Assembly: GCA_036002045.1 (NCBI GenBank) | Contig: DASYTT010000095.1 | Span: forward strand, 3,061 to 67,060 | Reading direction: 5' to 3' | Source of the DNA: Gemmatimonadales bacterium | GTDB lineage: Bacteria; Gemmatimonadota; Gemmatimonadetes; Gemmatimonadales; GWC2-71-9 | DNA: 64,000 nt | Part shown: positions 1 to 64,000 of the stretch, piece by piece | Position numbering within the stretch: the first letter of the stretch is position 1 | Layout: each line of letters begins with the position of its first letter | The notes under the pieces: model-generated | Told to the model about the DNA's origin: nothing | The model's database searches: none | Seen by the model: only the letters and a program-made list of their open reading frames with translations | Program-made: the position numbers and the translations under genes

Positions 1-1
1 G

Positions 2-499
2 GCTGCGTTTTCTCCGGTCACCAACCATTTCTATGTCCCGCTCAACAATCTCTGCATGGATTTGCGGACCGGCGTCACGAGTTACACTGCCGGCCAGCCC
101 TACAGCGGGGTGAGCCTGAAAATGAAGCCCGGACCAGGGCAGACTCGCGGTCGCTTCATCGCGTGGGACGCGGCCGCCGGCACGATCGCCTGGGAGATCA
201 AGGAGCCGCTGGCCGCGGCGGGGGGCGCGTTGGCCACGGCGGGCGGCCTCGTATTTTACGGCACGATGGAAGGGTGGCTGAAGGCGGTCGATCAGCGCAG
301 CGGGCGTGAGCTTTGGAGATTTAGAACTCCCTCAGGAATCCTGGGAAGCCCCATTGCGTTCCAGGGAACCGACGGGCGCGAGTATATCGCAGTGCTCTCG
401 GGAATGGGGGGGTGGTGGGGGCTCGGTGGCAACGGGGCATTCCCGGATCTCGCCACGATCACCAATACCGGTGGCGTGCTCATGGTGTTCGGGTTATGA
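2..499 (+). CDS. PQQ-dependent (quinoprotein) alcohol/methanol dehydrogenase family protein, C-terminal fragment; 5' end outside window
   Basis: The frame of ORF 56..499 stays open to the window edge (..NHFYVPLNNLCMDLRTG..). GGLVFYGTMEGWLKAVDQRSGRELWRF..SGILGSPIAF..REYIAVLSG resembles the terminal propeller blades of quinoprotein dehydrogenases. Stop TGA at 497-499. Confidence 0.75.
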   Translation, partial: AAFSPVTNHFYVPLNNLCMDLRTGVTSYTAGQPYSGVSLKMKPGPGQTRGRFIAWDAAAGTIAWEIKEPLAAAGGALATAGGLVFYGTMEGWLKAVDQRSGRELWRFRTPSGILGSPIAFQGTDGREYIAVLSGMGGWWGLGGNGAFPDLATITNTGGVLMVFGL

Positions 500-1383
500 A
501 GGTTCGCCTGCTTCGCTGGTGGGTGATCGGGCCTCTCTTGGCATTGCTCTGGGCGATGCTCGATCGGCCCGGACCGCGACCAGCTCACCAGGCCGAGTGG
601 CTGGATGCCGGCGGCGTGCTGGTGCGCACCGTACGGGCCGGCGCGGGGGACACGACCTTACTGCTGCTGCACGGCTATGGGGAATCGCTCACAACCTGGC
701 GGGCTCTGTTCGACCCGCTTGCCACCGGCGCGCAGGTGATAGCAATTGACCTGCCTGGCTTCGGCGGCAGCGCCAAGCCTGACGTCCCCTATTCCCTGCC
801 GGCGATGACGGAGCGGCTCTCCCGTTTCATCGACCGTTGGACGACCGGACCACTGGTCGTCGCCGGGCATTCAATGGGCGGCGAGCTCGCAGCTAACTTG
901 GCGCTGCTCCGTCCGGATCGGGTCAAGCTGCTCGTGCTGATCGCGCCGGCAGGTTACCGGATAGGACTCGCTGGGATCGCCGGATCCATGACCCGCTCCA
1001 AGGCGCGGAGAATCGGCCGCTACTTGGCGCTGCGCTCCTTCATCACCCCTATTCACGATCTGGGCTGGCTGGGGGAGCCGGATTCGAGCGCGACATACGA
1101 CCAGACCGGCGATGCTAACTACAGCCGGGTGGCAGCCCGAGTCCTCGAAGAGTTCGACTTCGTGGCGCTGCGCTCTCGTTTCGGGGAGCTGAGCCAGCCG
1201 ACGCTGCTGATCTGGGGTGGACTTGATCCTGTCGTCCCCCCCTCCGTGGGTGATACCCTTTCCCGCACCATCCCTTGTGTCCACTACCTCCCTCTCTCCA
1301 AGGCGTTCCATAGGCCGCACGCGGAAACTCCGGATACTGTTATCGCGGCGATACGGCGGTTCCTGCGGAGACCGGCCTGCTAG
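496..1383 (+). CDS. alpha/beta-fold hydrolase with N-terminal membrane anchor
   Basis: ATG 496 overlaps the upstream stop (ATGA). Has HGYGESLTTW, a GHSMGG nucleophile elbow and a C-terminal His region (AFHRPHAE). The N-terminus is hydrophobic (LLRWWVIGPLLALLWAML). The ORF-track start at 412 would overlap the upstream gene, so I did not use it. Confidence 0.8.
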   Translation: MKVRLLRWWVIGPLLALLWAMLDRPGPRPAHQAEWLDAGGVLVRTVRAGAGDTTLLLLHGYGESLTTWRALFDPLATGAQVIAIDLPGFGGSAKPDVPYSLPAMTERLSRFIDRWTTGPLVVAGHSMGGELAANLALLRPDRVKLLVLIAPAGYRIGLAGIAGSMTRSKARRIGRYLALRSFITPIHDLGWLGEPDSSATYDQTGDANYSRVAARVLEEFDFVALRSRFGELSQPTLLIWGGLDPVVPPSVGDTLSRTIPCVHYLPLSKAFHRPHAETPDTVIAAIRRFLRRPAC

Positions 1384-1420
1384 CCAAGGGCTTTGAGCGA
1401 TGGGCTAACTGCTTTAGTTA

Positions 1421-1448
1421 ATAGCACATAGCTCATAACCCATAGCAC
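1421..1448. repeat. degenerate heptamer tandem array ATAGCAC ATAGCTC ATAACCC ATAGCAC
   Basis: Read directly in the 95-bp gap upstream of the 1479 operon. It is preceded by TAGCCAA (1381-1387) and its inverted partner TGGGCTA (1401-1407), the same words as in the lon-upstream arrays. Confidence 0.7.
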
Positions 1449-1478
1449 CCCTGGATCGTAGGAGTAAAGGCTACTATT

Positions 1479-2633
1479 TTGCCCCCGCTCCGCGGCCGCT
1501 CATCCATCCAACCCGGGAGAGTGACTCTGGATCTGCCTACTTTTCACCGTGTTCCGGTCGCCTGGCTGCTCGAACACGGCAGCGAATCCATTCGTCTCCG
1601 CACCCGCCGGGAGCTTGCTTACCCCGGCACCAGCACCCCCGAAACCCTTGTCGCAGATGAGCTGGCCGTAGCCGAGTCCAAACTGGCCCAGGCGGTGATC
1701 CGCAAGCAAAAGGACACAGGCGTCTGGGGAGGGAACCTGCTGGGGTTAGCTGCGTCGGCCAAAGACGGGATCAAGGAGGTGGGGACGATTCCGCAGTACC
1801 GGCGACTCCTGCAGCTGGGCTACCCTCGAACCGGCCGGCCATTCAAGCTGGCTGACCGAATCTTGTTCCGGCTGCTCTCCCGGGACGACGACCCGTTCCT
1901 GCAATTCGAATTCGGCAAGTTGTTCAGGGACTCGACCGCGGCGGGGGATTGGGCGCGGGAGCATATGCGGGAAGCGGCTGCAGCTGCGCTGGCCGAGGCG
2001 GGGTACATCGAGGATCCCCGGCTTCGGGGGGCGGCACACAAGATCGCCTCGTCGGTATCCGCGTTCCTGCGCAGCCCACTGGCCGAAAAGCCTTTTGCGC
2101 GCTCGGGCTCCAAAACGATCCTGCACCCTGACGCCCACCCGCCGACCTGGTATTCCGTGGCGATGATCGCGGCGATGCCCAACTTGCAGCGGGAGCGTGC
2201 CGGATTCACCGAGCGGCTGGGTCAGTACCTCGGGCTCGCGATGTCGAAGAAGAGCTTTGTCTGGCAGATCGGGAAGAAGGTGAACAAGCCCGAGCTGCTC
2301 CTGCTGGGTGATCCGATCGTCGCCGATTCGAAAGGGAATGCGAAGGACATTCCGCTGGCGCTGCACTTCATCGAGCTGCTCGCCCGGATCAGCGCACTCC
2401 ACACCAACCCGGTTGCCACCAAAGTACTGGCACGCTTGATGTCGGAGTGTGACGAGCAGGGTGTCTGGCGCCCCAAAACCCTGAAGGCGACTCCCCGAGC
2501 CATTCACAAGATCACCTATCACATGTATCCGCTCCAACAGGAGACCAAGGCGGCGGATTCGCGCCTGGTGGACGTCACGTTCCGGCTCGCCCTCATCGCC
2601 CGTCTGCTCGGATGGCCGTTGGAGTACCTGTAG
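1479..2633 (+). CDS. hypothetical protein (384 aa), possibly alpha/alpha-toroid repeat fold
   Basis: Long ORF with a TTG start. Codon usage is consistent with its neighbours, and it is coupled to the downstream TrmB-like gene. Two QW-like motifs (KQKDTGVWGGN, CDEQGVWRPK) recall prenyltransferase/terpene-cyclase repeats. I recognise no confident family. Confidence 0.55.
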   Translation: MPPLRGRSSIQPGRVTLDLPTFHRVPVAWLLEHGSESIRLRTRRELAYPGTSTPETLVADELAVAESKLAQAVIRKQKDTGVWGGNLLGLAASAKDGIKEVGTIPQYRRLLQLGYPRTGRPFKLADRILFRLLSRDDDPFLQFEFGKLFRDSTAAGDWAREHMREAAAAALAEAGYIEDPRLRGAAHKIASSVSAFLRSPLAEKPFARSGSKTILHPDAHPPTWYSVAMIAAMPNLQRERAGFTERLGQYLGLAMSKKSFVWQIGKKVNKPELLLLGDPIVADSKGNAKDIPLALHFIELLARISALHTNPVATKVLARLMSECDEQGVWRPKTLKATPRAIHKITYHMYPLQQETKAADSRLVDVTFRLALIARLLGWPLEYL

Positions 2634-3328
2634 TGGCGGCGCTCGACCTCACCTCGTTCGGATTTACCCCTACGGAGAGTCTGATCTACGAAGTCCTCCT
2701 GCGTGGCGGACCGGGCACCGGATATGCCATTGCGCGCAGCGCAGGGTTGGCGCGTGCCAACGCCTATGGCGCGCTGGAAGGCCTGGTGCAGAAAGGCGCG
2801 GCGCGAGTGGAGGAAGGGCGGCCCAAACGCTACCGGCCGGAGCCTCCGACGGCGCTGGTCGCGCGGATCCTGGAGCGACAGGGTCAGGCACTCGATGAGG
2901 TGAGCCGTACCCTGGCGGAGATCTCGGTTCCGGACACCCCGACCTTGGTGGAGCTCTCCTCAGCGCGCGGTGCCCTGCAGATCGCCTCGCGGGAGGCGGC
3001 GCGTGCGAGCGAGCGGATCCTGTTGCACGCGGCCCCCGACGCGTACCCGCCGCTGGTTCCCGCGCTGCGCAAGGCGGCGGGGAGCGGCGTCACCCTGTCG
3101 CTCTCGGCAACCACCGCAGTCGAGCTCGCCTTCGCCACCGTGAGCGTGGCCGACGGCGGGACCGAGTGGCCAGGGCAACCCTTCCTGCTCGTTGTGGACG
3201 GACGCAGCGCGTTGCTCGCGGCACGTGAGGCTACGGGAGGAGACCGTATTACCGGGCACTGGGGCACCGCTCCCACGCTGGTCGCGGCCACCGCGCTCGC
3301 CATCGAGAGGCTACGACGGGGCACATGA
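2612..3328 (+). CDS. TrmB-family (winged-helix) transcriptional regulator
   Basis: The N-terminal LTSFGFTPTESLIYEVLLRGGPGTGYAIARSAGLARANAYGALEGLVQKGAARVEEGRPKRYRP is the TrmB HTH pattern. An alternative GTG start at 2633 overlaps the upstream TAG by 1 nt. Stop TGA 3326-3328 overlaps the next ATG. Confidence 0.7.
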   Translation: MAVGVPVVAALDLTSFGFTPTESLIYEVLLRGGPGTGYAIARSAGLARANAYGALEGLVQKGAARVEEGRPKRYRPEPPTALVARILERQGQALDEVSRTLAEISVPDTPTLVELSSARGALQIASREAARASERILLHAAPDAYPPLVPALRKAAGSGVTLSLSATTAVELAFATVSVADGGTEWPGQPFLLVVDGRSALLAAREATGGDRITGHWGTAPTLVAATALAIERLRRGT

Positions 3329-4932
3329 CCGATGAGCTGATGGAGGAGTATTACCTCCAGCTCCGCCGTGAATACCTGGTCGAGGCCCCCGCCCGGCTAG
3401 GCGAGCTCCGCAAGGACCTCGCAGCAATCCGTGCGGGAGAGCCGGAAGCCGTAGATTCGCTCAGGTCGCGCTTCCATAAGCTGGCGGGATCGGGCGGAAG
3501 CTACGGATTTCCGGCGATTAGCGAAGCCAGTCGTGAAGCGGAGGATTGGCTGAACGAGCACCCGGCACCCGACGAAGCGGGGCTCACATTTCTCGGCTCC
3601 GCGATCGCACGAGTTACCAAGGCGTTCGACGACGCGGCCCGCGAGCTGGGATATCCGTCGGTCCCCAAGCGGACGCCACCGTTCGGCTGGCGGGCGCATT
3701 TGCTGGGCGCTGGGAGCGAGCTCAACACGCGCCTGGCCGGCGCGCTGCGCGATACCCAATACGGGGTGACCAGCGCACCTCTGGATTCCGACCCGGCGGG
3801 GATCCCAGCGTCGGAGCGGCCCGAGATCGTGATTGTGAGTCCCGCTCCCGGCGAAGATCCGCGAGCTGCCGTGGAGCGCTGGACCGCCGGACCCTTCGAG
3901 CGCTATCTGGCCGTGGCACTGGTGGCCGACCCAGCGGCCTACGATCGACTGAGCCAGCCCTATGCGCGACTCGACTGCTTCATCGAGCCGGAACGCGCGG
4001 ATGCCGAGATCCCGCGCTGGGCGCGCGCCGTAGCGCGCGCGGGCGCTGCGCCACCCTCGGCCCTCATCGTGCTAGGGGACGAGGTGGAGCGCGGGACCGT
4101 AGCGGAGCTGCTCGAGCGGGCCGGCGTGCGGCTGACTGCGGTGAGCTCGGCGGGCACTGCGATCGAAGTCCTGCGCCGGGACTTGCCGGACCTGGTGCTG
4201 CTCGACTGGACATTGCCCGATGGCCAGGCGGCAGCATTGGTGCGCCTGATGCGGCGGACACCACGATTCGTCCTCACGCCGGTTGTGGCGCTCAGTGACA
4301 ACGACAGTGACATGGAGCGTGAGCATGCCCTCGCCGCAGGTGTAGATGAGCTCCTGGTACGCCCAGTAAGCGGTGGGCGCCTGCTGCCAGCCGTGCTCCA
4401 TCGAGTCGCTCGCGCGCGCCGGCTCGACGAAACGGTGCGGCGGGATGCGCTGACCGGATTCCTCACCGCCGGGACCCTCGCCGATGAGCTCGAGGTAGTG
4501 CTGGCCTATGCCAGGCGCGGAGGAGAGCAGCTCAGCTTCTTGCTGCTGGATGTGGATCATTTCCGCCGAGTGAACGAGCAGTTGGGCCATGAAACCGGCG
4601 ATCAGGTCTTGGCCCATCTTGCGCGGGTGATCCGCGAGCGGATTCGCGCGAGCGATCTGGTAGTGCGGATGGGGGGGGAAGAGTTCGCGGTAGTGTTCCG
4701 GCACTGCGCGCCTGCGGACGCTCGCGCGGTCGCCGAGGAAATCCGGAGCGCCGTGGTCGCGGCGCCAGCGATCGTCGAAGGGACACCGATGCCGGTGCGA
4801 TTCTCGGCCGGGATCGCCGCTTATCCTGATCACGCGATCGGGATGCGGGAACTGGTGCTGGTGGCGGAGCGGGCCCTCCGCGAGGCCAAAGAGACGGGGC
4901 GGGATCGCGTCGTGGTGGCCGGGAAGCGGTAA
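3325..4932 (+). CDS. Hpt - (degenerate receiver-like region) - REC - GGDEF diguanylate cyclase
   Basis: Hpt His motif RFHKLAGSGGSYGF. Receiver with acceptor context DLVLLDWTLPDG. GGDEF domain with active-site GGEEF and an RxxD I-site spaced 5 residues upstream (RASD-LVVRM-GGEEF). Confidence 0.9.
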   Translation: MTDELMEEYYLQLRREYLVEAPARLGELRKDLAAIRAGEPEAVDSLRSRFHKLAGSGGSYGFPAISEASREAEDWLNEHPAPDEAGLTFLGSAIARVTKAFDDAARELGYPSVPKRTPPFGWRAHLLGAGSELNTRLAGALRDTQYGVTSAPLDSDPAGIPASERPEIVIVSPAPGEDPRAAVERWTAGPFERYLAVALVADPAAYDRLSQPYARLDCFIEPERADAEIPRWARAVARAGAAPPSALIVLGDEVERGTVAELLERAGVRLTAVSSAGTAIEVLRRDLPDLVLLDWTLPDGQAAALVRLMRRTPRFVLTPVVALSDNDSDMEREHALAAGVDELLVRPVSGGRLLPAVLHRVARARRLDETVRRDALTGFLTAGTLADELEVVLAYARRGGEQLSFLLLDVDHFRRVNEQLGHETGDQVLAHLARVIRERIRASDLVVRMGGEEFAVVFRHCAPADARAVAEEIRSAVVAAPAIVEGTPMPVRFSAGIAAYPDHAIGMRELVLVAERALREAKETGRDRVVVAGKR

Positions 4933-4956
4933 ATCGAAACGGATGCAGCGCCGCAG

Positions 4957-5427
4957 CTACTGCACGCGTACCAACTCGATCGTGAAAACCAGAATCGAAT
5001 TGGGGGGAATCGGACCGTTGGGCTGTGCGCCGTAGCCGAGCGCCGGCGGAATGATGAGCTGCCGCCGCCCCCCTGCACGCATTCCCGTGACACCTTCGTC
5101 AAATCCCGGTACGACCTCACCGGCCCCCAAGCGGAACACGAAGGGCGGGTCCATGGGCCCGTTGGCGTCGAATGGCTGGCCGTTCGCCAGGCTTCCCTGG
5201 TAGTGAATGGCGACCTGCTGTCCGGGGCCCGCCGGCGCGCCTGTGCCGGGGGAGAGCTCGCGCAGGTAGACGCCTCGTGGCGTCCTGGTCATCGCGCTCA
5301 GCTCGATCCCCAAGGAGGGTGAGAAGGTGGTACTCCCGATGTCCGGCACAGCCGTTTCTGCCGGCTTGCGGTCCACTGAACCGGTGCAAGCCGTCAACAG
5401 GAGAGCGCCCAGCAGAGCGGGTCTCAT
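4957..5427 (-). CDS. FKBP-type peptidyl-prolyl cis-trans isomerase, lipoprotein
   Basis: Lipobox LLLTAC. FKBP core GQPFDANG..PFVFRLGAGEVVPGFDEGVTGMRAGGRRQLIIPPALGYG..IPPNSILVFTIELV. Confidence 0.9.
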   Translation of the reverse strand: MRPALLGALLLTACTGSVDRKPAETAVPDIGSTTFSPSLGIELSAMTRTPRGVYLRELSPGTGAPAGPGQQVAIHYQGSLANGQPFDANGPMDPPFVFRLGAGEVVPGFDEGVTGMRAGGRRQLIIPPALGYGAQPNGPIPPNSILVFTIELVRVQ

Positions 5428-5433
5428 GCCTTT

Positions 5434-7344
5434 CTACCGCTTGCGCAGCAGCACGATCGAACCGGCTTCACGGGTGTCCGCAGCGACCTTCTCGAGCCAA
5501 GCCACCACATCGTCGATGCGTTCGGGGCCGAGCACGCCCTTACCGACGACCCGGCGTGAGCGCACCTCGAGCATTCGGCCCTGCTGCGCATAGGAAATCG
5601 AGAGCTCGCCGAAGGGGCCGGCCAGGGCGACGTTCTTGGGCAACTCCGCCTGCCACCCCTCGGGCAGCTCGAGCAAGAGGTGGTTCTCCTCGTTACCCGG
5701 CGGAGGGACTTCGGCGGCATCGATCGTAAAGCGCCGCGGATGCGCCTTGAGCTCGGTGATCAGGGCACCCAGGTCAGTGGACGAGTGCAGAAAGGGCAAC
5801 TCCAGGATCGCGACCGGCCCCGCGAGACGTGCCGCGCGACCGTGACGGGCCACGAAGCTGAGTCGGAAATCCCCCCCGTTCTCAGTCTCGTCGGTGAAAT
5901 CCAAGCTGTCTCCTTCGGCTTCCGGATAAATCCGGGTGGCCAGCGCGCGCAGAAAGCGCGAACGCGTGGTCGAATCCAGAGGAGAACGGCTCACTATTCC
6001 GTGATACATGTCCGCCGCGGCGCCGGTGAGAACGGTCTGCGCGCGCGAAGTGACAAAACCCGCGGTATCGAGTGTCCCCGCCAGATCCAGCCGATTCCAC
6101 TCTGCCGCTTCATCCCGCTCGGGCAACGTGGTCTCTTCGGTCCGGCCGTCACGATGGACGACCAGGGCAAACTGACCCTGGTCGGGACCGGGCAGTGCCC
6201 CCCACGGGACACCGGCCGCGGTCAGGTCGACGAACAGGCGGCCGCCAGGGCGTTCCACCACGGCGATCGCGTGATTGAACTGCGCGATGGTGGGAAGCCC
6301 GCGTTCGACATTGCCGCCTGCGGAGAGCAGAACCGGATTCGCTTCGATGCCCAGCTTGGCGAGAAAGGTGATGAAGAGGGTCGCCTTGTCCTTACAATCG
6401 CCGTAGCCGGTGGCGACCACATCCGTCGCCGAACGAGGCTGATAGCCACCCATCCCGAGAGAGATCGCGACGTAACGGACGTCGGCGGTGACGTAGCGAT
6501 GGATGGCCTTGAGCGAATCCTCCAGCGTCCGCGCGCTCGCCACGATCGCGCTGAGCTTCTGTTCGACCGCCGGCGTCAGCGCATAGCGATCGCGGGCCAG
6601 TCCGGCATACCAGCTTCCGATGTCCTGCCAGCGGGCTGGGGCGCCGATCTGAATGGTCATCATCACATCGTTCGAATCCGCCGCGAAGAGCTCGGGCTCG
6701 ATCTTGGGAACTTCCTGGGTGGCCCACGTGACGATGCGGCGGCCGTTGGCCTCGACAGTAACCGGCTTGAAATTCAGGTTGCGCGCGACCACTTGAGGCA
6801 CGATGGACACCGGGGTGTCCAGCATAAGGCGAGAGCGCCGCACCGGTAATCCCGTGGTAATACGCCACGCCGAGAAGAAATCGCTCGTACGGAAGGGCTT
6901 GAGCTCTTCCACGGTATAGCTGTAATCGATCAGGGTACCCGGCCGGACATTCGGAAGCGACAGCCGGCGCACTTTCTGCTCGGCGTAGGTAGGATCTCCC
7001 ATGGGAGCGGGGATATCACTGTCCTGGGAGATCCCGGGCTTGTCGCTGATGATCTCGCCCGTAAGCGAGACCACCCGCACCCAGTTGACCGTCAGGCGCT
7101 GGTGGCGCGGCTCGTAGGAAAAGGAGCGTTCGGCCCATTGCTCGACCGCGCTCTCCTTGAGAATCTGAATGACCTGCCGATAGGTAGTGCTGCCCCGGCC
7201 GTCGGCCTCGAAACGAAGCACGCCGTCGTCGAGGAGATACACGAATGGCTCATCGCGGTACTTGGCCGAGTCCACCGCGAGGGAATAAATGGTATCCGGG
7301 CGGACAGCAGGCCCGGCCAGGAGAGCTGCAGCAATCAGCAACAA
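5434..7344 (-). CDS. DUF3857 / transglutaminase-like cysteine protease domain protein
   Basis: Transglutaminase-core Cys motif TGYGDCKDKATLFITFL, preceded by a DUF3857-like N-terminal region. TTG start with a short hydrophobic N-terminus; the start is uncertain. Confidence 0.8.
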   Translation of the reverse strand: MLLIAAALLAGPAVRPDTIYSLAVDSAKYRDEPFVYLLDDGVLRFEADGRGSTTYRQVIQILKESAVEQWAERSFSYEPRHQRLTVNWVRVVSLTGEIISDKPGISQDSDIPAPMGDPTYAEQKVRRLSLPNVRPGTLIDYSYTVEELKPFRTSDFFSAWRITTGLPVRRSRLMLDTPVSIVPQVVARNLNFKPVTVEANGRRIVTWATQEVPKIEPELFAADSNDVMMTIQIGAPARWQDIGSWYAGLARDRYALTPAVEQKLSAIVASARTLEDSLKAIHRYVTADVRYVAISLGMGGYQPRSATDVVATGYGDCKDKATLFITFLAKLGIEANPVLLSAGGNVERGLPTIAQFNHAIAVVERPGGRLFVDLTAAGVPWGALPGPDQGQFALVVHRDGRTEETTLPERDEAAEWNRLDLAGTLDTAGFVTSRAQTVLTGAAADMYHGIVSRSPLDSTTRSRFLRALATRIYPEAEGDSLDFTDETENGGDFRLSFVARHGRAARLAGPVAILELPFLHSSTDLGALITELKAHPRRFTIDAAEVPPPGNEENHLLLELPEGWQAELPKNVALAGPFGELSISYAQQGRMLEVRSRRVVGKGVLGPERIDDVVAWLEKVAADTREAGSIVLLRKR

Positions 7345-7380
7345 AACGAAGCTCCGCGAATGACCAGTGGAATCTAGTGA

Positions 7381-7443
7381 GGTGAGCGGTGAGAGGTGAG
7401 AGAGAGGAGCTTTCTCCCTCTCACCTCTTATTGCTCACCGCTT
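7381..7443 (-). terminator. long imperfect hairpin 3 nt downstream of the lon stop, built from inverted GGTGAGN heptads
   Basis: Plus strand reads GGTGAGC GGTGAGA GGTGAGA GAGAGGAG-CTTTC-TCCCTCTCACCTCTTATTGCTCACCGC, and the arms pair over roughly 20 bp. There is no clear U-tract, so terminator function is inferred from position only. Confidence 0.45.
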
Positions 7444-7446
7444 ACT

Positions 7447-9987
7447 TCAGTGTTGATAGCCCGCTGAGAGGGGCTGGACGTCGCGGGGCGATTCCTCCCC
7501 GAACAGCAGCCTGCCCTCACGGAAGGAGGCGCCCCGCAGCGTGAGCGCAAGCACCTCGCCCAGCTCCTCGACCGGGAAGATCTCCGTCTTGTCGAGCACT
7601 TCCTTGGGAAGATCCGCCACGTCCGGTTCGTTTTCCTTCGGAATCACCACGCGGGTGATGCCCGCGCGCTCCGCGCCCAGGATCTTCTCCTTGAGCCCGC
7701 CGATCGGCAGGACCCGGCCCCGCAAGGTAATCTCGCCGGTCATGGCGATATCGTGTCGGGCGGGACGCCCGGACATCGCTGAAATGAGCGCGGTCGCCAT
7801 GGTAACTCCGGCGGACGGTCCGTCCTTGGGGACGGCGCCCGCGGGCACATGGATGTGCACGTCGCGGTCGAACATCTCCTCCGGGATCCGAAGGGCCGCT
7901 GCGTGAGAACGCGCGTAGGTCCACGCCGCGCGTGCGCTCTCTTTCATCACATCGCCCAATTGACCCGTCAGCACCAGCTCGCCTTTGCCGCGCATGGTAG
8001 AGGCTTCGACGAACATGATATCGCCGCCGACCGGGGTGTAGTACATGCCCGTGGCGACACCGATCTCGTCGCCGGCTGCGGCCTTCTCCGGATGCACCTT
8101 CGCCCGGCCGAGCAGCTCGGCCACCATCGGAGCATCCACGACCACGGCGGCCGCGCCATCCCCAGCGATACGGCGGGCCACCTTCCGAGCCACCTTGCCG
8201 ATCTCGCGCTCGAGCTGGCGGACCCCCGATTCCCTGGTGTAGCCGGTAATGATCTTCTCGACCGCATCGTCGGCCAGGCTGACCGCCTGCCCTCCCAGCC
8301 CATTCTCCTCGAGCTGGCGCGGGATCAGGTAGCGCCGCGCGATCTCCAGCTTTTCCCGCTCGGTGTAACCCGAAAACTCCACCACCTCCATGCGGTCGAG
8401 CAGCGGGCCGGGGATGCTCTGCAGAAAGTTGGCTGTGGCGATGAAGAGCACTTCGCTCAGATCGAACGGAACGCCCAGGTAATGATCGGTGAAGCTGTCG
8501 TTCTGCGCCGGATCGAGCACCTCGAGCAGCGCGGAGGCAGGATCGCCCTGAAAAGAAACGCCCAGCTTATCCACTTCATCGAGCAGGAAGACGGGATTCT
8601 TGCTGCCGGCCTGCTTGAGCCCCTGGATGATGCGGCCGGGCATTGCCCCCACGTAGGTGCGGCGATGGCCGCGAATATCGGCCTCGTCACGGGCGCCACC
8701 GAGCGAGATGCGAACGTATTTCCGGCCCATGGCTCGCGCGATGGATTTCGCAACCGAGGTCTTGCCGACACCGGGCGGACCAATGAACAGCAGGATCGGA
8801 CCTTTGGCTTCCCGCTTGGCTTCTGCATCGGTCGGCTCGACGGGAGGAGGGGAGGACGGGACGTCGGGAGCTGAAGCCTCCTCGACTGGCGTCTCTGCCG
8901 TTATCGGGGCTTCGCTCTCCGTCTCACTTCCCGACTTTTCGACTTTGCGACGTTCCGACGCGTTCTTCAGCTGCCGGACCGCGAGAAACTCAAGTACGCG
9001 GTCCTTGACGTCACCCAGGGCGTAGTGATCCGCCTCGAGGATATCGGAGGCCACCTTGAGATCGAGGTGCTCTTCACTGCGCTGATTCCAGGGCAGCTCG
9101 GCGATGGTCTCCAGATAGTTCCGGATGACCTGGGTCTCCATCGATTCGCGCCCGATGCGTTCCAGCCGAGCCAGCTCGCGATCGACTTCCTTGCGGGCCT
9201 CAGGCGGCAGCTCGAGGGCGGTCAACTTCTGCCGCAGCTCCTCGAGCTCGTCACCCTCTTCTTCTTCGCCGAGCTCCTTACGGATCTGTTTCATTTGCTC
9301 GCGAAGGAACATCTCCCGCTGCCGCTCGCCGAGCTCTTCCTGGACTTGCGACTTGATCTCTTCCTGGGCATCGAGCACCGAGATCTGCCGCTGCACGTGG
9401 ACCAGTACCCGACGGAGCCGCTCCTCCACCGAAAGCGTCTCCAGCAACGCCTGCCGCTGCTGCGAGCCGATGTCGATGTAGCCGGCCACCAGGTCTGCAA
9501 AGCGCCCCGGCTCGTTTACTCCCTGCAGGACCTGTTGCACGACTTCCTCGGGCAGCCCCGATTTCTGGCCCAGCTCCGCGGCGCGTTCACGCACCTCGCG
9601 GTAGAGGCCGACAAAGGCGGGGTCCTCGGAGTTGAGCGGCTGCATCTCTTCCGCCTCGCGGATGATCGCCTCGAGGTAGCCGTTCTTCTCGGACACGTGC
9701 ATGACGATGCCGCGGCGCTCCCCATGAAGCAGGAGCTGCATGCCGGCGAGCCCGCGCTGTAACTGCCCGACCTTCGCGATCGTACCGATGGTGTAGAGTC
9801 CTTCGGAATTGACCTGCTCGGTGTTCTCGCGCTGACAGATGGCGAACACCAGGCGCTCCGGGGTCGCGAGCGCGGCTTCGATGGCCCGCACGGTACCGGG
9901 ACGCCCAGCGCCAATCGACGTGGTGACCCCGGGCAGGAGCACCACATCGCGCAGCGGGAGTACCGGGAGAATCAGTCGTTCGTTCAT
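7447..9987 (-). CDS. lon: ATP-dependent Lon protease
   Basis: LON N-domain ([14 protein letters not shown]), Walker [10 protein letters not shown], and the catalytic Ser motif [15 protein letters not shown]. Start taken as MNERL at 9987 (AAGGA upstream). The 35-codon extension in the ORF track runs into the heptad array. Confidence 0.95.
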
Positions 9988-10085
9988 TGCGCGTCCTTTT
10001 TCCGCCCCCGTAGCCCTGATGCCAACCGGCAAGAGGAGGGACGGGGGATCGGGATGCAGGGTGCACACGAGGTGCCAGGTGGATC

Positions 10086-10120
10086 TGGCCATTGGCTACT
10101 GGCTATTGGCTATTGGCTAT
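10086..10120. repeat. tandem array of five heptamers TGGCYAY
   Basis: Read directly: TGGCCAT TGGCTAC TGGCTAT TGGCTAT TGGCTAT, contiguous. Lies in the lon / kinase divergent intergenic region. Confidence 0.9.
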
Positions 10121-10246
10121 TACACTTACGCGCGGGAGGCTCAGCATCGGAGCCCAGCGAAAGAATTTTGCCTCCCGCCAATACGACGGGATACGCCCTT
10201 ATGGCAGGGAGCGAGTGCTCAGGATCGACGCTCGGGCTCGAGTCCG

Positions 10247-10274
10247 ATAGCCAATAGCCCATAGCCCATAGCCA
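10247..10274. repeat. tandem array of four heptamers ATAGCCM, inverted partner of 10086-10120
   Basis: Read directly: ATAGCCA ATAGCCC ATAGCCC ATAGCCA. The reverse complement, TGGCTAT GGGCTAT GGGCTAT TGGCTAT, matches the left array. Confidence 0.9.
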
Positions 10275-10360
10275 GAAACCAAGTTGCCGAGGCGCTCCAA
10301 ATCCGTCAGATTGGTAAGCTGTTGTGTGCCCGGCGTTTCTGACGTGAAGCCCAAGGTCGG

Positions 10361-12304
10361 ATGACCGATCCAGCAGACCTCAGTGAGCGACCTCTCGCGC
10401 AGCGCCTGAAAGAGGCGCTGGGGGCGGAGTACACCATCGAAGGCGAGATCGGCCGCGGCGGGATGGGAGTGGTGTATCGCGCGCGTGACGAGCGGCTGCA
10501 CCGCAGGGTCGCGGTGAAGGTGCTCCCTCCCGAACTGGCCTTTCAGAGGGAAATTCGCGAGCGCTTTACCCGGGAGGCCCAGACCGCGGCTCGGCTGTCC
10601 CATCCCCACATCGTACCGATCCATGACGTCGGCGAGGGCGCCGGCGTGGTGTACTTCATCATGGGGCTGGTAGAAGGCGAGTCGCTCGGCGGGCGGCTCA
10701 AGCGTCGTGGCAAGCTGCCCGCGGACGAAGTCCGGCGGATCATGAAGGAGACCGCCGACGCCCTGTCCGCTGCCCATGCCGTCTCGATCATCCATCGGGA
10801 CATCAAACCGGACAACATCCTGCTCGAAGGTACCCGCGGCCGGGTCATGGTAACGGACTTCGGAATCGCGAAGGCGGTCTCGCAGATTTCCGGGTCAACC
10901 TTGACCGGCGTGGGCGTCGCGATCGGGACGCCGCAGTACATGAGCCCGGAGCAGGCGGCGGGAGAGCGCGATCTCGACGGCCGCTCCGATCTTTACTCGC
11001 TCGGCGTAGTTGCGTATCAGATGACCAGCGGAGAATTGCCGTTCAATGCGCCGACCGTCGCGGGGATTCTGATGAAGCAAATCACCGAGCCGGCGCCGGT
11101 GCTGCACGAGACGCAGGGTGGAGTCCCGGAAGATCTCTCGCTCGCCATCGCCCGCTGCCTGGAGAAGGATCCAGAGCAGCGCTGGCCCACCGCTGATTCG
11201 CTGCGCCGGTCCCTGGAGAGCCGGACCGTGACAGGGTATCGGCCCACGACGGCCGCTGTACGGGTCAGTCCTCGGCCCACGGGAACTCGCCCAAGGCCGA
11301 CCGGCAGAGCCGCAGAGGGGCTGAGGAGCCGAGGGGCAGAGGGGCCACGAAGGGGAGGGGAGCTGGCTCCCCGGAGCCCACGGCCGGCTGGACTGGCCGA
11401 AGGACAGCGGGGCCGAGGGGCTGTGGGAGTCGGAAGTCAGTGGCGCAAGAATGAGCGCGGAGAATGGGTCCGCACCGAGCCGGGTGAGCTACCGGTCCCA
11501 GACACGGGAGAGCCCGCAATCGTTCAGAAGGTGCGCGGGCAGTTTGCGCGCTGGGCGGCGACCAGCGTGGGACTCTTCCTGCTGAACATCGCCACCGGAC
11601 TGGATTCGCCCTGGTTCCTCTTTCCGGCGGGCGGCATGGCGATCCCGCTGCTCAAGAACTACTCGCGCCTCTGGCAGGCGGGCTATAGCTGGCGGGACGT
11701 GATGAATCCGCCGCCCGCCGCGGATGCGGTCCGGGTGCCGGGGGCCAAGGGCAGAAAGACTCTGGTCCCACCCCGACGAGAAGAGTTCGGCCCGTATTTC
11801 GACCGCATCGAGTCGGCGTATAAGGACCGCAAGATGATCGTCTCGCTGGTGCAGCAGCTGCCGGAGAGCGATCGCAAGATGCTGCCCACGGAGATCGTCG
11901 AAACCACCGACGAGCTCTACCAGCGGGCGCTCGAGCTGGCCCGGACGCTGTACGACATCGATACCAGCTTCGGCGACGAGACGCCGGAGCGGATCAAGCA
12001 TCGCCTGGAGCTCCTGACCTTGCAGGCCGACGGTCCGGAGCGTGAGCGACAGATCGGCATCCTGGAGCGACAGTACAAGACGGCGAGCGAGTTGATGGAC
12101 CGGCGTGCCAGGATTGCGGCTCGGCTCGAATCGAGCATCCTCGCGATGCAGAACATGCGGTTCGACATGCTGCGGCTCAAATCCGCCGGCGTGGGCGCGG
12201 TCTTGAGCGACCTGACTCAGGCCACCCAGCAGGCGCGGGCCATCTCCCGTGACGTCGACCACGCCATCGCCGCGGCGCGTGAAGTCCGCGAGGCGATTTC
12301 GTGA
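10361..12304 (+). CDS. Ser/Thr protein kinase with low-complexity linker, 2TM-type membrane segment and C-terminal coiled-coil domain
   Basis: Hanks motifs VAVKVL, HRDIKPDNILL, DFGIAK, GTPQYMSPE. Later a hydrophobic pair, LFLLNIATGLDSPWFLFPAGGMAIPLL (2TM-like), then a helical C-terminus. Confidence 0.9.
   Translation: MTDPADLSERPLAQRLKEALGAEYTIEGEIGRGGMGVVYRARDERLHRRVAVKVLPPELAFQREIRERFTREAQTAARLSHPHIVPIHDVGEGAGVVYFIMGLVEGESLGGRLKRRGKLPADEVRRIMKETADALSAAHAVSIIHRDIKPDNILLEGTRGRVMVTDFGIAKAVSQISGSTLTGVGVAIGTPQYMSPEQAAGERDLDGRSDLYSLGVVAYQMTSGELPFNAPTVAGILMKQITEPAPVLHETQGGVPEDLSLAIARCLEKDPEQRWPTADSLRRSLESRTVTGYRPTTAAVRVSPRPTGTRPRPTGRAAEGLRSRGAEGPRRGGELAPRSPRPAGLAEGQRGRGAVGVGSQWRKNERGEWVRTEPGELPVPDTGEPAIVQKVRGQFARWAATSVGLFLLNIATGLDSPWFLFPAGGMAIPLLKNYSRLWQAGYSWRDVMNPPPAADAVRVPGAKGRKTLVPPRREEFGPYFDRIESAYKDRKMIVSLVQQLPESDRKMLPTEIVETTDELYQRALELARTLYDIDTSFGDETPERIKHRLELLTLQADGPERERQIGILERQYKTASELMDRRARIAARLESSILAMQNMRFDMLRLKSAGVGAVLSDLTQATQQARAISRDVDHAIAAAREVREAIS
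11305..11344. repeat. tandem octamer array CNGAGSSG x5 inside the kinase linker
   Basis: Read directly: CAGAGCCG CAGAGGGG CTGAGGAG CCGAGGGG CAGAGGGG, with two more degenerate units to 11360. Period 8 within a CDS; encodes RAAEGLRSRGAEG. Confidence 0.7.
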
Positions 12305-12337
12305 CAGGTGGCGGGTCGCAGGTGGCGGGTTGCAGGT
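12305..12337. repeat. tandem 14-mer (2 x 7) CAGGTGGCGGGTYG x2.4 spanning the kinase-stop / methyltransferase-start junction
   Basis: Read directly: CAGGTGGCGGGTCG CAGGTGGCGGGTTG CAGGT. It contains the GTG start at 12308. Confidence 0.8.
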
Positions 12338-13150
12338 ACGGCGATTCCCTTCGATAACCGGCAGTACTGGGAAACCCGGCTCCGGGAGCACTACTCGCTC
12401 GCGGGGGTGGGGTATTTGCGGCTGGGGCGACGTTACAACGAATGGATGTACCGGGTGCGGGGCGACGTCTTTGATCGCGTGGTGGCGGGAATCGGTAGTC
12501 GGGAATCGGGAACCGGATGGAGCGGCGCCGAGATCCTGGACGTCGGGTCGGGTACCGGATTCTATGTTGAGCGCTGGCTGCGATTGGGGGCGCAGGTAAC
12601 GGGACTCGACCTCACGGAGGTGGCGGTCGCTGAGCTAGGCCGTGCGTTGCCGGCCGCCCGATTTGTCCGGGCCGACATCGGTGGGGATCTGACTGGGGTA
12701 CCCCTCGACGCCGCGTCGTTCGACGCCGTGTCTGCAATGGATGTCCTGTTCCACCTCGTGGATGACACCGCGTACGCGAGATCGTTTTCCAACATTGCCG
12801 GCTTGCTCAAGCCGGGCGGCTGGTTCCTCTGGTCGGACAACTTTCTGCGCCACCCAGCCGAGCGGGTGATGCATCAAACCAGCCGACCTCTGGCGGAGAG
12901 CGTTCGGCTGCTGGAGGCGGCCGGGTTCGAGATGGTCGAGCGGGTCCCGATGTTCGTGTTGATGAACTATCCCGCCGACACCACCTCTCGCCTGGCCCGT
13001 TGGGGCTGGACCGCGCTGGTGGCGCCCGCCCTGCTGGCGGAGCCGCTCGGCTGGCTGCTCGGGGCCCTGCTTTATCCGTTCGAGCGGGCGCTGGTACGGC
13101 TCAAGCGGGAAGGTCCGAGCACCGAGCTGATGGTCTGCAGGAAACGCTGA
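12308..13150 (+). CDS. class I SAM-dependent methyltransferase
   Basis: Motif I ILDVGSGTGFY, post-I acidic LDL, and GGWFLWSD. The GTG start lies 3 nt after the kinase stop. Confidence 0.75.
   Translation: MAGRRWRVAGTAIPFDNRQYWETRLREHYSLAGVGYLRLGRRYNEWMYRVRGDVFDRVVAGIGSRESGTGWSGAEILDVGSGTGFYVERWLRLGAQVTGLDLTEVAVAELGRALPAARFVRADIGGDLTGVPLDAASFDAVSAMDVLFHLVDDTAYARSFSNIAGLLKPGGWFLWSDNFLRHPAERVMHQTSRPLAESVRLLEAAGFEMVERVPMFVLMNYPADTTSRLARWGWTALVAPALLAEPLGWLLGALLYPFERALVRLKREGPSTELMVCRKR
12487..12514. repeat. tandem heptamer array GGGAATC-like x4 inside the methyltransferase CDS
   Basis: Read directly: GGGAATC GGTAGTC GGGAATC GGGAACC. Encodes GIGSRESGT immediately before SAM motif I. Confidence 0.8.
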
Positions 13151-13206
13151 GATCGGGCGCCTCAGGACAGGCGGATCTCTGCCACCAGACGACCGTCCGG
13201 ACGAGC

Positions 13207-13611
13207 CTAGAGCAGCAGCAACCCTCGCTTCACCCCCGTCGCCACGGCTTCGGCGCGCGAGGACACGCTGAGCTTCTCGAAGAGCAGCTCCAGATGGGTC
13301 TTGACGGTATGGGTCGAGATCCCGAGTCGGGCAGCGATCTGCTTGTTGCCCAGCCCGTCGGCGAGCAGCGCCAGGATCTCGCGCTCCCGGTTGGTAAGTA
13401 CCGTGCCGACGACCATATCGCGGCGAGCCGGCTCGGAGCCTTCGAGCACATCGTCCGGGCTGCGGGCTGCTACGATCACGTCAACGGAGGGCGGCAGATC
13501 GGTCTCCGATGCCGCGATAGCGACCACCTCAAACCCAGGATGGGTCCGCAGCGCCGCGGCGAGCGACGCTCGGAGCTGCTCCGAGACGGCCACGATGGCA
13601 ATGCGGGTCAT
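13207..13611 (-). CDS. LuxR/FixJ-type HTH regulator with truncated receiver-like N-terminus
   Basis: C-terminal LTNREREILALLADGLGNKQIAARLGISTHTVKTHLELLFEKL. The N-terminal ~75 aa resemble only the first half of a receiver domain (IAIVAVS.., VDVIVAA). Confidence 0.8.
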   Translation of the reverse strand: MTRIAIVAVSEQLRASLAAALRTHPGFEVVAIAASETDLPPSVDVIVAARSPDDVLEGSEPARRDMVVGTVLTNREREILALLADGLGNKQIAARLGISTHTVKTHLELLFEKLSVSSRAEAVATGVKRGLLLL

Positions 13612-13626
13612 GAAGGTGCCGCGCGG

Positions 13627-14226
13627 CTACGCCACTCGTCGCGAGAGCGCTCCCTCCACGAACCGCTGGACCAAGGTGGCGGCCACCGCGATGCCGAGCC
13701 CATTGACGACCATGCTGTTGAGCCCCACGAGGCGTCCTGCCGCGTCGACGAGTGGGCCGCCGGAATTGCCCGGCGCCAAGCGGATCGCGGAGACGACCCA
13801 GCGGGGAGCCCTCGTGCGGTCATCGCGAGCAAGCGCGTGAACGACCCCCATGGCGAGGGCATCCCGCACGCCGAGCGGATGCCCGTGTGCCAGAACCAGC
13901 TCGCCGATGCGCAAGGACTCCGGCTCCCGCACCTCGAGGAGGGGCCCACTGACCGACGGCGCCGTAAGGAGCGCGAGATCATGCCGCGGATGGTAGGCGA
14001 GAAGCCGGGCTTCGCGCCACTTGCCGTGGGCGTCCACCCGGAGGGCATCTCCGCGCGGCGCGCAGTGGGCATTCGTCACCACGAGCCCGGCCCCACCCCA
14101 GATGATACCGGCGCCGCTCCCCGCGTGTCCGCTCTGCACGGCGACGACAGCGTGACGGAGCAACTCGCGGAGCCCGGCAAGATCCGTCGATCCAGCGCGG
14201 GCCGCGCCGAGCAGCGCAGGATTCAT
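13627..14226 (-). CDS. trypsin-like (S1C/HtrA-family) serine protease, no PDZ, no evident signal peptide
   Basis: Catalytic triad contexts TNAHCA, HDLALL and GNSGGPLVDAAGRLVGLN. ATG 14226 overlaps the upstream stop (ATGA). Confidence 0.8.
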   Translation of the reverse strand: MNPALLGAARAGSTDLAGLRELLRHAVVAVQSGHAGSGAGIIWGGAGLVVTNAHCAPRGDALRVDAHGKWREARLLAYHPRHDLALLTAPSVSGPLLEVREPESLRIGELVLAHGHPLGVRDALAMGVVHALARDDRTRAPRWVVSAIRLAPGNSGGPLVDAAGRLVGLNSMVVNGLGIAVAATLVQRFVEGALSRRVA

Positions 14227-15164
14227 TCGGCTCCTCCGCGATCGGCCGGGATAACGGCAGCGGATTGTACTCCGCCACCGCGCAGAAACTTGAGCTCCAG
14301 CGACGTCCCCGCACGCACCTTGGAGAGCGCGTCGAGCAGATCGGTGGGATGCCGGAGCGGCTGCCCGTTGGCCGCGACCAGCGCGTCGCCCACGAGGAAG
14401 CCGGCGCGCTCCGAGGGTGATCCTTCCGCCACGGTCAGGATCAGGAGCGCCGCATCGTGGGCGAGCTGATGCCGATCGACCAGAGCAGTAGAGAGCGCGA
14501 CCGGCTGGACCGCGACGCCGATGAAGGGGCGATGTACATGCCCATGCTCGAGCAGCTCGTCGAGCACTCGGTCGACGGCTGCCGCCGGGAGCGCCATCGG
14601 CGCCCCGCGCGCCAGTGCCGAGTTGTTTAGACCGAGTACCGCCCCGGACGCGTCGACCAGCGGTCCGCCTGAGAATCCGTCGTAGATGGCGAGGTCCAGA
14701 CGAAGCACCTTATCAACCCGGGTACCCTGCCAGGTGCGCCAGCCTTCGGTGACGGCGCTGACAATGCCAAAACTCGCGGTTGCCTGGCGGCCGGGTCGTC
14801 CGACGGCGAGCACGAGCGAGCCGACCCGACCAGCTCCGGGCTCGGCCCTGACCGCAACATCCGCTTCGGCGCCGGCATCGAGGCGAAGCGCAATGAGGTC
14901 GGTTGCCGGGTCCCGGCCGACAATCGTTGCCGGAGTGGAAGTTCCGTTCGGCAGAGTGACCGAGATCTCGTCAGAGTGCCTGACGGTATGGCTCGCGCTC
15001 ACGATTACCCCGCTGCGCCAGACGATGCCGCTCGAGGGAATGCGCCGGCGCGCGTGGATCGCGACGGTGGAGTTGCTGGCGACCGCCACCGCCTCCGCAA
15101 GCTGCGAGGAGAGCGCGCGGAGCGTACTGGTGGAATGGGATGAGGAGGACTGCGCAGACGACAT
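14223..15164 (-). CDS. HtrA/DegP-like S1C serine protease with C-terminal PDZ, no evident signal peptide
   Basis: Triad contexts SASHTV, TDLIALRL and GFSGGPLVDASGAVLGLN. PDZ-like region PFIGVAV..LTVAEGSPSERAGFLVGDALVAANGQPL. The N-terminus is hydrophilic and Ser-rich. Confidence 0.85.
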   Translation of the reverse strand: MSSAQSSSSHSTSTLRALSSQLAEAVAVASNSTVAIHARRRIPSSGIVWRSGVIVSASHTVRHSDEISVTLPNGTSTPATIVGRDPATDLIALRLDAGAEADVAVRAEPGAGRVGSLVLAVGRPGRQATASFGIVSAVTEGWRTWQGTRVDKVLRLDLAIYDGFSGGPLVDASGAVLGLNNSALARGAPMALPAAAVDRVLDELLEHGHVHRPFIGVAVQPVALSTALVDRHQLAHDAALLILTVAEGSPSERAGFLVGDALVAANGQPLRHPTDLLDALSKVRAGTSLELKFLRGGGVQSAAVIPADRGGAE

Positions 15165-15266
15165 GAGATTTCTCGGTGAATGCAGTTCGCATCCACTCTA
15201 GCTGTTCCTCGGCGGCGGCACCATCGGATAAATGGGGGATACGGGAGGGGTGCAGGAATCAACGCC

Positions 15267-16475
15267 TCAGCTGACCACCCGCCGAGCGAGCCCTGGATTC
15301 AGGTGCATGAACATGTTGTACTCCGACCAACCGCTCTTCTCTGCTACGGCGTTGGGATGGAGCCCGGGGCGCTCGGATCCCACGAGGGTCGCCTCGTCCC
15401 CCACCTGCACAGCGGCTTGCTCGCCCAGGGCCACCACGGTGTGGCTGGCGCTGACGGTTCCGACCACGGGATAGAGGCGGTCCCTGATCAGGACTTCGCA
15501 ACCCTTCACCGCACCAGCGGGATAGCCATCCACGTGACCGATGCCGAGCGTAGCGGTCCAGGTCGGGCGGTCCGCCAGATAGCGGCGATGATAACTCACG
15601 CCGTCGCCGGACTGGAGCAGGTCGACGCGGATCACGCGAGCCTTGAGCCGGTATGCCGGCCGCAGCTCGCCGCGCGCCCTGGACTCCGGGGTGGGATAGC
15701 CTCCGTAAAGCGCGAGTCCCGGCCGGATCAGATCGAGGAAGGTCTCCGCCGTCGGCTTCACTACGGCATCAGACGATGCCGCGTGGAGCTTCCCGAGCGA
15801 CACTCCGCCCGAACGAGCGGACTCAGCGAGCTGCGTCAAACGCGTCGCTTGCTCCCGGTCGAATTCCTGATCCTCCACCAGCTCGGTGAACGCGCCCTCG
15901 ATCGAGATGGCCCGGCGCAAGGCTGCGGATTCGAGCCAGGGCAACACCTGCTCGTACGGCAGCCCCATTCGGTGCATTCCGGTATCGACATAGAGGTGCA
16001 CGCGCACCGGACGCTTGAGTCGCGCCGCCAGCTGGATGAGCCGTTCGGCATCGGCACTTCGGTACGGAGCCAGCCGGACCTCCTGCCGGACCAACTCCTC
16101 CACCTCCTGCTCCGCGGCGGGACCCATCAAGACGATGGGCTTCCGCACACCGGCTCCTCGCAGAGCGCGCGCTTCCTCCGGGCGAACGACGCCGAATCCC
16201 CACACCGCCGTCAGCGCATCCAGCAGGGGGCCCGCAATCCCGAGCCCGAGACCGTAGGCGTTGTTCTTGACGACTGCCAGAATGGGGCGGCCCCCCGCGA
16301 GCTGAGAGACCGTTCGCACGTTGTGCCCGAGTGCCGCGGGATCGATCTCGAGCCAGGGATCGAGACTCTGCGTCCCCAGCTTTGCCGTCCCGGATAGCGG
16401 AGCGTGCGGTCTCACGCCAGCTCCGGCAATGGCAAGGCCGGTGGCAGCGAGCATGTCGCGACGAGAGATGGTCAT
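15267..16475 (-). CDS. alr: alanine racemase family (PLP) enzyme with twin-arginine signal peptide
   Basis: PLP-Lys motif AVVKNNAYGLG. Full-length two-domain Alr-like sequence. The N-terminus MTISRRDMLAATGLAIAGAG matches the Tat consensus S-R-R-x-hydrophobic-L. Confidence 0.8.
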   Translation of the reverse strand: MTISRRDMLAATGLAIAGAGVRPHAPLSGTAKLGTQSLDPWLEIDPAALGHNVRTVSQLAGGRPILAVVKNNAYGLGLGIAGPLLDALTAVWGFGVVRPEEARALRGAGVRKPIVLMGPAAEQEVEELVRQEVRLAPYRSADAERLIQLAARLKRPVRVHLYVDTGMHRMGLPYEQVLPWLESAALRRAISIEGAFTELVEDQEFDREQATRLTQLAESARSGGVSLGKLHAASSDAVVKPTAETFLDLIRPGLALYGGYPTPESRARGELRPAYRLKARVIRVDLLQSGDGVSYHRRYLADRPTWTATLGIGHVDGYPAGAVKGCEVLIRDRLYPVVGTVSASHTVVALGEQAAVQVGDEATLVGSERPGLHPNAVAEKSGWSEYNMFMHLNPGLARRVVS

Positions 16476-16478
16476 CCT

Positions 16479-16496
16479 CTATATATAGGATATAAT
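16479..16496. promoter_or_regulatory. AT-rich divergent promoter candidate: palindrome CTATATATAG plus TATAAT
   Basis: This is the only strongly AT-rich patch in a 62-bp divergent intergenic region. TATAAT at 16491-16496 faces the cupin operon. On the other strand, TATATA lies under 10 nt from the alr ATG. Confidence 0.5.
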
Positions 16497-16537
16497 CCAG
16501 TGGAAGTCCTCCTGGAAACCAAAAAGGGTGGCCCGCT

Positions 16538-16948
16538 TTGCGTTTCGTGACTTCGGCGGAGATGCAGGTCGAGCCCTCGCCCTGGGGGCCGCACGAATGG
16601 CTCTGCCGGCCCGGGCTCACGGAGGCCGAGGGACTCTTGCTCGTCCGGGTCCGGATGCCGGTCGGGCGGGCGCATCAGTTCCACCGACACCCGGCGCTCG
16701 AGGAAATCATCTACGTGATCTCCGGCACAGCCGAGCAGTGGGTCGACCGGGAGCGGCGGATGTTGCGCGCGGGGGAGTCGGCCCACATACCCCGCGATGT
16801 GGTGCACGGCACCTACAATGCCGGGGATGCTCCCCTGGTGTTTCTCGCCATTCTCTCGCCGGCCAGCTTCAATGGCCCCGCGATCATCGACGTCCATACC
16901 GAGGAGCCCTGGCGCTCGCTCAAGGCGCCGTTGCGCTTCCCCGAGTGA
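16538..16948 (+). CDS. cupin-domain protein
   Basis: Cupin motifs HQFHRHPALEEIIYVISGTAE and AHIPRDVVHGTYN. TTG start; an in-frame ATG at 16562 is possible. Stop TGA overlaps the next GTG. Confidence 0.75.
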   Translation: MRFVTSAEMQVEPSPWGPHEWLCRPGLTEAEGLLLVRVRMPVGRAHQFHRHPALEEIIYVISGTAEQWVDRERRMLRAGESAHIPRDVVHGTYNAGDAPLVFLAILSPASFNGPAIIDVHTEEPWRSLKAPLRFPE

Positions 16949-18168
16949 AGCCCCGCATTCTCCTGCTCGGCAGCTTCGACACCAAGGGCGACGAATATGC
17001 CTTCGTGCGTTCGGTCATCGAGGCACGCGGGTTCAGTGTCCTTACGCTCGATCTGGGCGTGTTAGGCAGCGAAGGCGCGACGCCGTTCCCGGTCGACATC
17101 AGCGCGGAAGAGGTAGCCCGGGCCGGGGGCAGCTCGCTGGCAGATCTGAGGGCGCGCCGGGACCGCGGTCCGGCAGTGGAAGCGATGCTGGCCGGCGCCC
17201 GGGTGCTCACGCGGGAGCTCTACGCCGCGCGGCGCTTCGGCGGCGTGCTCGGACTGGGGGGAGGGGGTGGAACGACGATGATCACCGCCGCCATGCGCGA
17301 GCTGCCGGTGGGAGTGCCCAAGCTCATGGTTTCGACCATGGCGTCGGGGGACACGGCGCCCTATGTCGACGTCAAGGACATCACCATGATGTATTCCGTG
17401 GGCGACATCGCCGGGCTCAATCCGCTCTCGCGACGGATCCTGGAAAATGCCGCAGGCGCGATCTGCGGGATGCTGGAGCCGCATCCGTCACTTGCGGCCG
17501 CAACGACCCGCCCCCTGATTGCCGCGACGATGTTCGGGGTCACCACCCCCTGCGTCACCGCAGCGCGCAAGCGGCTCGAGGCGGCGGGATACGACGTGCT
17601 GGTGTTTCACGCAACGGGCTCAGGCGGGCGTGCCATGGAGGGGCTGATCGATGACGGATATTTCGTCGGAGTGCTCGACGTTACGACGACCGAATGGTGC
17701 GATGAAGTGGTGGGCGGCGCGCTGAGCGCGGGCCCCGATCGGCTGTCGGCGGCCGGGCGCAAGGGTTTGCCGCAAGTCGTGTCTGCGGGGGCGCTCGACA
17801 TGGTCAATTTTGGCCCCGCCGACACGGTGCCCGAAAGATTCCGGGGGCGGACGCTGTACCGGCACAATCCGACGGTGACGCTGCTGCGAACCTCTTTGGA
17901 GGAGTGTCGCGAGATCGGCCGGCGCATCGGAGAACAATTGAGCCGGGCCACGGGTCCGGTCACCCTCCTGCTTCCTCTCAAGGGTGTGAGTATGCTCGAT
18001 GCACCGGGCCAGCCGTTCCACGACCCGGAGGCGGACCGGACACTGGTCGAATCCCTGCGGCGCCATGCCGGACCCAACGTGCAGGTACGGGAGCTGGACC
18101 TGCACATCAACGATGAAGAGTTCGCCCACGCGCTGGCGGACGAGCTCTTACACCAGCTGGGGAGCTGA
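16945..18168 (+). CDS. UPF0261 / Tm-1-like ATP-binding protein (PF06792-type)
   Basis: GTG 16945 (GTGA overlap). N-terminus PRILLLGSFDTKGDEYAFVRSVIEARGFSVLTLDLGVLG is typical of UPF0261. About 407 aa. The ORF-track extension 16528-16944 overlaps the cupin gene and was not used. Confidence 0.8.
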   Translation: MKPRILLLGSFDTKGDEYAFVRSVIEARGFSVLTLDLGVLGSEGATPFPVDISAEEVARAGGSSLADLRARRDRGPAVEAMLAGARVLTRELYAARRFGGVLGLGGGGGTTMITAAMRELPVGVPKLMVSTMASGDTAPYVDVKDITMMYSVGDIAGLNPLSRRILENAAGAICGMLEPHPSLAAATTRPLIAATMFGVTTPCVTAARKRLEAAGYDVLVFHATGSGGRAMEGLIDDGYFVGVLDVTTTEWCDEVVGGALSAGPDRLSAAGRKGLPQVVSAGALDMVNFGPADTVPERFRGRTLYRHNPTVTLLRTSLEECREIGRRIGEQLSRATGPVTLLLPLKGVSMLDAPGQPFHDPEADRTLVESLRRHAGPNVQVRELDLHINDEEFAHALADELLHQLGS

Positions 18169-18174
18169 CTCAGG

Positions 18175-19014
18175 ATGCCCTTCATCGCGCGCGAGGAATC
18201 CCTCCACCGCCTCCGCTCCCAAGTGGCCGCGGGCTCTCCTCTCATCGGCGCGGGGGCGGGGACCGGCATCTCGGCCAAGTTCGCCGAGCGCGGTGGAGTG
18301 GACCTGATTGTCATCTACAACTCCGGACGCTACCGAATGGCGGGGCGAGGCAGCGCTGCGGGCATGATGCCGTACGGCGACGCAAACGCCATCGTGGTGG
18401 ACATGGCGCGCGAGGTGCTGCCGATCGTGAAGGACACGCCCGTGCTGGCGGGCGTTTGCGGCACCGACCCATTCCGGCTAATGCGGGTGTTCCTCCCGCA
18501 GCTTCGGGACATGGGGTTCGATGGGGTGCAAAACTTTCCCACGGTAGGGCTGATCGACGGGCAGTTTCGTCAGATTCTCGAAGAGACCGGAATGAGTCTC
18601 CAGCTCGAGGTGGAGATGATCGCCCAAGCGCATGAGCTCGGCATGCTCACCTGTCCCTACGTATTCGACGCCGCCACGGCCACCGCATTCGCCCGGGCCG
18701 GCGCGGATGTCATCGTCGCCCACGTGAATACCACGGTCGCGGGCTCAATCGGCGTCAAGACAGCGGCACTGTCCCTCGATGCCGCCGTGTTGCGCGTGCA
18801 GGAGATGCACGATGCGGCCAAGGCGGTCAATCCGGAGACGATCGTGCTGTGCCACGGCGGTCCCCTCGCCGAGCCGAAGGATGTGCAATACCTGCTGGAG
18901 CGCACGACCGGTGTAGCGGGATTCTTCGGGGCCTCGAGCATCGAGCGACTGGCAACGGAGCGCGCCATCGAGGAGCAGGCGAGGGCGTTCAAATCGCTGC
19001 GGCTTCCGAGGTGA
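18175..19014 (+). CDS. phosphoenolpyruvate-hydrolase-like TIM-barrel protein (PF09370-type; Tm-1 C-terminal half)
   Basis: LIGAGAGTGISAKFAERGGVDLIVIYNSGRYRMAGRGSAAGMMPYGDAN is the family hallmark. Always paired with UPF0261. Confidence 0.8.
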   Translation: MPFIAREESLHRLRSQVAAGSPLIGAGAGTGISAKFAERGGVDLIVIYNSGRYRMAGRGSAAGMMPYGDANAIVVDMAREVLPIVKDTPVLAGVCGTDPFRLMRVFLPQLRDMGFDGVQNFPTVGLIDGQFRQILEETGMSLQLEVEMIAQAHELGMLTCPYVFDAATATAFARAGADVIVAHVNTTVAGSIGVKTAALSLDAAVLRVQEMHDAAKAVNPETIVLCHGGPLAEPKDVQYLLERTTGVAGFFGASSIERLATERAIEEQARAFKSLRLPR

Positions 19015-21074
19015 AGTGGACACTGCTGGTCGCGGCGCTGGCCCAGACGAGCGGAGCGCGGGCCCAGGACACGCTCCGGCCGCGGTTGCTGGACCCCGTG
19101 GTCGCCACCGCAGAGCGTACCCGCGGCAGCGTCAGCTCCTCGATGGCGGCGGTGACGCGACTCGCCGCCGAGGAGCTCGCACGGTATCCCCGAGCCACGC
19201 TCGCGGATCTGCTCCGCCTGGCGCCGGGTTTCAGCACGGTGGACTTCGACGGCCTCGGCTTCGATCCGCAGCTCATGGTGCGCGGGTTTTATGGCGGTGG
19301 TGAGGCGGAATACGTCATCGTCCAGGTCGACGGGCACCCGGTAAATCAGCTGCAGACGGGCCTAGTTGCCTGGGATGTATTGCCTCCACTTGCCGCCATC
19401 GAGGCGATCGAAGTCGTGCGGGGAGGCGCCTCATCGCTGTATGGCGATGCCGCGATCGGGGGAATAATCAACATCATTACCCGCCGCTCCGAGCTGGGAC
19501 GCCAGGCAGCGCGGCTCAGCTGGGAAGGGAGCGGAGGGAGCTTCGGCACCTGGAGCGCCGCCGCCGGCCTTGCGGGGCGCGCCGGAAGGCAGTCCCTGTC
19601 GCTTGCCGGCGGCGTCGACCGCACTCAAGGATTCCGGGATCACGCTGAGCGCACCGCTGCCCGGGCAAACGCCGGAATGACGCTGACCGAAGGCTCGAGT
19701 GGGTGGGTCGGCGTGGCGGTCCGGTCGCATTGGCGGGATAACGATGATCCGGGACCATTGCGAGAGAGCCTTCTGCAGCAGGATCGGAGTGGCTCGGATC
19801 CGCTCTTCCGCTTCGACCACAGCAGCGACAAAGGCGGCGTGCTGGCGCTGCAGGGAAGCCGATCCCTTGCGGGGCGCACCCAGCTCGTCGGCTCCGCGAG
19901 CGCAGAGCTCCGAAGGGTGGACGCGATCCGCACCTTGGCCCTGGCACCCGGGTTTGGCGACACCAAGGAACGACTCGCGGGCACCGATCGCGGTGCGCTG
20001 AGCCTGCAGCTGGAAAGTGGCGACGCTCCGCTCCCGCACACCGATCGACTGATCGTGGGAATCGAGGCCGCCCGGGGCGGGCTCAATTCTCGCTACTTTC
20101 GCTTTTCCGACGGCGAGCGCGGCCCGCTCGACACCCAGGGAAGCAGCACCCGGACCAGCGGCGCGATCTACGCGGAGCTGCTCGGGCGACCCTTCGACGC
20201 CTTGCGGCTGACCCTCGGCGCGAGGCTGGACCTGCTGGACGACAGCTTTGAGCCCAGGATTCCCAGCGGACAGGCTCGCGAGTCTGCGAGTCACACGGCA
20301 TTCAGTCCGAAGGCGGGGCTCAACCTCCGTTATCTGAACCGCGCCACAAGCGCCGGCAATCTCTATCTTGCCATCGGCCGTTCTTTCAAGGCGGCGACGC
20401 TGGATCAGCTCTATGATCAGCGCAGCATCCCAATCCCTTTCCCGCCGTTTGCCGTGACGACGTCCAACCCCGAGTTGCGACCGCAATCCGGCAGCAGTGT
20501 CGAGCTGGGGGCCTATCAATCCGCGGAGCTGGCGCGCGGGGTGCGCGCGACAGCCTCGCTGAGCAGCTATCAGATGAATATGAAGGACGAGCTGGACTTC
20601 GATATCACGTCGTTCCGTTACGTGAACCTTGGCCGCAGCAGGCATCGCGGAATCGAGGCCGGCCTGCACGTCGGCGGGAGTGGCGCCTCGGGGTTCGCGA
20701 ACTACACACTGCAGTCGGCCATCTCGCGGAGCGGCAACTATTCCGGCCAGCGGCTCAAGGCGATCCCGCGCCACTCGGTGACGGCGGGTCTATCGCTGCG
20801 ACCCGGCTCGCTGCTCGAGGCAACCATGGTGGCGACCCACGTGCACGACATTTTTCTCGACGACGCAAACTCGGTCCGCTTGCCGAATTACTCTCGCGTG
20901 GACGCCCAGCTCGTGCTCCGGGTGCGAGGAATCGGCGTGCTGCTCTCGGTACGCAATCTCCTGGGGTCCGAATACAGCACCACCGGGTTTCTGGATCCGA
21001 GCGGATCGGGAGAGGCGTACCTCTATCCGGCCGCGGGGCAGGTGATTGTGCTGGGTGTCCGGGGAGGCTGGTAG
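19011..21074 (+). CDS. TonB-dependent outer-membrane receptor
   Basis: GTG 19011 (GTGA overlap), giving signal peptide VKWTLLVAALAQTSGARA-QD. Plug domain (IEVVRGGASSLYGDAAIGGIINIITR), a long beta-barrel, and a C-terminal aromatic residue (..VRGGW). Confidence 0.85.
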   Translation: MKWTLLVAALAQTSGARAQDTLRPRLLDPVVATAERTRGSVSSSMAAVTRLAAEELARYPRATLADLLRLAPGFSTVDFDGLGFDPQLMVRGFYGGGEAEYVIVQVDGHPVNQLQTGLVAWDVLPPLAAIEAIEVVRGGASSLYGDAAIGGIINIITRRSELGRQAARLSWEGSGGSFGTWSAAAGLAGRAGRQSLSLAGGVDRTQGFRDHAERTAARANAGMTLTEGSSGWVGVAVRSHWRDNDDPGPLRESLLQQDRSGSDPLFRFDHSSDKGGVLALQGSRSLAGRTQLVGSASAELRRVDAIRTLALAPGFGDTKERLAGTDRGALSLQLESGDAPLPHTDRLIVGIEAARGGLNSRYFRFSDGERGPLDTQGSSTRTSGAIYAELLGRPFDALRLTLGARLDLLDDSFEPRIPSGQARESASHTAFSPKAGLNLRYLNRATSAGNLYLAIGRSFKAATLDQLYDQRSIPIPFPPFAVTTSNPELRPQSGSSVELGAYQSAELARGVRATASLSSYQMNMKDELDFDITSFRYVNLGRSRHRGIEAGLHVGGSGASGFANYTLQSAISRSGNYSGQRLKAIPRHSVTAGLSLRPGSLLEATMVATHVHDIFLDDANSVRLPNYSRVDAQLVLRVRGIGVLLSVRNLLGSEYSTTGFLDPSGSGEAYLYPAAGQVIVLGVRGGW

Positions 21075-21078
21075 CTCC

Positions 21079-21489
21079 GTGGATGAGAAGAAGCTGGGTC
21101 GGACGCTGTGGATCATTGCGAATGCTGTGATGTGCCTTGCGTTTCTTTTCTCGACCGTGGTACAACTGAACGATCCGGACCCCATCCGCTGGATGGGGGT
21201 GTATGGCGCGGCCACCGTCGTCTGTGGGCTCGAGCTCAGGCGAGGGGTGCGAGCATGGATTCCAGCTCTGCTGGCGGTGCTTGCGCTGACCTGGGCAGCC
21301 ACCATTGCACCGCGGGTGATCGGCAAGGTGGGCTTCACCGAGATGTTCGCCGAGTTCGAGATGCGGAATGCCGGTGTCGAAGAGGCGCGGGAAATGTACG
21401 GGCTTTTGTTCGTTGCGATCTGGATGGGGGTGATAGCGGCATTCGAACGCCGGAGCACAAGACGTAGAGCTGACGAGGTGCTGTGCTGA
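21079..21489 (+). CDS. small integral membrane protein, TMEM220-like (PF15071-type)
   Basis: GTG 21079 lies 11 nt after GGAGG. Has 4 hydrophobic helices and an NDPDPIRW motif typical of the family. Confidence 0.6.
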   Translation: MDEKKLGRTLWIIANAVMCLAFLFSTVVQLNDPDPIRWMGVYGAATVVCGLELRRGVRAWIPALLAVLALTWAATIAPRVIGKVGFTEMFAEFEMRNAGVEEAREMYGLLFVAIWMGVIAAFERRSTRRRADEVLC

Positions 21490-21530
21490 GTGGCAAACGG
21501 TAAACACTCGTACGTCTCCCCTCGATAACG

Positions 21531-24500
21531 ATGAGAGCACTTTTCTCCCGGTGGCTCCGCCCCCGCCGCCGTTCGGCCATGAGCACGGAATACCGGCTTG
21601 CTGGTCCGATCCGGGGCGAGTTGCTGGGCGCAGAGCATCTGGCCGAGCGGGCGCGCACGCTGGCAACCCGGCAGCGGCTCGTGCCCGTGCGCCGGCGCCC
21701 CCGCCGGGCCCGCCTGCTCAATCGCCTGAACGCGACCCGGAGCCTGCTCGACAGTGCCCATGCCCGGCTGGCGGCCGCATCCCTGCAAGGCACCGATATC
21801 GGGCCCGCCGGCGAATGGCTGCTCGATAATTATCACGTCGTACAGGAGCACGTGCGGGAGGTGCACGAGAGTCTCCCCCGCGATTTCTACCGCGAGCTGC
21901 CGGAGCTCGCAAGCGGCCCTCTGGCGGGTTACCCCCGAATCTACGAGCTGGTGATCACCCTGATCGCCCACACCGAGGGCCGGCTCGACAGCGACAACGT
22001 CGACCCCTTCTTTGACGCGTTCCAGGAGAAGGTGGCGCTGTCGATCGGGGAGCTGTGGGCGGTGCCGGCGATGCTGCGGCTGGGCTTGTTGGAAAACATC
22101 CGCCGGATGGCGCTGCGCACGGTCCAGCGGCTCGACGAGGTCGAAGAAGCGGATCGCTGGGTGGCGCGGATACAGGCCGACAACGCGCAGGACTCCACCA
22201 TCCTGGCGGACACCCTCGCTGAGTTCGTGCTCGAACCTCCGGCCCTCAGCTCCATCTTCGTCTCCCGCTTCCTGCATCAGCTCCGGCAGGCCTCCGGCGC
22301 CTTCCCTCCACTGGTGTGGCTGGAGGAATGGATCACCAGCGCGGGCTTGAGCCCCGACGAAGCGACGGCGCGTGCCACGGAGCGACTGGCACTCACCAAG
22401 CTCATGATGGCCAACAGCATCATGAGCTTGCGCGGCATTACCCAACGGGATTGGCGCAAGTTCGTCGAGCACGAAAGCAGGATGGAGCGGGTTCTGCGCG
22501 AAGATCCAGCGGGATTCTATCCCCAGATGACCTTCGCGACGCGCGACCAGTATCGCCACGTGGTCGAGCGGATTGCCAAACGCATCCGGCGGAGCGAAGA
22601 CGCGGTTGCCCGAGAGGCCGTCGAGCTGGCGCGCGCAGGTGCCGCTGCCGATCCGCGCCGAGGGCATGTGGGGTACTATCTGATCGACCGCGGGTTGGCC
22701 GGCCTCGAGGCGACGCTCGGCTATCGCCCCCGGGTCGGGGAAGCTTTGTACCGCTGGATTCTCCGGCATCCCAACAGCGTATTCGTCGGCGGCATTCTGG
22801 CGTTCACGGCGGTGGCGCTCCTTGCTTTGTTTCAGCTCGCAGGGGAATCCGCGCGATCGGCCTGGCTCGCCGTAGCACTCATCGCGCTGCTCCCGGCAAC
22901 CGATCTCGCCGTCAACATGGTGAACCAGCTGGTGACGGTGTTGCTGCCGCCCCGGCTCTTGCCCAAACTCGATTTCCGCGATCACGGGGTACCCGAGGAA
23001 TACCGTACGGCGGTCGTGATTCCGACCCTCTTCGAGAGCGTGGACGAGGTGGGGGATGCCCTCGCTAATCTCGAGGTGCAGTACCTCGCCAACCGGGAGG
23101 CGCATCTCCACTTCGCGCTCCTCAGTGACTTCAAGGACTCGGCGATCGAAACCCGCGAGAGCGATGCCGGCATCATTGCGGCCGCCGAAGCGGGCGTACG
23201 GGACCTCAACGCGCGTTACGCGCCCGAGAGCCAGGACGCGTTCTATCTATTCCATCGGCCCCGGCGCTGGAACGAGCGTCAGGGCGTCTGGATGGGGTGG
23301 GAGCGCAAACGCGGCAAACTGCAGGAGTTCAACCAGTTCCTGCGAGGCGGGGCCCAGGAGGCCTTCACCACGGTGGTTGGCGATGTCGAGTCAATCCGGC
23401 GCGTGCGCTATGTGATCACGCTCGATGCGGATACGGTGCTGCCCCCTGAGGCAGGAGCGGTCTTGGTCGGCGCGCTGGCGCACCCGCTCAACCATGCCGA
23501 ATACGATCCCGAACTCGCCCGCGTGGTCCGCGGCTACGGCGTCCTGCAGCCACGAGTGGGAGTCTCGCTCGCCAGCGCCCATCGGTCACGCTTTGCCGCG
23601 ATCCACTCCGGGCATCCGGGCGTCGATCCCTATACCACGGCGGTGTCGGACGTCTACCAGGACCTCTACGGCGAAGGGAGCTACACCGGGAAAGGCATCT
23701 ACGACGTCGATGCGTTCGAGCGGGCGACCGAGGGCCGTTTTCCGGAAAACACTCTGCTGTCTCACGACTTGATCGAGGGAAACTACGCCCGGGCCGGACT
23801 GGCCACCGATATCACGGTCTACGACGACTACCCGACCGGCTATCTGACCTTCACGCGCCGCAAACACCGCTGGATTCGGGGAGACTGGCAACTCCTGCAA
23901 TGGCTGACACCCTGGGTCCCGGGGCTTCACGGGCTCGAGCGCAACCGGCTCTCGCTACTCTCCCGCTGGAAGCTCCTCGACAATCTGCGCCGCAGCACGG
24001 TCGAGCTCGCCCAGCTGGCCTTCCTGCTCGCGGGATGGACCATCCTGCCGGGCTCGCCGCTGCGCTGGACGCTGCTCGGGCTCGGTGCAATCGTCGCGCC
24101 GTGGGTGCTGGCCCTTCTGCTCGCCGTGGTCCGGCCACCGAGTGACAAGTCCTGGCGGGCTTATTACCGCGCGGTGGGACAGGACGCCCTCACCAGCGCC
24201 CAGCAAGTCGCCCTGGCGATCACCTTTCTCCCGCATCAGGCCTGGGTCTCGCTCGACGCGATCGTCCGTACGCTCTGGCGGCTGTTTGTAACCAAGCGGA
24301 AGTTGCTCGAGTGGGAAACCGCATCGCGAGCGGAGCGGGTGACCTCGGGGACGCCCCAGGAGATGTGGCGTGCGATGGGCCCGGCGGTCGCCGCAATGAG
24401 CCTGGCCATGCTTGGCACGCTCGTCCTCGGGCAACTCCGCGGATCTCCAGGGCTAGGCCCGCTCGCGGTGGCGCTGCTGCCACTCGCCTTGCTCTGGGCC

Positions 24501-27500
24501 GTGGCGCCGGCCATCGCCTACGCGCTCAGCGCGCCGATTGCCCCGCTGGTCCGAACGCTGAGCGAAGCATCGCGCGCGGTGGCCCTGCGCTACGCCCGGC
24601 TGCACTGGGAGTACTTCGAGCGCTTCGTGCTGGCCGAGACCAACTGGCTCGCTCCGGACAACTTTCAGGAGCACCCGGTGCCGACGGTAGCGATGCGCAC
24701 CTCGCCGACCAATCTCGGTCTCCAGTTGCTCGCCACGGTCAGCGCGTATGACCTGGGCATCATTCAGCTCGCCGACATGACCGTGCGCCTGGAGCGTGCC
24801 TTCCTCTCGCTCGCCCGGCTGCCCCGCTTCCGGGGGCATTTCTACAACTGGTACGACTTGCGCAGTCTGGCCACGCTCGAGCCGGCCTATATCTCCACGG
24901 TCGACAGCGGCAATCTCGCCGGCCACCTGATGGCGTTACGCCAGGCCTGTCTGGCCCTCGCCGACGATCCCGCTGCTGGACAGGGAGACCTGGCTCGGCG
25001 GCTCGAAGTCCTGGCCGAGCAGGCGCAGGAGTACATAACGGCAATGGATTTCGGATTTCTCTTCGACCCCTCGCGCAAGCTGTTCTCGATCGGCTACAAT
25101 CCCGCAACCCACGCGCTCGATCCTTCCTACTACGATCTGCTCGCCTCGGAGGCGCGGCTGGCCAGCTTCGTGGCCATCGCCAAGAACGACGTCCCCTTCA
25201 GCCACTGGTTTCGCCTGGGGCGCGGCCTGATTTCCGCGGCGGGAGAAACGGCACTGGTATCCTGGAGCGGCAGCATGTTCGAGTACCTGATGCCGCTGCT
25301 CGTCATGCACTCTTTCCCGTTCACGGTGTTGGGGCAAACCTATGATGGAGCTCTCGACATCCAGATTGCCTATGGAAGCGAGCGGGGAGTGCCCTGGGGA
25401 ATCAGCGAGTGCGCCTACAATCTGCGCGACCGGCATCGCACCTATCAGTACCGCGGATTCGGCGTGCCCGCGCTCGGGCTCAAGCGTGGGCTGGCCCGCA
25501 ATCTGGTCGTTGCGCCCTACGCCTCTGCGCTCGCGGCGCTGATCGATCCCGAGCGGGCGCTGCAGAACCTGCAAACGCTCGAAGGGATGGGATTGCTGGG
25601 GGCCTACGGATTCTACGATGCGGCGGACTACACCCGGCCCGACCCAGGCCAGCCGTTCGCCCTGGTCCGCAACTATATGGCGCATCACATCGGCATGACT
25701 CTGGTGGCGCTGAGTAACACGCTGCAGGCGCAGCTGTGGCAGCAGCGGTTTCACAGCGACCCGATGGTCCGCGCGACGGCGCTGCTGCTGGACGAGCGGG
25801 TGCCGCGCCGGCTCGCTCTGCTGCCCGCCCAGACCGCCCACCCGGATGAGGCTCCACCACCTGCCGAGCCGGCGCGGCCGGTCGTCCGGGAAATCGCGAC
25901 GCCACACACTCAACAACCGCACGTTGCCCTGCTGGGCCACACGCCCTACACCGTGATGGTGAGCAATGCCGGCGGCGGGTACAGTCGATTCGAGGACCTG
26001 GCCGTGTCACGCTGGCGCGCCGACGGAACCCGTGACCACACAGGGCAGTTCTGTTATGTGAAGGACCTAACCCGCAGACGGGCGTGGGCCGCAGGCTACC
26101 AGCCACTCTGTGCCGAGGCCGATTGGTACCGCGCGTTCCTCGCGACCGACCGGGTGACCCTGGAGCGGTCCGACGGCGAAATCGAGACCAAGCTGGAGAT
26201 CGTGGTCGTGCCCGAGGACGCCGCCGAAGTACGGCGGGTGACGCTGACCAACAACGGAAGCGAGACTCGGGAGCTCGAGCTGACCAGCTACGGCGAGATC
26301 GTGCTGGCGCCTCCCGAGACGGATCGAGTTCATCCCGCTTTCGCCAATCTCTTCGTCGAAACAGAGTGGCACGAGTGGTGTACGGCCATCACCGCGACAC
26401 GGCGACCACGCTCGGCGACGGAACGAGCCCTCTGGTGCGTCCATGTGGTGGACAGCGGCAAGGAGCGGGTGGGGACGGCGAGCTGCGAAACGGATCGCGC
26501 GCGCTTTCTGGGCCGGGGCCGCACCCCGCGCGACCCCATCGTGCTCGAGCAGGACGGCGCCCTGTCCGGCACGACCGGCGCGGTGCTCGATCCGATTTTT
26601 GCGCTACGCACCCGGGTGAGACTCCTGCCGGGACAGACGGCGTCCGTGGCGTTCACGACACTCGTCGCCACTTCACGGGAGCGGGCGTTTGCGCTTGCCG
26701 ATCGCTACCACGATTCGCACACCGCGCAGCGCTCCCTCGACCTGGCGTGGACCTCCACCCAGATCGAGCTCCGGGAGCTCGAGATCAGCCCGACGGATGC
26801 GGCTGTGTTCCAGGATCTGGCGGGGTACCTCATCTACCCCAATCCCGCGTTGCGGGCGCCGACCGAGGAGCTCCGCGCCGATCAGGGATCGCAGCAGCAG
26901 CTCTGGGCCAACGGCATCTCGGGCGATTGGCCGATTGTCCTGGCCACGATCGAGTCGGCGGAGGGACTGGCTACGCTGCAGCAAGTGTTCCTCGCCCACC
27001 GCTACTGGCGGCGGCGGGGTATGACGATCGATCTGGTCGTGGTGAACGCGCAGCCGCACAGCTACCAGCAGGAGCTGAACGACCGGATCATCGAGACCAT
27101 GCTCGCTACAAGCGGCTCCGGGGTCGCGGACGCGCCCGGCGGCATCTTCATTCGCCAGCTCGGCTCACTCGTACCCGCCGATCTGCGGATGATCGCTGTG
27201 ACGGCGCGGGTACGCATCCCCTGCGACGGGCGGCCGCTGGCGCGCCTTGTTGCTGAAAGCCGGCTCCCGACCTTTCCGGATTCGCTGGAGCGTGAACCGG
27301 AGCCTCCGCCGCCAAGGCGGGTGGAACGGAGCACGCTCCCCTTCCTGTCGCTGGCGGAGCGGATTCGGAACCGCGCGGCAAGCGTGATCGGCCTGACGCG
27401 GTCGCCGCAGCATGCGGATGTCCCGCAAGCTCTCGATCCGGCGCCCGCGGCTGCGGGCCCGCTCCGGTTCGACAATGGCCTCGGGGGGCTGACCCTGGAA

Positions 27501-29885
27501 GATGATTACCGGATTCGCGTCCAGGGCGACCGCCTACCTCCGGCACCGTGGGCCAACGTCATCGCGAATCCGCGGGGTGGGTTCTTCGTCACCGAGCGGG
27601 GTGCGGGAACTACCTGGGCGGCAAACAGCTATTTCTTCCGCCTCACGCCGTGGCACAACGATCCAGTGAGTGACCCGGCAGGTGATGCACTGTACCTTCG
27701 CGACGACGAATCGGGAGAGTTCTGGGGCCCGACGCCGGCGCCGGTCAAGAGCGGTCGCCCGTATGTCGTCAAGCATTCGCCCGGCATCTCCTCGTTCGAG
27801 CACGAGCATGCCGGCATTGCCACCGAGCTCACTGTCGGTCTGGCGGGCAATGAACCGATCAAGGTTTCGTTGCTCCGGATAACGAATCGCCAGTCGCGGA
27901 GACGGCGGCTCTCCCTGGTGGCCTACGTCGAATGGGCGCTGGGCGTGCTGCGCGAACATACCCAGCACCAGGTCCGCACGGCTTTCGAGCCCGAGCTCGG
28001 CGCGATCTTCGCCCGCAACCACTTTCATCCTCAGTTCGCGCACCTAGTCGGGTTCTGCGCAGTGAGTGCGCCGGTCACCAGCCACACAGGAAGCCGGCAT
28101 GAGTTCCTCGGGCGGAACGGGACGCCGGCCGAACCGGCTGCGCTGCGCCAGGGCGAAGGGCTACTCAGCGGCACCACCGGTCCCGGACTGGATCCTTGCG
28201 CGGCGCTCGCCTGCGCGCTGGAGCTCGCTCCGGGTGAAACGCGCGAGGTCGCGGTCCTGCTGGGCGCCGCTCCGGATGAAGCGACCGCACGGCGGACGGT
28301 TGCCCAGTATCGCGACGTCGCCCGCGCCAAGCAGGCGGTCGCCGAGTCGGTGCGCGAATGGACGGAGCGGCTCTCGGTGATCACCGTGCATACACCGGAG
28401 CCTGCGTTCGATGCCATGCTCAATCGCTGGTCCCTGTATCAGGCGCTCGCTTGCCGGATGTGGGGGCGCACCGCGATGTATCAGAGCAGCGGAGCCTACG
28501 GATTCCGCGACCAGCTCCAGGATGTGATGGCATTCGTCTACGCCGAGCCGGACCTCGCCCGTGCACATCTGGTGCGGGCGGCGGGCCGCCAGTTCGTGGA
28601 AGGCGACGTGCAGCATTGGTGGCATCCGGAGAGCGGACGCGGCGTGCGCACTCGCTTCTCCGATGACCTGGTCTGGCTGCCGTACGTGGTCGACCACTAC
28701 GTGCGCATCAGCGGTGACGCGGGTGTGCTCGACGAATCGGCGCCATTCCTCCGCATGCGCGCGCTCGAGCCGGGTGAAGCGGAGGCGTACGAGCTCCCGG
28801 AGAGCAGTGGCGAGAGCGCCAGCGTGTACGAGCATTGTCGGCGCGCCCTGCGGAAGGCATGCACCGCTGGTGCGCACGGCCTTCCGCTCATCGGCACGGG
28901 AGACTGGAACGACGGAATGAACCGGGTCGGGCTGGCTGGACGCGGAGAGAGCGTCTGGCTCGCCTGGTTTCTCATCGCCACGTTACGGAGCTTTGCCCAG
29001 CATGCGGATGCCCGGGGCGATCGGGAGACCGCGAGGGAGTGCCGCGCGCAGGCGGACGCCTACCTGGCAGCGGTCGAGACGCACGGCTGGGACGGCGCCT
29101 GGTATCGCCGGGCCTACTTCGACGACGGCACTCCGCTCGGAGCGGCGGTGAACTCCGAATGCCGAATCGACTCGATCGCGCAGAGTTGGAGCGTGATTTC
29201 CGGCGCCGGCGATCCGGCGCGGCAGGAGCAGGCGATGCAATCGGTCGAAGAGCATCTGGTGCTCGAAGACGCGCGGATCGTGAAACTGCTCACCCCGCCA
29301 TTCGACGCAATGCCGGAAGACCCCGGATACATCAAAGGCTATGTCCCCGGCGTCCGGGAGAACGGCGCGCAGTACACCCATGCGGCGGCGTGGGTCGTGC
29401 TTGCCACGGCACTGCGCGGTCAGGGGAACCGTGCGTTCGAGCTGTACCAGATGCTCAATCCACTCACCCACGCCGCGACGCCGGCCGGCGCGGCAAAGTA
29501 CAAGGTCGAGCCCTACGTGATCGCCGCCGACGTCTACACGACCCCCGGATCGCTCGGGCGCGGAGGGTGGACCTGGTACACCGGATCCGCGAGCTGGATG
29601 TACCGGGTGGGGCTGGAAGCGCTTCTGGGGTTCACGAAACGGGGCGCTACCCTGCGGATCGATCCCTGCGTCCCGGCGCAGTGGCCCGAGCTCACGATCG
29701 AGTACCGCTATGGGACGAGCCTCTATGTCATCGTCGTGCAGTCGCCGGGAGCGATCCGTGGCAACGGATCCGAGACAACTCTGGATGGAGCTGCGCTGGA
29801 AAACGGAGTCATTCCCCTCGTGGATGACGGACGACCGCACGAAGTGGTCGTGCGCCCACGCGTGCCGGCGACTCAAGGAGTTTGA
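21531..29885 (+). CDS. ndvB: cyclic beta-1,2-glucan synthase (GT84 glycosyltransferase + GH94 phosphorylase-like domains), 2784 aa
   Basis: Size and layout match NdvB/ChvB/Cgs: an N-terminal region (PIRGELLGAEHLAERA), TM helices, a GT domain with VITLDADTVLPPEA, then a C-terminal GH94-like alpha/alpha barrel (DQLQD.., GDWNDGMN, RENGAQYTHAA). Confidence 0.9.
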   Translation: MRALFSRWLRPRRRSAMSTEYRLAGPIRGELLGAEHLAERARTLATRQRLVPVRRRPRRARLLNRLNATRSLLDSAHARLAAASLQGTDIGPAGEWLLDNYHVVQEHVREVHESLPRDFYRELPELASGPLAGYPRIYELVITLIAHTEGRLDSDNVDPFFDAFQEKVALSIGELWAVPAMLRLGLLENIRRMALRTVQRLDEVEEADRWVARIQADNAQDSTILADTLAEFVLEPPALSSIFVSRFLHQLRQASGAFPPLVWLEEWITSAGLSPDEATARATERLALTKLMMANSIMSLRGITQRDWRKFVEHESRMERVLREDPAGFYPQMTFATRDQYRHVVERIAKRIRRSEDAVAREAVELARAGAAADPRRGHVGYYLIDRGLAGLEATLGYRPRVGEALYRWILRHPNSVFVGGILAFTAVALLALFQLAGESARSAWLAVALIALLPATDLAVNMVNQLVTVLLPPRLLPKLDFRDHGVPEEYRTAVVIPTLFESVDEVGDALANLEVQYLANREAHLHFALLSDFKDSAIETRESDAGIIAAAEAGVRDLNARYAPESQDAFYLFHRPRRWNERQGVWMGWERKRGKLQEFNQFLRGGAQEAFTTVVGDVESIRRVRYVITLDADTVLPPEAGAVLVGALAHPLNHAEYDPELARVVRGYGVLQPRVGVSLASAHRSRFAAIHSGHPGVDPYTTAVSDVYQDLYGEGSYTGKGIYDVDAFERATEGRFPENTLLSHDLIEGNYARAGLATDITVYDDYPTGYLTFTRRKHRWIRGDWQLLQWLTPWVPGLHGLERNRLSLLSRWKLLDNLRRSTVELAQLAFLLAGWTILPGSPLRWTLLGLGAIVAPWVLALLLAVVRPPSDKSWRAYYRAVGQDALTSAQQVALAITFLPHQAWVSLDAIVRTLWRLFVTKRKLLEWETASRAERVTSGTPQEMWRAMGPAVAAMSLAMLGTLVLGQLRGSPGLGPLAVALLPLALLWAVAPAIAYALSAPIAPLVRTLSEASRAVALRYARLHWEYFERFVLAETNWLAPDNFQEHPVPTVAMRTSPTNLGLQLLATVSAYDLGIIQLADMTVRLERAFLSLARLPRFRGHFYNWYDLRSLATLEPAYISTVDSGNLAGHLMALRQACLALADDPAAGQGDLARRLEVLAEQAQEYITAMDFGFLFDPSRKLFSIGYNPATHALDPSYYDLLASEARLASFVAIAKNDVPFSHWFRLGRGLISAAGETALVSWSGSMFEYLMPLLVMHSFPFTVLGQTYDGALDIQIAYGSERGVPWGISECAYNLRDRHRTYQYRGFGVPALGLKRGLARNLVVAPYASALAALIDPERALQNLQTLEGMGLLGAYGFYDAADYTRPDPGQPFALVRNYMAHHIGMTLVALSNTLQAQLWQQRFHSDPMVRATALLLDERVPRRLALLPAQTAHPDEAPPPAEPARPVVREIATPHTQQPHVALLGHTPYTVMVSNAGGGYSRFEDLAVSRWRADGTRDHTGQFCYVKDLTRRRAWAAGYQPLCAEADWYRAFLATDRVTLERSDGEIETKLEIVVVPEDAAEVRRVTLTNNGSETRELELTSYGEIVLAPPETDRVHPAFANLFVETEWHEWCTAITATRRPRSATERALWCVHVVDSGKERVGTASCETDRARFLGRGRTPRDPIVLEQDGALSGTTGAVLDPIFALRTRVRLLPGQTASVAFTTLVATSRERAFALADRYHDSHTAQRSLDLAWTSTQIELRELEISPTDAAVFQDLAGYLIYPNPALRAPTEELRADQGSQQQLWANGISGDWPIVLATIESAEGLATLQQVFLAHRYWRRRGMTIDLVVVNAQPHSYQQELNDRIIETMLATSGSGVADAPGGIFIRQLGSLVPADLRMIAVTARVRIPCDGRPLARLVAESRLPTFPDSLEREPEPPPPRRVERSTLPFLSLAERIRNRAASVIGLTRSPQHADVPQALDPAPAAAGPLRFDNGLGGLTLEDDYRIRVQGDRLPPAPWANVIANPRGGFFVTERGAGTTWAANSYFFRLTPWHNDPVSDPAGDALYLRDDESGEFWGPTPAPVKSGRPYVVKHSPGISSFEHEHAGIATELTVGLAGNEPIKVSLLRITNRQSRRRRLSLVAYVEWALGVLREHTQHQVRTAFEPELGAIFARNHFHPQFAHLVGFCAVSAPVTSHTGSRHEFLGRNGTPAEPAALRQGEGLLSGTTGPGLDPCAALACALELAPGETREVAVLLGAAPDEATARRTVAQYRDVARAKQAVAESVREWTERLSVITVHTPEPAFDAMLNRWSLYQALACRMWGRTAMYQSSGAYGFRDQLQDVMAFVYAEPDLARAHLVRAAGRQFVEGDVQHWWHPESGRGVRTRFSDDLVWLPYVVDHYVRISGDAGVLDESAPFLRMRALEPGEAEAYELPESSGESASVYEHCRRALRKACTAGAHGLPLIGTGDWNDGMNRVGLAGRGESVWLAWFLIATLRSFAQHADARGDRETARECRAQADAYLAAVETHGWDGAWYRRAYFDDGTPLGAAVNSECRIDSIAQSWSVISGAGDPARQEQAMQSVEEHLVLEDARIVKLLTPPFDAMPEDPGYIKGYVPGVRENGAQYTHAAAWVVLATALRGQGNRAFELYQMLNPLTHAATPAGAAKYKVEPYVIAADVYTTPGSLGRGGWTWYTGSASWMYRVGLEALLGFTKRGATLRIDPCVPAQWPELTIEYRYGTSLYVIVVQSPGAIRGNGSETTLDGAALENGVIPLVDDGRPHEVVVRPRVPATQGV

Positions 29886-30691
29886 GCCGCGTCACCCCGC
29901 CTCCGCGCGACAAATATCAGCTCCCCTGGATACATCGAGCCGTACGCACTCTTGTCGTAGTCGGCGTACAGATGTTCGACCGCGAAGCCGGCCCGGGCGA
30001 GCAGGTGCTCCGCCTCGAAACGGAAGAGATAGCGCATCCGGATGGGTTGGACCAGGCGTTCTTGGCGTCCATCCGGGTGGGTCACATCATAGAGAAGCTC
30101 CACGTCATTTACCTGATTGAAGCGATCCTGGGCAACGGTCCGGTGGCGCCGGATGATGCGGCGGCCGTCCGCCATGGAAAACTCGGGCTCCGCACTGAAT
30201 TCCTCCCCGACCGGCCGGTGCGCCAGATAATCGAACGACGGATTGAAGAGATCGAGTATGAGGGTGCCCCCGTCGATCAGGTGCCGGCGGATGCTGTCCA
30301 GACAGGAGAGCTGTTCCCCCACGGTGAGCAGATGCTGGAAAGGACGAAACGGAATCGTGACGAGAGCGAAGCGGCGACTCAGCTCGAACCGCCGCATGTC
30401 GGCCTGTACCAGCTCCACCTTGGATCGCACGGCCTCCGGCTCTTTCCCCAACTGGCGACGGCAGACGGCCAGCATGCTGGAGGAGAGGTCCAGCCCGACA
30501 ATGTCGATTCCCGCTCGGGCTATGGGAAGCAGGACGCGACCGGTGCCGCAGCCGACCTCGAGCACCGGTCCGCCCGATTCCCGCGCCGCCGCAACGAAAA
30601 AGTCGACATCGCGCCGCTCCCGATAAGGCACGACGTGGTCGTAGAGCTCGGCGATGAATTCATAATCGTCGGGTTTCCCGGCGGGACTCAT
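29873..30691 (-). CDS. class I SAM-dependent methyltransferase
   Basis: ATG 30691 overlaps the upstream stop (ATGA). Motif I VLEVGCGTGRV, IVGLDLSSSML, and GGTLILDL. The 3' end overlaps the glucan synthase 3' end by 13 nt (convergent). Confidence 0.8.
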   Translation of the reverse strand: MSPAGKPDDYEFIAELYDHVVPYRERRDVDFFVAAARESGGPVLEVGCGTGRVLLPIARAGIDIVGLDLSSSMLAVCRRQLGKEPEAVRSKVELVQADMRRFELSRRFALVTIPFRPFQHLLTVGEQLSCLDSIRRHLIDGGTLILDLFNPSFDYLAHRPVGEEFSAEPEFSMADGRRIIRRHRTVAQDRFNQVNDVELLYDVTHPDGRQERLVQPIRMRYLFRFEAEHLLARAGFAVEHLYADYDKSAYGSMYPGELIFVARRRGDAAQTP

Positions 30692-31254
30692 GGTCCGACC
30701 TCCCGCAACAGCGCGTCGACCTGCGCCAGGAGCAGGTCCGTAGCGGACTGGACCGAGCGCCCCGTGGTGTCGAGCACCGGAATCCCCAGCGCATCGGCTT
30801 GTCCGCGGAGGTAGGCCGCCCAGGCATCCATTCGGCTGCCCGACAGCTCGGGCTGCGCAGGGGACCTGGTCAGCCGGGCGCGGCGATCCGCCGGGCTGCA
30901 ATCCACCAGCAGAATGCGGCCGAGCCGAATCCCGGACGACTCGAATGCGGCGACCGCAAAGCTCGGACGGGTTTGCGCGTCCAGCACCGCGAGCCGGGCC
31001 CCCTCCGGATTGGCTGCCAGGCGTTGCATCCATTGCTCCGTCATCACCCGCTGCCAGGCCTCGGGTCCCCCGAATTGCAACGTCATCAGCTCGACGGAGG
31101 GAACCCCGATGCTGTCGAAGTAATAACAGAGGACACCCGGGCGGGACGTTTCGATCGCCTTGACCAGCGTCGTTTTTCCTGCCCCGGAAGCCCCCGTGAC
31201 GACGAGCACGGCTGGTGGTGAAACAATGCGGCGTTGCTGGGCGGCACCCGTCAA
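30688..31254 (-). CDS. P-loop NTPase / small-molecule-kinase-like protein
   Basis: Walker A VTGASGAGKTTL, Walker B-like ILLVDC, followed by RRARLTR. The TTG 31254 start was chosen because it overlaps the cupredoxin stop (TTGA). The ORF-track start at 31308 would overlap 58 nt. Confidence 0.65.
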   Translation of the reverse strand: MTGAAQQRRIVSPPAVLVVTGASGAGKTTLVKAIETSRPGVLCYYFDSIGVPSVELMTLQFGGPEAWQRVMTEQWMQRLAANPEGARLAVLDAQTRPSFAVAAFESSGIRLGRILLVDCSPADRRARLTRSPAQPELSGSRMDAWAAYLRGQADALGIPVLDTTGRSVQSATDLLLAQVDALLREVGP

Positions 31255-31697
31255 TGCAGGGATCTCAAGGTTCCGAGCATTGAGTTCGCGTGGCCTGACA
31301 TCAGGCAAACGTAGGTGTAGCTACCGGGTGGAGGAACCGTGAAGGTGACTTCGACCGTCTGGCCCGGTGAGGCGAGCGGGGTCCAGGCAATCAGCTTGGC
31401 CTTAAGCGCGGCCGGGACATAATCGCCTCCCTGTTGCATTGCGGCGCTCGCGAGCGCGTCGATATCGGCCTCATTGCGTACCAGCACGAAGTTATGAGGC
31501 AACGTCCCGGCGTTGACGAAGCGTAGACGAACCTGCATCCCCTGCTTGAGCGCGATCGTGGGAGGGTCGAACTCCAGCGTGCTGCTGCTCGCGCGGACGG
31601 TGATGGTCGTGTCGACGGGCAGAGGGGCAGAGGGGGGGAAGGGCAGAGAGCTGAGGGATCCTCCCAGGAGTGAGGCGATCGCCACGAGCGGGATCAT
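31251..31697 (-). CDS. azurin-type blue-copper (cupredoxin) protein, secreted
   Basis: Signal peptide MIPLVAIASLLGGSLS. Type-1 Cu ligand pattern: LPHNFVL (His), then YVC-LMSG-H-ANS-M, with the Cys-x4-His-x3-Met spacing seen in azurin. ATG 31697 overlaps the upstream stop (ATGA). Confidence 0.8.
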   Translation of the reverse strand: MIPLVAIASLLGGSLSSLPFPPSAPLPVDTTITVRASSSTLEFDPPTIALKQGMQVRLRFVNAGTLPHNFVLVRNEADIDALASAAMQQGGDYVPAALKAKLIAWTPLASPGQTVEVTFTVPPPGSYTYVCLMSGHANSMLGTLRSLH

Positions 31698-34600
31698 GGC
31701 TGCTTGAATACCTCGGGCAGCGTCCAGCGGGCGGCGACCTTGGCAAATGCAGCAGTCAGCTCCGGCGAGGCATCGCGCGCCGAGGCAGCCAGTGCCGCGC
31801 GCTGCTCGACGCTGAGCTCGGGCGGGCTTTCCTGGGGCCAACCCTCCGCGATCCCGGTCAAGAGCGCGACCGCGAGCTGGGCGGTGGCTTGCGGGACGGC
31901 GCCGATCAGCTCGACGACCTTCGGGATGTCCTTCGGCGCGGCGTGATAGCGAGCGAGCTTGGCGACCGCTCGCTGCATTCCCGCGACTGCCAGCGAGTCG
32001 TTGTCGGGGACCCTGCGACGGACGAGCTCCCGGAGAAAATCCGGGCCCTGTTTGGCCCCGGCGATGGCCACCGCGTCCGGCAGCCAGGCATCCCGCGCAT
32101 TGGCAGGAAACATGATGATGTCCGCGATGCCCGCTGCCGCTCGCGGCGAGGCCGGCAGCTCCGACAGCGCCAGTAGCGCCTCGAGCCGCACGTGGGCATC
32201 GGCATCCTGGAGGATACCGGTCGGTACCGTGTACTCCACGGGCCAGGGGGAGCTGCGATCGGGAAGGATCCCTGCGGCAAAGATGGCGTCGGCGAGCTCT
32301 TGATCACGCGGCAACAGCATGAGCGCGGCCCGGCGGAGCGAAGCCGCGGGATGGTAGAGTGCGTTGCGCGCGGCCCTCAGCGCATCCCCCGGCTGACCCA
32401 GCGCACCGAGTCCCTGTAGCGTCCAGAGCGCGTGGAGCGCGGAGGGATTGAGGCCCTGCGCATCGACGGTCTGATCGTTGACGAGCTCGATCAGGGCCGG
32501 CACCACGTCCTGCTTGCCGCGCTCCACCAGCAGGCGTTGGGCTGTGAGGCGCCAGAACAGGTTGTCGTTCTTGAGGGCCCGGACCAGCTGCGGCGGCGAG
32601 GCCTTGTCGAGCCTCAGTGGCGGCGCGGCGCCGACGCTGTCGTAGGCGATCCGGTAGATCCGGCCGTGAAGCCGGTCGCGGTTGGGGGTCTCGTAGGCGT
32701 TGCCGGGACCGGTCTCGCAACAGCCCTGGAGATCCTTCGGCGTCGGGTTGTGCTGCGCGACCAGCGTGTAGAAGTCGGAAACCCAAAGGGCGCCGTCGGG
32801 CCCGACCTTTACCTGAACGGGCGCGGCCCAGGCATCCCGGCTGGCCAGGAAGCTCCAGCGATTCTTCGCGCGGAACGCCGATCCATTGTCGTTGAGCTCG
32901 AACATCCCGATAAGGTGGGCGGTCGGCTCGGCGACGAAGGCCACGCGATTCCAGTATTCCTTGGGGAACGCCCGCGCCGTGTAGACCTCGTGGGCCGCGC
33001 CCGCCGTGTAGCGACCGAACTGATCTACCTGCAGAATGTCGCGAACGGGGAAGACATCGAGCCGATCGGCGATATCGGGCAGCACGGTGTCGCGCGCGCC
33101 CATCGCACGATAGTAGCGGAGTGGAATGTGCACGAAGTTCGAGGGGCGGCTGTTTGCCGTGGAGCCGAAGACGAAATTGTCCTCCGTGAAGGCGACGCCC
33201 CAGGTGTTGTTGCTGGTGCGCGCGACGTATTCCAGCTCGGAGCCGTCACCCGGAAACCGGAAGTAGCCGGACCCGAACTGCCCGCGCGCGTAGGTGGTCT
33301 TCCCTACCGTGCCACGGAAGCCGTTGTATCCGAGCGAGCCCCAGACCTGATTATCGAAACCGTAGCGCAGGTTGCTGATGGTTCCGTGAGTATCACCGCG
33401 GGGGAATCCAGTAAAGAGGATCTGCTTCTCGTCGGCCTTGTCGTCCCCATTGGTGTCCTTGAAAAAGAGCATGTGCGGTGCCTGGCCTACGACGAGGCCG
33501 CCGTTCGCGAACGCGAGCGAAGTCGCCAGGTTGAGCCCCTCGGCAAAGACCGTCACCTTGTCGGCGACCCCATCGTTGTTGCTGTCCTGCAGGATGAGAA
33601 TCCGGTCGTGGCCCGGTACGCTGTCGGGAAGGACGACGTTGGGATAGTCGTTGGTCTCCACCGCCCACATCCGGCCGCGAGCATCCCAGGTGAAATCGAT
33701 GATGTTCCCGATCAACGGCTCGAACGCGAAAGGGGTGACGCTGAAGCGTGGCCGCAGCGTCATCAACAAGAGCGACTCGCGAGTGGGCAGCGCGTCCGGC
33801 GCCCGGGTGACGGCGGTATCCAGCGTGTTCCACGGAGCCGGCGGCCGCTTATAGGTTGGCAGCGGGACCGGCAGGTCGAGCATTTTGGGGGCCGGGCTCG
33901 CGGCGACGCGCGTCAAAGCGGCGTCGCCGGCCGTCCAGCGAATCCCCCGCTCTACCAGCCGCTGGAAGCCCGGGTTACCCCAGGTGCGCTGGTCGTGACC
34001 CCAGGCGGTGTAGAACACCCTGCCCTTCCCATAGGTGCGAACCCAGGTCCAGGGCTCATCGTGGCCGTTTTCCCGCCGTACTTCGAGCACGGTGCGATTG
34101 ACCGGGTTGTGCTTGGTGTGCACGTAGGTCTCATCCCAGCTGGTGAACGTCGGCACGTCCCTGATCGCGGGGTGATCGGGCGTAACCCGCACGACGCTGA
34201 ACGTATCGGTCCCGTGACTCTTGAAAGCGGCACCGACCAGCCGGATGAACTCTTCGGAATTCTGGAAGGAAGCCGAGGCGCAATGCAGCACCACCAGACC
34301 GCCTCCGTCTCCGACGAACGCGAGCAGCGCCGCGAGCTGCGGCTTGGAGATCGTGAGGTGATTGTTGTAGAGCATGACCACCTGGTAACGATTGAGCTCG
34401 GCGTCGTTCAGATCCTCGCGGTCGTCGGTGTAGAAGAGGTCGATACCATTCTGGGCCAGAATGGGCAGCAGCTCCTTGGCGCGCTGGGTGGGCCGATGAT
34501 GACCATTGTCGCCGAGGAACAAGACGGCCAGGCGGGCAACCGGGCGGCGGTTGGGCTGCTGGGCGATTAGGCGGGTCTGCGCATGAGCGGAAGCCGGCAG

Positions 34601-36154
34601 CAGCAGGACGAGCAGTAAGGCGGCCGCTTTGGCCAGCCTGACGGCTCGATAGCCGCCTCGGCGGCGATCGGCGAGATACATCGCCCCAAAGACGAGAATG
34701 AGGACGAGCGCCGCTGGTGCGATGTACCGAAACGCGCGCTGGCCCCCTGCGGCTTCCGCGGGCTGCAGGATCGCGTTGGCCTCGGCCACCAGAGGCTCGC
34801 CGGGAATCGCGGTCGCCACGATGGCGCGAAGCGCGTTGGCGGTGGCGTCGTTGTGGAGGCTGCCGGTCGCCTGCTGCGTTGCGAGGGCGGCCCGGGTGGC
34901 GTTGAGCGCTTCCTCCACCTCATGGGGTCGGTAACCCAGGGTCGAGAGGTCAGGTGTGGCGGGCTCCAGGTATTCCGGGAACTTCTGTTCGACGCGCTGC
35001 AGCAGGTCGGCAGTCTGCGCGGGCAGCGAGGCCGCCAGGTAACGGTCCGCCAGCTTGCCCATGAGCGGGACGCCGACGGCGCCAGCCATGCCGAGGCCGA
35101 TTCCAGCGGTCAGCACGATGCCAAGCGAACCGGTGCGCGGCAGCTTCTCACTCACCGTGCCGACCATGGTGGGGAAAAAGAACGCAACGCCGCAGGCGAA
35201 GACGGTCGCGGCCGCGAAGGCACTCCAGGTGCCGGTGGCAAAGCTCAGGAGAAAAAGTCCCGAGCCGGTGAGCAGGGCGGCGATGAGTAACATGCCGGTC
35301 GGCTGCAATCGCTCGACGGCATGGCCGGCAAGCGAGCGCAACACCACCATCCAGCCGCTGATCCAGACGAGCACCAGGATGCCGTGCAAGCCAGCCGACT
35401 GGAGCACCGCGGGCACCCAGCGCATGGGCCCGAGCTCCATCGAGGTGGTGATCGCCATCATCGCGAGCATCAGCAGGAAGAACGGATTCGTCAGCGTGTA
35501 ACGGAACATGTCGCGAACCGGGATGCCGTGTTCGGCATTCTCCGTTTTGGGAAATCGCTGCGGAAGGAGTAGCGTCCCATAGACGAGAATCGGCAGGTAA
35601 ATCACTGCGAGCTGCCAGGGCCAATAAAAAAACTTGCCGCCCCAGGTCGCGAGCGCAAAGCCGGTGAGTCCGCCGAGCACGATACCGATTGGGAAGAACG
35701 CGTGAAACCAGTTCAGGTGTTTGGTCTTCGCGTCGGGGAAGAGAGCCGCGACGAGTGGGTTCCCGGTCACCTCAATCATCCCGTTCCCTGCAGCCAGGGT
35801 TGCCGCGCCCGCCATCAGCATCCAGAAGGCCGACGGGTCGCCCACCCGGGTAACCGCCAGAATCATCAGCGTGATGCCGGTGAGGTGGCCGGCAAAGGCG
35901 AGCCGAGCGCCGTTCTTCAATCCAAAGGCCTCGAGCAGCGGCCCCATCACGAGCAGCGAGATCGCCATGCCCCAGAGGGCGGCGCCGCCGATCAGGCCGA
36001 CCTGGTAGTTGGTGAGGATGAATTGCTGCTTGAGCGGCACCAGGATGTTGCTGACCAGCGCGAAGGAGGCGCCGGTCGGAATCAGCGCCAGGCAGATTCC
36101 AAAGAAGAGGCGGCGCCGGTGGATCGCGCCGGGCTGTGTGCCGGGCTCGGCCAT
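31694..36154 (-). CDS. fusion protein: 12-TM MFS permease + internal signal peptide/13th TM + ThuA-like domain + TIGR02604-type beta-propeller dehydrogenase domain + HEAT-like repeats (no cytochrome c)
   Basis: Single uninterrupted frame. Start taken as ATG 36154 (GGAG 10 nt upstream); the ORF-track GTG 36202 is an alternative. Domain motifs are listed in the findings. Confidence 0.75.
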   Translation of the reverse strand: MAEPGTQPGAIHRRRLFFGICLALIPTGASFALVSNILVPLKQQFILTNYQVGLIGGAALWGMAISLLVMGPLLEAFGLKNGARLAFAGHLTGITLMILAVTRVGDPSAFWMLMAGAATLAAGNGMIEVTGNPLVAALFPDAKTKHLNWFHAFFPIGIVLGGLTGFALATWGGKFFYWPWQLAVIYLPILVYGTLLLPQRFPKTENAEHGIPVRDMFRYTLTNPFFLLMLAMMAITTSMELGPMRWVPAVLQSAGLHGILVLVWISGWMVVLRSLAGHAVERLQPTGMLLIAALLTGSGLFLLSFATGTWSAFAAATVFACGVAFFFPTMVGTVSEKLPRTGSLGIVLTAGIGLGMAGAVGVPLMGKLADRYLAASLPAQTADLLQRVEQKFPEYLEPATPDLSTLGYRPHEVEEALNATRAALATQQATGSLHNDATANALRAIVATAIPGEPLVAEANAILQPAEAAGGQRAFRYIAPAALVLILVFGAMYLADRRRGGYRAVRLAKAAALLLVLLLPASAHAQTRLIAQQPNRRPVARLAVLFLGDNGHHRPTQRAKELLPILAQNGIDLFYTDDREDLNDAELNRYQVVMLYNNHLTISKPQLAALLAFVGDGGGLVVLHCASASFQNSEEFIRLVGAAFKSHGTDTFSVVRVTPDHPAIRDVPTFTSWDETYVHTKHNPVNRTVLEVRRENGHDEPWTWVRTYGKGRVFYTAWGHDQRTWGNPGFQRLVERGIRWTAGDAALTRVAASPAPKMLDLPVPLPTYKRPPAPWNTLDTAVTRAPDALPTRESLLLMTLRPRFSVTPFAFEPLIGNIIDFTWDARGRMWAVETNDYPNVVLPDSVPGHDRILILQDSNNDGVADKVTVFAEGLNLATSLAFANGGLVVGQAPHMLFFKDTNGDDKADEKQILFTGFPRGDTHGTISNLRYGFDNQVWGSLGYNGFRGTVGKTTYARGQFGSGYFRFPGDGSELEYVARTSNNTWGVAFTEDNFVFGSTANSRPSNFVHIPLRYYRAMGARDTVLPDIADRLDVFPVRDILQVDQFGRYTAGAAHEVYTARAFPKEYWNRVAFVAEPTAHLIGMFELNDNGSAFRAKNRWSFLASRDAWAAPVQVKVGPDGALWVSDFYTLVAQHNPTPKDLQGCCETGPGNAYETPNRDRLHGRIYRIAYDSVGAAPPLRLDKASPPQLVRALKNDNLFWRLTAQRLLVERGKQDVVPALIELVNDQTVDAQGLNPSALHALWTLQGLGALGQPGDALRAARNALYHPAASLRRAALMLLPRDQELADAIFAAGILPDRSSPWPVEYTVPTGILQDADAHVRLEALLALSELPASPRAAAGIADIIMFPANARDAWLPDAVAIAGAKQGPDFLRELVRRRVPDNDSLAVAGMQRAVAKLARYHAAPKDIPKVVELIGAVPQATAQLAVALLTGIAEGWPQESPPELSVEQRAALAASARDASPELTAAFAKVAARWTLPEVFKQP

Positions 36155-36195
36155 GTCAATTACTCCGGAGATGGACGGCTTCCGAGATAATAGCG

Positions 36196-38313
36196 CTAAC
36201 ACTCGATCGGCGCGCCTTCGGCCCGGCCGCGTAGCCGCACCCGGTATGCCGAGCCCGAGCGCGCGCGGGACCAGCGGAGCTGCCAGCGAGCCGGCTGCTG
36301 ACGGAGCGAGCGCAGATGGAGCTCGACGGAAGGATCATCATCCCACGCCACTACCACACTATCGTGAAGGATTTCGACGTTAGGGCTGGTGACGAAGGGA
36401 CTCCGGGCAGGCCAATCCTGGACCGCGCCGAGCCGGTAATCGACGTAGAGCGTATCACGGGAGCACCACGCCCGCTCCACCCGGGGCGACTCCATGCGAG
36501 CGGATTTCTCGGGATGCAGGAGAGCTCTCCGGGTGCCCGGAAAATACGAGATGGTCCGGGCGCTCGCCCTCGGCAGAGTATCTCCAGTAGACAGGAGCGT
36601 AGTCAACCCCGAGAATGCCCGGACGAACATCGCGGCCTCTCCAGGACCGTAGAGCGTCGAGCCTCCTTCGTAGCGCTGTGCAGCGTATTCCTCCGCGGTG
36701 GTCACGTAGCCGATATGTCCATTGCTGAGGCCCAGGATCAGCGCCGTGTCCACGGAAAGGCCAAGCCGGTGGGCCGCCGCGAGCATCGCCGCACGCAGAT
36801 GGCCTCCGGTCGTGGTGGTCACCTCGCCGGGAATTGTACCGATCACGCGGTTTCCGATCCGCAGCACCGAGAGCTGAGCGAACGAGGGAAGCTTCGGGCT
36901 CACGGCCACCCGGTTCGGAAGGCTGCCGAACAGGACATCGAACAGGAGATGCTTGGACCCATGACAGCCCTGGCCGTGTGGATTGGCGGCTCCCTGCTCG
37001 AAACTCAGGGAAAGGAGCCCGAGCAATCGCAAGCGATTCACCCGGGTTAGGGCATCGGTTGAGCCACCTATGATGGAGGCTCCGACGGCCGGCACCCGGC
37101 AAATTCGCAGGGAGTCCGCATCCTGGCGGAGCGCCAGGGTCGAAAAGGTGCGCCCCAGCGTGAGTCGCTCGTCGAGTGCGTCGCCCAAGCTGTCGAATAG
37201 CTTGATCGCCTCGTCTCCCAAGCCGTTGCCGATCCGTTCGACCGCGTCCCGGGCTGCGTGGATGCAAGCAGCGGCGTCAGGTGGTGGCAGCGGCTTCCAT
37301 TGCCAGAGGGGCTTCGTGAACGGTCCTTCGAGCAGTGGCCAGGTGGCGAGGACCGGCACGGCGCAGCGGCTCCGGCTCGGCCAGTCCGGGGAAACGTCTC
37401 CTTCGGCGCCATTCGCGAAGAGATGAAATGCGTTCGGCACAAAGGACCCGGACCGATCGATGTGGCGCTCGAGCCGGCGCTCTACCAAGCCATGGATGTC
37501 CGCATCGAGCAGCTCATTCTCAGAGGCGTTGCCGGTGCCGTGGATGGCGAAGTGGCTGAAGGCTCCGACGGGCCGGTAGCGTCCGGTGAGGGAATCACGC
37601 TGATCGATCCGCAACAGCGTGAGGGTCGGATCGATCAAGCGGTACTCGAGCGGAAGCGAATCAGGTGCATCGGACGGTGCCGTGGGCTCCGGGAGATTGC
37701 GAAGCAGCGCCGACATGCTCCGAATGCGCGTATAGCCCCAGACCCGCCGGCTGCCCCATGCCGCCTTCGCGTCACGCAGATCCAGCGTGGCCGCGTGAAC
37801 TGCAGCAGCAATCCGCCGTGCGAGCGAATCCAACAAGACAGTGTCAAATCCCACCACGGAGCTGCCCTGGTCGTTGAAGGCTCCGCCCTCGAAGTAATGG
37901 CTGGGCCCCGAATGGGTATGGGTGACGGAAATAATCAAACGGTCAACCCCAATCCCGTCGCTGGCGGCCGTCAACGCCGCCACGCGCCGATGTAACAGGG
38001 CCGAGCCCAGCGGCAAGTCGGCCACCACGAGTGCAAGACGATTGCCGGCAGAATCCTCGAGCAACATAACCCGCGCGTACAAGCGCAGGCGGTAGCCGTG
38101 CGCGCGGCGTCCTTCGGTGGCATTTCCAGCCAGTCCGACACCGGCGGGCGGGGTGATGTCCGCCCGGCCGAATCCGGCCCGCAGGCGGGCTGAGTTCCCG
38201 GGATGGGGCTCCGGGCGGGGGCTCAGCAGACCATCCAGGAGAAGAGCTCTCCCGCAGGAGGTCAGCAGCGCGCTCGACAGCGCCAGTAGGACGAGCTGTC
38301 GCGCGGGAGTCAT
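36196..38313 (-). CDS. neutral/alkaline (non-lysosomal) ceramidase family protein, lipoprotein
   Basis: ATG 38313 overlaps the upstream stop (ATGA). Lipobox LLTSCG. N-terminal domain hallmarks FGRADITPPAGVGLAG, YARVMLLED and IISVTHTHSGPSHYFEG. Confidence 0.85.
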   Translation of the reverse strand: MTPARQLVLLALSSALLTSCGRALLLDGLLSPRPEPHPGNSARLRAGFGRADITPPAGVGLAGNATEGRRAHGYRLRLYARVMLLEDSAGNRLALVVADLPLGSALLHRRVAALTAASDGIGVDRLIISVTHTHSGPSHYFEGGAFNDQGSSVVGFDTVLLDSLARRIAAAVHAATLDLRDAKAAWGSRRVWGYTRIRSMSALLRNLPEPTAPSDAPDSLPLEYRLIDPTLTLLRIDQRDSLTGRYRPVGAFSHFAIHGTGNASENELLDADIHGLVERRLERHIDRSGSFVPNAFHLFANGAEGDVSPDWPSRSRCAVPVLATWPLLEGPFTKPLWQWKPLPPPDAAACIHAARDAVERIGNGLGDEAIKLFDSLGDALDERLTLGRTFSTLALRQDADSLRICRVPAVGASIIGGSTDALTRVNRLRLLGLLSLSFEQGAANPHGQGCHGSKHLLFDVLFGSLPNRVAVSPKLPSFAQLSVLRIGNRVIGTIPGEVTTTTGGHLRAAMLAAAHRLGLSVDTALILGLSNGHIGYVTTAEEYAAQRYEGGSTLYGPGEAAMFVRAFSGLTTLLSTGDTLPRASARTISYFPGTRRALLHPEKSARMESPRVERAWCSRDTLYVDYRLGAVQDWPARSPFVTSPNVEILHDSVVVAWDDDPSVELHLRSLRQQPARWQLRWSRARSGSAYRVRLRGRAEGAPIEC

Positions 38314-39179
38314 CGCAAGGTCCGCGCTTCGCCGCCCAGCAGCAACGTCACGCCGGCGGACAGCCACACGATCACGTTTTGGCTGCGCCCGATTCCATCG
38401 TAGCGAGTGGCGTCGTCCAAGTTGAGCTGGCTGTTCAATGCCACGCTGAAATTCGCCGAGCCCAGTCCCGGCCACTGGCTGACCCGGAAGAGCAGGTCGA
38501 GCCCGAGGCCGGCATGCGTAAGCCCACGCTCGGAGAAATTGGCGAGGTCGCTTGGCCGGGTGGGATCGGCTGCCTGCCCCAGGTTCAAACCGATTTCGCC
38601 GCCGAGTGAGACAAAGAAGAAAGGCGCGATCGGCCAACCCATAACGGGCGAGCTGGCGGAGGCGCGAATAAAGCCGCCCCTGACCTGATCGAGGTCCCAC
38701 CATGCTTCCAGCAGCGGGTTGAGGTAGGTACTGGTTACTCCCGCGGCGAGGTAGGCCTCCGTCGTGTTACCCAGCGGCCCAGCACCTCCTTGAGGCGAGG
38801 CACCTCGAAAGACATAGCGCACGATTCCCGAGCGCAGCCGGACAGAGCCGAGGCCGAGATCCGCCTGGACCCAGAGATTGTCCTCGCCGAGGTGACCGGC
38901 GCTATTCCCCAGCTCGGATAACTCGTCCGGGCTCACCTGGTCCAATTCGTAGTGGCGCGCCAGGCCGATCGCGAGGGAGAGGCTGCGCAACTGGTAGCCT
39001 GCGGCAAGCGACGGTTGGAGCACGATGCCGCCGGCTCGCGAAAGCCCGTGCCAAACGTAGCGATTGGAGGCGGCGAGGTCCAATCTCGCGACGGGCTGGG
39101 CGGAGAGGGGCACGACTACTATCCAACAAAGAAGACCCTGGAGCGCGTGACAGCGAGAAGCTAACCCGCTATTCCGCAA
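38310..39179 (-). CDS. putative outer-membrane beta-barrel protein (TorF/Gcw_chp-like)
   Basis: Signal peptide ..LLCWIVVVPLSAQP. Alternating hydrophobic strands; the early SNRYVWHGLSRAGGIVLQPSLAAGY resembles the TorF-like porin start. The family call is tentative. Confidence 0.55.
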   Translation of the reverse strand: MRNSGLASRCHALQGLLCWIVVVPLSAQPVARLDLAASNRYVWHGLSRAGGIVLQPSLAAGYQLRSLSLAIGLARHYELDQVSPDELSELGNSAGHLGEDNLWVQADLGLGSVRLRSGIVRYVFRGASPQGGAGPLGNTTEAYLAAGVTSTYLNPLLEAWWDLDQVRGGFIRASASSPVMGWPIAPFFFVSLGGEIGLNLGQAADPTRPSDLANFSERGLTHAGLGLDLLFRVSQWPGLGSANFSVALNSQLNLDDATRYDGIGRSQNVIVWLSAGVTLLLGGEARTLR

Positions 39180-40737
39180 CTGAGGCTCGCGTCCTCCACC
39201 ATTCGGCGGCTTGCTCCTCGTCCCAGGGCGCGACGTCGATCGCGGTGAGAGCGCGGCTCAGCTCGGCGGCGCTCCGCGGCCGCTGCTCGGGCCGCTTGGC
39301 CAGGCAGTCGAGTACAAGTTGCTCGAGGGCGGCCGGCACGGAATTGTCGGCGCGCTGGGAGGGCGGAACTGGCACCTCGTTCAGGTGTCGGGCGATCACG
39401 TGGACGACGTTGGCCGATTCGAAGCACGTTTTGCCGGTGAGGAGATAATAGGCGACGCAGCCCAGGGCATAGAGATCGGCCCGGCTGTCAATACTTTCAC
39501 CCAGAATCATTTCGGGAGCCATATAGTCCGGCGTTCCCGGGGTCAGGCCGACCTCGGTGGCGAGCGACAGCTCACGAGGGACAGTCTCCACCGATTTGAC
39601 CAAGCCAAAGTCCAGCACCTTCACGAAGTCATGGCTCAGGCCCAAGTGTCCGATGTGAATGTTGGCGGGCTTGATATCGCGATGCACCAGACCCGCGGCG
39701 TGGGCTTCCTGCAGGGACGCACACACCTGGCGCAGAATGTGAATGACCCGATTGGCGGGCAAGGGTCCGTGCTCGCGGACCAAGACGTCCAAGGTCATTC
39801 CGTCGAGCAGCTCCATCACGAAATAGAGTGTCTCGTCGGTTGTCACCCCGAAGTCGTAAAGCTCCACCGTATGGGGGGAGCGGAGGTTCGCGGCCGCCTG
39901 GGCCTCGCGGCGGAACCGCTTGACCGCAAGCTCTCCTGCCGCGCCGTTGCCGATCGTCTCAGGCCGGATGAGCTTGATGGCGGCAGGCCGCGCCAGCATG
40001 CGGTGGGTGGCGCGATAGACTTCTCCCATGCCGCCTTTGCCGAGCAGGTCACCCAGCTGATAGCTACCCATCTCCCGTGCCCTGCTGACCTGCTGACCCA
40101 GCTTGGTGACGACTTGCGAAATGACGACGGCGACACCGACGACGAGATAGTCCCAGTAGTGCATCCGCAGCAGATCGCCGAAGGACTCGTACTGCCAGCC
40201 ACCACGGGCTCTGGCGATAGCCATGCCGAGCGGGTTCATCGAGACCGCAAGCAGACCGGTGACCAGCGTCTTGAGCGGCGTGCTGGGCACGACCGCGGCG
40301 AAGAGAAGCACCGCCACACCAATCCAGCTGACGCCCGGCACAGGCTCGGCAGTGGAGGGCGCCCAGTGCCAGATCAGCCCCAGTGCGGCGGAGAGAAAAA
40401 CCAGGAAGCCGAGGCCGAGGTCCAAGATGAAGGCGGGGCTTCGGCTGCTCCGCCTGGTGTAGAAAAAGAGCGCGAAGGAAACCACGGCGCTCGCCAGGCC
40501 TATCGCGTCAGCGGACTGGAAGGCGAGCCAGGCGGGGTCACCCGAGGCACGCTGGATCAGGAGGTGATCCAGTAGCAGGCCGGCCACCCACAGAATACCG
40601 GCGAGCAGCGCGATGATTCCCAGCCGGCGCGAAGCATCACGGAGCAGATCGTCGGGGAGTCGGCGGCGACCTGGTGCTGCGGGGTAATTCGCTGAAGCGC
40701 TTGCGGGAGCCTGGCCGATCAGTTGCGGCGCGGCCAT
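39169..40737 (-). CDS. Ser/Thr protein kinase with N-terminal 6-TM membrane domain
   Basis: ATG 40737 is preceded by GGAGG. Six hydrophobic helices, then Hanks motifs AAIKLI, HRDIKPANIHI, DFGLVK, GTPDYMAPE. Confidence 0.9.
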   Translation of the reverse strand: MAAPQLIGQAPASASANYPAAPGRRRLPDDLLRDASRRLGIIALLAGILWVAGLLLDHLLIQRASGDPAWLAFQSADAIGLASAVVSFALFFYTRRSSRSPAFILDLGLGFLVFLSAALGLIWHWAPSTAEPVPGVSWIGVAVLLFAAVVPSTPLKTLVTGLLAVSMNPLGMAIARARGGWQYESFGDLLRMHYWDYLVVGVAVVISQVVTKLGQQVSRAREMGSYQLGDLLGKGGMGEVYRATHRMLARPAAIKLIRPETIGNGAAGELAVKRFRREAQAAANLRSPHTVELYDFGVTTDETLYFVMELLDGMTLDVLVREHGPLPANRVIHILRQVCASLQEAHAAGLVHRDIKPANIHIGHLGLSHDFVKVLDFGLVKSVETVPRELSLATEVGLTPGTPDYMAPEMILGESIDSRADLYALGCVAYYLLTGKTCFESANVVHVIARHLNEVPVPPSQRADNSVPAALEQLVLDCLAKRPEQRPRSAAELSRALTAIDVAPWDEEQAAEWWRTRASVAE

Positions 40738-40760
40738 GGGACCTCCGTTCAACGGAGAGT

Positions 40761-40970
40761 CTACGGCGATTCCCTGGTCTGCTCCAGCGAGGCATTCAGC
40801 GCCGTCGCAAGAGCAGCCTCGCCGCTGATCAGGGCGCTCCACGCAAGCTCCAGCCCTTTGCGTTTGCCCTTGGGCGTCAGCTTGAGTCCGTCCGGAGTGA
40901 TGATGAGCACGTAGGGCTCACCGCCGATGTTGAGCTCGCGCTTCAACGGCTTCTCGAGTTTGGTAGTCAT
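40761..40970 (-). CDS. small basic hypothetical protein (69 aa)
   Basis: ATG with GGAG 13 nt upstream. Ends 23 nt before the kinase start. No recognised family. Confidence 0.45.
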   Translation of the reverse strand: MTTKLEKPLKRELNIGGEPYVLIITPDGLKLTPKGKRKGLELAWSALISGEAALATALNASLEQTRESP

Positions 40971-41035
40971 GGCCTAAATCTACTCCATTTTGCGCTCGGG
41001 GGCGGAGGAAGGGCGGACGGACAGGTGAACCCGGT

Positions 41036-41069
41036 CCAAGAAAGAAAAGTCCCGATCACGGCGACGGGA
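41036..41069 (-). terminator. weak stem-loop plus T-tract at the end of the DUF3224 gene
   Basis: Minus strand reads TCCCG-N10-CGGGA followed by CTTTTCTTTCTT. The stem is only 5 bp and overlaps the stop codon. Confidence 0.3.
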
Positions 41070-41538
41070 TGGTGTACTCGAGCTCGTAGGAGTGCTTGCC
41101 GTCGGCGATCGTGATGAGCATCCTGCCGGCCAGACCCACCAGCTCGCCGGTGCCTGAGTCCGGCACAACCGTAATGATCAGCTGGGACGCGCCGCGTGTC
41201 ATGGTGCCGGAATGCTGGAGCACGAATGTGCCGTTCTTCCCGTGCAACCTGCCCGTCACCCGCTCGATGGCCACGTAACCCGCAGAGCCGCTGGCGACAG
41301 TGCCCGCCGTCAGCATCTCGCCCTTGCTGGTGCCCTCCAGGTCGCCGTGGAATTGCTTCTCGAGCGACATCCGGCTCAGGGTCGAACCCGCGAGGCTGTC
41401 CGCCAGGGGCAGCGGAGACAGCGTAACGTCGAAGCTGCCGCGAGCGTGCCGAGTCTGCACCTGCGCAAATACCGGCGGAACCACAGGGGACATGAGGATA
41501 CCCAGAATGACAACAGGAGTGCAGCATCGGTTCAGCAT
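41056..41538 (-). CDS. DUF3224-family protein with signal peptide
   Basis: ATG 41538 gives MLNRCCTPVVILGILMSPVVPPVFA-Q. The core GSFDVTL..MSLEKQFHGDLEGTSKGEMLTA..GYVAIERVTGRLHGKNGTFVLQH is DUF3224-like. Confidence 0.7.
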   Translation of the reverse strand: MLNRCCTPVVILGILMSPVVPPVFAQVQTRHARGSFDVTLSPLPLADSLAGSTLSRMSLEKQFHGDLEGTSKGEMLTAGTVASGSAGYVAIERVTGRLHGKNGTFVLQHSGTMTRGASQLIITVVPDSGTGELVGLAGRMLITIADGKHSYELEYTIPSP

Positions 41539-41627
41539 GTTTGGCCGGGTGCTCGGTTTCCAGGCGGTCGTGTCGAAGCCGATGTCGCCACCGTCCAAAG
41601 AATATAGGCCGACACCAGGGAGGAAGA

Positions 41628-42062
41628 ATGCAAGGCGCAGCGACGGCAACCAAGGGTGTGGCAGGCCAGGCGGAGGTGCAAGCATTGCTCAATCGGATGG
41701 CGCGGGCCATCACGCAGGGAGACGGCAAGACGGTCGCCTCGATGTGGGCCGTTCCCGCGCTCGTGCTGGGAGACACCGAGGCCCGTGCAGTCGGCACGCT
41801 GGACGAGGTCAAGGCGTTCTTCGGTGGAGCGAAAGAACAGTACAACGCGAAGGGCATCGTGGACACCCGAGCGGAAATCCGGGAGCTCAAGTGGCTGACC
41901 CCGCGCATCGCCCTGGTGGAGGTGCGCTGGCCCTATCTGGACGAGCAGGGCAAAGAAGTCGGGGAGGAGACCTCGACCTACGCGCTACGACGTGACGAGA
42001 CCGGCATCCTCAAGCTGCAAACGGCCATCATGCACGGCGCCGCCGAGCAGCCTCCGAGCTAA
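41628..42062 (+). CDS. NTF2/SnoaL-like fold protein
   Basis: ATG 41628 follows GGAGGAAG. The pattern QALLNRMARAITQGDGKTVASMW...VEVRW is typical of small NTF2-like proteins. Tentative. Confidence 0.55.
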   Translation: MQGAATATKGVAGQAEVQALLNRMARAITQGDGKTVASMWAVPALVLGDTEARAVGTLDEVKAFFGGAKEQYNAKGIVDTRAEIRELKWLTPRIALVEVRWPYLDEQGKEVGEETSTYALRRDETGILKLQTAIMHGAAEQPPS

Positions 42063-42610
42063 CGACCGACCCGGACGGTCCGCAGCGTCTGACGCAACGT
42101 ATCGAGCGTAGTCGGCAGGGTTGCCCAGCCTTGGGCAAACCCGCGCCGATCGCTCGCGATCACCCAGCCCGACACGAACACCGGCCGCCGCTGCAGTCCG
42201 GCAAGGCCGCCGCTGATCCGCCCGGTTTCGGTGTGCGCCTCCATCCCGCTCCAGCGATCCGTATGGATTGCCGAGCTATCCACGGTGATGCAATCCGCCT
42301 GGCACTCGGGGTCGGACCCCAGGCGCGGGGGCCAGTGCCCCAGTGCCGCCGAATCGTCGGGCCAGCGGATCACCTCGACGCTGAAAAAATCCTGTGGGTC
42401 TGGTCCCCGCGCCGGATCGAGGCGCTGCCAGGAATGCGCTTCGCTCTGGACGAAAGCCGGCGGGAGACAGAGGCTCAGCGAGGAGTCAGCGGTCCAGCTC
42501 CGCGGCCAATTGGACGGACAGTCGGCTGCGTCTCCAGAACCCTCGGTGCGCGCACACGTGAGAACCGTCGCAGCGGCGAATAGAGCGGAGGTGCGCACGC
42601 AACGGTTCAC
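42059..42610 (-). CDS. secreted/lipoprotein-like hypothetical protein
   Basis: GTG 42610 overlaps the dehydratase stop (GTGA). Hydrophobic N-terminus ALFAAATVLTCA. No recognised family. Confidence 0.5.
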   Translation of the reverse strand: MNRCVRTSALFAAATVLTCARTEGSGDAADCPSNWPRSWTADSSLSLCLPPAFVQSEAHSWQRLDPARGPDPQDFFSVEVIRWPDDSAALGHWPPRLGSDPECQADCITVDSSAIHTDRWSGMEAHTETGRISGGLAGLQRRPVFVSGWVIASDRRGFAQGWATLPTTLDTLRQTLRTVRVGR

Positions 42611-43596
42611 TGAGCATCCTCCGGAGGGCCTGGCCGGCCTCCATCATGCAACAATTCCCGCAATCCGTCCAGGGTGAGGTTGCCGCCGCTCAGGATGAGC
42701 GCGACGCGCTTACCCCGCAGCCGGTTGCGCAGCTTGCCTGCGGCAGCAAGCGCGGCCGCTCCCGCCGCCTCCGCGAGGTTGCGAGTCTGCTCGATCGTCA
42801 AGCGCATGGCGACCCGGAGCTCCGCATCGCTGACCAGGATGAAATCGTCCAGGTCGCGGCGCAGGATGAATTGGGGCAGCTCGAACGGGGCGCCGGTCGC
42901 CAGACCCTCCGCGAAGGTCGTGATGGGGGCTTCCACCGCGCGGCCTTCCTTCCAGGAGCGATAGGCGGCCGGCGCGCCTTCGGCCTGTACGCCGATCACC
43001 TGGATCCGCGGGTTAGTCGCCTTGGCAGCCAGGCAAGCTCCCGCCGCGCCGCTGCCTCCCCCCACCGGCACGATGATGACCTCGACATCGGGCAGCGCCT
43101 CGACGATCTCCAGCGTATGGGTGGCGACGCCCGCGATGAGCAGGGGTTCGTCTCCCGAAGAGATGTAACGCATACCTTCCCGCTCGGCCGTCTCCTCCAC
43201 GTAGCTCCTGCAATCCTGGAAATCCCGTCCGATGAAGCGGATCTCCGCCCCAAAGTTGCGCACGGCTGTGACTTTGACGGGATTGGCACCATGGGGCATG
43301 GCGATGACCGCGCGAACTCCGAAGCGCTGCGCGGCAAAGGCGATGCTCTGCCCGTGATTGCCGGTCGAGGCGGTGATCACCCCCGCCCGGCGCTGCTCTG
43401 CAGGCAAGTGCGCCATGAAATTGACGCCGCCGCGCACCTTGAACGCGCCGGTGGGCTGATGATTCTCGTGCTTGATCCAGACGTCTGCGCCGATCGCCTC
43501 GCTCAGGCCCGGGTAGGGGTAGAGCGCCGTCGGGCGCAGCTGAGGGGCAATGGTCTCCCGGGCCAGCAACACATCATCGAACGTGGGCGGGATCAC
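42607..43596 (-). CDS. PLP-dependent threonine/serine dehydratase (threonine ammonia-lyase family)
   Basis: PLP-Lys motif HENHQPTGAFKVRGG, glycine loop VPVGGGSGAAG, and TASTGNHGQS. Confidence 0.85.
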   Translation of the reverse strand: MIPPTFDDVLLARETIAPQLRPTALYPYPGLSEAIGADVWIKHENHQPTGAFKVRGGVNFMAHLPAEQRRAGVITASTGNHGQSIAFAAQRFGVRAVIAMPHGANPVKVTAVRNFGAEIRFIGRDFQDCRSYVEETAEREGMRYISSGDEPLLIAGVATHTLEIVEALPDVEVIIVPVGGGSGAAGACLAAKATNPRIQVIGVQAEGAPAAYRSWKEGRAVEAPITTFAEGLATGAPFELPQFILRRDLDDFILVSDAELRVAMRLTIEQTRNLAEAAGAAALAAAGKLRNRLRGKRVALILSGGNLTLDGLRELLHDGGRPGPPEDAQ

Positions 43597-43605
43597 GATG
43601 GCTGG

Positions 43606-46473
43606 TCAGGGCTGCTGGGGAGGCTTGATCTCCTTGCTCGCATCCCGCCGCAGGTCCTTGTCCAGGAACGGAACGCCCTCACTCAGCCAGCGCGGCGCCG
43701 GCGCCCCCCGCAAATAGTGATCGAAGTACTGGAAGTAACGGATGGTCAGGTCGCGGCGATTGGCTAACCCGCGAAGCCCGTGACCCTCACCTGGATAAGC
43801 CAGCAACACGGCGTTCTTGCCGTTGAAGCGAAGCGCGTTGTAGAACCCGAGGCCTTCCTGGAAGGAAACGGTGGGATCCGCCGTCCCGTGCATGATCAGA
43901 AAGGGCGCCGTCACTTCGCGCACGTGGGTCATGGCCGACTCGAAGCGATAGAGCTCAGGATTGTCCCAGGGTGTGGTGCCCTGGCGGCCCTGGCCGAAGA
44001 GGTAATAGTCGTAGCCGTTCGATCCGTCGCGTCCGGTGACCTGATAGGACCAACCCCAGTTATGGTTGAAATCCGAGCTCAAGTCGGTCACCCCGGCGCC
44101 CATGCCTACCGCAGCGAAGAGTCGGGAGCGCGTGCCGATGAAGGCGACCCCCTGACCTCCGTAGCTGTGTCCGTGCACCCCGATGTGCTTCGGGTCGGCG
44201 TAGCCCATGGCGATGACTTTGCGCGTCGCCGCCTCGACGGCTTCCAGCATGTCGCTGTGGGAGGTGCCGGTGTTGAAGTGGACGTCGGGCAGCATGGTGA
44301 GGTAGCCCTGACTCACCGCCTGGATCGGCACCGAGCCCATGCTCGCGAGAAAGGACGGTGCGGGATAACGATGCAGGTTCTGGGAATTCTTTTCATAGAA
44401 AGTTACGATCATGGGGCGCCGTTCACCCTGCTTGTAGTCATCCGGGATGGCCAGGATACCCTGCAGTCGCACCCCCTTCTTGTTGGTGAAGTCGAACAAC
44501 ATCCGGCGCCCCCAGGCATACTCCGCGCGCTGCGGGTTAACGTCGGTGAGCTGCTTCGCGTCCTGGAAGGACGGTCCCGCCACGCGAAGATCGGGGAACT
44601 GGGTAAAGGTCTCCCGGGTGAAAAGAAACTTGTCTGCTTGCGCAGCTTTGCTCAGCGAGCCGAAGAGCGCATCCTCATAGACCAGCTCGGTCAGCTTGCC
44701 CTCGCGCAGCTCGTAGAAGCCGGACTTCTTGGTCCATTGCCCGTAGGCTGAAAGCAGGATTGGCTTGGAGAGGTCAAGCGCCGTGGCGCGAGCCCGCTGC
44801 AGCGGCCCCATTCCTTCGGTGGACTCGGTGTTGATGGGGCGGAAACGAATCTCGTTCTTGCTGCCCACCCCGCGAGTCAGATTCGTCGGCGGGCCCCCGT
44901 CCAGGGGTACCAGCCAGAGATCGTAGCGGTGCAGCAGGACTACAGCCTTACCGTCCTTGGTCCACGAGGACAGGCCATAGGCGGGCTTGGGTCCCGGATG
45001 GTCGAACTCCTGGTCCACGAAGCTCACGCCGTTTCGGGTGAGCTGCGTCGAGCTTCCCGCGTCGAGATCGTAGAGCTGGAATTGCCCGTCACGCCAATAG
45101 AGGAAGTATTTGCCATCCGGTGAGGTCCCGAAGACATGGCTACCGGTCGAGGTATTGGTGATCTGACCCCGCAGCATGAGGGCCCGCTCACCCGTCGCGG
45201 GGTTCACCCGATAGAGGTCAGCCGAGGGCCGCTGGTAGTCGGAGATATAGGCGCGGTCATCGCGACCGATTCCCCAGCGGCCATCCAGGGTCAGCTCGAC
45301 CTCGCGCATGGTGGAATCGGCGAGTGGGATGAATTTCTGGGCGGCGACATCGAAGGCCGCGCGATAGGTGAAGTTCCGGTCGGCTTCCGCGCGCGCCATC
45401 TGCACCGACTGAATGCGCGGGTCCTTGGTATTCCAGACGTCCACGTCGGGCAGCTCGTCCGTGCCCTTCTTCTTCTCGGTGGTATCGAGCGCCGCGCGCT
45501 GCTCCCGCACCCCCAGGAAGACGAGTTTGCCATTGGCGCTCCAGACCAGCTCGCGTTTCTCGCTTACCACGTAGCCCCGTGGAAAGCCGGCCGCCATGGT
45601 GTCGAGGAGGGCCGACTGCGCCTCCCCAGGTAGCGCGAGGAGCCCGTACACATCGGCAAAGGCCAGCAGCAGGTTCTCCCTTTCCGCCTTCTTCTCGACC
45701 TCCAGCCCCTTGATGACGGCCAGCGCCGTCCCCGCTTCGTTCCAGCTGAGCCGGCTGTAATTCTTGCTGTCGTCGTCGAGCGGATGCACCCGGTTGTTCC
45801 GCAGGTCCACTACGAAGAGGCCGTTGGCGTCCTTCTCCGCCGCGTCCACCGTGTACGCCAGCAGCTCCCCCTTTGGGTTGAAGAGCGCCTCGTTGACGCT
45901 GCCGAGCAGCTGGTCGTAGCCGCTGCGCAGGTCGTGCAGAATGACGTCGGCCCCCTTGTGCTTGGCCTTGGCGTCGGGCGCTCGGCGCTTGAGCAGCAGG
46001 TGACCGGAGCCCGGGGAGAAGCTGAAGCTCTGAATATCCTCCCAGGTCTGCGTGCTGCCGGACGAGAGCTCGAGGAGTTGCGCCTTGCGCGTCACGGGCT
46101 TGTTGCCGTCGCGAAGCTTCTTGGTATCGGCGTAGGGCTGCTCCACGTAATAGGCGACCCACCGGGAGTCATCGGAAATCGCCGGCTGGGTGCCGTTGGG
46201 AATCTCTCGATCTTTGCCGCTATCCAGCCGGAGCACGTGGAGCACCGGCTGGGGGTCGAGCGCATTGGGATGGCGGAATCCATAGACGACCCAGTTCCCG
46301 TCGACCGAGATCCGGCTGTTCTCCATGCTCCGCCAGCGAGCATAATCCTCGATCGTCAGGACCTTCCTGGTGGCCTGGGACTCTGCCCGCGGGGCGAGTG
46401 CCAGCGTCGCGAACAGCGTAAGAACGAGCGGCGCGGTGCGGAATCTTTGGAGAAGCTGTGGCACGGGTCCCAT
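43606..46473 (-). CDS. S9-family serine peptidase (prolyl oligopeptidase/acylaminoacyl peptidase type) with N-terminal beta-propeller
   Basis: Signal peptide LTLFATLALAPRAES. Long propeller region. Catalytic GHSYGG, later a MHGTADPTV Asp region and a GEGHGL His region. Confidence 0.9.
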   Translation of the reverse strand: MGPVPQLLQRFRTAPLVLTLFATLALAPRAESQATRKVLTIEDYARWRSMENSRISVDGNWVVYGFRHPNALDPQPVLHVLRLDSGKDREIPNGTQPAISDDSRWVAYYVEQPYADTKKLRDGNKPVTRKAQLLELSSGSTQTWEDIQSFSFSPGSGHLLLKRRAPDAKAKHKGADVILHDLRSGYDQLLGSVNEALFNPKGELLAYTVDAAEKDANGLFVVDLRNNRVHPLDDDSKNYSRLSWNEAGTALAVIKGLEVEKKAERENLLLAFADVYGLLALPGEAQSALLDTMAAGFPRGYVVSEKRELVWSANGKLVFLGVREQRAALDTTEKKKGTDELPDVDVWNTKDPRIQSVQMARAEADRNFTYRAAFDVAAQKFIPLADSTMREVELTLDGRWGIGRDDRAYISDYQRPSADLYRVNPATGERALMLRGQITNTSTGSHVFGTSPDGKYFLYWRDGQFQLYDLDAGSSTQLTRNGVSFVDQEFDHPGPKPAYGLSSWTKDGKAVVLLHRYDLWLVPLDGGPPTNLTRGVGSKNEIRFRPINTESTEGMGPLQRARATALDLSKPILLSAYGQWTKKSGFYELREGKLTELVYEDALFGSLSKAAQADKFLFTRETFTQFPDLRVAGPSFQDAKQLTDVNPQRAEYAWGRRMLFDFTNKKGVRLQGILAIPDDYKQGERRPMIVTFYEKNSQNLHRYPAPSFLASMGSVPIQAVSQGYLTMLPDVHFNTGTSHSDMLEAVEAATRKVIAMGYADPKHIGVHGHSYGGQGVAFIGTRSRLFAAVGMGAGVTDLSSDFNHNWGWSYQVTGRDGSNGYDYYLFGQGRQGTTPWDNPELYRFESAMTHVREVTAPFLIMHGTADPTVSFQEGLGFYNALRFNGKNAVLLAYPGEGHGLRGLANRRDLTIRYFQYFDHYLRGAPAPRWLSEGVPFLDKDLRRDASKEIKPPQQP

Positions 46474-46514
46474 CTCCTAGGTTCTGGTGTGCTGCGGTCC
46501 AGGTTTTTGGGCGC

Positions 46515-47708
46515 TCACAGGCCCCCAGGTGAATCAAAATGCTCCGGCGGCAAGGTGCCGGTCGGCAGCGTCTTCCAAGGCGCGGCTTGCCAATTGTCCC
46601 GGCGGTCGGACTGGCGAGTCCAGGCCGGGAGCGGCAGCGCGAGATGCCGGGAGAGCGCAATCACATAGGGTTCGTACTTGGAGCGCAGTGCCGCAAGCCG
46701 GGCGCGAGCATCCGCTTCCTGGAACCGGATCCCTGCACCGTCGAGCTGCTGAACTAGCGCTCCAAACCCTGCGTCCGTCAAGCGTTCCTCCTGCTGCTCC
46801 GGCCGCCGGGTACTGAACATTTGCGCCAGATCGACGACGGCATGCCGCGCCATTGCGAAGCTGTACTCGGCTTGTCGAATACTCCAACCATCGAATCCCA
46901 CCAGCACCAGCGCGCTGGTGTCGAGCACGGTCGTCAGTGCAGCCAACCAGGATTGATTGCTGTGCTGCGAGCGATAGTAAGCCAGGACCGGATACGAAAT
47001 ATGGCTCTCCAGCAGCTCCGCCGCCCAGCGCTCCCAGTCGGCGAGCAATCGGGTCAGCTCCCGTTGCTCCGAGTCGCTGCGGGCACGCGAGAGCAGCTCG
47101 CCTGCCGTCGGCGGTGAGCCGGCGCGGGCATCGAGCAACGAGATCGCGATCTCCCGTCGCGAAAAGGTCTGGTAAATCACCGGCAGGTATCCGATCGTGA
47201 TGGCGAGGAAAGCGACCCCGAGCCCGGCCTCGCTCACGGTGAGGACTCTGGCAACTGCCGTCCGGGGGGCGGCGTCCCCCAGGCCGAGGGTAAAAAAGGT
47301 TGTACCGCTGAAATACAGGTCGGTAAGGAAGCCGGGCGTCTCGCCGCCCAGCTCGATCGCCGATCCCGCCGCCCAGTGGAGCGCGCCGAAGGCGAACACG
47401 ATGCTCACCGCCCAGAGTGCCAGGAGCACCAGAAGAGACGACGGCCCGAACCAGCCCAGCGAAGCCTCCCGAAACCTCTTCGGGAGACGCAACGCCGCGC
47501 CGCGCCAGAGCAGCCAGGAAGAACGGTAAAAGAGGGAAGTCGGGCGGAATCTTCGGTGCACCCGCCGCGGCAGGATGACGGTCTCGAACGCATCGCGGAG
47601 CACCAGCAGCAGCAAAGCGATGGCCACGAAGGCCAGCAAGATTCTCATGAGAGGCTTCCCACCCGCGAGCGGTACTCCAAAATAGGTCGCCACCCGGTCG
47701 GGCCGCAT
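46515..47708 (-). CDS. membrane protein with potassium-channel-like pore motif
   Basis: TM helices flank GTTFFTLGLGDAAP (a T-x-G-x-GD selectivity-filter-like motif), followed by a ~200-aa cytoplasmic tail. An alternative ATG at 47648 (MRILLAF..) is plausible. Confidence 0.55.
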   Translation of the reverse strand: MRPDRVATYFGVPLAGGKPLMRILLAFVAIALLLLVLRDAFETVILPRRVHRRFRPTSLFYRSSWLLWRGAALRLPKRFREASLGWFGPSSLLVLLALWAVSIVFAFGALHWAAGSAIELGGETPGFLTDLYFSGTTFFTLGLGDAAPRTAVARVLTVSEAGLGVAFLAITIGYLPVIYQTFSRREIAISLLDARAGSPPTAGELLSRARSDSEQRELTRLLADWERWAAELLESHISYPVLAYYRSQHSNQSWLAALTTVLDTSALVLVGFDGWSIRQAEYSFAMARHAVVDLAQMFSTRRPEQQEERLTDAGFGALVQQLDGAGIRFQEADARARLAALRSKYEPYVIALSRHLALPLPAWTRQSDRRDNWQAAPWKTLPTGTLPPEHFDSPGGL

Positions 47709-47755
47709 CCGCTGAATCGGCCAGCCAACCCTTTCAAGCCATAGAGCGTCTACCC

Positions 47756-47770
47756 CATAGACAACCTATG
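47756..47770. promoter_or_regulatory. palindrome CATAG-ACAAC-CTATG, 8 nt upstream of padR start (candidate autoregulatory operator)
   Basis: Perfect 5+5 inverted repeat read directly. CCATAGA also occurs at 47739-47745. Confidence 0.35.
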
Positions 47771-47778
47771 TTCCTCTC

Positions 47779-48114
47779 ATGACACCCACCCCGAAACGGG
47801 AGCTGCTCCCCGGCACGCTGGACATGCTGATCCTCAAGACGCTGACCGCCCAGGCGATGCACGGCTACGGAATCGCTCAGCACCTGCAGCGGCTTTCCCA
47901 GGACGTGATCCGGGTCGAGGAAGGCTCGCTCTACCCCGCCCTCCAGCGGATGCGGCAGAAGGGCTGGATCAAGGCGGAATGGCGCCAGACGCCCAACAAC
48001 CAGCGGGCGCGCTACTACACAGTCACCCCGCGCGGACGGCGCCACTTGGGCACCCAGGAGGCTGGCTTTACCGAGCTCGTCGCCGCGATTGGCCGGGTCA
48101 TGAAACCAGTGTAA
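47779..48114 (+). CDS. PadR-family transcriptional regulator (acidobacterial TIGR03433 type)
   Basis: LLPGTLDMLILKTLTAQAMHGYGIAQHLQRLSQDVIRVEEGSLYPALQRMRQKGWIKAEW..RARYYTVTPRGRRHL. Confidence 0.9.
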   Translation: MTPTPKRELLPGTLDMLILKTLTAQAMHGYGIAQHLQRLSQDVIRVEEGSLYPALQRMRQKGWIKAEWRQTPNNQRARYYTVTPRGRRHLGTQEAGFTELVAAIGRVMKPV

Positions 48115-48125
48115 GGAGAGCTACC

Positions 48126-50816
48126 ATGCGCGAATGGCTCGCCCGGCTCCGCGACTGGCTTCGCAGGGACCAGCTCGACCGTGAGCTCACCGAGGAGCTG
48201 CGCTTTCACCGCGAGCGACTGGAGCGGGAAGCGCGTGATGCGGGTGCCGATCCGGAAGCAGCGCGCTACGCCGCGGGCCGACGCCTCGGCAGCGTCGTTC
48301 AGGCCCAGGAAGCCTCGCGTGACCGTTGGTCCTGGCCCTGGCTCGACCATTTCCAGAAGGATGTGCGCTACGCGTTGCGCGGGCTCCGGCGCTCGCCGGG
48401 GTTTACCGCTACCGTCGTGCTGACCCTGGGCCTCGGCATCGGCGCCAACGCGGCGATGTTCAGCGTCATCGACCGGCTGATGTTCCGGCCCTATCCCATG
48501 CTGCGGGATCCCGCGCGGGTCCACCGAGTTTACCTGCAGTGGAATGAGCGGGAGCGCACTCGCATCGTGCCCGCATACGAGTATGCGCGCTATCTCGATC
48601 TCGCGCGGGGCACCAGGTCGTTTTCCCAGTATGCCGGATTCGCCGAGGCTGTTCTGGCGGTGGGCAGCGGGGCTCTGGCGCGGGAGCGGCAAGTCGCTAC
48701 GGTCAGCGCCACGTTCTTCGACTTCTTCGACGTGCGCCCCGCACTGGGCCGCTTCTTCGGAGCCGCGGAAGATGTGACCCCGCTCGGAGCGCCGGTCGTG
48801 GTGTTAAGCCATGCGTTCTGGCAGGCGGAGTTCGGCGGTCGCGACGTCATTGGGCAGACTCTCTCGGTCCAGAATCTCGTCTGCACCATCATTGGGGTGG
48901 CGCCCCGCGGCTTCGTGGGAGTTCCCGGCAGCCAGCCTCCCGCGCTCTTCATGCCCATTACGACCTACGCCGGGAGCAGCCAAGGGCCCGACGACCGGGT
49001 CAATTACTACAAGACGTACCACTGGGGCTGGATGAGCATGATGGTGCGCCGGAAGCCGGGGGTGAACGTCGAGGCGGCGGGTCGCGATTTGAGCCAGGCC
49101 TACCTGCCCAGCTGGAACGCCGAACGCCTCGAGGATCCCCGCCTCCCACCCGCCGAGATTGCCAAGCCAATCGCGATGGCTGGAGCGCTCAAGGTCGCAG
49201 CCGGCCCGCGGCCCGGGCTCGAGGCGAGGACGCTGCTGTGGCTGACGGGGGTCGCCGTGATCGTCTTGCTGATCGCGTGTGCCAACGTGACCAATCTGAT
49301 GTTTGCGCGGGTGCTGCGCCGGCGCCGGGAGATTTCCGTCCGCCTGGCGCTCGGGGTAAGCCGAGCGCGGCTGGTTGCCCAGAGCCTCACCGAGAGCCTG
49401 CTGTTGGCAGGGCTCGGCTGTTGCGCCGGCATCCTGTTCGCCCAATGGGGCGGCGCGGCGCTTCGCCGGCTCTTTCTACCCGCGGACGGCACGCTGGAAG
49501 TGCTGGCCGACTGGCGCACCCTGGCCGTCGCCTCGGCCTGCGCGCTGTCAACCGGGCTGCTTACCGGGTTAGGACCGGCGTTGCTCGCAGTCCGGGGGGA
49601 CTTGGCCGGCGGCCTCAAGGCCGGCGCCCGCGAGGGAACCCAGCAACGTTCGCGCCTGCGAGCGGGGCTGCTGATTCTGCAGGGCGCTCTGTCCGTGATT
49701 CTCCTCGTCGGCGCGGGACTCTTCGTCAGGAGTCTGCAGCATGTCCGTGGCATGCGGCTGGGCTACGACGCCGAGCAAGTGCTACTGGTTCGCAGGAACC
49801 TGCGCGGCGCCGAGCTGGACGACAGCAGTCTCACCGCCATGCACCAGCGGCTGCTGACAACCGCGCAGACGGTCCCCGGGGTGGAGCATGCGGCCTTCGT
49901 GAGCAGCATTCCTTTCTGGAGCACGTCCTCGACGAGCCTCTTCGTGGCGGGGATCGACTCGGTGGGCCGGCTGGGGCGCTTCACCTTCCAGCTGGGCACG
50001 CCGGATTACTTCCCGACCATGGGCACCCGCATTCTCCGGGGCCGTTCCTTCGGCGCGGTGGACCGGCCCGGAACGCCACGGGTCGCGGTGGTGAGCGAGG
50101 GCATGGCGCGGGTTCTCTGGCCCGGCCGCGATGCCCTCGGCCAATGCATCCGAGTTAGCGCCGACACGATGCCCTGCACCACGGTGGTCGGCATCGCCGA
50201 GGATGCGGTGCAGAACAGCGTGACGGAGGAACAGCACCTTCGCTACTACCTGCCACTCGAGCAAGTGCAGCCAGCCGGGGGCCACTCGCTGCTGCTCAGG
50301 ATGCGCGGCAACCCCGCGGTTCAGGTCGAGCCGGTTCGCAAGGCGCTCCAGGCGGTGATGCCGGGAGAAACCTACGTCACGGTCCGGCCGCTCAGCGAGC
50401 TGGTGGCAGGCAATACCCGGTCGTGGCAGGTCGGCGCCACGATGTTCGTGGCCTTCGGCGGGCTGGCGCTCCTGGTAGCGGCGATCGGACTGTACGGCGT
50501 GGTCAGCTATAACGTGGCCCAGCGGATGCATGAGTTGGGCGTGCGGATCGCGCTGGGGGCACAAACCGCCGACGTGGTCCGCCTCGTGATCGGCCAGGGG
50601 ATACGCTTCGCGGTAGTCGGAGTCGTGCTGGGACTGGGCGTCGCCCTCCTGCTCGCGAAGCCGGTGGAGCCACTGCTCTTCCAACAGACGGCGCGGGATC
50701 CCGCGACGTACGGGCTGGTGGCCGGCTTGCTGTTGCTGGTTGCCCTGGTGGCGAGCGCGGTGCCGGCCCGGCGTGCCACCCGAGCGGATCCCAACACCGC
50801 GCTGCGCAGCGAGTAG
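48126..50816 (+). CDS. ADOP-family duplicated ABC-type permease (MacB/FtsX-like, TIGR03434 type)
   Basis: ATG 48126 gives MREWLARLRDWLRRDQLDRELTEELRFH, the typical ADOP N-terminus. Two MacB_PCD + FtsX-like 4-TM halves. C-terminal RATRADPNTALRSE. Confidence 0.9.
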   Translation: MREWLARLRDWLRRDQLDRELTEELRFHRERLEREARDAGADPEAARYAAGRRLGSVVQAQEASRDRWSWPWLDHFQKDVRYALRGLRRSPGFTATVVLTLGLGIGANAAMFSVIDRLMFRPYPMLRDPARVHRVYLQWNERERTRIVPAYEYARYLDLARGTRSFSQYAGFAEAVLAVGSGALARERQVATVSATFFDFFDVRPALGRFFGAAEDVTPLGAPVVVLSHAFWQAEFGGRDVIGQTLSVQNLVCTIIGVAPRGFVGVPGSQPPALFMPITTYAGSSQGPDDRVNYYKTYHWGWMSMMVRRKPGVNVEAAGRDLSQAYLPSWNAERLEDPRLPPAEIAKPIAMAGALKVAAGPRPGLEARTLLWLTGVAVIVLLIACANVTNLMFARVLRRRREISVRLALGVSRARLVAQSLTESLLLAGLGCCAGILFAQWGGAALRRLFLPADGTLEVLADWRTLAVASACALSTGLLTGLGPALLAVRGDLAGGLKAGAREGTQQRSRLRAGLLILQGALSVILLVGAGLFVRSLQHVRGMRLGYDAEQVLLVRRNLRGAELDDSSLTAMHQRLLTTAQTVPGVEHAAFVSSIPFWSTSSTSLFVAGIDSVGRLGRFTFQLGTPDYFPTMGTRILRGRSFGAVDRPGTPRVAVVSEGMARVLWPGRDALGQCIRVSADTMPCTTVVGIAEDAVQNSVTEEQHLRYYLPLEQVQPAGGHSLLLRMRGNPAVQVEPVRKALQAVMPGETYVTVRPLSELVAGNTRSWQVGATMFVAFGGLALLVAAIGLYGVVSYNVAQRMHELGVRIALGAQTADVVRLVIGQGIRFAVVGVVLGLGVALLLAKPVEPLLFQQTARDPATYGLVAGLLLLVALVASAVPARRATRADPNTALRSE

Positions 50817-50828
50817 CCTCCGGGCGGC

Positions 50829-53087
50829 TTACTCCTCCTTGCGAATCAGCCTCCCCAGCGCTTCCCGATCGGGGGCCAGCAATTCGGCAACTCGATTCTG
50901 GTCGACGTCGGCGACGATGATTTGGCCCACCTCCGTGGTGAAATCGCGGAAGATGCCGTGTGATTTCATCTTGGCGACCTGGTACTGGTTGTCCTCGGTC
51001 GGGGTGACGTAGTGCACCGAGTCGGCATGAAAGCGATGAACCAGGAAGAGATGAACCAGTGTCATCAGCCGCTTCTTGCGCAGGGCATCCGCGAACGTGT
51101 TCTGGTCCCGCACCGAGAGGATGCTGCGGCCCCGCCGGTCGTGAATCGGGGCAAACACGACGTTGGCGAGCGGAGCATCCCCTGTGTCATGGATGCTGAG
51201 CTCCAGCAGCTCCGAGCCGGCGCGGTGGGGCCGGAGCTGCACCCGCAGGTCACCTGGGAGCTTGTAATGGCTGGTCCAGATCGCGAGCCACTCCTCGAGC
51301 AGTTTCTTGGGCACTTCCGTCTGGACGAGGTGCTGGTGCTGGGTCGAGCCCTTGCCCATGGCCATCGTGGTGGCGGTGCGGCCCGACGTCGCGGCCAGCG
51401 CCGCATCTCCACGCGGGCCGCCGACCAGCGTCTGCGGCGTGCGATAGGGTGATTCCACCAGACGAAGCTTGCGTTGCACGCGGGCCAGCGCGAGCATGCC
51501 GTCCTGTTTCAGCGCGGTGGCGAGCTCTTCGGCGGCAAGCCCGTCGATCTGGTGGCCGCCGTAGGTGATGAAGTTGAAGACATAGCCCAGCTTCCCGAGC
51601 TCTTCGGGAAAACGCCGCATCTCGTCCTCCGTCATCCCGGTGGTATCCCAGCTGAACGAAGGGGAAAGGTTGTAGGCGAGCATCTTGTCGGGATATTCGC
51701 GGTGGATCGCCTCGGCGAACTGGCGGGCGTCGGCAAGGTCAGCCGTCTTGGTCTCCATCCAGAGCACGTCGGCGAAGGGCGCCGCCGCGAGCGATTTGGC
51801 AATGGCGTACGGGATGCCGCCGCGAACCTGGTAATAGCCTTCGGGGGTCTTGGCGAGCTCGCAGTCCCAGCGGGCATCGGCGCCGAGCTGGCGGGCCTTC
51901 TCCCGCGCGGCATAGAAGGAGGCGCGCCCGGCGAAGCGCTGCCATTCCTCGCTGCTGGTCTCGACGGGCTCGCCCTCGCTGGCGCGAAAAGCGAGCGCCG
52001 CTGCGACCGCCTCACCATAGGTCTGGAGACCTGCCTGCTCCTCCCAGGCCGCCACGAAGCTCGCCGCGACACCGTCAAAGCTGCGGTCGAGCGAGGGCTC
52101 TTTGCCATTCCGGTAAGCAGCAGCCGCATCCGCGACTTTGCGGAGGAGACCCTGGCGCTCGAGCCAGGCAGAGGCGGCGGCGTGCTCGCCGTCTGGAATG
52201 GCGTAGAGCAGGTGACCGTTGAGCTCGCGGACTCCGGCCTCGTAAAAGTGGCGGATCAGCGCCAGGTAGCACGCCTTGTAGGCCGGCACGGCGCGATTGG
52301 TCGCGCCCACGAGGAAGGGCTGATCACGCTCGTCGGCGCGGCCGTCGATGAGGTTCGCCGCTTCGGCGTCGGTGCGCGCGACGATGATGCCGGGAACACC
52401 CATGAGATCGAGCTGAAAGCGCGCCGCATTCAGGCGCTTGTTCTGCTCGTCCTGGGCGACCAGCACTTTGCCCCCCTGGTGACCACATTTCTTGGTGCCC
52501 GGGCGCTGGTCCTCGATATGGTAGCCCGGCACTCCGGCCTCCACGAAGCGTCTAATCAGATTGCGCACCTGCGGGTCGCCGCCGTGGCCGGTGTCCGCGT
52601 CGGCGATGATGAACGGGCGGAAGTCGTGCACCGGCGTCGCCGCGCGCTGGGCTTCGGTCATACGAAGACGCTGGTACTGCTGATTGCGGTCGGCGGTAAG
52701 CAGAGCGCGGACCAGTGTCGCGGCTTCGTCGGGGACCTGGCTCAGCGGGTAGCTCGCGAGGTCCGGCCCCGGGTCCTCGCTGGTGCCTCCCTTGGCTGAC
52801 GTCGCCCAGCCACCCAGGTAAATCCCCTCGATCCCCATCCGCTTCAGGGTCACCGCCTGCCCCGGCGAGTAGGGGCCGAACGTGGTGATGCTCTTCCGCT
52901 CCGCAAAGAGCTGGCGCAGCCGGTCGTAGAACGCTATCGCCGCCTCGCGCGCCACCGTATGGTCATCGGCGATCGTCCCTCGCTGCTCGACCACCTGGCG
53001 CGCGCTGTAGAGACGGACGATTCCAGCGAAGCGGGGACTCGCAAACCACGCTTCGAGTGCGGCGACTTCCTGCTCGAATGCGCTCAT
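50829..53087 (-). CDS. aceA: isocitrate lyase, long (ICL2-like) form, 752 aa
   Basis: ATG 53087 (MSAFEQEV..). Catalytic signature KKCGHQGGK. An inserted domain is typical of the ~750-aa ICL class. Confidence 0.9.
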
Positions 53088-53233
53088 GAGGTAACTCCTG
53101 GCTCGCATTACTATCGACCGGCTTCTCAAGCTAACGCGAAGCGATCCGCCGTGTGTGGCGCCCGCTACCTGCTCACGCGTCCCCTGACGAAACCGCCGCT
53201 GGCAGCGAACCCCGAAGTCACAGGAGAAGAGCG

Positions 53234-53593
53234 ATGCGATATGTCGATGGATTCGTGTTGCCGGTCCCGAAGAGAAAGCTGGAGGCCTACCGCCGCATGG
53301 CACAGCGATCCGGCAGGATCTGGAGGGAATACGGCGCACTCGAGTTCCGGGAGTGTGCCGGCGACGATCTCAACGTGCAAATGGGGGTATCGTTCCGGCG
53401 GCTGGCCCGGCTCAAGCGCGGTGAGACCGTGTTCTTCTCGTGGATTGTCTACAAGTCACGCCTGCATCGCGATCGCGTCAATGCCAAGGTGATGGCAGAT
53501 CCCCGCATCGCGAAGATGATGGCCCAGAAGGCGATGCCCTTCGACGTCAAGCGCATGGCCTACGGAGGTTTCAAAGTACTGGTCGACGCCTAG
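53234..53593 (+). CDS. DUF1428-family protein
   Basis: ATG 53234 follows [66 protein letters not shown] matches the family pattern. Confidence 0.75.
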
Positions 53594-53602
53594 GGGAGCG
53601 CC

Positions 53603-57483
<3,881 letters not shown>

Positions 57484-57496
<13 letters not shown>

Positions 57497-57588
57497 GACG
57501 AAGGTCCTCGGGAAGCAGAGCCGACGATTCAGAATCGAGTCGAACACTACGCCGGCAGCGAGCCAGGGTTTCCCAACCAACGGCCGGT
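57484..57588. repeat. direct repeat copy A (~105 bp): relic 3' end of ICMT-like gene + leader + first codons of BNR gene
   Basis: 57484-57512 matches 60797-60825 at 28 of 29 positions. 57532-57572 matches 60848-60888 at 35 of 41 positions. Same order and orientation. Confidence 0.85.
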
Positions 57589-57636
57589 GCGCTGCAGCCA
57601 ATAAAAGTAAACCTCCCGCTGGTGGAGTTGTCGGAG

Positions 57637-60351
57637 CTACTCGTTTCTGATGGCCTGAGTGGGATCGACCGCGGTGGACCGCCGCACCGGAACGATGCTG
57701 GCGACGACCCCTGCCAGCGCCAGCACCAGCGCGGCAGCACCGTAAACGACCGGGTCGTGCGGCGAGGTCTCGTAGAGCAGGTCCGCGATCCCGCGTGATG
57801 CGATGAACGCCGCGACGCCGCCCAGCACCAGTCCGGCGATGACGGCGCGTGATGATTGCACCGCGACGAGCCGCACCACGTCGGCCCGCCCTGCGCCAAG
57901 CGCCATGCGGATGCCGATCTCGTGGGTCCGCTGCGACACCCAGTAGGCCATGACACTGTACAGCCCCACCGCGGCGATGAGCAACGCGATCGCTCCGAAC
58001 AGAGTGAACATGGTGGCGCCGAGCCGCCAGGGCTGAAGCTGCGGGGCCACGAGCTCGCTATACGACTTCACCTGCACGAACGGCATCGTGGGGGCGAGGG
58101 CTTGGAGCTCTCGGCGGATCGTCATAATGACCGGGGCGGGATCGCCCGACACCCGCACCAGGATCGCGCCCGGCAGCGCAGCCTGGTTCCCGGGGTGGCT
58201 CGGAGGGGAGTAGACGATAGCCCGGTCATCGTTGATCAGCCGGAATTGCAGCACGTTCCGTACGACGCCGATGACTTCCGAGCAGGCGCTGTCTCCGCCG
58301 TACTTCACGCACTGGCCGATCGGGCTGGCATGGGGCCAGAACGCCTTCGCAATCGCGTCGTTCACGATCACGACCCGCGCCGGGCTGCGCTCCTCGGCCG
58401 GCGTGAAGTCCCGGCCCTGCACGAAGCTCGCGCCGACCGTCGCGAAGAAGCCTGGTGTCACCGCCGAGTTGTAGGGACCGCCGCCCGGAAGGTCCGGTGA
58501 TTTGACGCCCGGTACGGAGAAGCCGCGCGCGCTCGCGGTGGCCATCGGGATCGTCAGCCGGACGACGGCGACGCTGGTCACGGAGGGGATCGTGCGGATC
58601 CGCTCGACCCCGCGCCGGTAGATGTCCTCGATCTGCACGGTGTCGAATCCGAAGCGGGCCAGGGGCATGCTGACCCGCAACACGCGATCGCGGTCGATGC
58701 CCACTTCGCGCGAGACGACGTTGTGCAGGCTGCGCACGAACAAGCCGGTACCCACCAGCAGGGTCACCGAGAGAGCGGCCTGGAGCAGCATCAGAGTGAA
58801 GCGCCCCCGTCCCCGTCCACCTGCCACCTGACGCGACCCCGCCTTGAGTCCCTCCGAAACCGCGGTACGCGTTCCCTCGACCGCCGGGGCCAGCCCGGCC
58901 AGCAGCATGCACAGCACGGTGATACCGAGCGTGAAACCGAGCACCCGCAGGTCCAGCACGGACTCGTCCCACACCAAGCCGGCCAGCAGGAGATTCTGCA
59001 CCAGGCGCGTGGCTCCGTACGCCATGGCAAGCGCCGCCGCCGATCCGACCAGCGCCAGCAGAGCCGCCTCCGTGAGGAGCATGCGGGCCAGGCGGGCGCG
59101 GCTCACGCCGAGCGCGATCCGCACGGCGATCTCGCGGCGCCGCTCGAGCGTGCGCGCGATGAGCAGATTGGCGACGTTGGCGCAGGCAATGAGCAGCACG
59201 ATGCCAGAGACGCCCAGGAGCCAGAGCGACACCTCGCCTTCGCGGCTGATGCCGTTGGGAGTACGCGTTGCGATAAGACCTGACAGCACGACGGAGCTGG
59301 TGGAGTCGCGCCACGACTGCTGCCACTCGCGCACCAGCCCGCGGTAGGCGGCCGTCGCCTGCTGGGCTGCCAGCTCGGGCGCGACGCCCGGCCGGACCCG
59401 CCCGATGATCTGGGCCCACCAGTTGTTGGTCGTATTGTGCCAGCCGGCACCAAACGCTTCGTTGCCGTACGCGCTGATCGGCACCCAAATGTCGACCTGC
59501 TGGCGGTCGATGCCGGCAAAGCCGCGCGGCGCCACGCCTACCACGGTAAAGATCTTTCCCTGGATCATGAGGGTACGGCCGATGACTTCGTCATCACCGC
59601 CGAGCTGCTGCCGCCACAGTCCGTAGCTCACGATCGCGACCGGCTCGCCGTCCGGGACCCGGTCGTCCTGGTCAGTGAACCCGCGGCCGACCAGCGGCCG
59701 GACGCCGAGCAGACGGAAGTAGTTACCGGAGACCAGCTGCACCGCGACGTTCTGCGCCTCGGCGCCGCGTCCCAGGCTGTATCCGCTCGGGAAGCCGTAG
59801 GCGGCGAGCTCGGAGAAGCCCGGCGCGCCGGCGCGCAGAGCGGTCAGCACCGGATAGGTGGTGACCGGATTGATGTTCGGCTTCCCATGGTTCATATCGC
59901 GATAGTAGATCCGCTTGACCGCGTCCGGTCCGGCGACCTGTGCCGGGGGGCGCAGGAGCAGCTGGTCCACGACGCCGAACATGACGGCGTTGGCCGCGAT
60001 GCCGAGGCCGAGCGTGATCGTAATGACCAGCAACAGGGCAGGGCGTCGCGCGAGGCTGCGCGCGCCGTAGCGGATATCGTCGCTCAAGGACATGAGCCGC
60101 TCCGTGTGGTGCTCGTGACCGACGCGCCGGCGATCGACGCGCGCGAGCTCGCGCCGGCTCTGCTCGACGTCACCGTATTCCGCGCGGGCGCGCTCGCGGG
60201 CTTCGCGCTCGGACAGGCCGAGCCGGATCAGCTCCTCGGCGCGCGCATCGAGGTGAAAACGAATCTCTTCCGCGACCTCGCAATCGACGGCACTAGACGA
60301 CCACGAGACGCGCAACACCCGCCGAATGCCGGGGATCCGGATCTCGCGCAC
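57637..60351 (-). CDS. ADOP-family duplicated ABC-type permease (TIGR03434 type)
   Basis: GTG 60351 lies 2 nt after the padR stop and gives VREIRIPG...EEIRFHLD, parallel to the 48126 paralog. Two FtsX-like halves. C-terminal RRSTAVDPTQAIRNE. Confidence 0.9.
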   Translation of the reverse strand: MREIRIPGIRRVLRVSWSSSAVDCEVAEEIRFHLDARAEELIRLGLSEREARERARAEYGDVEQSRRELARVDRRRVGHEHHTERLMSLSDDIRYGARSLARRPALLLVITITLGLGIAANAVMFGVVDQLLLRPPAQVAGPDAVKRIYYRDMNHGKPNINPVTTYPVLTALRAGAPGFSELAAYGFPSGYSLGRGAEAQNVAVQLVSGNYFRLLGVRPLVGRGFTDQDDRVPDGEPVAIVSYGLWRQQLGGDDEVIGRTLMIQGKIFTVVGVAPRGFAGIDRQQVDIWVPISAYGNEAFGAGWHNTTNNWWAQIIGRVRPGVAPELAAQQATAAYRGLVREWQQSWRDSTSSVVLSGLIATRTPNGISREGEVSLWLLGVSGIVLLIACANVANLLIARTLERRREIAVRIALGVSRARLARMLLTEAALLALVGSAAALAMAYGATRLVQNLLLAGLVWDESVLDLRVLGFTLGITVLCMLLAGLAPAVEGTRTAVSEGLKAGSRQVAGGRGRGRFTLMLLQAALSVTLLVGTGLFVRSLHNVVSREVGIDRDRVLRVSMPLARFGFDTVQIEDIYRRGVERIRTIPSVTSVAVVRLTIPMATASARGFSVPGVKSPDLPGGGPYNSAVTPGFFATVGASFVQGRDFTPAEERSPARVVIVNDAIAKAFWPHASPIGQCVKYGGDSACSEVIGVVRNVLQFRLINDDRAIVYSPPSHPGNQAALPGAILVRVSGDPAPVIMTIRRELQALAPTMPFVQVKSYSELVAPQLQPWRLGATMFTLFGAIALLIAAVGLYSVMAYWVSQRTHEIGIRMALGAGRADVVRLVAVQSSRAVIAGLVLGGVAAFIASRGIADLLYETSPHDPVVYGAAALVLALAGVVASIVPVRRSTAVDPTQAIRNE

Positions 60352-60353
60352 GA

Positions 60354-60701
60354 TCAGGCTGGTTGGGAATCGGTGGAGCGGAGAATCTTGGACACTGCGG
60401 CGACGTAGCGGGTCCAGTGCTCCTCGCGCGCTTGCAGCTGCTTCCTGCCGACGCGGGTGAGCTGATAAAAGCGGGCGCGGCGGTTGTTCTCCGAGAGCCC
60501 CCACTCACTCTCGACCAGGCCGCGCTCCTCGAGCCGGTGGAGCGCGAGATAGAGCGCGCGGTCCTCCACTAGGATCGCTTCGTCGGAAGTTGCCCGGAGC
60601 CAGCGCGCGATGGCGAAGCCGTGCCGGGGTCCCCAGGCGAGCGTGCGCAACACCAGCAGGTCCAGCGTACCGACCATCAGGCCAAGGTCATCCGGCTTCA
60701 C
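60354..60701 (-). CDS. PadR-family transcriptional regulator (TIGR03433 type)
   Basis: GTLDLLVLRTLAWGPRHGFAIARWLRATSDEAILVEDRALYLALHRLEERGLVESEW..RARFYQLTRVGRKQL. GTG start. Confidence 0.9.
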   Translation of the reverse strand: MKPDDLGLMVGTLDLLVLRTLAWGPRHGFAIARWLRATSDEAILVEDRALYLALHRLEERGLVESEWGLSENNRRARFYQLTRVGRKQLQAREEHWTRYVAAVSKILRSTDSQPA

Positions 60702-60796
60702 GTCGGTCTCCCCGGAGAGTCTCTGGGGAGAAGGTTAGTGCGCGATCCAACGGACCGCAAGCTCCGCCGACCACTCGAGCCGCCGCCGCGCTGCCG

Positions 60797-60905
60797 GCGG
60801 ACGGCGCGTGACGAAGGTCCTCGGGGTGCGGAGACACGGCAATGCGTGAATTGAGCGGAACGCTACGCCGGCAGGGAGCCCGGGTTTCGGGACCCCAGCC
60901 AGCGG
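60797..60905. repeat. direct repeat copy B (~105 bp): authentic 3' end of ICMT-family gene + leader + degenerate BNR-gene start (ATG to ACG)
   Basis: See copy A. At the position aligned with the BNR ATG (57494-57496), copy B has ACG (60807-60809). Confidence 0.85.
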
Positions 60906-61339
60906 GGAACTTGCGCCTTGTAGCGCAGCCAGGCCTCACCGTGCTGGCGGGCCAGCCAGGGCTCCTCGAAGCCCACAACACGCAGATGAAAAACCAGCAG
61001 CATCCCCACAGCGTAGATCCAGAGGCCCCGCGTGCCGAAACCAACGGCCCAGCCAAGCAGGATGAGGAATACCGCCAGGTACATCGGATTGCGCGACCAG
61101 CGATAGGCCCCCACGATGACGAGATTGCGCGGAGGTGACCAGGGCGCCAGCGTGCCCTTCCCGGTGACGTAAAAATCGCGAACGCACCAGAGCAGCAAGC
61201 AGCTTCCCACGCCGAGGGGAAGCAGGGCAATCAGGCGAAAGGATGGCCAGCCCAGAGCAGGCCGAAACAGGAACAGCGGGACGAGAAAGGCGACGGTGCC
61301 CGGGAGAGCGAGGAAGGCAAGCAGGGCTCGCGCAAACAT
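60863..61339 (-). CDS. isoprenylcysteine carboxyl methyltransferase (ICMT)/phospholipid methyltransferase family membrane protein
   Basis: ATG 61339 (MFARALLAFLALPG..). Signature GAYRWSRNPMYLAVFLILLGWA and C-terminal EEPWLARQHGEAWLRY. Confidence 0.8.
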   Translation of the reverse strand: MFARALLAFLALPGTVAFLVPLFLFRPALGWPSFRLIALLPLGVGSCLLLWCVRDFYVTGKGTLAPWSPPRNLVIVGAYRWSRNPMYLAVFLILLGWAVGFGTRGLWIYAVGMLLVFHLRVVGFEEPWLARQHGEAWLRYKAQVPRWLGSRNPGSLPA

Positions 61340-61355
61340 CACGGTGCCTCCCGAG

Positions 61356-63527
61356 TCAGCTTCCCGGATGGTACTCCCGCTCGGTGTGACCCTTGAGCTG
61401 CGTGCGATAGAAGTAAACCTCGCGAAGGTCGCCCTTGCTATAACGCAGCGCCTGATCATTGAAGTGGCGAGAGGCCGGATCACCGCTCTGCCCACCAGCC
61501 GTCACTGCGCGCGCCCGCACACTGTCGCCGAACTCCACCACGGCGACGAAGCTGTTACCGCTGGTGCCGTACCATTTCTTGGTACCGCGGTAGGCACGCG
61601 CGCCAAACGAGGCGAGCGAACCCCACCGCGCAGACGTGAAACCGACCGGAATGCTCGGCTCCGAGTCGTTGAACGGCTGGACGATAGCTCCGGTGAGGCG
61701 CTGGAATCGATTGATGGCACCCCAAGGAGTTTTCCAGCTTCCGAAATCGGCTTGGAGCTTGGCCGAAGCCGCGGCCAGCGCCTCGAGTCGCTCCTGCGCG
61801 GTGGCCCGGGTGAGCGCATAGTCGTGAGAGGACATCCGCGCCCTGGTGGCAGCCGCGGCCACTCGCTGCTGGAGGGTATCTGCCCAAAAAATGGCAAGCG
61901 AGGTTGGGACGGACTCTGCGGACCAGCGGAGATCCCAGCCACGCAGGAGCGCGATCGGCTCGGCCAGTTTCGCCTTGAGCGGATTTTCGGGAGCCGTCTC
62001 GGCGTACGCCTTGAGCAAGACGGGGAGCAACTCCTGAAATCCGGTGAGGTAACTGTCGTAGGCTGCCTCGATGAGCGAGCTCAAGGTGAAATCCTTCTTG
62101 TGCTCGAGCACCCGGATGGCATGGAGGCCCCGCGCGTTCTCTCCGCCGGATTCCATGTACTTCGGGTAGTCCGCCTGTTTCGGGCTGTTCGGACCAGCCG
62201 CCGAGTACGGCCAGTTATTGGTGTTGTAGAGCCACCCGGTGGCTGGGTTCAGCACGTTGGGGCTCTCATCAATAGAGTGAATCCCCTGCCACTCCGTGGC
62301 CGGATCGCTGCCGTCCACCGGCTTACTCCAGTCGAAGCGGGGATCCCGCTTGGGAATGAAGTTGGAGTGCAGGTACGCGATGTTGCCGTCCGCGTCGGCG
62401 AAGACCGTGTTGTTCGACGAGTTGGTGTGCAGTTCCATGGTCTCGCGAAAGGCCCGGTAGCTCGTCGCCTTCGTGCGGGAATAGGATTGCGTCAGCGCCT
62501 TCACCGGCTCTTCCATGAGGCGTACGCTGATCCATTTCCCGTCGGCCTCACGCACGATCGGCCCATGATGAGTCCGGTACACCGTGAATACCTGCTCGGC
62601 CATGCCGCTGGCGCTCTTATACGGCACGGTGAGCTTGCTCACGGTGAGTGGGCGCTCTGCTTTGCCGTAGCGGTAGTACCAGCCGGAATCCTTTCGCACG
62701 ACGGTCTCGAGGTACTCGTCGATGTTGTCCACCCCGCTCGACGTGTGCATCCATCCCGCCCGCTCGTTGAATCCCTGATAGACGAAGAACTGGCCCCAGG
62801 TCACGGCGCCGTAGGCGTTCAGGCCTTCCTCGCTGGTGACCTGGGCCTCAGCCCGGAAAAAGAAGGACGTGTGGGGGTTGATGAGCAGCAAGGCATGCCG
62901 CGCGCTGGTGTTCTGCGGCGCAATGGCGATGCCATTCGAGCCTGCCGGCTCCGTTTTCCAAGCGGTGTCGCTCGCCGGCGCCTCGTTCCCGGTGCGCTTG
63001 CCGTAGAAGGCCCTGAGCCGGGGTATGGAAATCGATTCGATGTCCCCGCCGATACTGCCTTCGCTGAAACTGAGCGCCATCCACGGCTCGAAGCGCTTGA
63101 TGACGCGGGGCGTGACGTTGGGATGCTTGTAGAGGTAGAAGTTCAACCCGTCGGCCCAGGCATCCATCAAGCGCTTCAACCAGGCTGGGCTGGTGGCATA
63201 CTTAGCCTTCAGGCTGTCGGGATCGATGAAGAGCTTCATGCGCAGATCGCGATAGATCGCGGATTCGCCCTCCGCCTCCGCCAGCCGACCCAGGGAGTTC
63301 AGGTAATTGGTCTCCACCCGATTGAAGTCGTCTTCGGCCTGTGCATAGATCAGGCCGAAGACGGCATCGGCATCGGTCTTGCCAGATATATGGGGAATTC
63401 CCCAGTCATCCCGGATGATGGTGATGTCCCTGGCCTGCCGCTCCCAGCGTGCAGCATCCTGATTGGCGGCTCTCACCTGGGTGCATGCAATGCCCGCGGC
63501 CGCGCAAAGAAGAACCAGTCCCTTCAT
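61356..63527 (-). CDS. penicillin-acylase (S45, Ntn-hydrolase) family protein, AHL-acylase-like, lipoprotein
   Basis: ATG 63527 gives MKGLVLLCAAAGIAC. Autoprocessing site context PAGSNGIAIAP (the Ser-Asn nucleophile that starts the beta subunit). Size is typical for the family. Confidence 0.9.
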   Translation of the reverse strand: MKGLVLLCAAAGIACTQVRAANQDAARWERQARDITIIRDDWGIPHISGKTDADAVFGLIYAQAEDDFNRVETNYLNSLGRLAEAEGESAIYRDLRMKLFIDPDSLKAKYATSPAWLKRLMDAWADGLNFYLYKHPNVTPRVIKRFEPWMALSFSEGSIGGDIESISIPRLRAFYGKRTGNEAPASDTAWKTEPAGSNGIAIAPQNTSARHALLLINPHTSFFFRAEAQVTSEEGLNAYGAVTWGQFFVYQGFNERAGWMHTSSGVDNIDEYLETVVRKDSGWYYRYGKAERPLTVSKLTVPYKSASGMAEQVFTVYRTHHGPIVREADGKWISVRLMEEPVKALTQSYSRTKATSYRAFRETMELHTNSSNNTVFADADGNIAYLHSNFIPKRDPRFDWSKPVDGSDPATEWQGIHSIDESPNVLNPATGWLYNTNNWPYSAAGPNSPKQADYPKYMESGGENARGLHAIRVLEHKKDFTLSSLIEAAYDSYLTGFQELLPVLLKAYAETAPENPLKAKLAEPIALLRGWDLRWSAESVPTSLAIFWADTLQQRVAAAATRARMSSHDYALTRATAQERLEALAAASAKLQADFGSWKTPWGAINRFQRLTGAIVQPFNDSEPSIPVGFTSARWGSLASFGARAYRGTKKWYGTSGNSFVAVVEFGDSVRARAVTAGGQSGDPASRHFNDQALRYSKGDLREVYFYRTQLKGHTEREYHPGS

Positions 63528-63573
63528 GACCGGCCTCTCAGAAGTGAGACAAAGAAACCGAAGGACACGCTGA

Positions 63574-64000
63574 TCAGCGGCCGCGGGCGATCGCCTGCAT
63601 GGTCCGACCCGTCGCCACCGAAGTCGTAGCCGTGGCCACGATGTCAACGCCGGGCCTGGCAAACTTATCTCGATGTTTGATGAGGAGCCACTGCGGTTTT
63701 GCGGGAGCGCCGCGCTTGATGCGCACCAGCACCCAGGAGCCGCGAAGGCGCTCGCCCTTGAGCTCGAATTTCAGATCGCCTTTGCGATACCCCTCACGCA
63801 ACGCCGCTTCGGGGTCGGCAACCGGCTCGGGATAGGTATAGGTCCCGCGATCCCACAGCATCACCGTCCCCCCGCCGTACTCCCCCGCCGGGATGGTCCC
63901 TTCGAACTGATTGTATTCGACGGGGTGATCCTCGACCTGCATGGCGAGCCGCTTCACTGCGGGATCGAGGCTGGGACCCTTCGGCACGGCCCAGCTCTTC
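63574..64000 (-). CDS. DNA ligase D 3'-phosphoesterase (LigD_N) domain protein, 5' end outside window
   Basis: ..[52 protein letters not shown].. is the LigD phosphoesterase signature. The frame is open to the window edge. Confidence 0.8.

Follow-up and report, generated by a model that had tools for sequence, protein, structure and literature searches.

An eight-gene block on the minus strand of a contig from an uncultured Gemmatimonadales bacterium is probably a composite, peculiar to its lineage, of three modules that are each conserved independently. Module A consists of the genes for a 69-amino-acid protein (g69), a membrane Ser/Thr kinase (STK), an outer-membrane barrel and a ceramidase-like lipoprotein; Module B, of those for a large fusion protein and a cupredoxin; and Module C, of those for a P-loop protein and a methyltransferase (MT), which a P450 gene accompanies in some relatives. 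The three separable units would have been placed head to tail to form a super-operon. The block lies within the window (the whole stretch of 64,000 nucleotides that was analysed), and about 150 related loci (L numbers) served for comparison.

The full array is limited to a narrow clade. At least five related contigs (L062, L148, L149, L001, L102) retain it, with ceramidase identity down to about 72%. None of 33 GTDB Gemmatimonadota loci anchored on the ceramidase gene has the fusion gene after it, one of 38 fusion-anchored metagenome loci has a ceramidase gene upstream, and the P-loop and MT genes accompany the fusion gene elsewhere in 0 of 26 loci. The sister contig L063 has the order g69-STK-barrel-ceramidase-P450-MT, without fusion or cupredoxin genes, and the arrays of L018, L005 and L006 end at the ceramidase gene, L018 having STK-barrel-ceramidase only. 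Because the array is stable, its gaps do not exceed 41 nt and strong terminators are lacking, read-through co-transcription and some functional coupling are possible in this lineage.

The initial annotation likened these genes to one complete envelope-spanning route. As a kinase-sensed catabolic pathway of this lineage for a glycolipid/ceramide-type substrate, it would proceed from outer-membrane entry through periplasmic deacylation, oxidation with a copper acceptor and MFS import to cytoplasmic phosphorylation. Localisation of the parts largely holds (barrel, lipobox, cupredoxin site, six transmembrane (TM) segments of the STK), but the synteny expected of a single route is not seen beyond the narrow clade, and the block is found without fusion and cupredoxin in L063 and without the P-loop gene in L001. 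The tight packing and the retention of the array in the five contigs are in its favour. So is a system missed by the initial annotation, which knew of no described pathway with these genes: the SphR regulon of P. aeruginosa, the closest described analogue of the block, unites a ceramidase (cerN), a porin (SphA), a periplasmic cytochrome (SphB) and an oxidoreductase (SphC) under one sensor (PMC3900636). On balance a single route is considered unlikely, and no new pathway is demonstrated by the eight-gene block.

Layout and edges of the block

Table 1. Features of the block and its borders (positions in the window)
Feature	Position	Strand	Basis or remark
g69, 69-aa basic cytoplasmic protein, first gene of the block	40761..40970	-	ORF and translation
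STK, membrane Hanks-type Ser/Thr kinase	39169..40737	-	Pkinase, 3.8e-47
Outer-membrane beta-barrel with signal peptide, about 12-14 strands, unannotated	38310..39179	-	TTG start
Neutral/alkaline-ceramidase-family Zn amidase, predicted lipoprotein	36196..38313	-	Ceramidase_alk PF04734, 6.4e-56
TATTAT, -10-like hexamer	36187..36192	-	38 nt upstream of fusion ATG, 5 nt past ceramidase stop
1486-aa fusion: MFS (FucP-like), ThuA, DUF7133, HEAT repeats	31694..36154	-	Pfam, NCBIfam
Type-1 copper cupredoxin, N-terminal hydrophobic signal or anchor	31251..31697	-	Copper-bind, 1.3e-10
Small P-loop protein, nucleotide/small-molecule-kinase fold class	30688..31254	-	Weak P-loop/AAA matches; TTG start uncertain
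MT, class I SAM methyltransferase, amine-N-methyltransferase type (CorZ/BytZ-like), last gene	29873..30691	-	PDB match
Convergent 2784-aa GH94/glycoamylase gene, cyclic beta-1,2-glucan synthase-like	21531..29885	+	ORF; downstream block boundary
Weak hairpin and T-run ('candidate terminator')	41036..41069	-	4-5+2 bp; overlaps stop codon of upstream DUF3224-like gene

Recomputed from the sequence, the eight open reading frames, each with one terminal stop codon, and every junction are exactly as first described, and the domain calls made then agree with Pfam and NCBIfam matches. The junctions, in gene order 5′ to 3′, are +23, -11, -4 (ATGA), +41, -4 (ATGA), -4 (TTGA) and -4 (ATGA) nt, and in relatives the junction between STK and barrel genes varies between -11 and +25 nt. 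The 41-nt gap between ceramidase and fusion genes contains GGAG 8 nt before the fusion ATG. The TTG starts of the barrel and P-loop genes are the least certain of the block.

The hairpin proposed earlier as a terminator upstream of the block is not called by a terminator scan, displays no extra stability over shuffled sequences (z = +1.45) and was not found conserved in orthologous loci. Genes 5′ of g69 differ among relatives (DUF3224 versus DinB), and synteny thus places the upstream edge at g69 with better support than the hairpin gave. At the other edge, the GH94/glycoamylase gene overlaps the 3′ end of the MT gene by 13 nt; its orthologue, with PF10091, PF06165 and PF17167, is found in L062, L148 and L001. 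No strong terminators were detected within the block (7 found in the terminator scan versus 7.8 expected).

The barrel-ceramidase pair and the membrane kinase

The PF04734 match of the ceramidase-like protein spans 3-507 of the 509 model positions, and PDB entry 2ZWS is matched at 8.6e-33; the score is under the NCBIfam equivalog cut-off (144.5 versus 1200). Residues H97, H99, H204, E411, Y448 and Y460 of PaCD align to H132, H134, H258, E497, Y536 and Y548, and this zinc and catalytic set is entirely invariant in alignment A1. With the lipobox LTSC (Cys20, Gly at +2), these residues bear out the call of a ceramidase lipoprotein. The AF2 model of the barrel, built from a 47-sequence alignment, is all-beta (pLDDT 83.5, pTM 0.78), and its Foldseek matches in the PDB are PcoB (3.8e-8), OmpG, intimin, NanC, Tsx, a COG4313 channel and LpxR. 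The model points to an outer-membrane beta-barrel, as had been proposed. The label 'TorF-like' is unsupported, as no Pfam or PDB sequence is matched even with the 47-sequence profile.

All 35 Gemmatimonadota species loci with upstream DNA have the barrel gene abutting the ceramidase gene, as against 0 of 13 loci of other phyla. The 4-nt start/stop overlap is retained in L001, L002, L003, L062, L063, L148 and L149 and holds across ceramidase identities of 48% to 100%. The pair is thus obligate in Gemmatimonadota and translationally coupled. Made together, the two proteins most likely act together: the barrel may provide access or docking for a hydrophobic N-acyl-amine lipid, of ceramide or sphingoid type, to the Zn amidase, and cleavage there would yield a fatty acid and a free amine. 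It counts against this reading that no evidence of sphingolipids made or met by Gemmatimonadota was found.

The STK has a K/R-rich N-terminus ahead of six hydrophobic TM segments, the outer loops of which are very short, followed by a C-terminal cytoplasmic kinase domain in which the Hanks motifs are complete (GxGxxGxV, AAIK, HRDIKPAN, DFG, APE). It joins the barrel-ceramidase pair repeatedly across several lineages, with varying order and orientation. It adjoins the pair upstream in L004, L005 and L018, downstream in L019 and from the other strand in L022 and L043, and is also a neighbour in L006. Perhaps the kinase uses its loop-poor six-helix domain to sense the state of the membrane or of lipids, and relays a signal to the cytoplasm.

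Synonymous codon changes dominate between g69 and three orthologues (synonymous:nonsynonymous 14:1, 20:5 and 27:6), indicating strong purifying selection, and g69 is therefore a real gene. It is found in the closest clade only (L001, L062, L063, L148, L149) and is not present upstream of the STK in L018, L004 or L005. There is no match in Pfam or NCBIfam. A single-sequence AF2 model (pLDDT 72.5) has four strands plus helices; Foldseek gave no match better than E = 0.3 for this model. The protein may be a partner or substrate of the STK.

Another explanation is that the pair serves not scavenging but remodelling of the cell's own outer membrane, by taking an amide-linked acyl chain off one of its lipids (an endogenous sphingolipid, an ornithine-type aminolipid or a lipid A-like molecule), with the STK as an envelope-homeostasis sensor and the remaining genes of the block hitch-hiking. 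A phylum-wide obligate, coupled pair would suit a housekeeping role in the envelope. The lipobox of the ceramidase-like protein, with Gly at +2, suggests that it is targeted to the outer membrane, the lipid A deacylase LpxR is among the fold neighbours of the barrel, and an STK membrane domain almost devoid of extracytoplasmic loops suits intramembrane sensing. However, the barrel has no sequence link to lipid A-modifying barrels, and no evidence was found on the lipid composition of Gemmatimonadota. Exogenous or host ceramide is, as far as is known, the substrate of all characterised bacterial neutral ceramidases (PMC5150637). Action on the cell's own lipids is deemed improbable, and the joining of separate modules remains the preferred reading.

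Two further gene neighbourhoods of the pair were observed. A periplasmic redox gene, that of a DHOR di-haem oxidoreductase, lies directly upstream of it in another clade (L012, L028, L035), which echoes the ceramidase-plus-oxidoreductase theme and counts in favour of a single route. Ornithine cyclodeaminase-like and PLP enzyme genes, also in another clade, are in keeping with an aminolipid of the cell itself.

The fusion-cupredoxin unit

The fusion protein carries MFS_1, ThuA, DUF7133/TIGR02604 and HEAT domains, with an extra signal-anchor TM after the MFS transporter. DUF7133 is a dehydrogenase-like beta-propeller, and no CxxCH motif is present in the fusion. From hydropathy and the positive-inside rule, the MFS part is predicted to have 12 TMs, a 114-aa insert preceding TM12; a cytoplasmic RRR loop and TM13 would follow, and the C-terminal portion of ~965 aa would be periplasmic. 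The same architecture is found in more than 110 protein clusters of Gemmatimonadales at 62-90% identity. The family is far more conserved and widespread than its association with the block, which counts against a single route.

The cupredoxin gene is directly 3′ of the fusion gene in all 26 loci with enough DNA. In distant homologues (L118, L120, L129, L135) the cupredoxin is fused C-terminally to ThuA-DUF7133-HEAT. Its copper site (H68, C131, H136, M140) is invariant; the score is under the azurin equivalog cut-off (33 versus 105). Canonical PVC-type proteins have a c-type cytochrome domain, whereas in Module B the cupredoxin is proposed to fill that role.

A -10-like box (a hexamer of the form TAnnnT that agrees with TATAAT in 5/6 positions or more, between -65 and -11 of the fusion start) is present in 22 of 48 unique loci, versus 0.7% of random windows. 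The boxes are mostly TATACT, and for 19 of the 22 the distance to the ATG is 30-40 nt, irrespective of the upstream gene; no conserved -35 element was found before the fusion. The TATTAT in the window is predicted to be an internal promoter of the fusion-cupredoxin unit, and a conserved box of its own argues against the fusion as part of a single route. Module B would accordingly be autonomous, with its own promoter and a wide distribution in Gemmatimonadales. Its periplasmic propeller, dehydrogenase-like and linked to an MFS importer of sugar type, may pass electrons to the blue-copper protein. The fusion gene also occurs in unrelated gene contexts (L065-L067). A PfkB sugar kinase gene precedes it in L065, L068 and L069; for the single route, this is a precedent for a kinase beside the transporter.

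The P-loop protein, methyltransferase and P450

The P-loop protein has the Walker A sequence GASGAGKT and belongs to a family of 650 representatives (E ≤ 1e-3), whose members match AAA_18 (41/42), AAA_33, Zeta_toxin, CPT and APS_kinase. Against the PDB, its profile matches APS kinase (3.9e-7) and then adenylate kinases. No gluconokinase-specific similarity was found, a further point against a single route. The 83-85% orthologues are in L062, L148 and L149. The analogy drawn initially with Gcd, gluconate permease and gluconokinase has no comparative support, because the P-loop gene never occurs with the fusion gene elsewhere and is missing from L001 and L063.

The best PDB match of the MT is 9SOT (CorZ, 8e-49). 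The next named matches, mostly N-methyltransferases, are MtfA (PCZA361.24), CcbJ, TylM1-type dTDP-amino-sugar N,N-dimethyltransferases, CalS10 and the cypemycin N-methyltransferase. The match to the daptide methyltransferase (1.1e-34) is under the cut-off. The MT gene is found in L001, L062, L063, L148 and L149. The tail reads P450-P-loop-MT in L149, P450-MT in L001 and L063, and P-loop-MT in the window, L062 and L148. Module C is thus (P450)-(P-loop)-MT, with differential loss among sister contigs.

CorZ is the myxarylin N-terminal methyltransferase (PMC12951456), which raises the question of whether the tail is a biarylitide-type RiPP cluster like that of myxarylin, in which g69 or a mini-ORF would encode the precursor and an upstream S9 peptidase would remove the leader. 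The closeness to CorZ, the P450 gene immediately before the MT gene in three relatives and a Peptidase_S9 gene upstream in the window, L062, L063 and L148 fit such a cluster. However, the P450 of the relatives matches CYP120, CYP152 and CYP51-type enzymes, with no biarylitide P450 among its PDB matches at E ≤ 1e-20; no MxYxH-type mini-ORF was found upstream of it; the window has no P450; and g69 encodes a highly conserved basic protein unlike a RiPP precursor. A RiPP tail is effectively refuted and highly implausible.

As one of three joined modules, Module C would be a cytoplasmic tailoring set tied to Module A and not to Module B, the P450 having been lost in the window genome; plausibly its task is to modify or detoxify the amine or fatty acid that is released. 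In L010, an MT gene of 43% identity lies directly 5′ of the barrel and ceramidase genes, in the order MT-barrel-ceramidase.

Organization of the eight-gene block

In the best-supported reading, the eight minus-strand genes are three modules joined end to end in a lineage-specific manner. Module A comprises the genes for a 69-aa protein (g69), a membrane Ser/Thr kinase (STK), a barrel and a ceramidase-like protein (cer). Module B consists of an MFS-ThuA-DUF7133-HEAT fusion and a cupredoxin, and Module C of a P-loop protein and a methyltransferase (MT), joined in some relatives by a P450. The region is a composite of recognisable modules rather than a new system, and current knowledge is not overturned.

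When recomputed from the sequence, the block has eight minus-strand open reading frames with one terminal stop in each. The junctions from g69 to MT are +23, −11, −4 (ATGA), +41 (GGAG 8 nt before the ATG), −4 (ATGA), −4 (TTGA) and −4 nt (ATGA), all as described in the initial annotation. Domain searches also agree in outline with its labels: Pkinase, Ceramidase_alk, MFS_1 with ThuA, DUF7133/TIGR02604 and HEAT, a cupredoxin of the plastocyanin/azurin family and a class I methyltransferase; the P-loop protein gives weak P-loop matches and g69 none. The TTG starts of the barrel and P-loop genes are the least secure details of the gene models. Base composition is ∼66% G+C throughout the window, with no break between modules or in the block region.

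With respect to a single transcription unit, the genes are co-directional with short gaps or overlaps, and a −10-like box is found in the cer-fusion gap. The terminator scan displays no enrichment of terminator-like sites, and an Rfam scan of 28000-43000 reveals no RNA families. The candidate terminator that had been placed upstream of g69 is a weak hairpin with a T-run overlapping the upstream stop codon; it is not called by the terminator scan, is no more stable than shuffled sequence and is not kept in orthologous loci.

Upstream of g69, all four of the relatives concerned (the window, L062, L063 and L001) have a conserved GTAGATT(T) motif with GGAG ahead of it, at differing distances from the ATG (∼8 nt versus ∼55 nt). 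The motif may serve Module A as a promoter or regulatory element. At the other end, the gene for a 2784-aa GH94/glycoamylase-domain protein, cyclic beta-1,2-glucan synthase-like, converges on the block. L062 and L148 have the gene in the same arrangement; in L001 a homologue of 2795 aa lies close by. Upstream of the block, the window shares a Peptidase_S9 gene (prolyl-oligopeptidase family) and a PALP gene in synteny with L062, L063, L064 and L148.

Positions of features in the window and in related loci
Feature	Locus	Position	Strand	Remark
Eight-gene block	window	29873-40970	−	
Fusion gene	window	31694-36154	−	
TATTAT −10-like box	window	36187-36192		five bases past cer stop
Post-cer-stop sequence	window	36187-36195		
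Post-cer-stop sequence	L063	12116-12134		P450 next
GTAGATT(T) motif	window	40971-40990	−	upstream of g69
GH94/glycoamylase-domain gene	window	21531-29885	+	13-nt overlap with MT 3′ end
PALP gene	window	42607-43596	−	
Peptidase_S9 gene	window	43606-46473	−	
Usual fusion-cupredoxin neighbours	L066	12968-17608		
DHOR gene	L012	7886-9034		directly upstream of barrel-cer
DHOR gene	L028	4875-6032		directly upstream of barrel-cer
DHOR gene	L035	3533-4684		directly upstream of barrel-cer
Split cer	L018	10001-12111		HSPs 10001-11161 and 11104-12111
P450 gene beside cer homologue	L052	12362-13678	−	
P450 gene beside cer homologue	L060	11975-13300	−	
Kinase-rich barrel-cer region	L003	1674-13226		
Kinase-rich barrel-cer region	L019	6746-18294		

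Properties of the encoded proteins

The cer protein matches PF04734 with 190.5 bits (gathering threshold 32.1) over model positions 3-507 of 509. It is full-length over the catalytic domain of the P. aeruginosa neutral ceramidase, PaCD (PDB 2ZWS/2ZXC). The PaCD Zn ligands His97, His204, Glu411 and Tyr448 align to H132, H258, E497 and Y536, and the catalytic His99 and Tyr460 to H134 and Y548; all are invariant in a 12-sequence alignment (A1), and the Zn and catalytic residues are invariant across the Gemmatimonadota clade. PaCD is secreted, whereas cer has a lipobox (LTSC, with Cys20 nearly invariant) in place of the secretion signal; cer also differs in always being found behind a translationally coupled barrel gene. 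The C-terminal ∼130 residues (∼575-705) have no Pfam match, and a C-terminal ceramidase domain is not recognisable there. The score against the NCBIfam equivalog NF041649, 144.5 bits, is far under the cut-off of 1200. The protein had been labelled a neutral ceramidase lipoprotein; it belongs to PF04734, its active site is intact and a lipobox is present, but it is no equivalog of the characterised ceramidases.

The barrel protein, modelled confidently with a 47-sequence alignment (pLDDT 83.5, pTM 0.78), displays 12-14 strands, with 12-13 long ones in the model. A structure search gives 166 PDB matches at E ≤ 1e-3, and the best 50 of the 166 are all outer-membrane barrels; fold neighbours among the matches listed are PcoB, OmpG, intimin, NanC, Tsx, a COG4313 channel and LpxR. 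The N-terminus has a hydrophobic segment, as expected of a signal peptide, and by fold class the modelled protein is a predicted outer-membrane beta-barrel. At the sequence level there is no Pfam match for the window protein, no Pfam family at E ≤ 10 common to the 47 family members, no barrel at E ≤ 10 when the family profile is compared with the PDB, and no PDB sequence match for the single sequence. The family is therefore unannotated, and the earlier designation 'TorF-like' (TorF-family/Gcw_chp putative porin), for which there is no significant family HMM match, is unsupported. A homology to SphA/COG4313 was also considered and rejected, as there is no sequence or profile similarity; the COG4313 structure 4RL8 is a generic fold neighbour only (rank 18, TM 0.44/0.47).

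Short loops connect the six hydrophobic segments of the STK, and its N-terminus is K/R-rich. All Hanks motifs are present (GKGGMGEV 233, AAIK 252, HRDIKPAN 352, DFG 376, APE 407; Pkinase 3.8e-47). Together, these membrane segments and complete motifs predict a membrane sensor with few loops that carries an active kinase domain in the cytoplasm. The g69 gene is under strong purifying selection, and relatives are not detected outside the closest clade. Structure-based annotation, to which the initial annotation had looked, places the barrel among outer-membrane barrels, but for g69 the single-sequence model gives only a weak PH/FERM-F3-like resemblance, with nothing better than E 0.3. The close homologues of cer, barrel and fusion are all from Gemmatimonadota.

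The 1486-aa fusion matches TIGR02604 with 225.8 bits (cut-off 122.2) and DUF7133 at 2.3e-102. As judged by hydropathy and the positive-inside rule, the MFS unit would carry an insert of 114 aa ahead of TM12 and be followed by an RRR loop in the cytoplasm; helix 13, a predicted signal anchor, would then put ThuA-DUF7133-HEAT in the periplasm. The fusion resembles PVC-type heme-binding CxxCH proteins (TIGR02604, HEAT and a cytochrome c domain) in having TIGR02604 followed by HEAT, often with ThuA before. Unlike these, it has an MFS fused at the N-terminus and a separate type-1 cupredoxin gene instead of a CxxCH/cytochrome domain; no C..CH is found in its 1486 residues, which contain only five Cys, and there is no cytochrome Pfam match. 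The NCBI record for the window's own fusion, entered as a Gemmatimonadales MAG protein, bears the product name 'PVC-type heme-binding CxxCH protein', which is wrong for it. The cupredoxin gene occupies the place where the cytochrome domain would be.

The cupredoxin matches PF00127 (42 bits versus 21.2), and H68, C131, H136 and M140 are invariant in eight sequences, fused forms included. As to its earlier name, azurin, the score against the equivalog TIGR02695 is 33 bits versus a cut-off of 105.1, and 'cupredoxin' is the better name.

The P-loop protein has a Walker A motif and belongs to a family of 650 representatives, members of which match AAA_18, AAA_33, Zeta_toxin, CPT and APS-kinase models. 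In domain searches the window protein has nothing above the curated cut-off; against the PDB the family profile finds APS kinase (3.9e-7) and adenylate kinases (∼1e-3). These matches suggest a kinase-like fold of generic similarity. The best solved relative of MT is CorZ (PDB 9SOT; E 8e-49 over residues 9-263), and the subsequent named matches are mostly amine N-methyltransferases. CorZ/BytZ methylates the free N-terminal primary amine of the biarylitide myxarylin and follows a P450 in its own cluster, and biarylitides are processed by POP-family proteases (PMC12951456). The MT-CorZ match raises the question of whether the tail of the block is a biarylitide (myxarylin-type) RiPP cluster, and is the sole resemblance that holds. 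The P450s of relatives are CYP120/152/51-like and not BytO-like, the window has no P450, and a search upstream of the P450 for a biarylitide pentapeptide precursor or mini-ORF found none; the biarylitide reading was rejected.

Conservation of gene neighbourhoods

A scan for cer with one genome per GTDB species gives 58 loci, with neighbours identified by tblastn with the window's proteins and genes in relatives' contigs assigned by tblastn propagation from annotated contigs. The barrel adjoins cer in 35/35 Gemmatimonadota loci that retain upstream DNA and in 0/13 loci of other phyla, and the 4-nt start/stop overlap of the pair is kept across 48%-100% cer identity. A full-length membrane kinase adjoins barrel-cer in seven species: in four (L004, L005, L006 and L018) it precedes the pair on the same strand, in L019 it follows it, and in L022 and L043 it is on the opposite strand. 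That this adjacency has been rearranged yet kept is good evidence of a functional link with barrel-cer. The fusion is not found downstream of cer in any of the 33 cer-anchored loci having downstream DNA; in L005 and L018 the genes after cer are on the opposite strand. An MT homologue (43% identity) is directly upstream of barrel-cer in L010, a more distant locus.

Other surroundings of the barrel-cer pair are also seen. In a clade with 56-59% cer identity, a di-haem oxidoreductase gene (DHOR, PF06537) is directly upstream of the pair in three loci and near it in L002 and L011, with recurring ornithine-cyclodeaminase-like and PALP genes downstream. This is a second, non-homologous instance of periplasmic redox genes beside the pair. 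A distant Gemmatimonadales lineage (L003, L019) has NfeD/Band_7 upstream of the same core, and a TM kinase (two genes in L003), DUF4956, a second kinase and DUF5686 downstream, a different, kinase-rich setting. In the closest GTDB species (L018, 82% identity), cer is split over two frames, either by an assembly frameshift or as a pseudogene. In two myxobacterial loci (L052 and L060; Polyangia, Nannocystaceae), the gene adjoining a distant cer homologue encodes a P450 that is 25-27% identical to the one from Gemmatimonadales. The link between ceramidase and P450 may thus be a wider one, or the neighbourhood may be due to chance.

The fusion architecture is found in more than 110 Gemmatimonadales protein clusters, at 62-90% identity. 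On three long contigs the fusion lies in unrelated neighbourhoods, each time with a cupredoxin gene after it. Among 80 fusion-anchored metagenome loci, with counts limited to those having enough DNA, the cupredoxin is directly downstream in 26/26, P-loop or MT homologues are beside the fusion in 0/26, and cer is upstream in 1/38, the exception being L102, a close relative of the window. In distant non-MFS homologues (L118, L120, L129 and L135) the cupredoxin is in the same open reading frame. Such fusions provide a Rosetta-stone link, by which the DUF7133 domain likely passes its electrons to the cupredoxin.

The usual neighbours of the fusion-cupredoxin pair are a convergent TMEM220-like gene, a TonB-dependent receptor and PEP_hydrolase (PF09370), as in L066, L068, L070, L074, L075, L077, L082, L088, L092 and others; L066 additionally has a UPF0261 gene. 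A PfkB kinase gene is immediately upstream of the fusion in L065, L068 and L069. This larger conserved cluster may point to the real substrate of the fusion.

Between −65 and −11 of the fusion start, a −10-like hexamer is found in 22 of 48 unique loci, compared with 0.7% of random windows. TATACT is its usual form; the distance to the start is 30-40 nt in 19 loci, and the hexamer is present irrespective of the upstream gene. The conserved box, also found in the window, suggests that the fusion-cupredoxin pair probably retains its own predicted promoter within the 'operon'.

Gene order in the window and in loci of the closest clade
Locus	Gene order
window, L062, L148	g69-STK-barrel-cer-fusion-cupredoxin-Ploop-MT
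L149	as window, plus P450 ahead of P-loop: P450-Ploop-MT, 4-nt overlaps throughout
L001	P450-MT, P-loop absent
L063	g69-STK-barrel-cer-P450-MT; fusion and cupredoxin absent
L102	STK-barrel-cer-fusion, then contig end
L018	STK-barrel-cer alone, g69 absent

Conservation of the gene order across divergent genomes, as the pathway proposal would have it, is not seen: the full set is found only in L062, L148, L149 (with the P450) and L001 (less the P-loop gene), and outside these only sub-modules recur. In the closest-clade contigs, modules are gained or lost as wholes and the order inside each is constant. Module C accompanies the cer block (L063) and not the fusion. Sequence following the cer stop is kept in L063 relative to the window (TAGCGCTATACT / TAGCGCTATTAT), and this retention suggests that fusion-cupredoxin may have been deleted in L063 rather than inserted in the other contigs. 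L001 and L063 had also suggested replacement of the P450 by the P-loop protein; this was dropped, as L149 has P450, P-loop and MT genes together, and differential loss appears the better account of the pattern.

The initial annotation had proposed that the eight genes form a single envelope-spanning pathway. The observation was accurate and its outer-membrane barrel, Zn amidase and cupredoxin parts are recognisable, but the proposal finds only partial support: synteny splits the block into modules, and a unified route in this lineage is considered unlikely. Dense overlap-coupled packing in a single genome is not proof of a pathway; here ∼150 loci resolve the block into separable modules.

Proposed roles and relation to known systems

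Module A is most likely a small outer-membrane unit that processes lipid amides. The barrel would give access or docking to the Zn amidase lipoprotein, which would free a fatty acid and an amine from a ceramide-like lipid, and the intramembrane-sensing kinase would report the lipid or membrane state. Module C, with its lipid-type P450, kinase-like P-loop protein and amine N-methyltransferase, might carry out cytoplasmic tailoring or detoxification of Module A products. Module B would be a self-contained dehydrogenase-transporter of the periplasm that uses a copper protein as acceptor. Its position in this block may lead to co-expression by read-through, but the loci compared offer no support for a metabolic hand-off between it and its neighbours.

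Perhaps all three modules act together. The obligate barrel-cer pair with its recurrent kinase would then be a dedicated outer-membrane machine that detects and deacylates sphingoid or N-acyl-amine lipids, the released amine would be tailored in the cytoplasm by the P450/kinase-like/N-methyltransferase set, and the copper-linked dehydrogenase-transporter, recruited in this lineage alone, would oxidise and import the product. Such a joint scheme is regarded as unlikely; if true, a route for sphingolipid-type catabolism or detoxification under kinase control would be seen for the first time in a phylum other than the proteobacteria. Literature searches turned up nothing relevant on sphingolipids of Gemmatimonadota, on ThuA together with a cupredoxin, or on a bacterial ceramidase in connection with the outer membrane.

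The chief value of the region lies in the obligate barrel-ceramidase-kinase association and the fusion-cupredoxin pairing. The first ties a phylum-wide outer-membrane barrel family to a neutral-ceramidase homologue that its residues predict to be catalytically intact, and often to a membrane Ser/Thr kinase. It offers a concrete entry point to the processing of lipid amides in Gemmatimonadota, which are a major phylum of soils and for which, to our knowledge, there is almost no envelope biochemistry. The second, with a highly conserved fusion always partnered by the cupredoxin, corrects the database name 'heme-binding CxxCH protein' and indicates a probable electron acceptor for the large DUF7133-type fusion family.

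In logic, the closest described system is the SphR regulon of P. aeruginosa, which comprises cerN (neutral ceramidase), sphA (predicted porin), sphB (periplasmic cytochrome c), sphC (oxidoreductase) and sphD (PLP aldolase) under a sphingosine sensor (PMC3900636). Shared by analogy are a neutral-ceramidase family member, a small outer-membrane barrel, a periplasmic electron carrier/oxidoreductase and a dedicated lipid-responsive sensor. In this the regulon follows the logic that the initial annotation had put forward, and it would be the best model for Module A with or without Module B. Homology is limited to the ceramidase (∼30% identity; PDB 2ZWS 8.6e-33). The sensor is an AraC regulator in the regulon and a membrane Ser/Thr kinase in the window, the electron carrier is cytochrome c versus a cupredoxin, and the oxidoreductase is flavin-dependent versus ThuA-DUF7133. 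The regulon genes are spread over three loci.

The Gcd/gluconate permease/gluconokinase system of periplasmic glucose oxidation had been offered as an analogy. This does not extend to the P-loop protein, which is unlinked to the fusion outside the clade and has generic kinase-fold similarity only; such kinases as do adjoin the fusion elsewhere are of the PfkB family. Module B alone resembles that system, as a putative periplasmic oxidation physically tied to product import.

Follow-up and report, generated by a model that had tools for sequence, protein, structure and literature searches.

Insertions made by transposons and those of integrase-driven islands are alike in that direct repeats of the target bracket the inserted DNA. 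Transposons leave target repeats of 2-14 bp, and integrases leave a defined core, usually of less than 100 bp. Neither kind of duplication arises without terminal inverted repeats or an integrase, and each copy of such an element carries one. Restriction-modification units show a different, published footprint, insertion with long target duplication (Nobusato et al. 2000, Gene 259:99; Furuta et al. 2010, NAR, PMC2853133). In the cases tabulated there, long direct repeats of 30-423 bp match a single-copy empty-site sequence in a related genome; as described, no further copy of the repeats exists in the genome, and they often lie across the start or stop codon of a neighbouring gene (PMC2853133). 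The driver proposed by these authors is the DNA-breaking activity of the cargo itself (Furuta et al. 2010, PMC2853133), and a restriction-modification cargo was a search criterion of the published surveys, as these are set out in the same source (PMC2853133).

The locus reported here closely resembles this class. It lies in the window, the whole stretch of 64,000 nt that was analysed, from the genome labelled G000; all the genomes involved are metagenome assemblies. A small unit (below 20 kb) with no transposase or integrase is bracketed by direct repeats longer than 30 bp, both repeats align to a single-copy empty site in a relative, and the repeat is unique and spans start and stop codons. 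The differences concern cargo, length and age. The cargo is a PadR regulator with an ADOP permease and not a restriction-modification system, and therefore the driver that these authors propose, a cargo that breaks DNA, cannot apply here. The duplication is at least 633 bp, as against up to 423 bp in the cases tabulated by Furuta et al. Finally, the present example is old: its copies are 82% identical, and one of them has an internal deletion of 481 bp. The footprint of the PadR-ADOP insertion is rare but already described; here its cargo is a regulator-permease operon.

The initial annotation of this DNA had reported two repeat blocks with a 3-nt difference in spacing, and pairwise alignment confirms them. 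In block 1 (57484-57512 versus 60797-60825) 28 of 29 positions are identical, and in block 2 (57532-57572 versus 60848-60888) 35 of 41; the offset between the copies is 3313 nt and 3316 nt, respectively. Aligned locally with gaps, 57484-57572 and 60797-60888 give a score of 93, well above shuffled sequences (19.7 ± 2.6, maximum 32, n=500), that is, about 28 standard deviations over them. Extended to 57484-57586 and 60797-60908, the alignment matches in 84 of 102 ungapped columns (82%), with 11 further gap columns. A whole-genome search with the repeat returned two copies only (second copy E = 4.8e-16, next match E > 0.1), so it is not a dispersed repeat.

The content of the copies is also as first described (Table 1). 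Read on the minus strand, each holds an ICMT tail, a leader (..CCCGAGGACCTTCGTC) and a BNR start, and the leaders of copies A and B are 72% identical. Copy B closes the real PEMT/ICMT-family gene (..PRWLGSRNPGSLPA, then stop), and continues with a leader relic of 53 nt, which retains the Shine-Dalgarno motif GAGGA, and with a dead BNR start, ACG, at 60807-60809 plus 10 nt. In copy A the ICMT tail is a non-coding relic (GRWLGNPGSLPA, stop at 57547-57549), followed by a functional leader of 50 nt and by ATG CGC CGT CCG, the real BNR start (ATG at 57494-57496, plus 10 nt). By its Pfam match the ICMT gene can be assigned to the PEMT/ICMT superfamily; its score against the NCBIfam isoprenylcysteine methyltransferase model, 19.8 bits for a cut-off of 160, is sub-threshold.

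Table 1. Features of the PadR-ADOP insertion locus in G000, in window positions
Feature	Position	Strand	Evidence
PenAm, penicillin-amidase family gene, upstream of ICMT	61356..63662	-	Pfam PF01804, E = 7.8e-124
Native PenAm 3' segment, about codons -25 to -12, duplicated as relic P'	61390..61429	-	27/36 versus 57588-57623
ICMT, PEMT/ICMT-family membrane methyltransferase gene, 158 aa, intact	60863..61339	-	Pfam PF04191, 39.3 bits versus cut-off 25
Copy B: last 15 ICMT codons and TAG (60863-60865), BNR-leader relic, dead start	60797..60908	-	Alignment
Inserted cassette, about 3.17 kb	57624..60796	-	Ends of similarity to target; ends ± about 10 nt
Imperfect palindrome CCCCGGAGAG/TCTCTGGGG, 9 nt upstream of the PadR GTG	60710..60728		Sequence reading; conserved in the G010 cassette
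PadR-family regulator, 115 aa	60354..60701	-	Pfam PF03551; NCBIfam TIGR03433, 128.2 bits versus cut-off 101.8
ADOP-family duplicated MacB-like permease, 904 aa	57637..60351	-	NCBIfam TIGR03434, 746.1 bits versus cut-off 622.3
P', non-coding PenAm 3'-end relic	57584..57623	-	Alignment; same junction in L146
Copy A: ICMT-tail relic, BNR leader, real BNR start	57484..57583	-	Alignment
BNR/sortilin-Vps10 repeat protein gene, 1297 aa, signal peptide, intact	53603..57496	-	Pfam PF15902, E = 1.9e-31, and BNR repeats
Low-divergence tract, G000 versus L146: copy B, cassette and copy A	57483..60937		Maximum-likelihood fit

The size of the duplication had been put at about 105 bp, and this is contradicted by a third collinear block, in which 57588-57623 matches 61394-61429, within the 3' end of PenAm, at 27 of 36 positions. 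This block scores 18, whereas shuffled sequences score 9.1 ± 1.2 (maximum 15, n=2000) and 288 other pieces of the window reach a maximum of 13. In an independent assembly, L146, 30 of 35 nt of the corresponding block match that contig's own PenAm tail (score 25 versus 9.2 ± 1.3). The alignment extends as far as CACCGG/CAAGGG, giving a PenAm piece of 36-40 nt in copy A, which is joined to the ICMT-tail relic at CACCGG-CCG, the point where about 481 bp are deleted. The presence of a PenAm fragment within copy A demonstrates that at least 633 bp of target were duplicated, namely the PenAm tail (last 25 codons or so), the complete ICMT gene, the leader and the opening 13 nt of BNR, and that about 481 bp were later lost from copy A; the length and the junction positions are minimum estimates, the outer ends having perhaps been trimmed by later deletions. 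Four parts of the target (PenAm fragment, ICMT tail, leader and BNR start) are found in both copies in the same order and orientation. Each copy carries a relic of the gene on the far side of the cassette, and therefore only duplication of a once-contiguous segment fits. What survives as collinear repeat is about 105 nt plus the 36-40 nt, flanking an insert of 3.17 kb. No staggered cut of the transposase type comes near to producing a duplication of at least 633 bp.

The ancestral order proposed in the initial annotation, ICMT directly followed by BNR, is supported by an orthologous empty site. The metagenome contig L064, just 1.1 kb long, carries a PenAm tail, ICMT, a leader of 67 nt and a BNR start with no cassette, the kind of junction for which a comparison of relatives had been suggested. 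Amino acid identity is 88% for its PenAm and 90% for its ICMT. The L064 leader is 57-59% identical to copy A or B, compared with 72% between A and B, which indicates that L064 is no recent revertant and that A and B are sisters. The PenAm-ICMT region of L064 is closer to that of the filled contig L146 (94%) than to that of G000 (85%); hence the locus is a mosaic shaped by recombination, and the sequence of events given below is somewhat tentative. The filled site recurs in two other assemblies. L146, the one of the two that covers the deletion junction, shares it with G000 and has a better preserved copy A; its copy B decayed independently, a 19-nt deletion having taken out the relic BNR start. 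In G016, ADOP (91% amino acid identity) is followed by an ICMT-tail relic and then by BNR.

Comparison of the two filled alleles from G000 and L146 reveals a tract of low divergence. The mismatch is 3.2% within the repeat-cassette-repeat tract and 14.05% outside it. A two-change-point maximum-likelihood fit (log-likelihood gain 167) places the tract ends at 60937 and 57483, with support intervals of 60971-60839 on the left and, more widely, 57608-57479 on the right. The cassettes are 97% identical in nucleotides, against 86% for PenAm, ICMT, BNR and 2.2 kb beyond the window, and identity at third codon positions is 94% within the tract and 69-75% in the flanks; the cassette is thus 4-5 times less diverged than its flanks. 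It follows that the filled allele moved between the lineages after their split. On these comparisons, which the earlier note had not made, the repeat-cassette-repeat unit is judged to have been exchanged laterally between related lineages. The block ends coincide with the best-conserved segments of the flanks, as expected for plain homologous recombination. In this respect the locus is similar to accessory islets that are swapped by recombination in their flanks: filled and empty alleles exist at one locus, a 3.2% tract stands in a 14% background, and the breakpoints fall where the flanks are best conserved. It differs from such islets in that the crossovers would find their homology in the junction that the insertion itself duplicated, in its outer parts, so that the whole repeat-cassette-repeat behaves as the transferred block.

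The earlier statement that no recognisable transposase is present at the cassette is borne out, and can be widened to integrases, inverted repeats and tRNA genes. Neither a transposase nor an integrase was found in the insert, which PadR and ADOP fill, or among the neighbours over about 10 kb (PenAm, ICMT, BNR, ICL and LigD_N at the locus in G000 and L146). Terminal inverted repeats were not found (score 9 versus 6.6 ± 1.2 in shuffles, reached by 58 of 1000 shuffles), and there is no tRNA gene at the locus. None of the features required by transposons and integrase islands was thus found at the PadR-ADOP cassette. An IS element or DNA transposon was rejected for want of inverted repeats and transposase, and also because no duplication accompanies the cassette at its other sites or the remaining ADOP pairs. 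An integrase island or CIME was judged very unlikely, there being no integrase within about 10 kb and no tRNA, and the duplication having once spanned a whole gene; an integrase acting in trans keeps a small probability. The suggestion that the regulator-permease module was inserted with target duplication stands as regards the insertion, given the empty site, and falls as regards its size.

The cassette has an accessory, patchy distribution: 2 of 25 genus relatives (G016 and G010) have an ortholog and the remaining 23 lack it, and orthologous cassettes occur in differing contexts in G010, L147, L148 and P0002; no flanking repeats were found at the orthologous cassette in three other contexts. 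It had been supposed that such duplications are a general footprint of the spread of PadR/ADOP modules, and a genome-wide search for further pairs flanked by them had been suggested. The supposition is not supported: within this genome, a junction duplication was found neither at the 12 further PadR-ADOP pairs nor at the lone ADOP genes, about 15 in number, and 8 other ADOP loci in relatives likewise gave none. The closest paralog in the genome is just 39% identical, indicating that there was no recent intragenomic copying.

Taken together, we consider an insertion with long target duplication, followed by lateral exchange, to be the probable history of the locus with good confidence, irrespective of the molecular route. 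The ancestral locus would have consisted, on the minus strand throughout, of PenAm, ICMT, a leader of about 50-70 nt and BNR. A PadR-ADOP operon of about 3.17 kb, with its own 5' region, both genes and a tail of about 13 nt, would in one lineage have been joined into the ICMT-BNR junction by a single illegitimate, recombinase-free event that left at least 633 bp of target on either side of the cassette. Since the target was duplicated, ICMT keeps its true 3' end in copy B, and BNR its true leader, ribosome-binding site and start in copy A; neither neighbour was damaged by the insertion. The redundant second ICMT would then have been removed by the deletion of about 481 bp, leaving the relics P' and T', and the spare BNR start would have turned into ACG in G000 and been deleted in the sister lineage. 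Afterwards copy B, cassette and copy A, together the filled allele, moved between lineages about 14% diverged in the flanks, most likely through ordinary homologous recombination. The crossovers would sit where conservation is high, in the ICMT tail and in the block of ribosome-binding site and start, that is, in the outer parts of the repeats. An unfilled allele persists in a related lineage.

Candidate routes for the first event are template switching during replication, capture at a break by Ku/LigD end joining, and Campbell-type integration of a circle. The last of these, a sub-variant of the main reading that we regard as possible on a tentative footing, supposes that a circle made of an approximately 633-bp fragment of the locus and the cassette was integrated by a single RecA crossover; such a circle could arise by Ku/LigD end joining of two linear fragments. 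The process would mirror the integration of a suicide plasmid and give the order target-cassette-target automatically, and 633 bp, far too long for a staggered cut, suits RecA-dependent integration. Ku is encoded twice in G000, and on the orthologous contig L146 a LigD_N gene adjoins PenAm. If the fragment came from a relative, the 18% divergence of A and B could in part predate integration. Nevertheless two rare steps are required, and the data do not separate circle integration from template switching. For the later spread the model fits less well, because both repeat copies travel with the cassette, which a single crossover would not achieve.

Explanations outside an insertion with long duplication fare worse. 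A mobile PadR-ADOP module that multiplies generally through a staggered cut duplicating about 105 bp, a reading in line with the initial annotation, is very unlikely: the repeat of about 105 nt is genuine and does bracket the module, but the duplication took in a PenAm fragment, inverted ends and a transposase are missing, neither the other pairs, lone genes and relatives surveyed nor the three other cassette sites have such repeats, and the distant nearest paralog speaks against recent copying. Site-specific integration, in which the repeats would be attL and attR of a CIME-like element moved in trans by an integrase and carrying the end of the targeted gene, has very little probability. Direct repeats that rebuild the 3' end of a gene are typical of integrase-driven islands, and the block does travel between lineages; however, neither integrase nor tRNA was found over the ranges given above, a stretch comprising a whole gene and part of another is no att core, the cassette occurs at other loci without such repeats, and the block ends fall where plain homologous recombination predicts. 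Similarly improbable is an ancestral cassette with repeats from an unrelated tandem duplication or gene conversion, the empty contig being a secondary deletion between them. Direct repeats would allow such a loop-out, and by PenAm-ICMT identity the empty L064 nests beside the filled L146, yet a revertant should carry an A/B hybrid leader and that of L064 is about equally distant from both copies. The far-side relics in each copy, moreover, need a once-contiguous ICMT-BNR junction, and both the absence of the cassette from most genus relatives and its low divergence relative to the flanks argue against ancestry. As every sequence comes from a metagenome assembly, an artefact, or else chance similarity, has also to be considered; it can practically be dismissed in view of the alignment score, of copies too different at about 82% identity to mislead an assembler, and of the same structure in two more assemblies, made independently from different samples.

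An insertion with long target duplication at this locus means that DNA-cutting cargo, to which the footprint has until now been tied through restriction-modification genes, is not needed for it. As the footprint occurs here with an ordinary regulator-transporter operon, it is probably a general, host-driven accident of repair or replication. The locus would also preserve a full history in one place, from the origin and the decay of what was redundant to the survival of the empty allele and the lateral spread across lineages diverged by about 14%. It provides one concrete route by which members of the ADOP family may reach new loci, one that is not the common route in this genome. A bolder view, which we think unlikely, is that PadR-ADOP operons are recombinase-free mobile units that enter gene junctions by long target duplication, with the duplicated end of one gene and start of the next serving as homology arms for pop-out, amplification and transfer of the whole repeat-cassette-repeat block into the empty orthologous junctions of diverged relatives. 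If true, this would amount to a "life cycle" like the one proposed, and never shown, for restriction-modification units, and would help to account for the strong expansion of ADOP genes in Gemmatimonadota and Acidobacteriota.

The cassette itself comprises a 5' non-coding region of 95 nt, PadR, ADOP and about 13 nt past the ADOP stop, and its homology to the orthologous cassettes of G010 and L148 spans 60746/60760 to 57637. PadR lies directly upstream of ADOP, its stop 2 nt before the ADOP start, and the Pfam domains MacB_PCD and FtsX are each present twice in ADOP. The palindrome ahead of PadR is a candidate PadR operator or RBS hairpin, judging by its sequence.

The PadR-ADOP operon between the PEMT/ICMT-family gene (ICMT) and the BNR/sortilin gene (BNR) is bracketed by two direct copies of the junction of these two genes, copy A on the BNR side and copy B on the ICMT side (see the table). 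Alignment of 57484-57572 with 60797-60888 gives a gapped local score of 93, against 19.7 +/- 2.6 for shuffled sequences. Both blocks reported in the initial annotation lie at its coordinates, with 28 of 29 positions identical between 57484-57512 and 60797-60825 and 35 of 41 between 57532-57572 and 60848-60888, and with a 3-nt difference in spacing. A whole-genome search found just these two copies in the 3.6-Mb assembly (second copy, E = 4.8e-16; all other matches, E of 0.1 or more), and the idea of a dispersed repeat was therefore dropped. The earlier minus-strand reading of the copies also proved correct. Copy B contains the true end of ICMT (..PRWLGSRNPGSLPA and stop), a leader ending in CCCGAGGACCTTCGTC and then ACG CGC CGT CCG; in copy A the ICMT end survives as a non-coding relic (GRWLGNPGSLPA and stop), after which come the same leader and the genuine BNR start codon, an ATG.

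Features of the locus and their identity between this genome (G000) and the metagenome contig L146
Feature	Position	Strand	Basis	Nucleotide identity	Third-codon-position identity
Second PadR-ADOP pair	47803-50813	+	36% amino acid identity to the first pair
Isocitrate lyase	50829-53339	-	Pfam
BNR/sortilin	53603-57496	-	Pfam PF15902	87.0%	75.5%
Copy A	57484-57583			94% (both copies)
Inserted cassette	57624-60796
ADOP	57637-60351	-	TIGR03434, 746 bits (cut-off 622)	96.9%	94%
PadR	60354-60701	-	TIGR03433, above cut-off	98.0%	94%
Imperfect palindrome	60710-60728		CCCCGGAGAG/TCTCTGGGG
Possible upstream ORF	60738-60809	-	24 codons, if copy B had an ATG
Copy B	60797-60908			94% (both copies)
PEMT/ICMT-family gene	60863-61339	-	Pfam PF04191	86.0%	70%
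Penicillin-amidase family gene (PenAm)	61356-63662	-	Pfam PF01804	85.9%	69%
2.2 kb beyond the window				85.8%

Comparison with relatives bears out two earlier proposals, that ICMT was ancestrally followed by BNR and that the PadR-ADOP pair was inserted into their junction. The ICMT protein, used as query against metagenome contigs, led to an empty site, L064 (Ga0184632_10132702, 1097 bp), which carries the tail of PenAm (88% amino acid identity), ICMT (90%), a 67-nt leader ending in CCGAGGAACTTCGTC, and the ATG and N-terminus of BNR; the cassette is absent from this contig. A filled site was reached via a 97%-identical ADOP protein on the 9.5-kb contig L146, where the order is LemA, SDR, LigD_N, PenAm, ICMT, copy B, PadR, ADOP, copy A and BNR. 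Another is present in the genus relative G016, whose contig ends inside ADOP (91% amino acid identity) and continues on the other side into the relic ICMT tail, the leader and BNR. The leader of L064 has just 57-59% identity to each of the two copies; identity is 72% between copies A and B and 84-92% among the orthologs of copy A. It follows that copies A and B are sisters and that L064 is not a recent revertant produced by recombination between them. At the genus level, the BNR orthologs in G022, G005 and G007 have other upstream neighbours, with a scaffold gap at this position in G022; these genomes do not bear on the junction.

The two copies have decayed independently in G000 and L146. Copy A has lost 6 nt in G000 that are still present in L146; a stretch of 19 nt that contains the relic BNR start, ACG in G000, is missing from copy B of L146. 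This start may have been lost because a spurious start was selected against, or simply by neutral decay. An ATG at this position would open an upstream ORF into the PadR promoter region.

The initial annotation put the target duplication at about 105 bp, a length that is too short. The ADOP stop codon is separated from copy A by 53 nt, and within them 57588-57623 matches 61394-61429, inside the 3′ end of PenAm, at 27 of 36 positions (score 18; 2000 shuffles, 9.1 +/- 1.2 with a maximum of 15; no other piece of the window above 13). The fragment is in better condition in the independent contig L146, where it is identical to the contig's own PenAm tail at 30 of 35 positions (score 25 versus 9.2 +/- 1.3). 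G000 and L146 also have in common the internal junction that joins the PenAm fragment to the ICMT tail, CACCGG|CC(C)GTTGG. The presence of this fragment in copy A implies a duplicated unit running at least from 61429 to 60797, or 633 bp; this unit comprised the terminal ~25 codons of PenAm, ICMT in full, the leader and 13 nt of BNR. The redundant body of ICMT, about 481 bp, was later deleted from copy A. Further BNR-derived sequence in the first 52 nt of the insert was not significant.

As the initial annotation had remarked, there is no recognisable transposase in the insert or beside it; nor did we find an integrase or tRNA in the insert or its neighbours, and terminal inverted repeats of the insert were not significant. 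A duplication of 633 bp excludes a staggered cut of the transposase type and is longer than any att core. Replication might have switched to the cassette as template and, once this was copied, returned to the target 633 bp behind; a linear fragment might have been captured at a break by end joining; or a circle made of a 633-bp fragment of the locus plus the cassette might have been integrated by the Campbell mechanism. Since the donor and the pristine junctions are lost, all three routes are retained. A search for the donor identified none, the nearest non-allelic orthologs (76-79% nucleotide identity) being too diverged for comparison of flanks. As to end joining, the G000 genome has two Ku genes (C132:26173-26694 and C70:28397-28933), and the LigD_N gene next to PenAm in L146 (2005-2661) encodes an end-joining ligase phosphoesterase and is orthologous to DNA just past the end of the window, at about 64000-66184 of the contig that contains the window. 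By any of the routes, the insertion survived because of the duplication, which left ICMT with its end and BNR with its leader, ribosome-binding site and start.

The later history of the filled allele probably involved lateral exchange. A two-change-point likelihood fit to the G000 and L146 alignment delimits a low-divergence tract from 60937 to 57483, with 3.2% mismatch inside and 14.05% outside (log-likelihood gain 167; support intervals 60971-60839 and 57608-57479). This indicates that the cassette moved between lineages together with copy B and, less firmly, with copy A, long after these lineages had split. The breakpoints coincide with the two best-conserved pieces of the junction. One is the ICMT tail, in which G000, L146 and L064 share an identical block of 30 nt; the other is the block of the ribosome-binding site and ATG. 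Such a pattern is expected if a filled and an unfilled allele exchanged DNA by plain homologous recombination; a single Campbell crossover would have carried only one repeat copy. In PenAm-ICMT the empty L064 is 94% identical to the filled L146 and 85% to G000. The locus is a recombinational mosaic with presence/absence polymorphism.

Insertion with long target duplication was described from Helicobacter, with restriction-modification units as the insert, and subsequently from many bacteria (Nobusato 2000; Furuta 2010, PMC2853133). In those cases the repeats measure 30-423 bp, occur nowhere else in the genome and often lie across a start or stop codon, mobility genes are absent, and a relative has an empty site (Nobusato 2000; Furuta 2010, PMC2853133). 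The present locus shares every one of these structural features, but the cargo is different. The cause proposed by the authors is DNA breakage by the cargo (Nobusato 2000; Furuta 2010, PMC2853133), whereas a PadR-ADOP operon cannot break DNA, and our case therefore argues for a host-driven accident. The locus is a well-documented addition to a known, rare class, to which it adds lateral spread of the filled allele.

The proposal that such duplications are a general footprint of ADOP/PadR spread fails on the genome-wide comparison. The earlier interpretation stands for the ancestral order and the insertion and falls for the 105-bp duplication and the general mechanism of spread. G000 has 13 PadR-ADOP pairs and ~15 lone ADOP genes, and a junction duplication is found at one of the 13 pairs and at none of the lone genes; no flank duplication was accepted at the other 27 ADOP loci, including the second pair in the window, which is convergent with the isocitrate lyase gene. 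In relatives, another eight ADOP loci also lack it. The long duplication belongs to this one event, not to the ADOP family. High flank scores at contigs C139 and C145 came from adjoining paralogous genes, and a marginal 39-point match in G005 was discarded as gap-rich and C-rich. High scores at C130 and C160 reflect arrays of the heptamer (GGGAAGA)n, a sequence found at 25 or more loci. These intergenic arrays of 5-10 units occur on at least 25 G000 contigs (for example C130:56385-56435 and 59598-59669; C160:8321-8385 and 10852-10883; C16:9949-10029) and are absent from the window; some flank ADOP genes on both sides, mimicking flanking repeats.

The nearest ADOP paralog in G000 is 39% identical, which excludes recent intragenomic copying. 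Among named homologs, those nearest to the ADOP protein belong to Gemmatimonadaceae MAGs, which makes Gemmatimonadota, and not Acidobacteriota, the probable phylum of the organism. Homology to the orthologous cassette (76-79% nucleotide identity) begins ~50 nt ahead of PadR and extends as far as the stop codon of ADOP. This cassette lies between priA and AHSA1 in the genus relative G010, between an M48 peptidase and an aldo-keto reductase gene in contig L147 (ADOP with PadR deleted), between an inverted PadR-ADOP and an S9 peptidase gene in contig L148, and next to an Exo_endo_phos gene in P0002; no flanking repeats were found in G010, L147 or L148, the three contexts with DNA. Of 25 relatives within the genus, just 2 have it. 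With its varied contexts and patchy presence, the cassette is an accessory unit that relocates.

The palindrome, placed 9 nt before the GTG of PadR and overlapping its likely ribosome-binding site, is conserved in the cassette of G010 and is a candidate for a PadR operator or a translational hairpin. A scan for sigma-70 promoters and terminators gave no signal exceeding chance. In L147 (3390-3454 joined to 3453-6166; ADOP 78% identical in nucleotides) the PadR coding region is precisely lost, and the PadR promoter and 5′ region are fused straight to the ADOP start, apparently a naturally deregulated version of the cassette. An empty site for the G010 cassette could not be defined, because each of the five relatives examined has different DNA downstream of priA; the G000 contig carrying priA ends within that gene. 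Among six genus members (L144, L149-L153), nucleotide homology ends exactly at the priA stop codon in 5 of 5 comparisons, and this variable spot holds two PadR-ADOP cassettes in G010.
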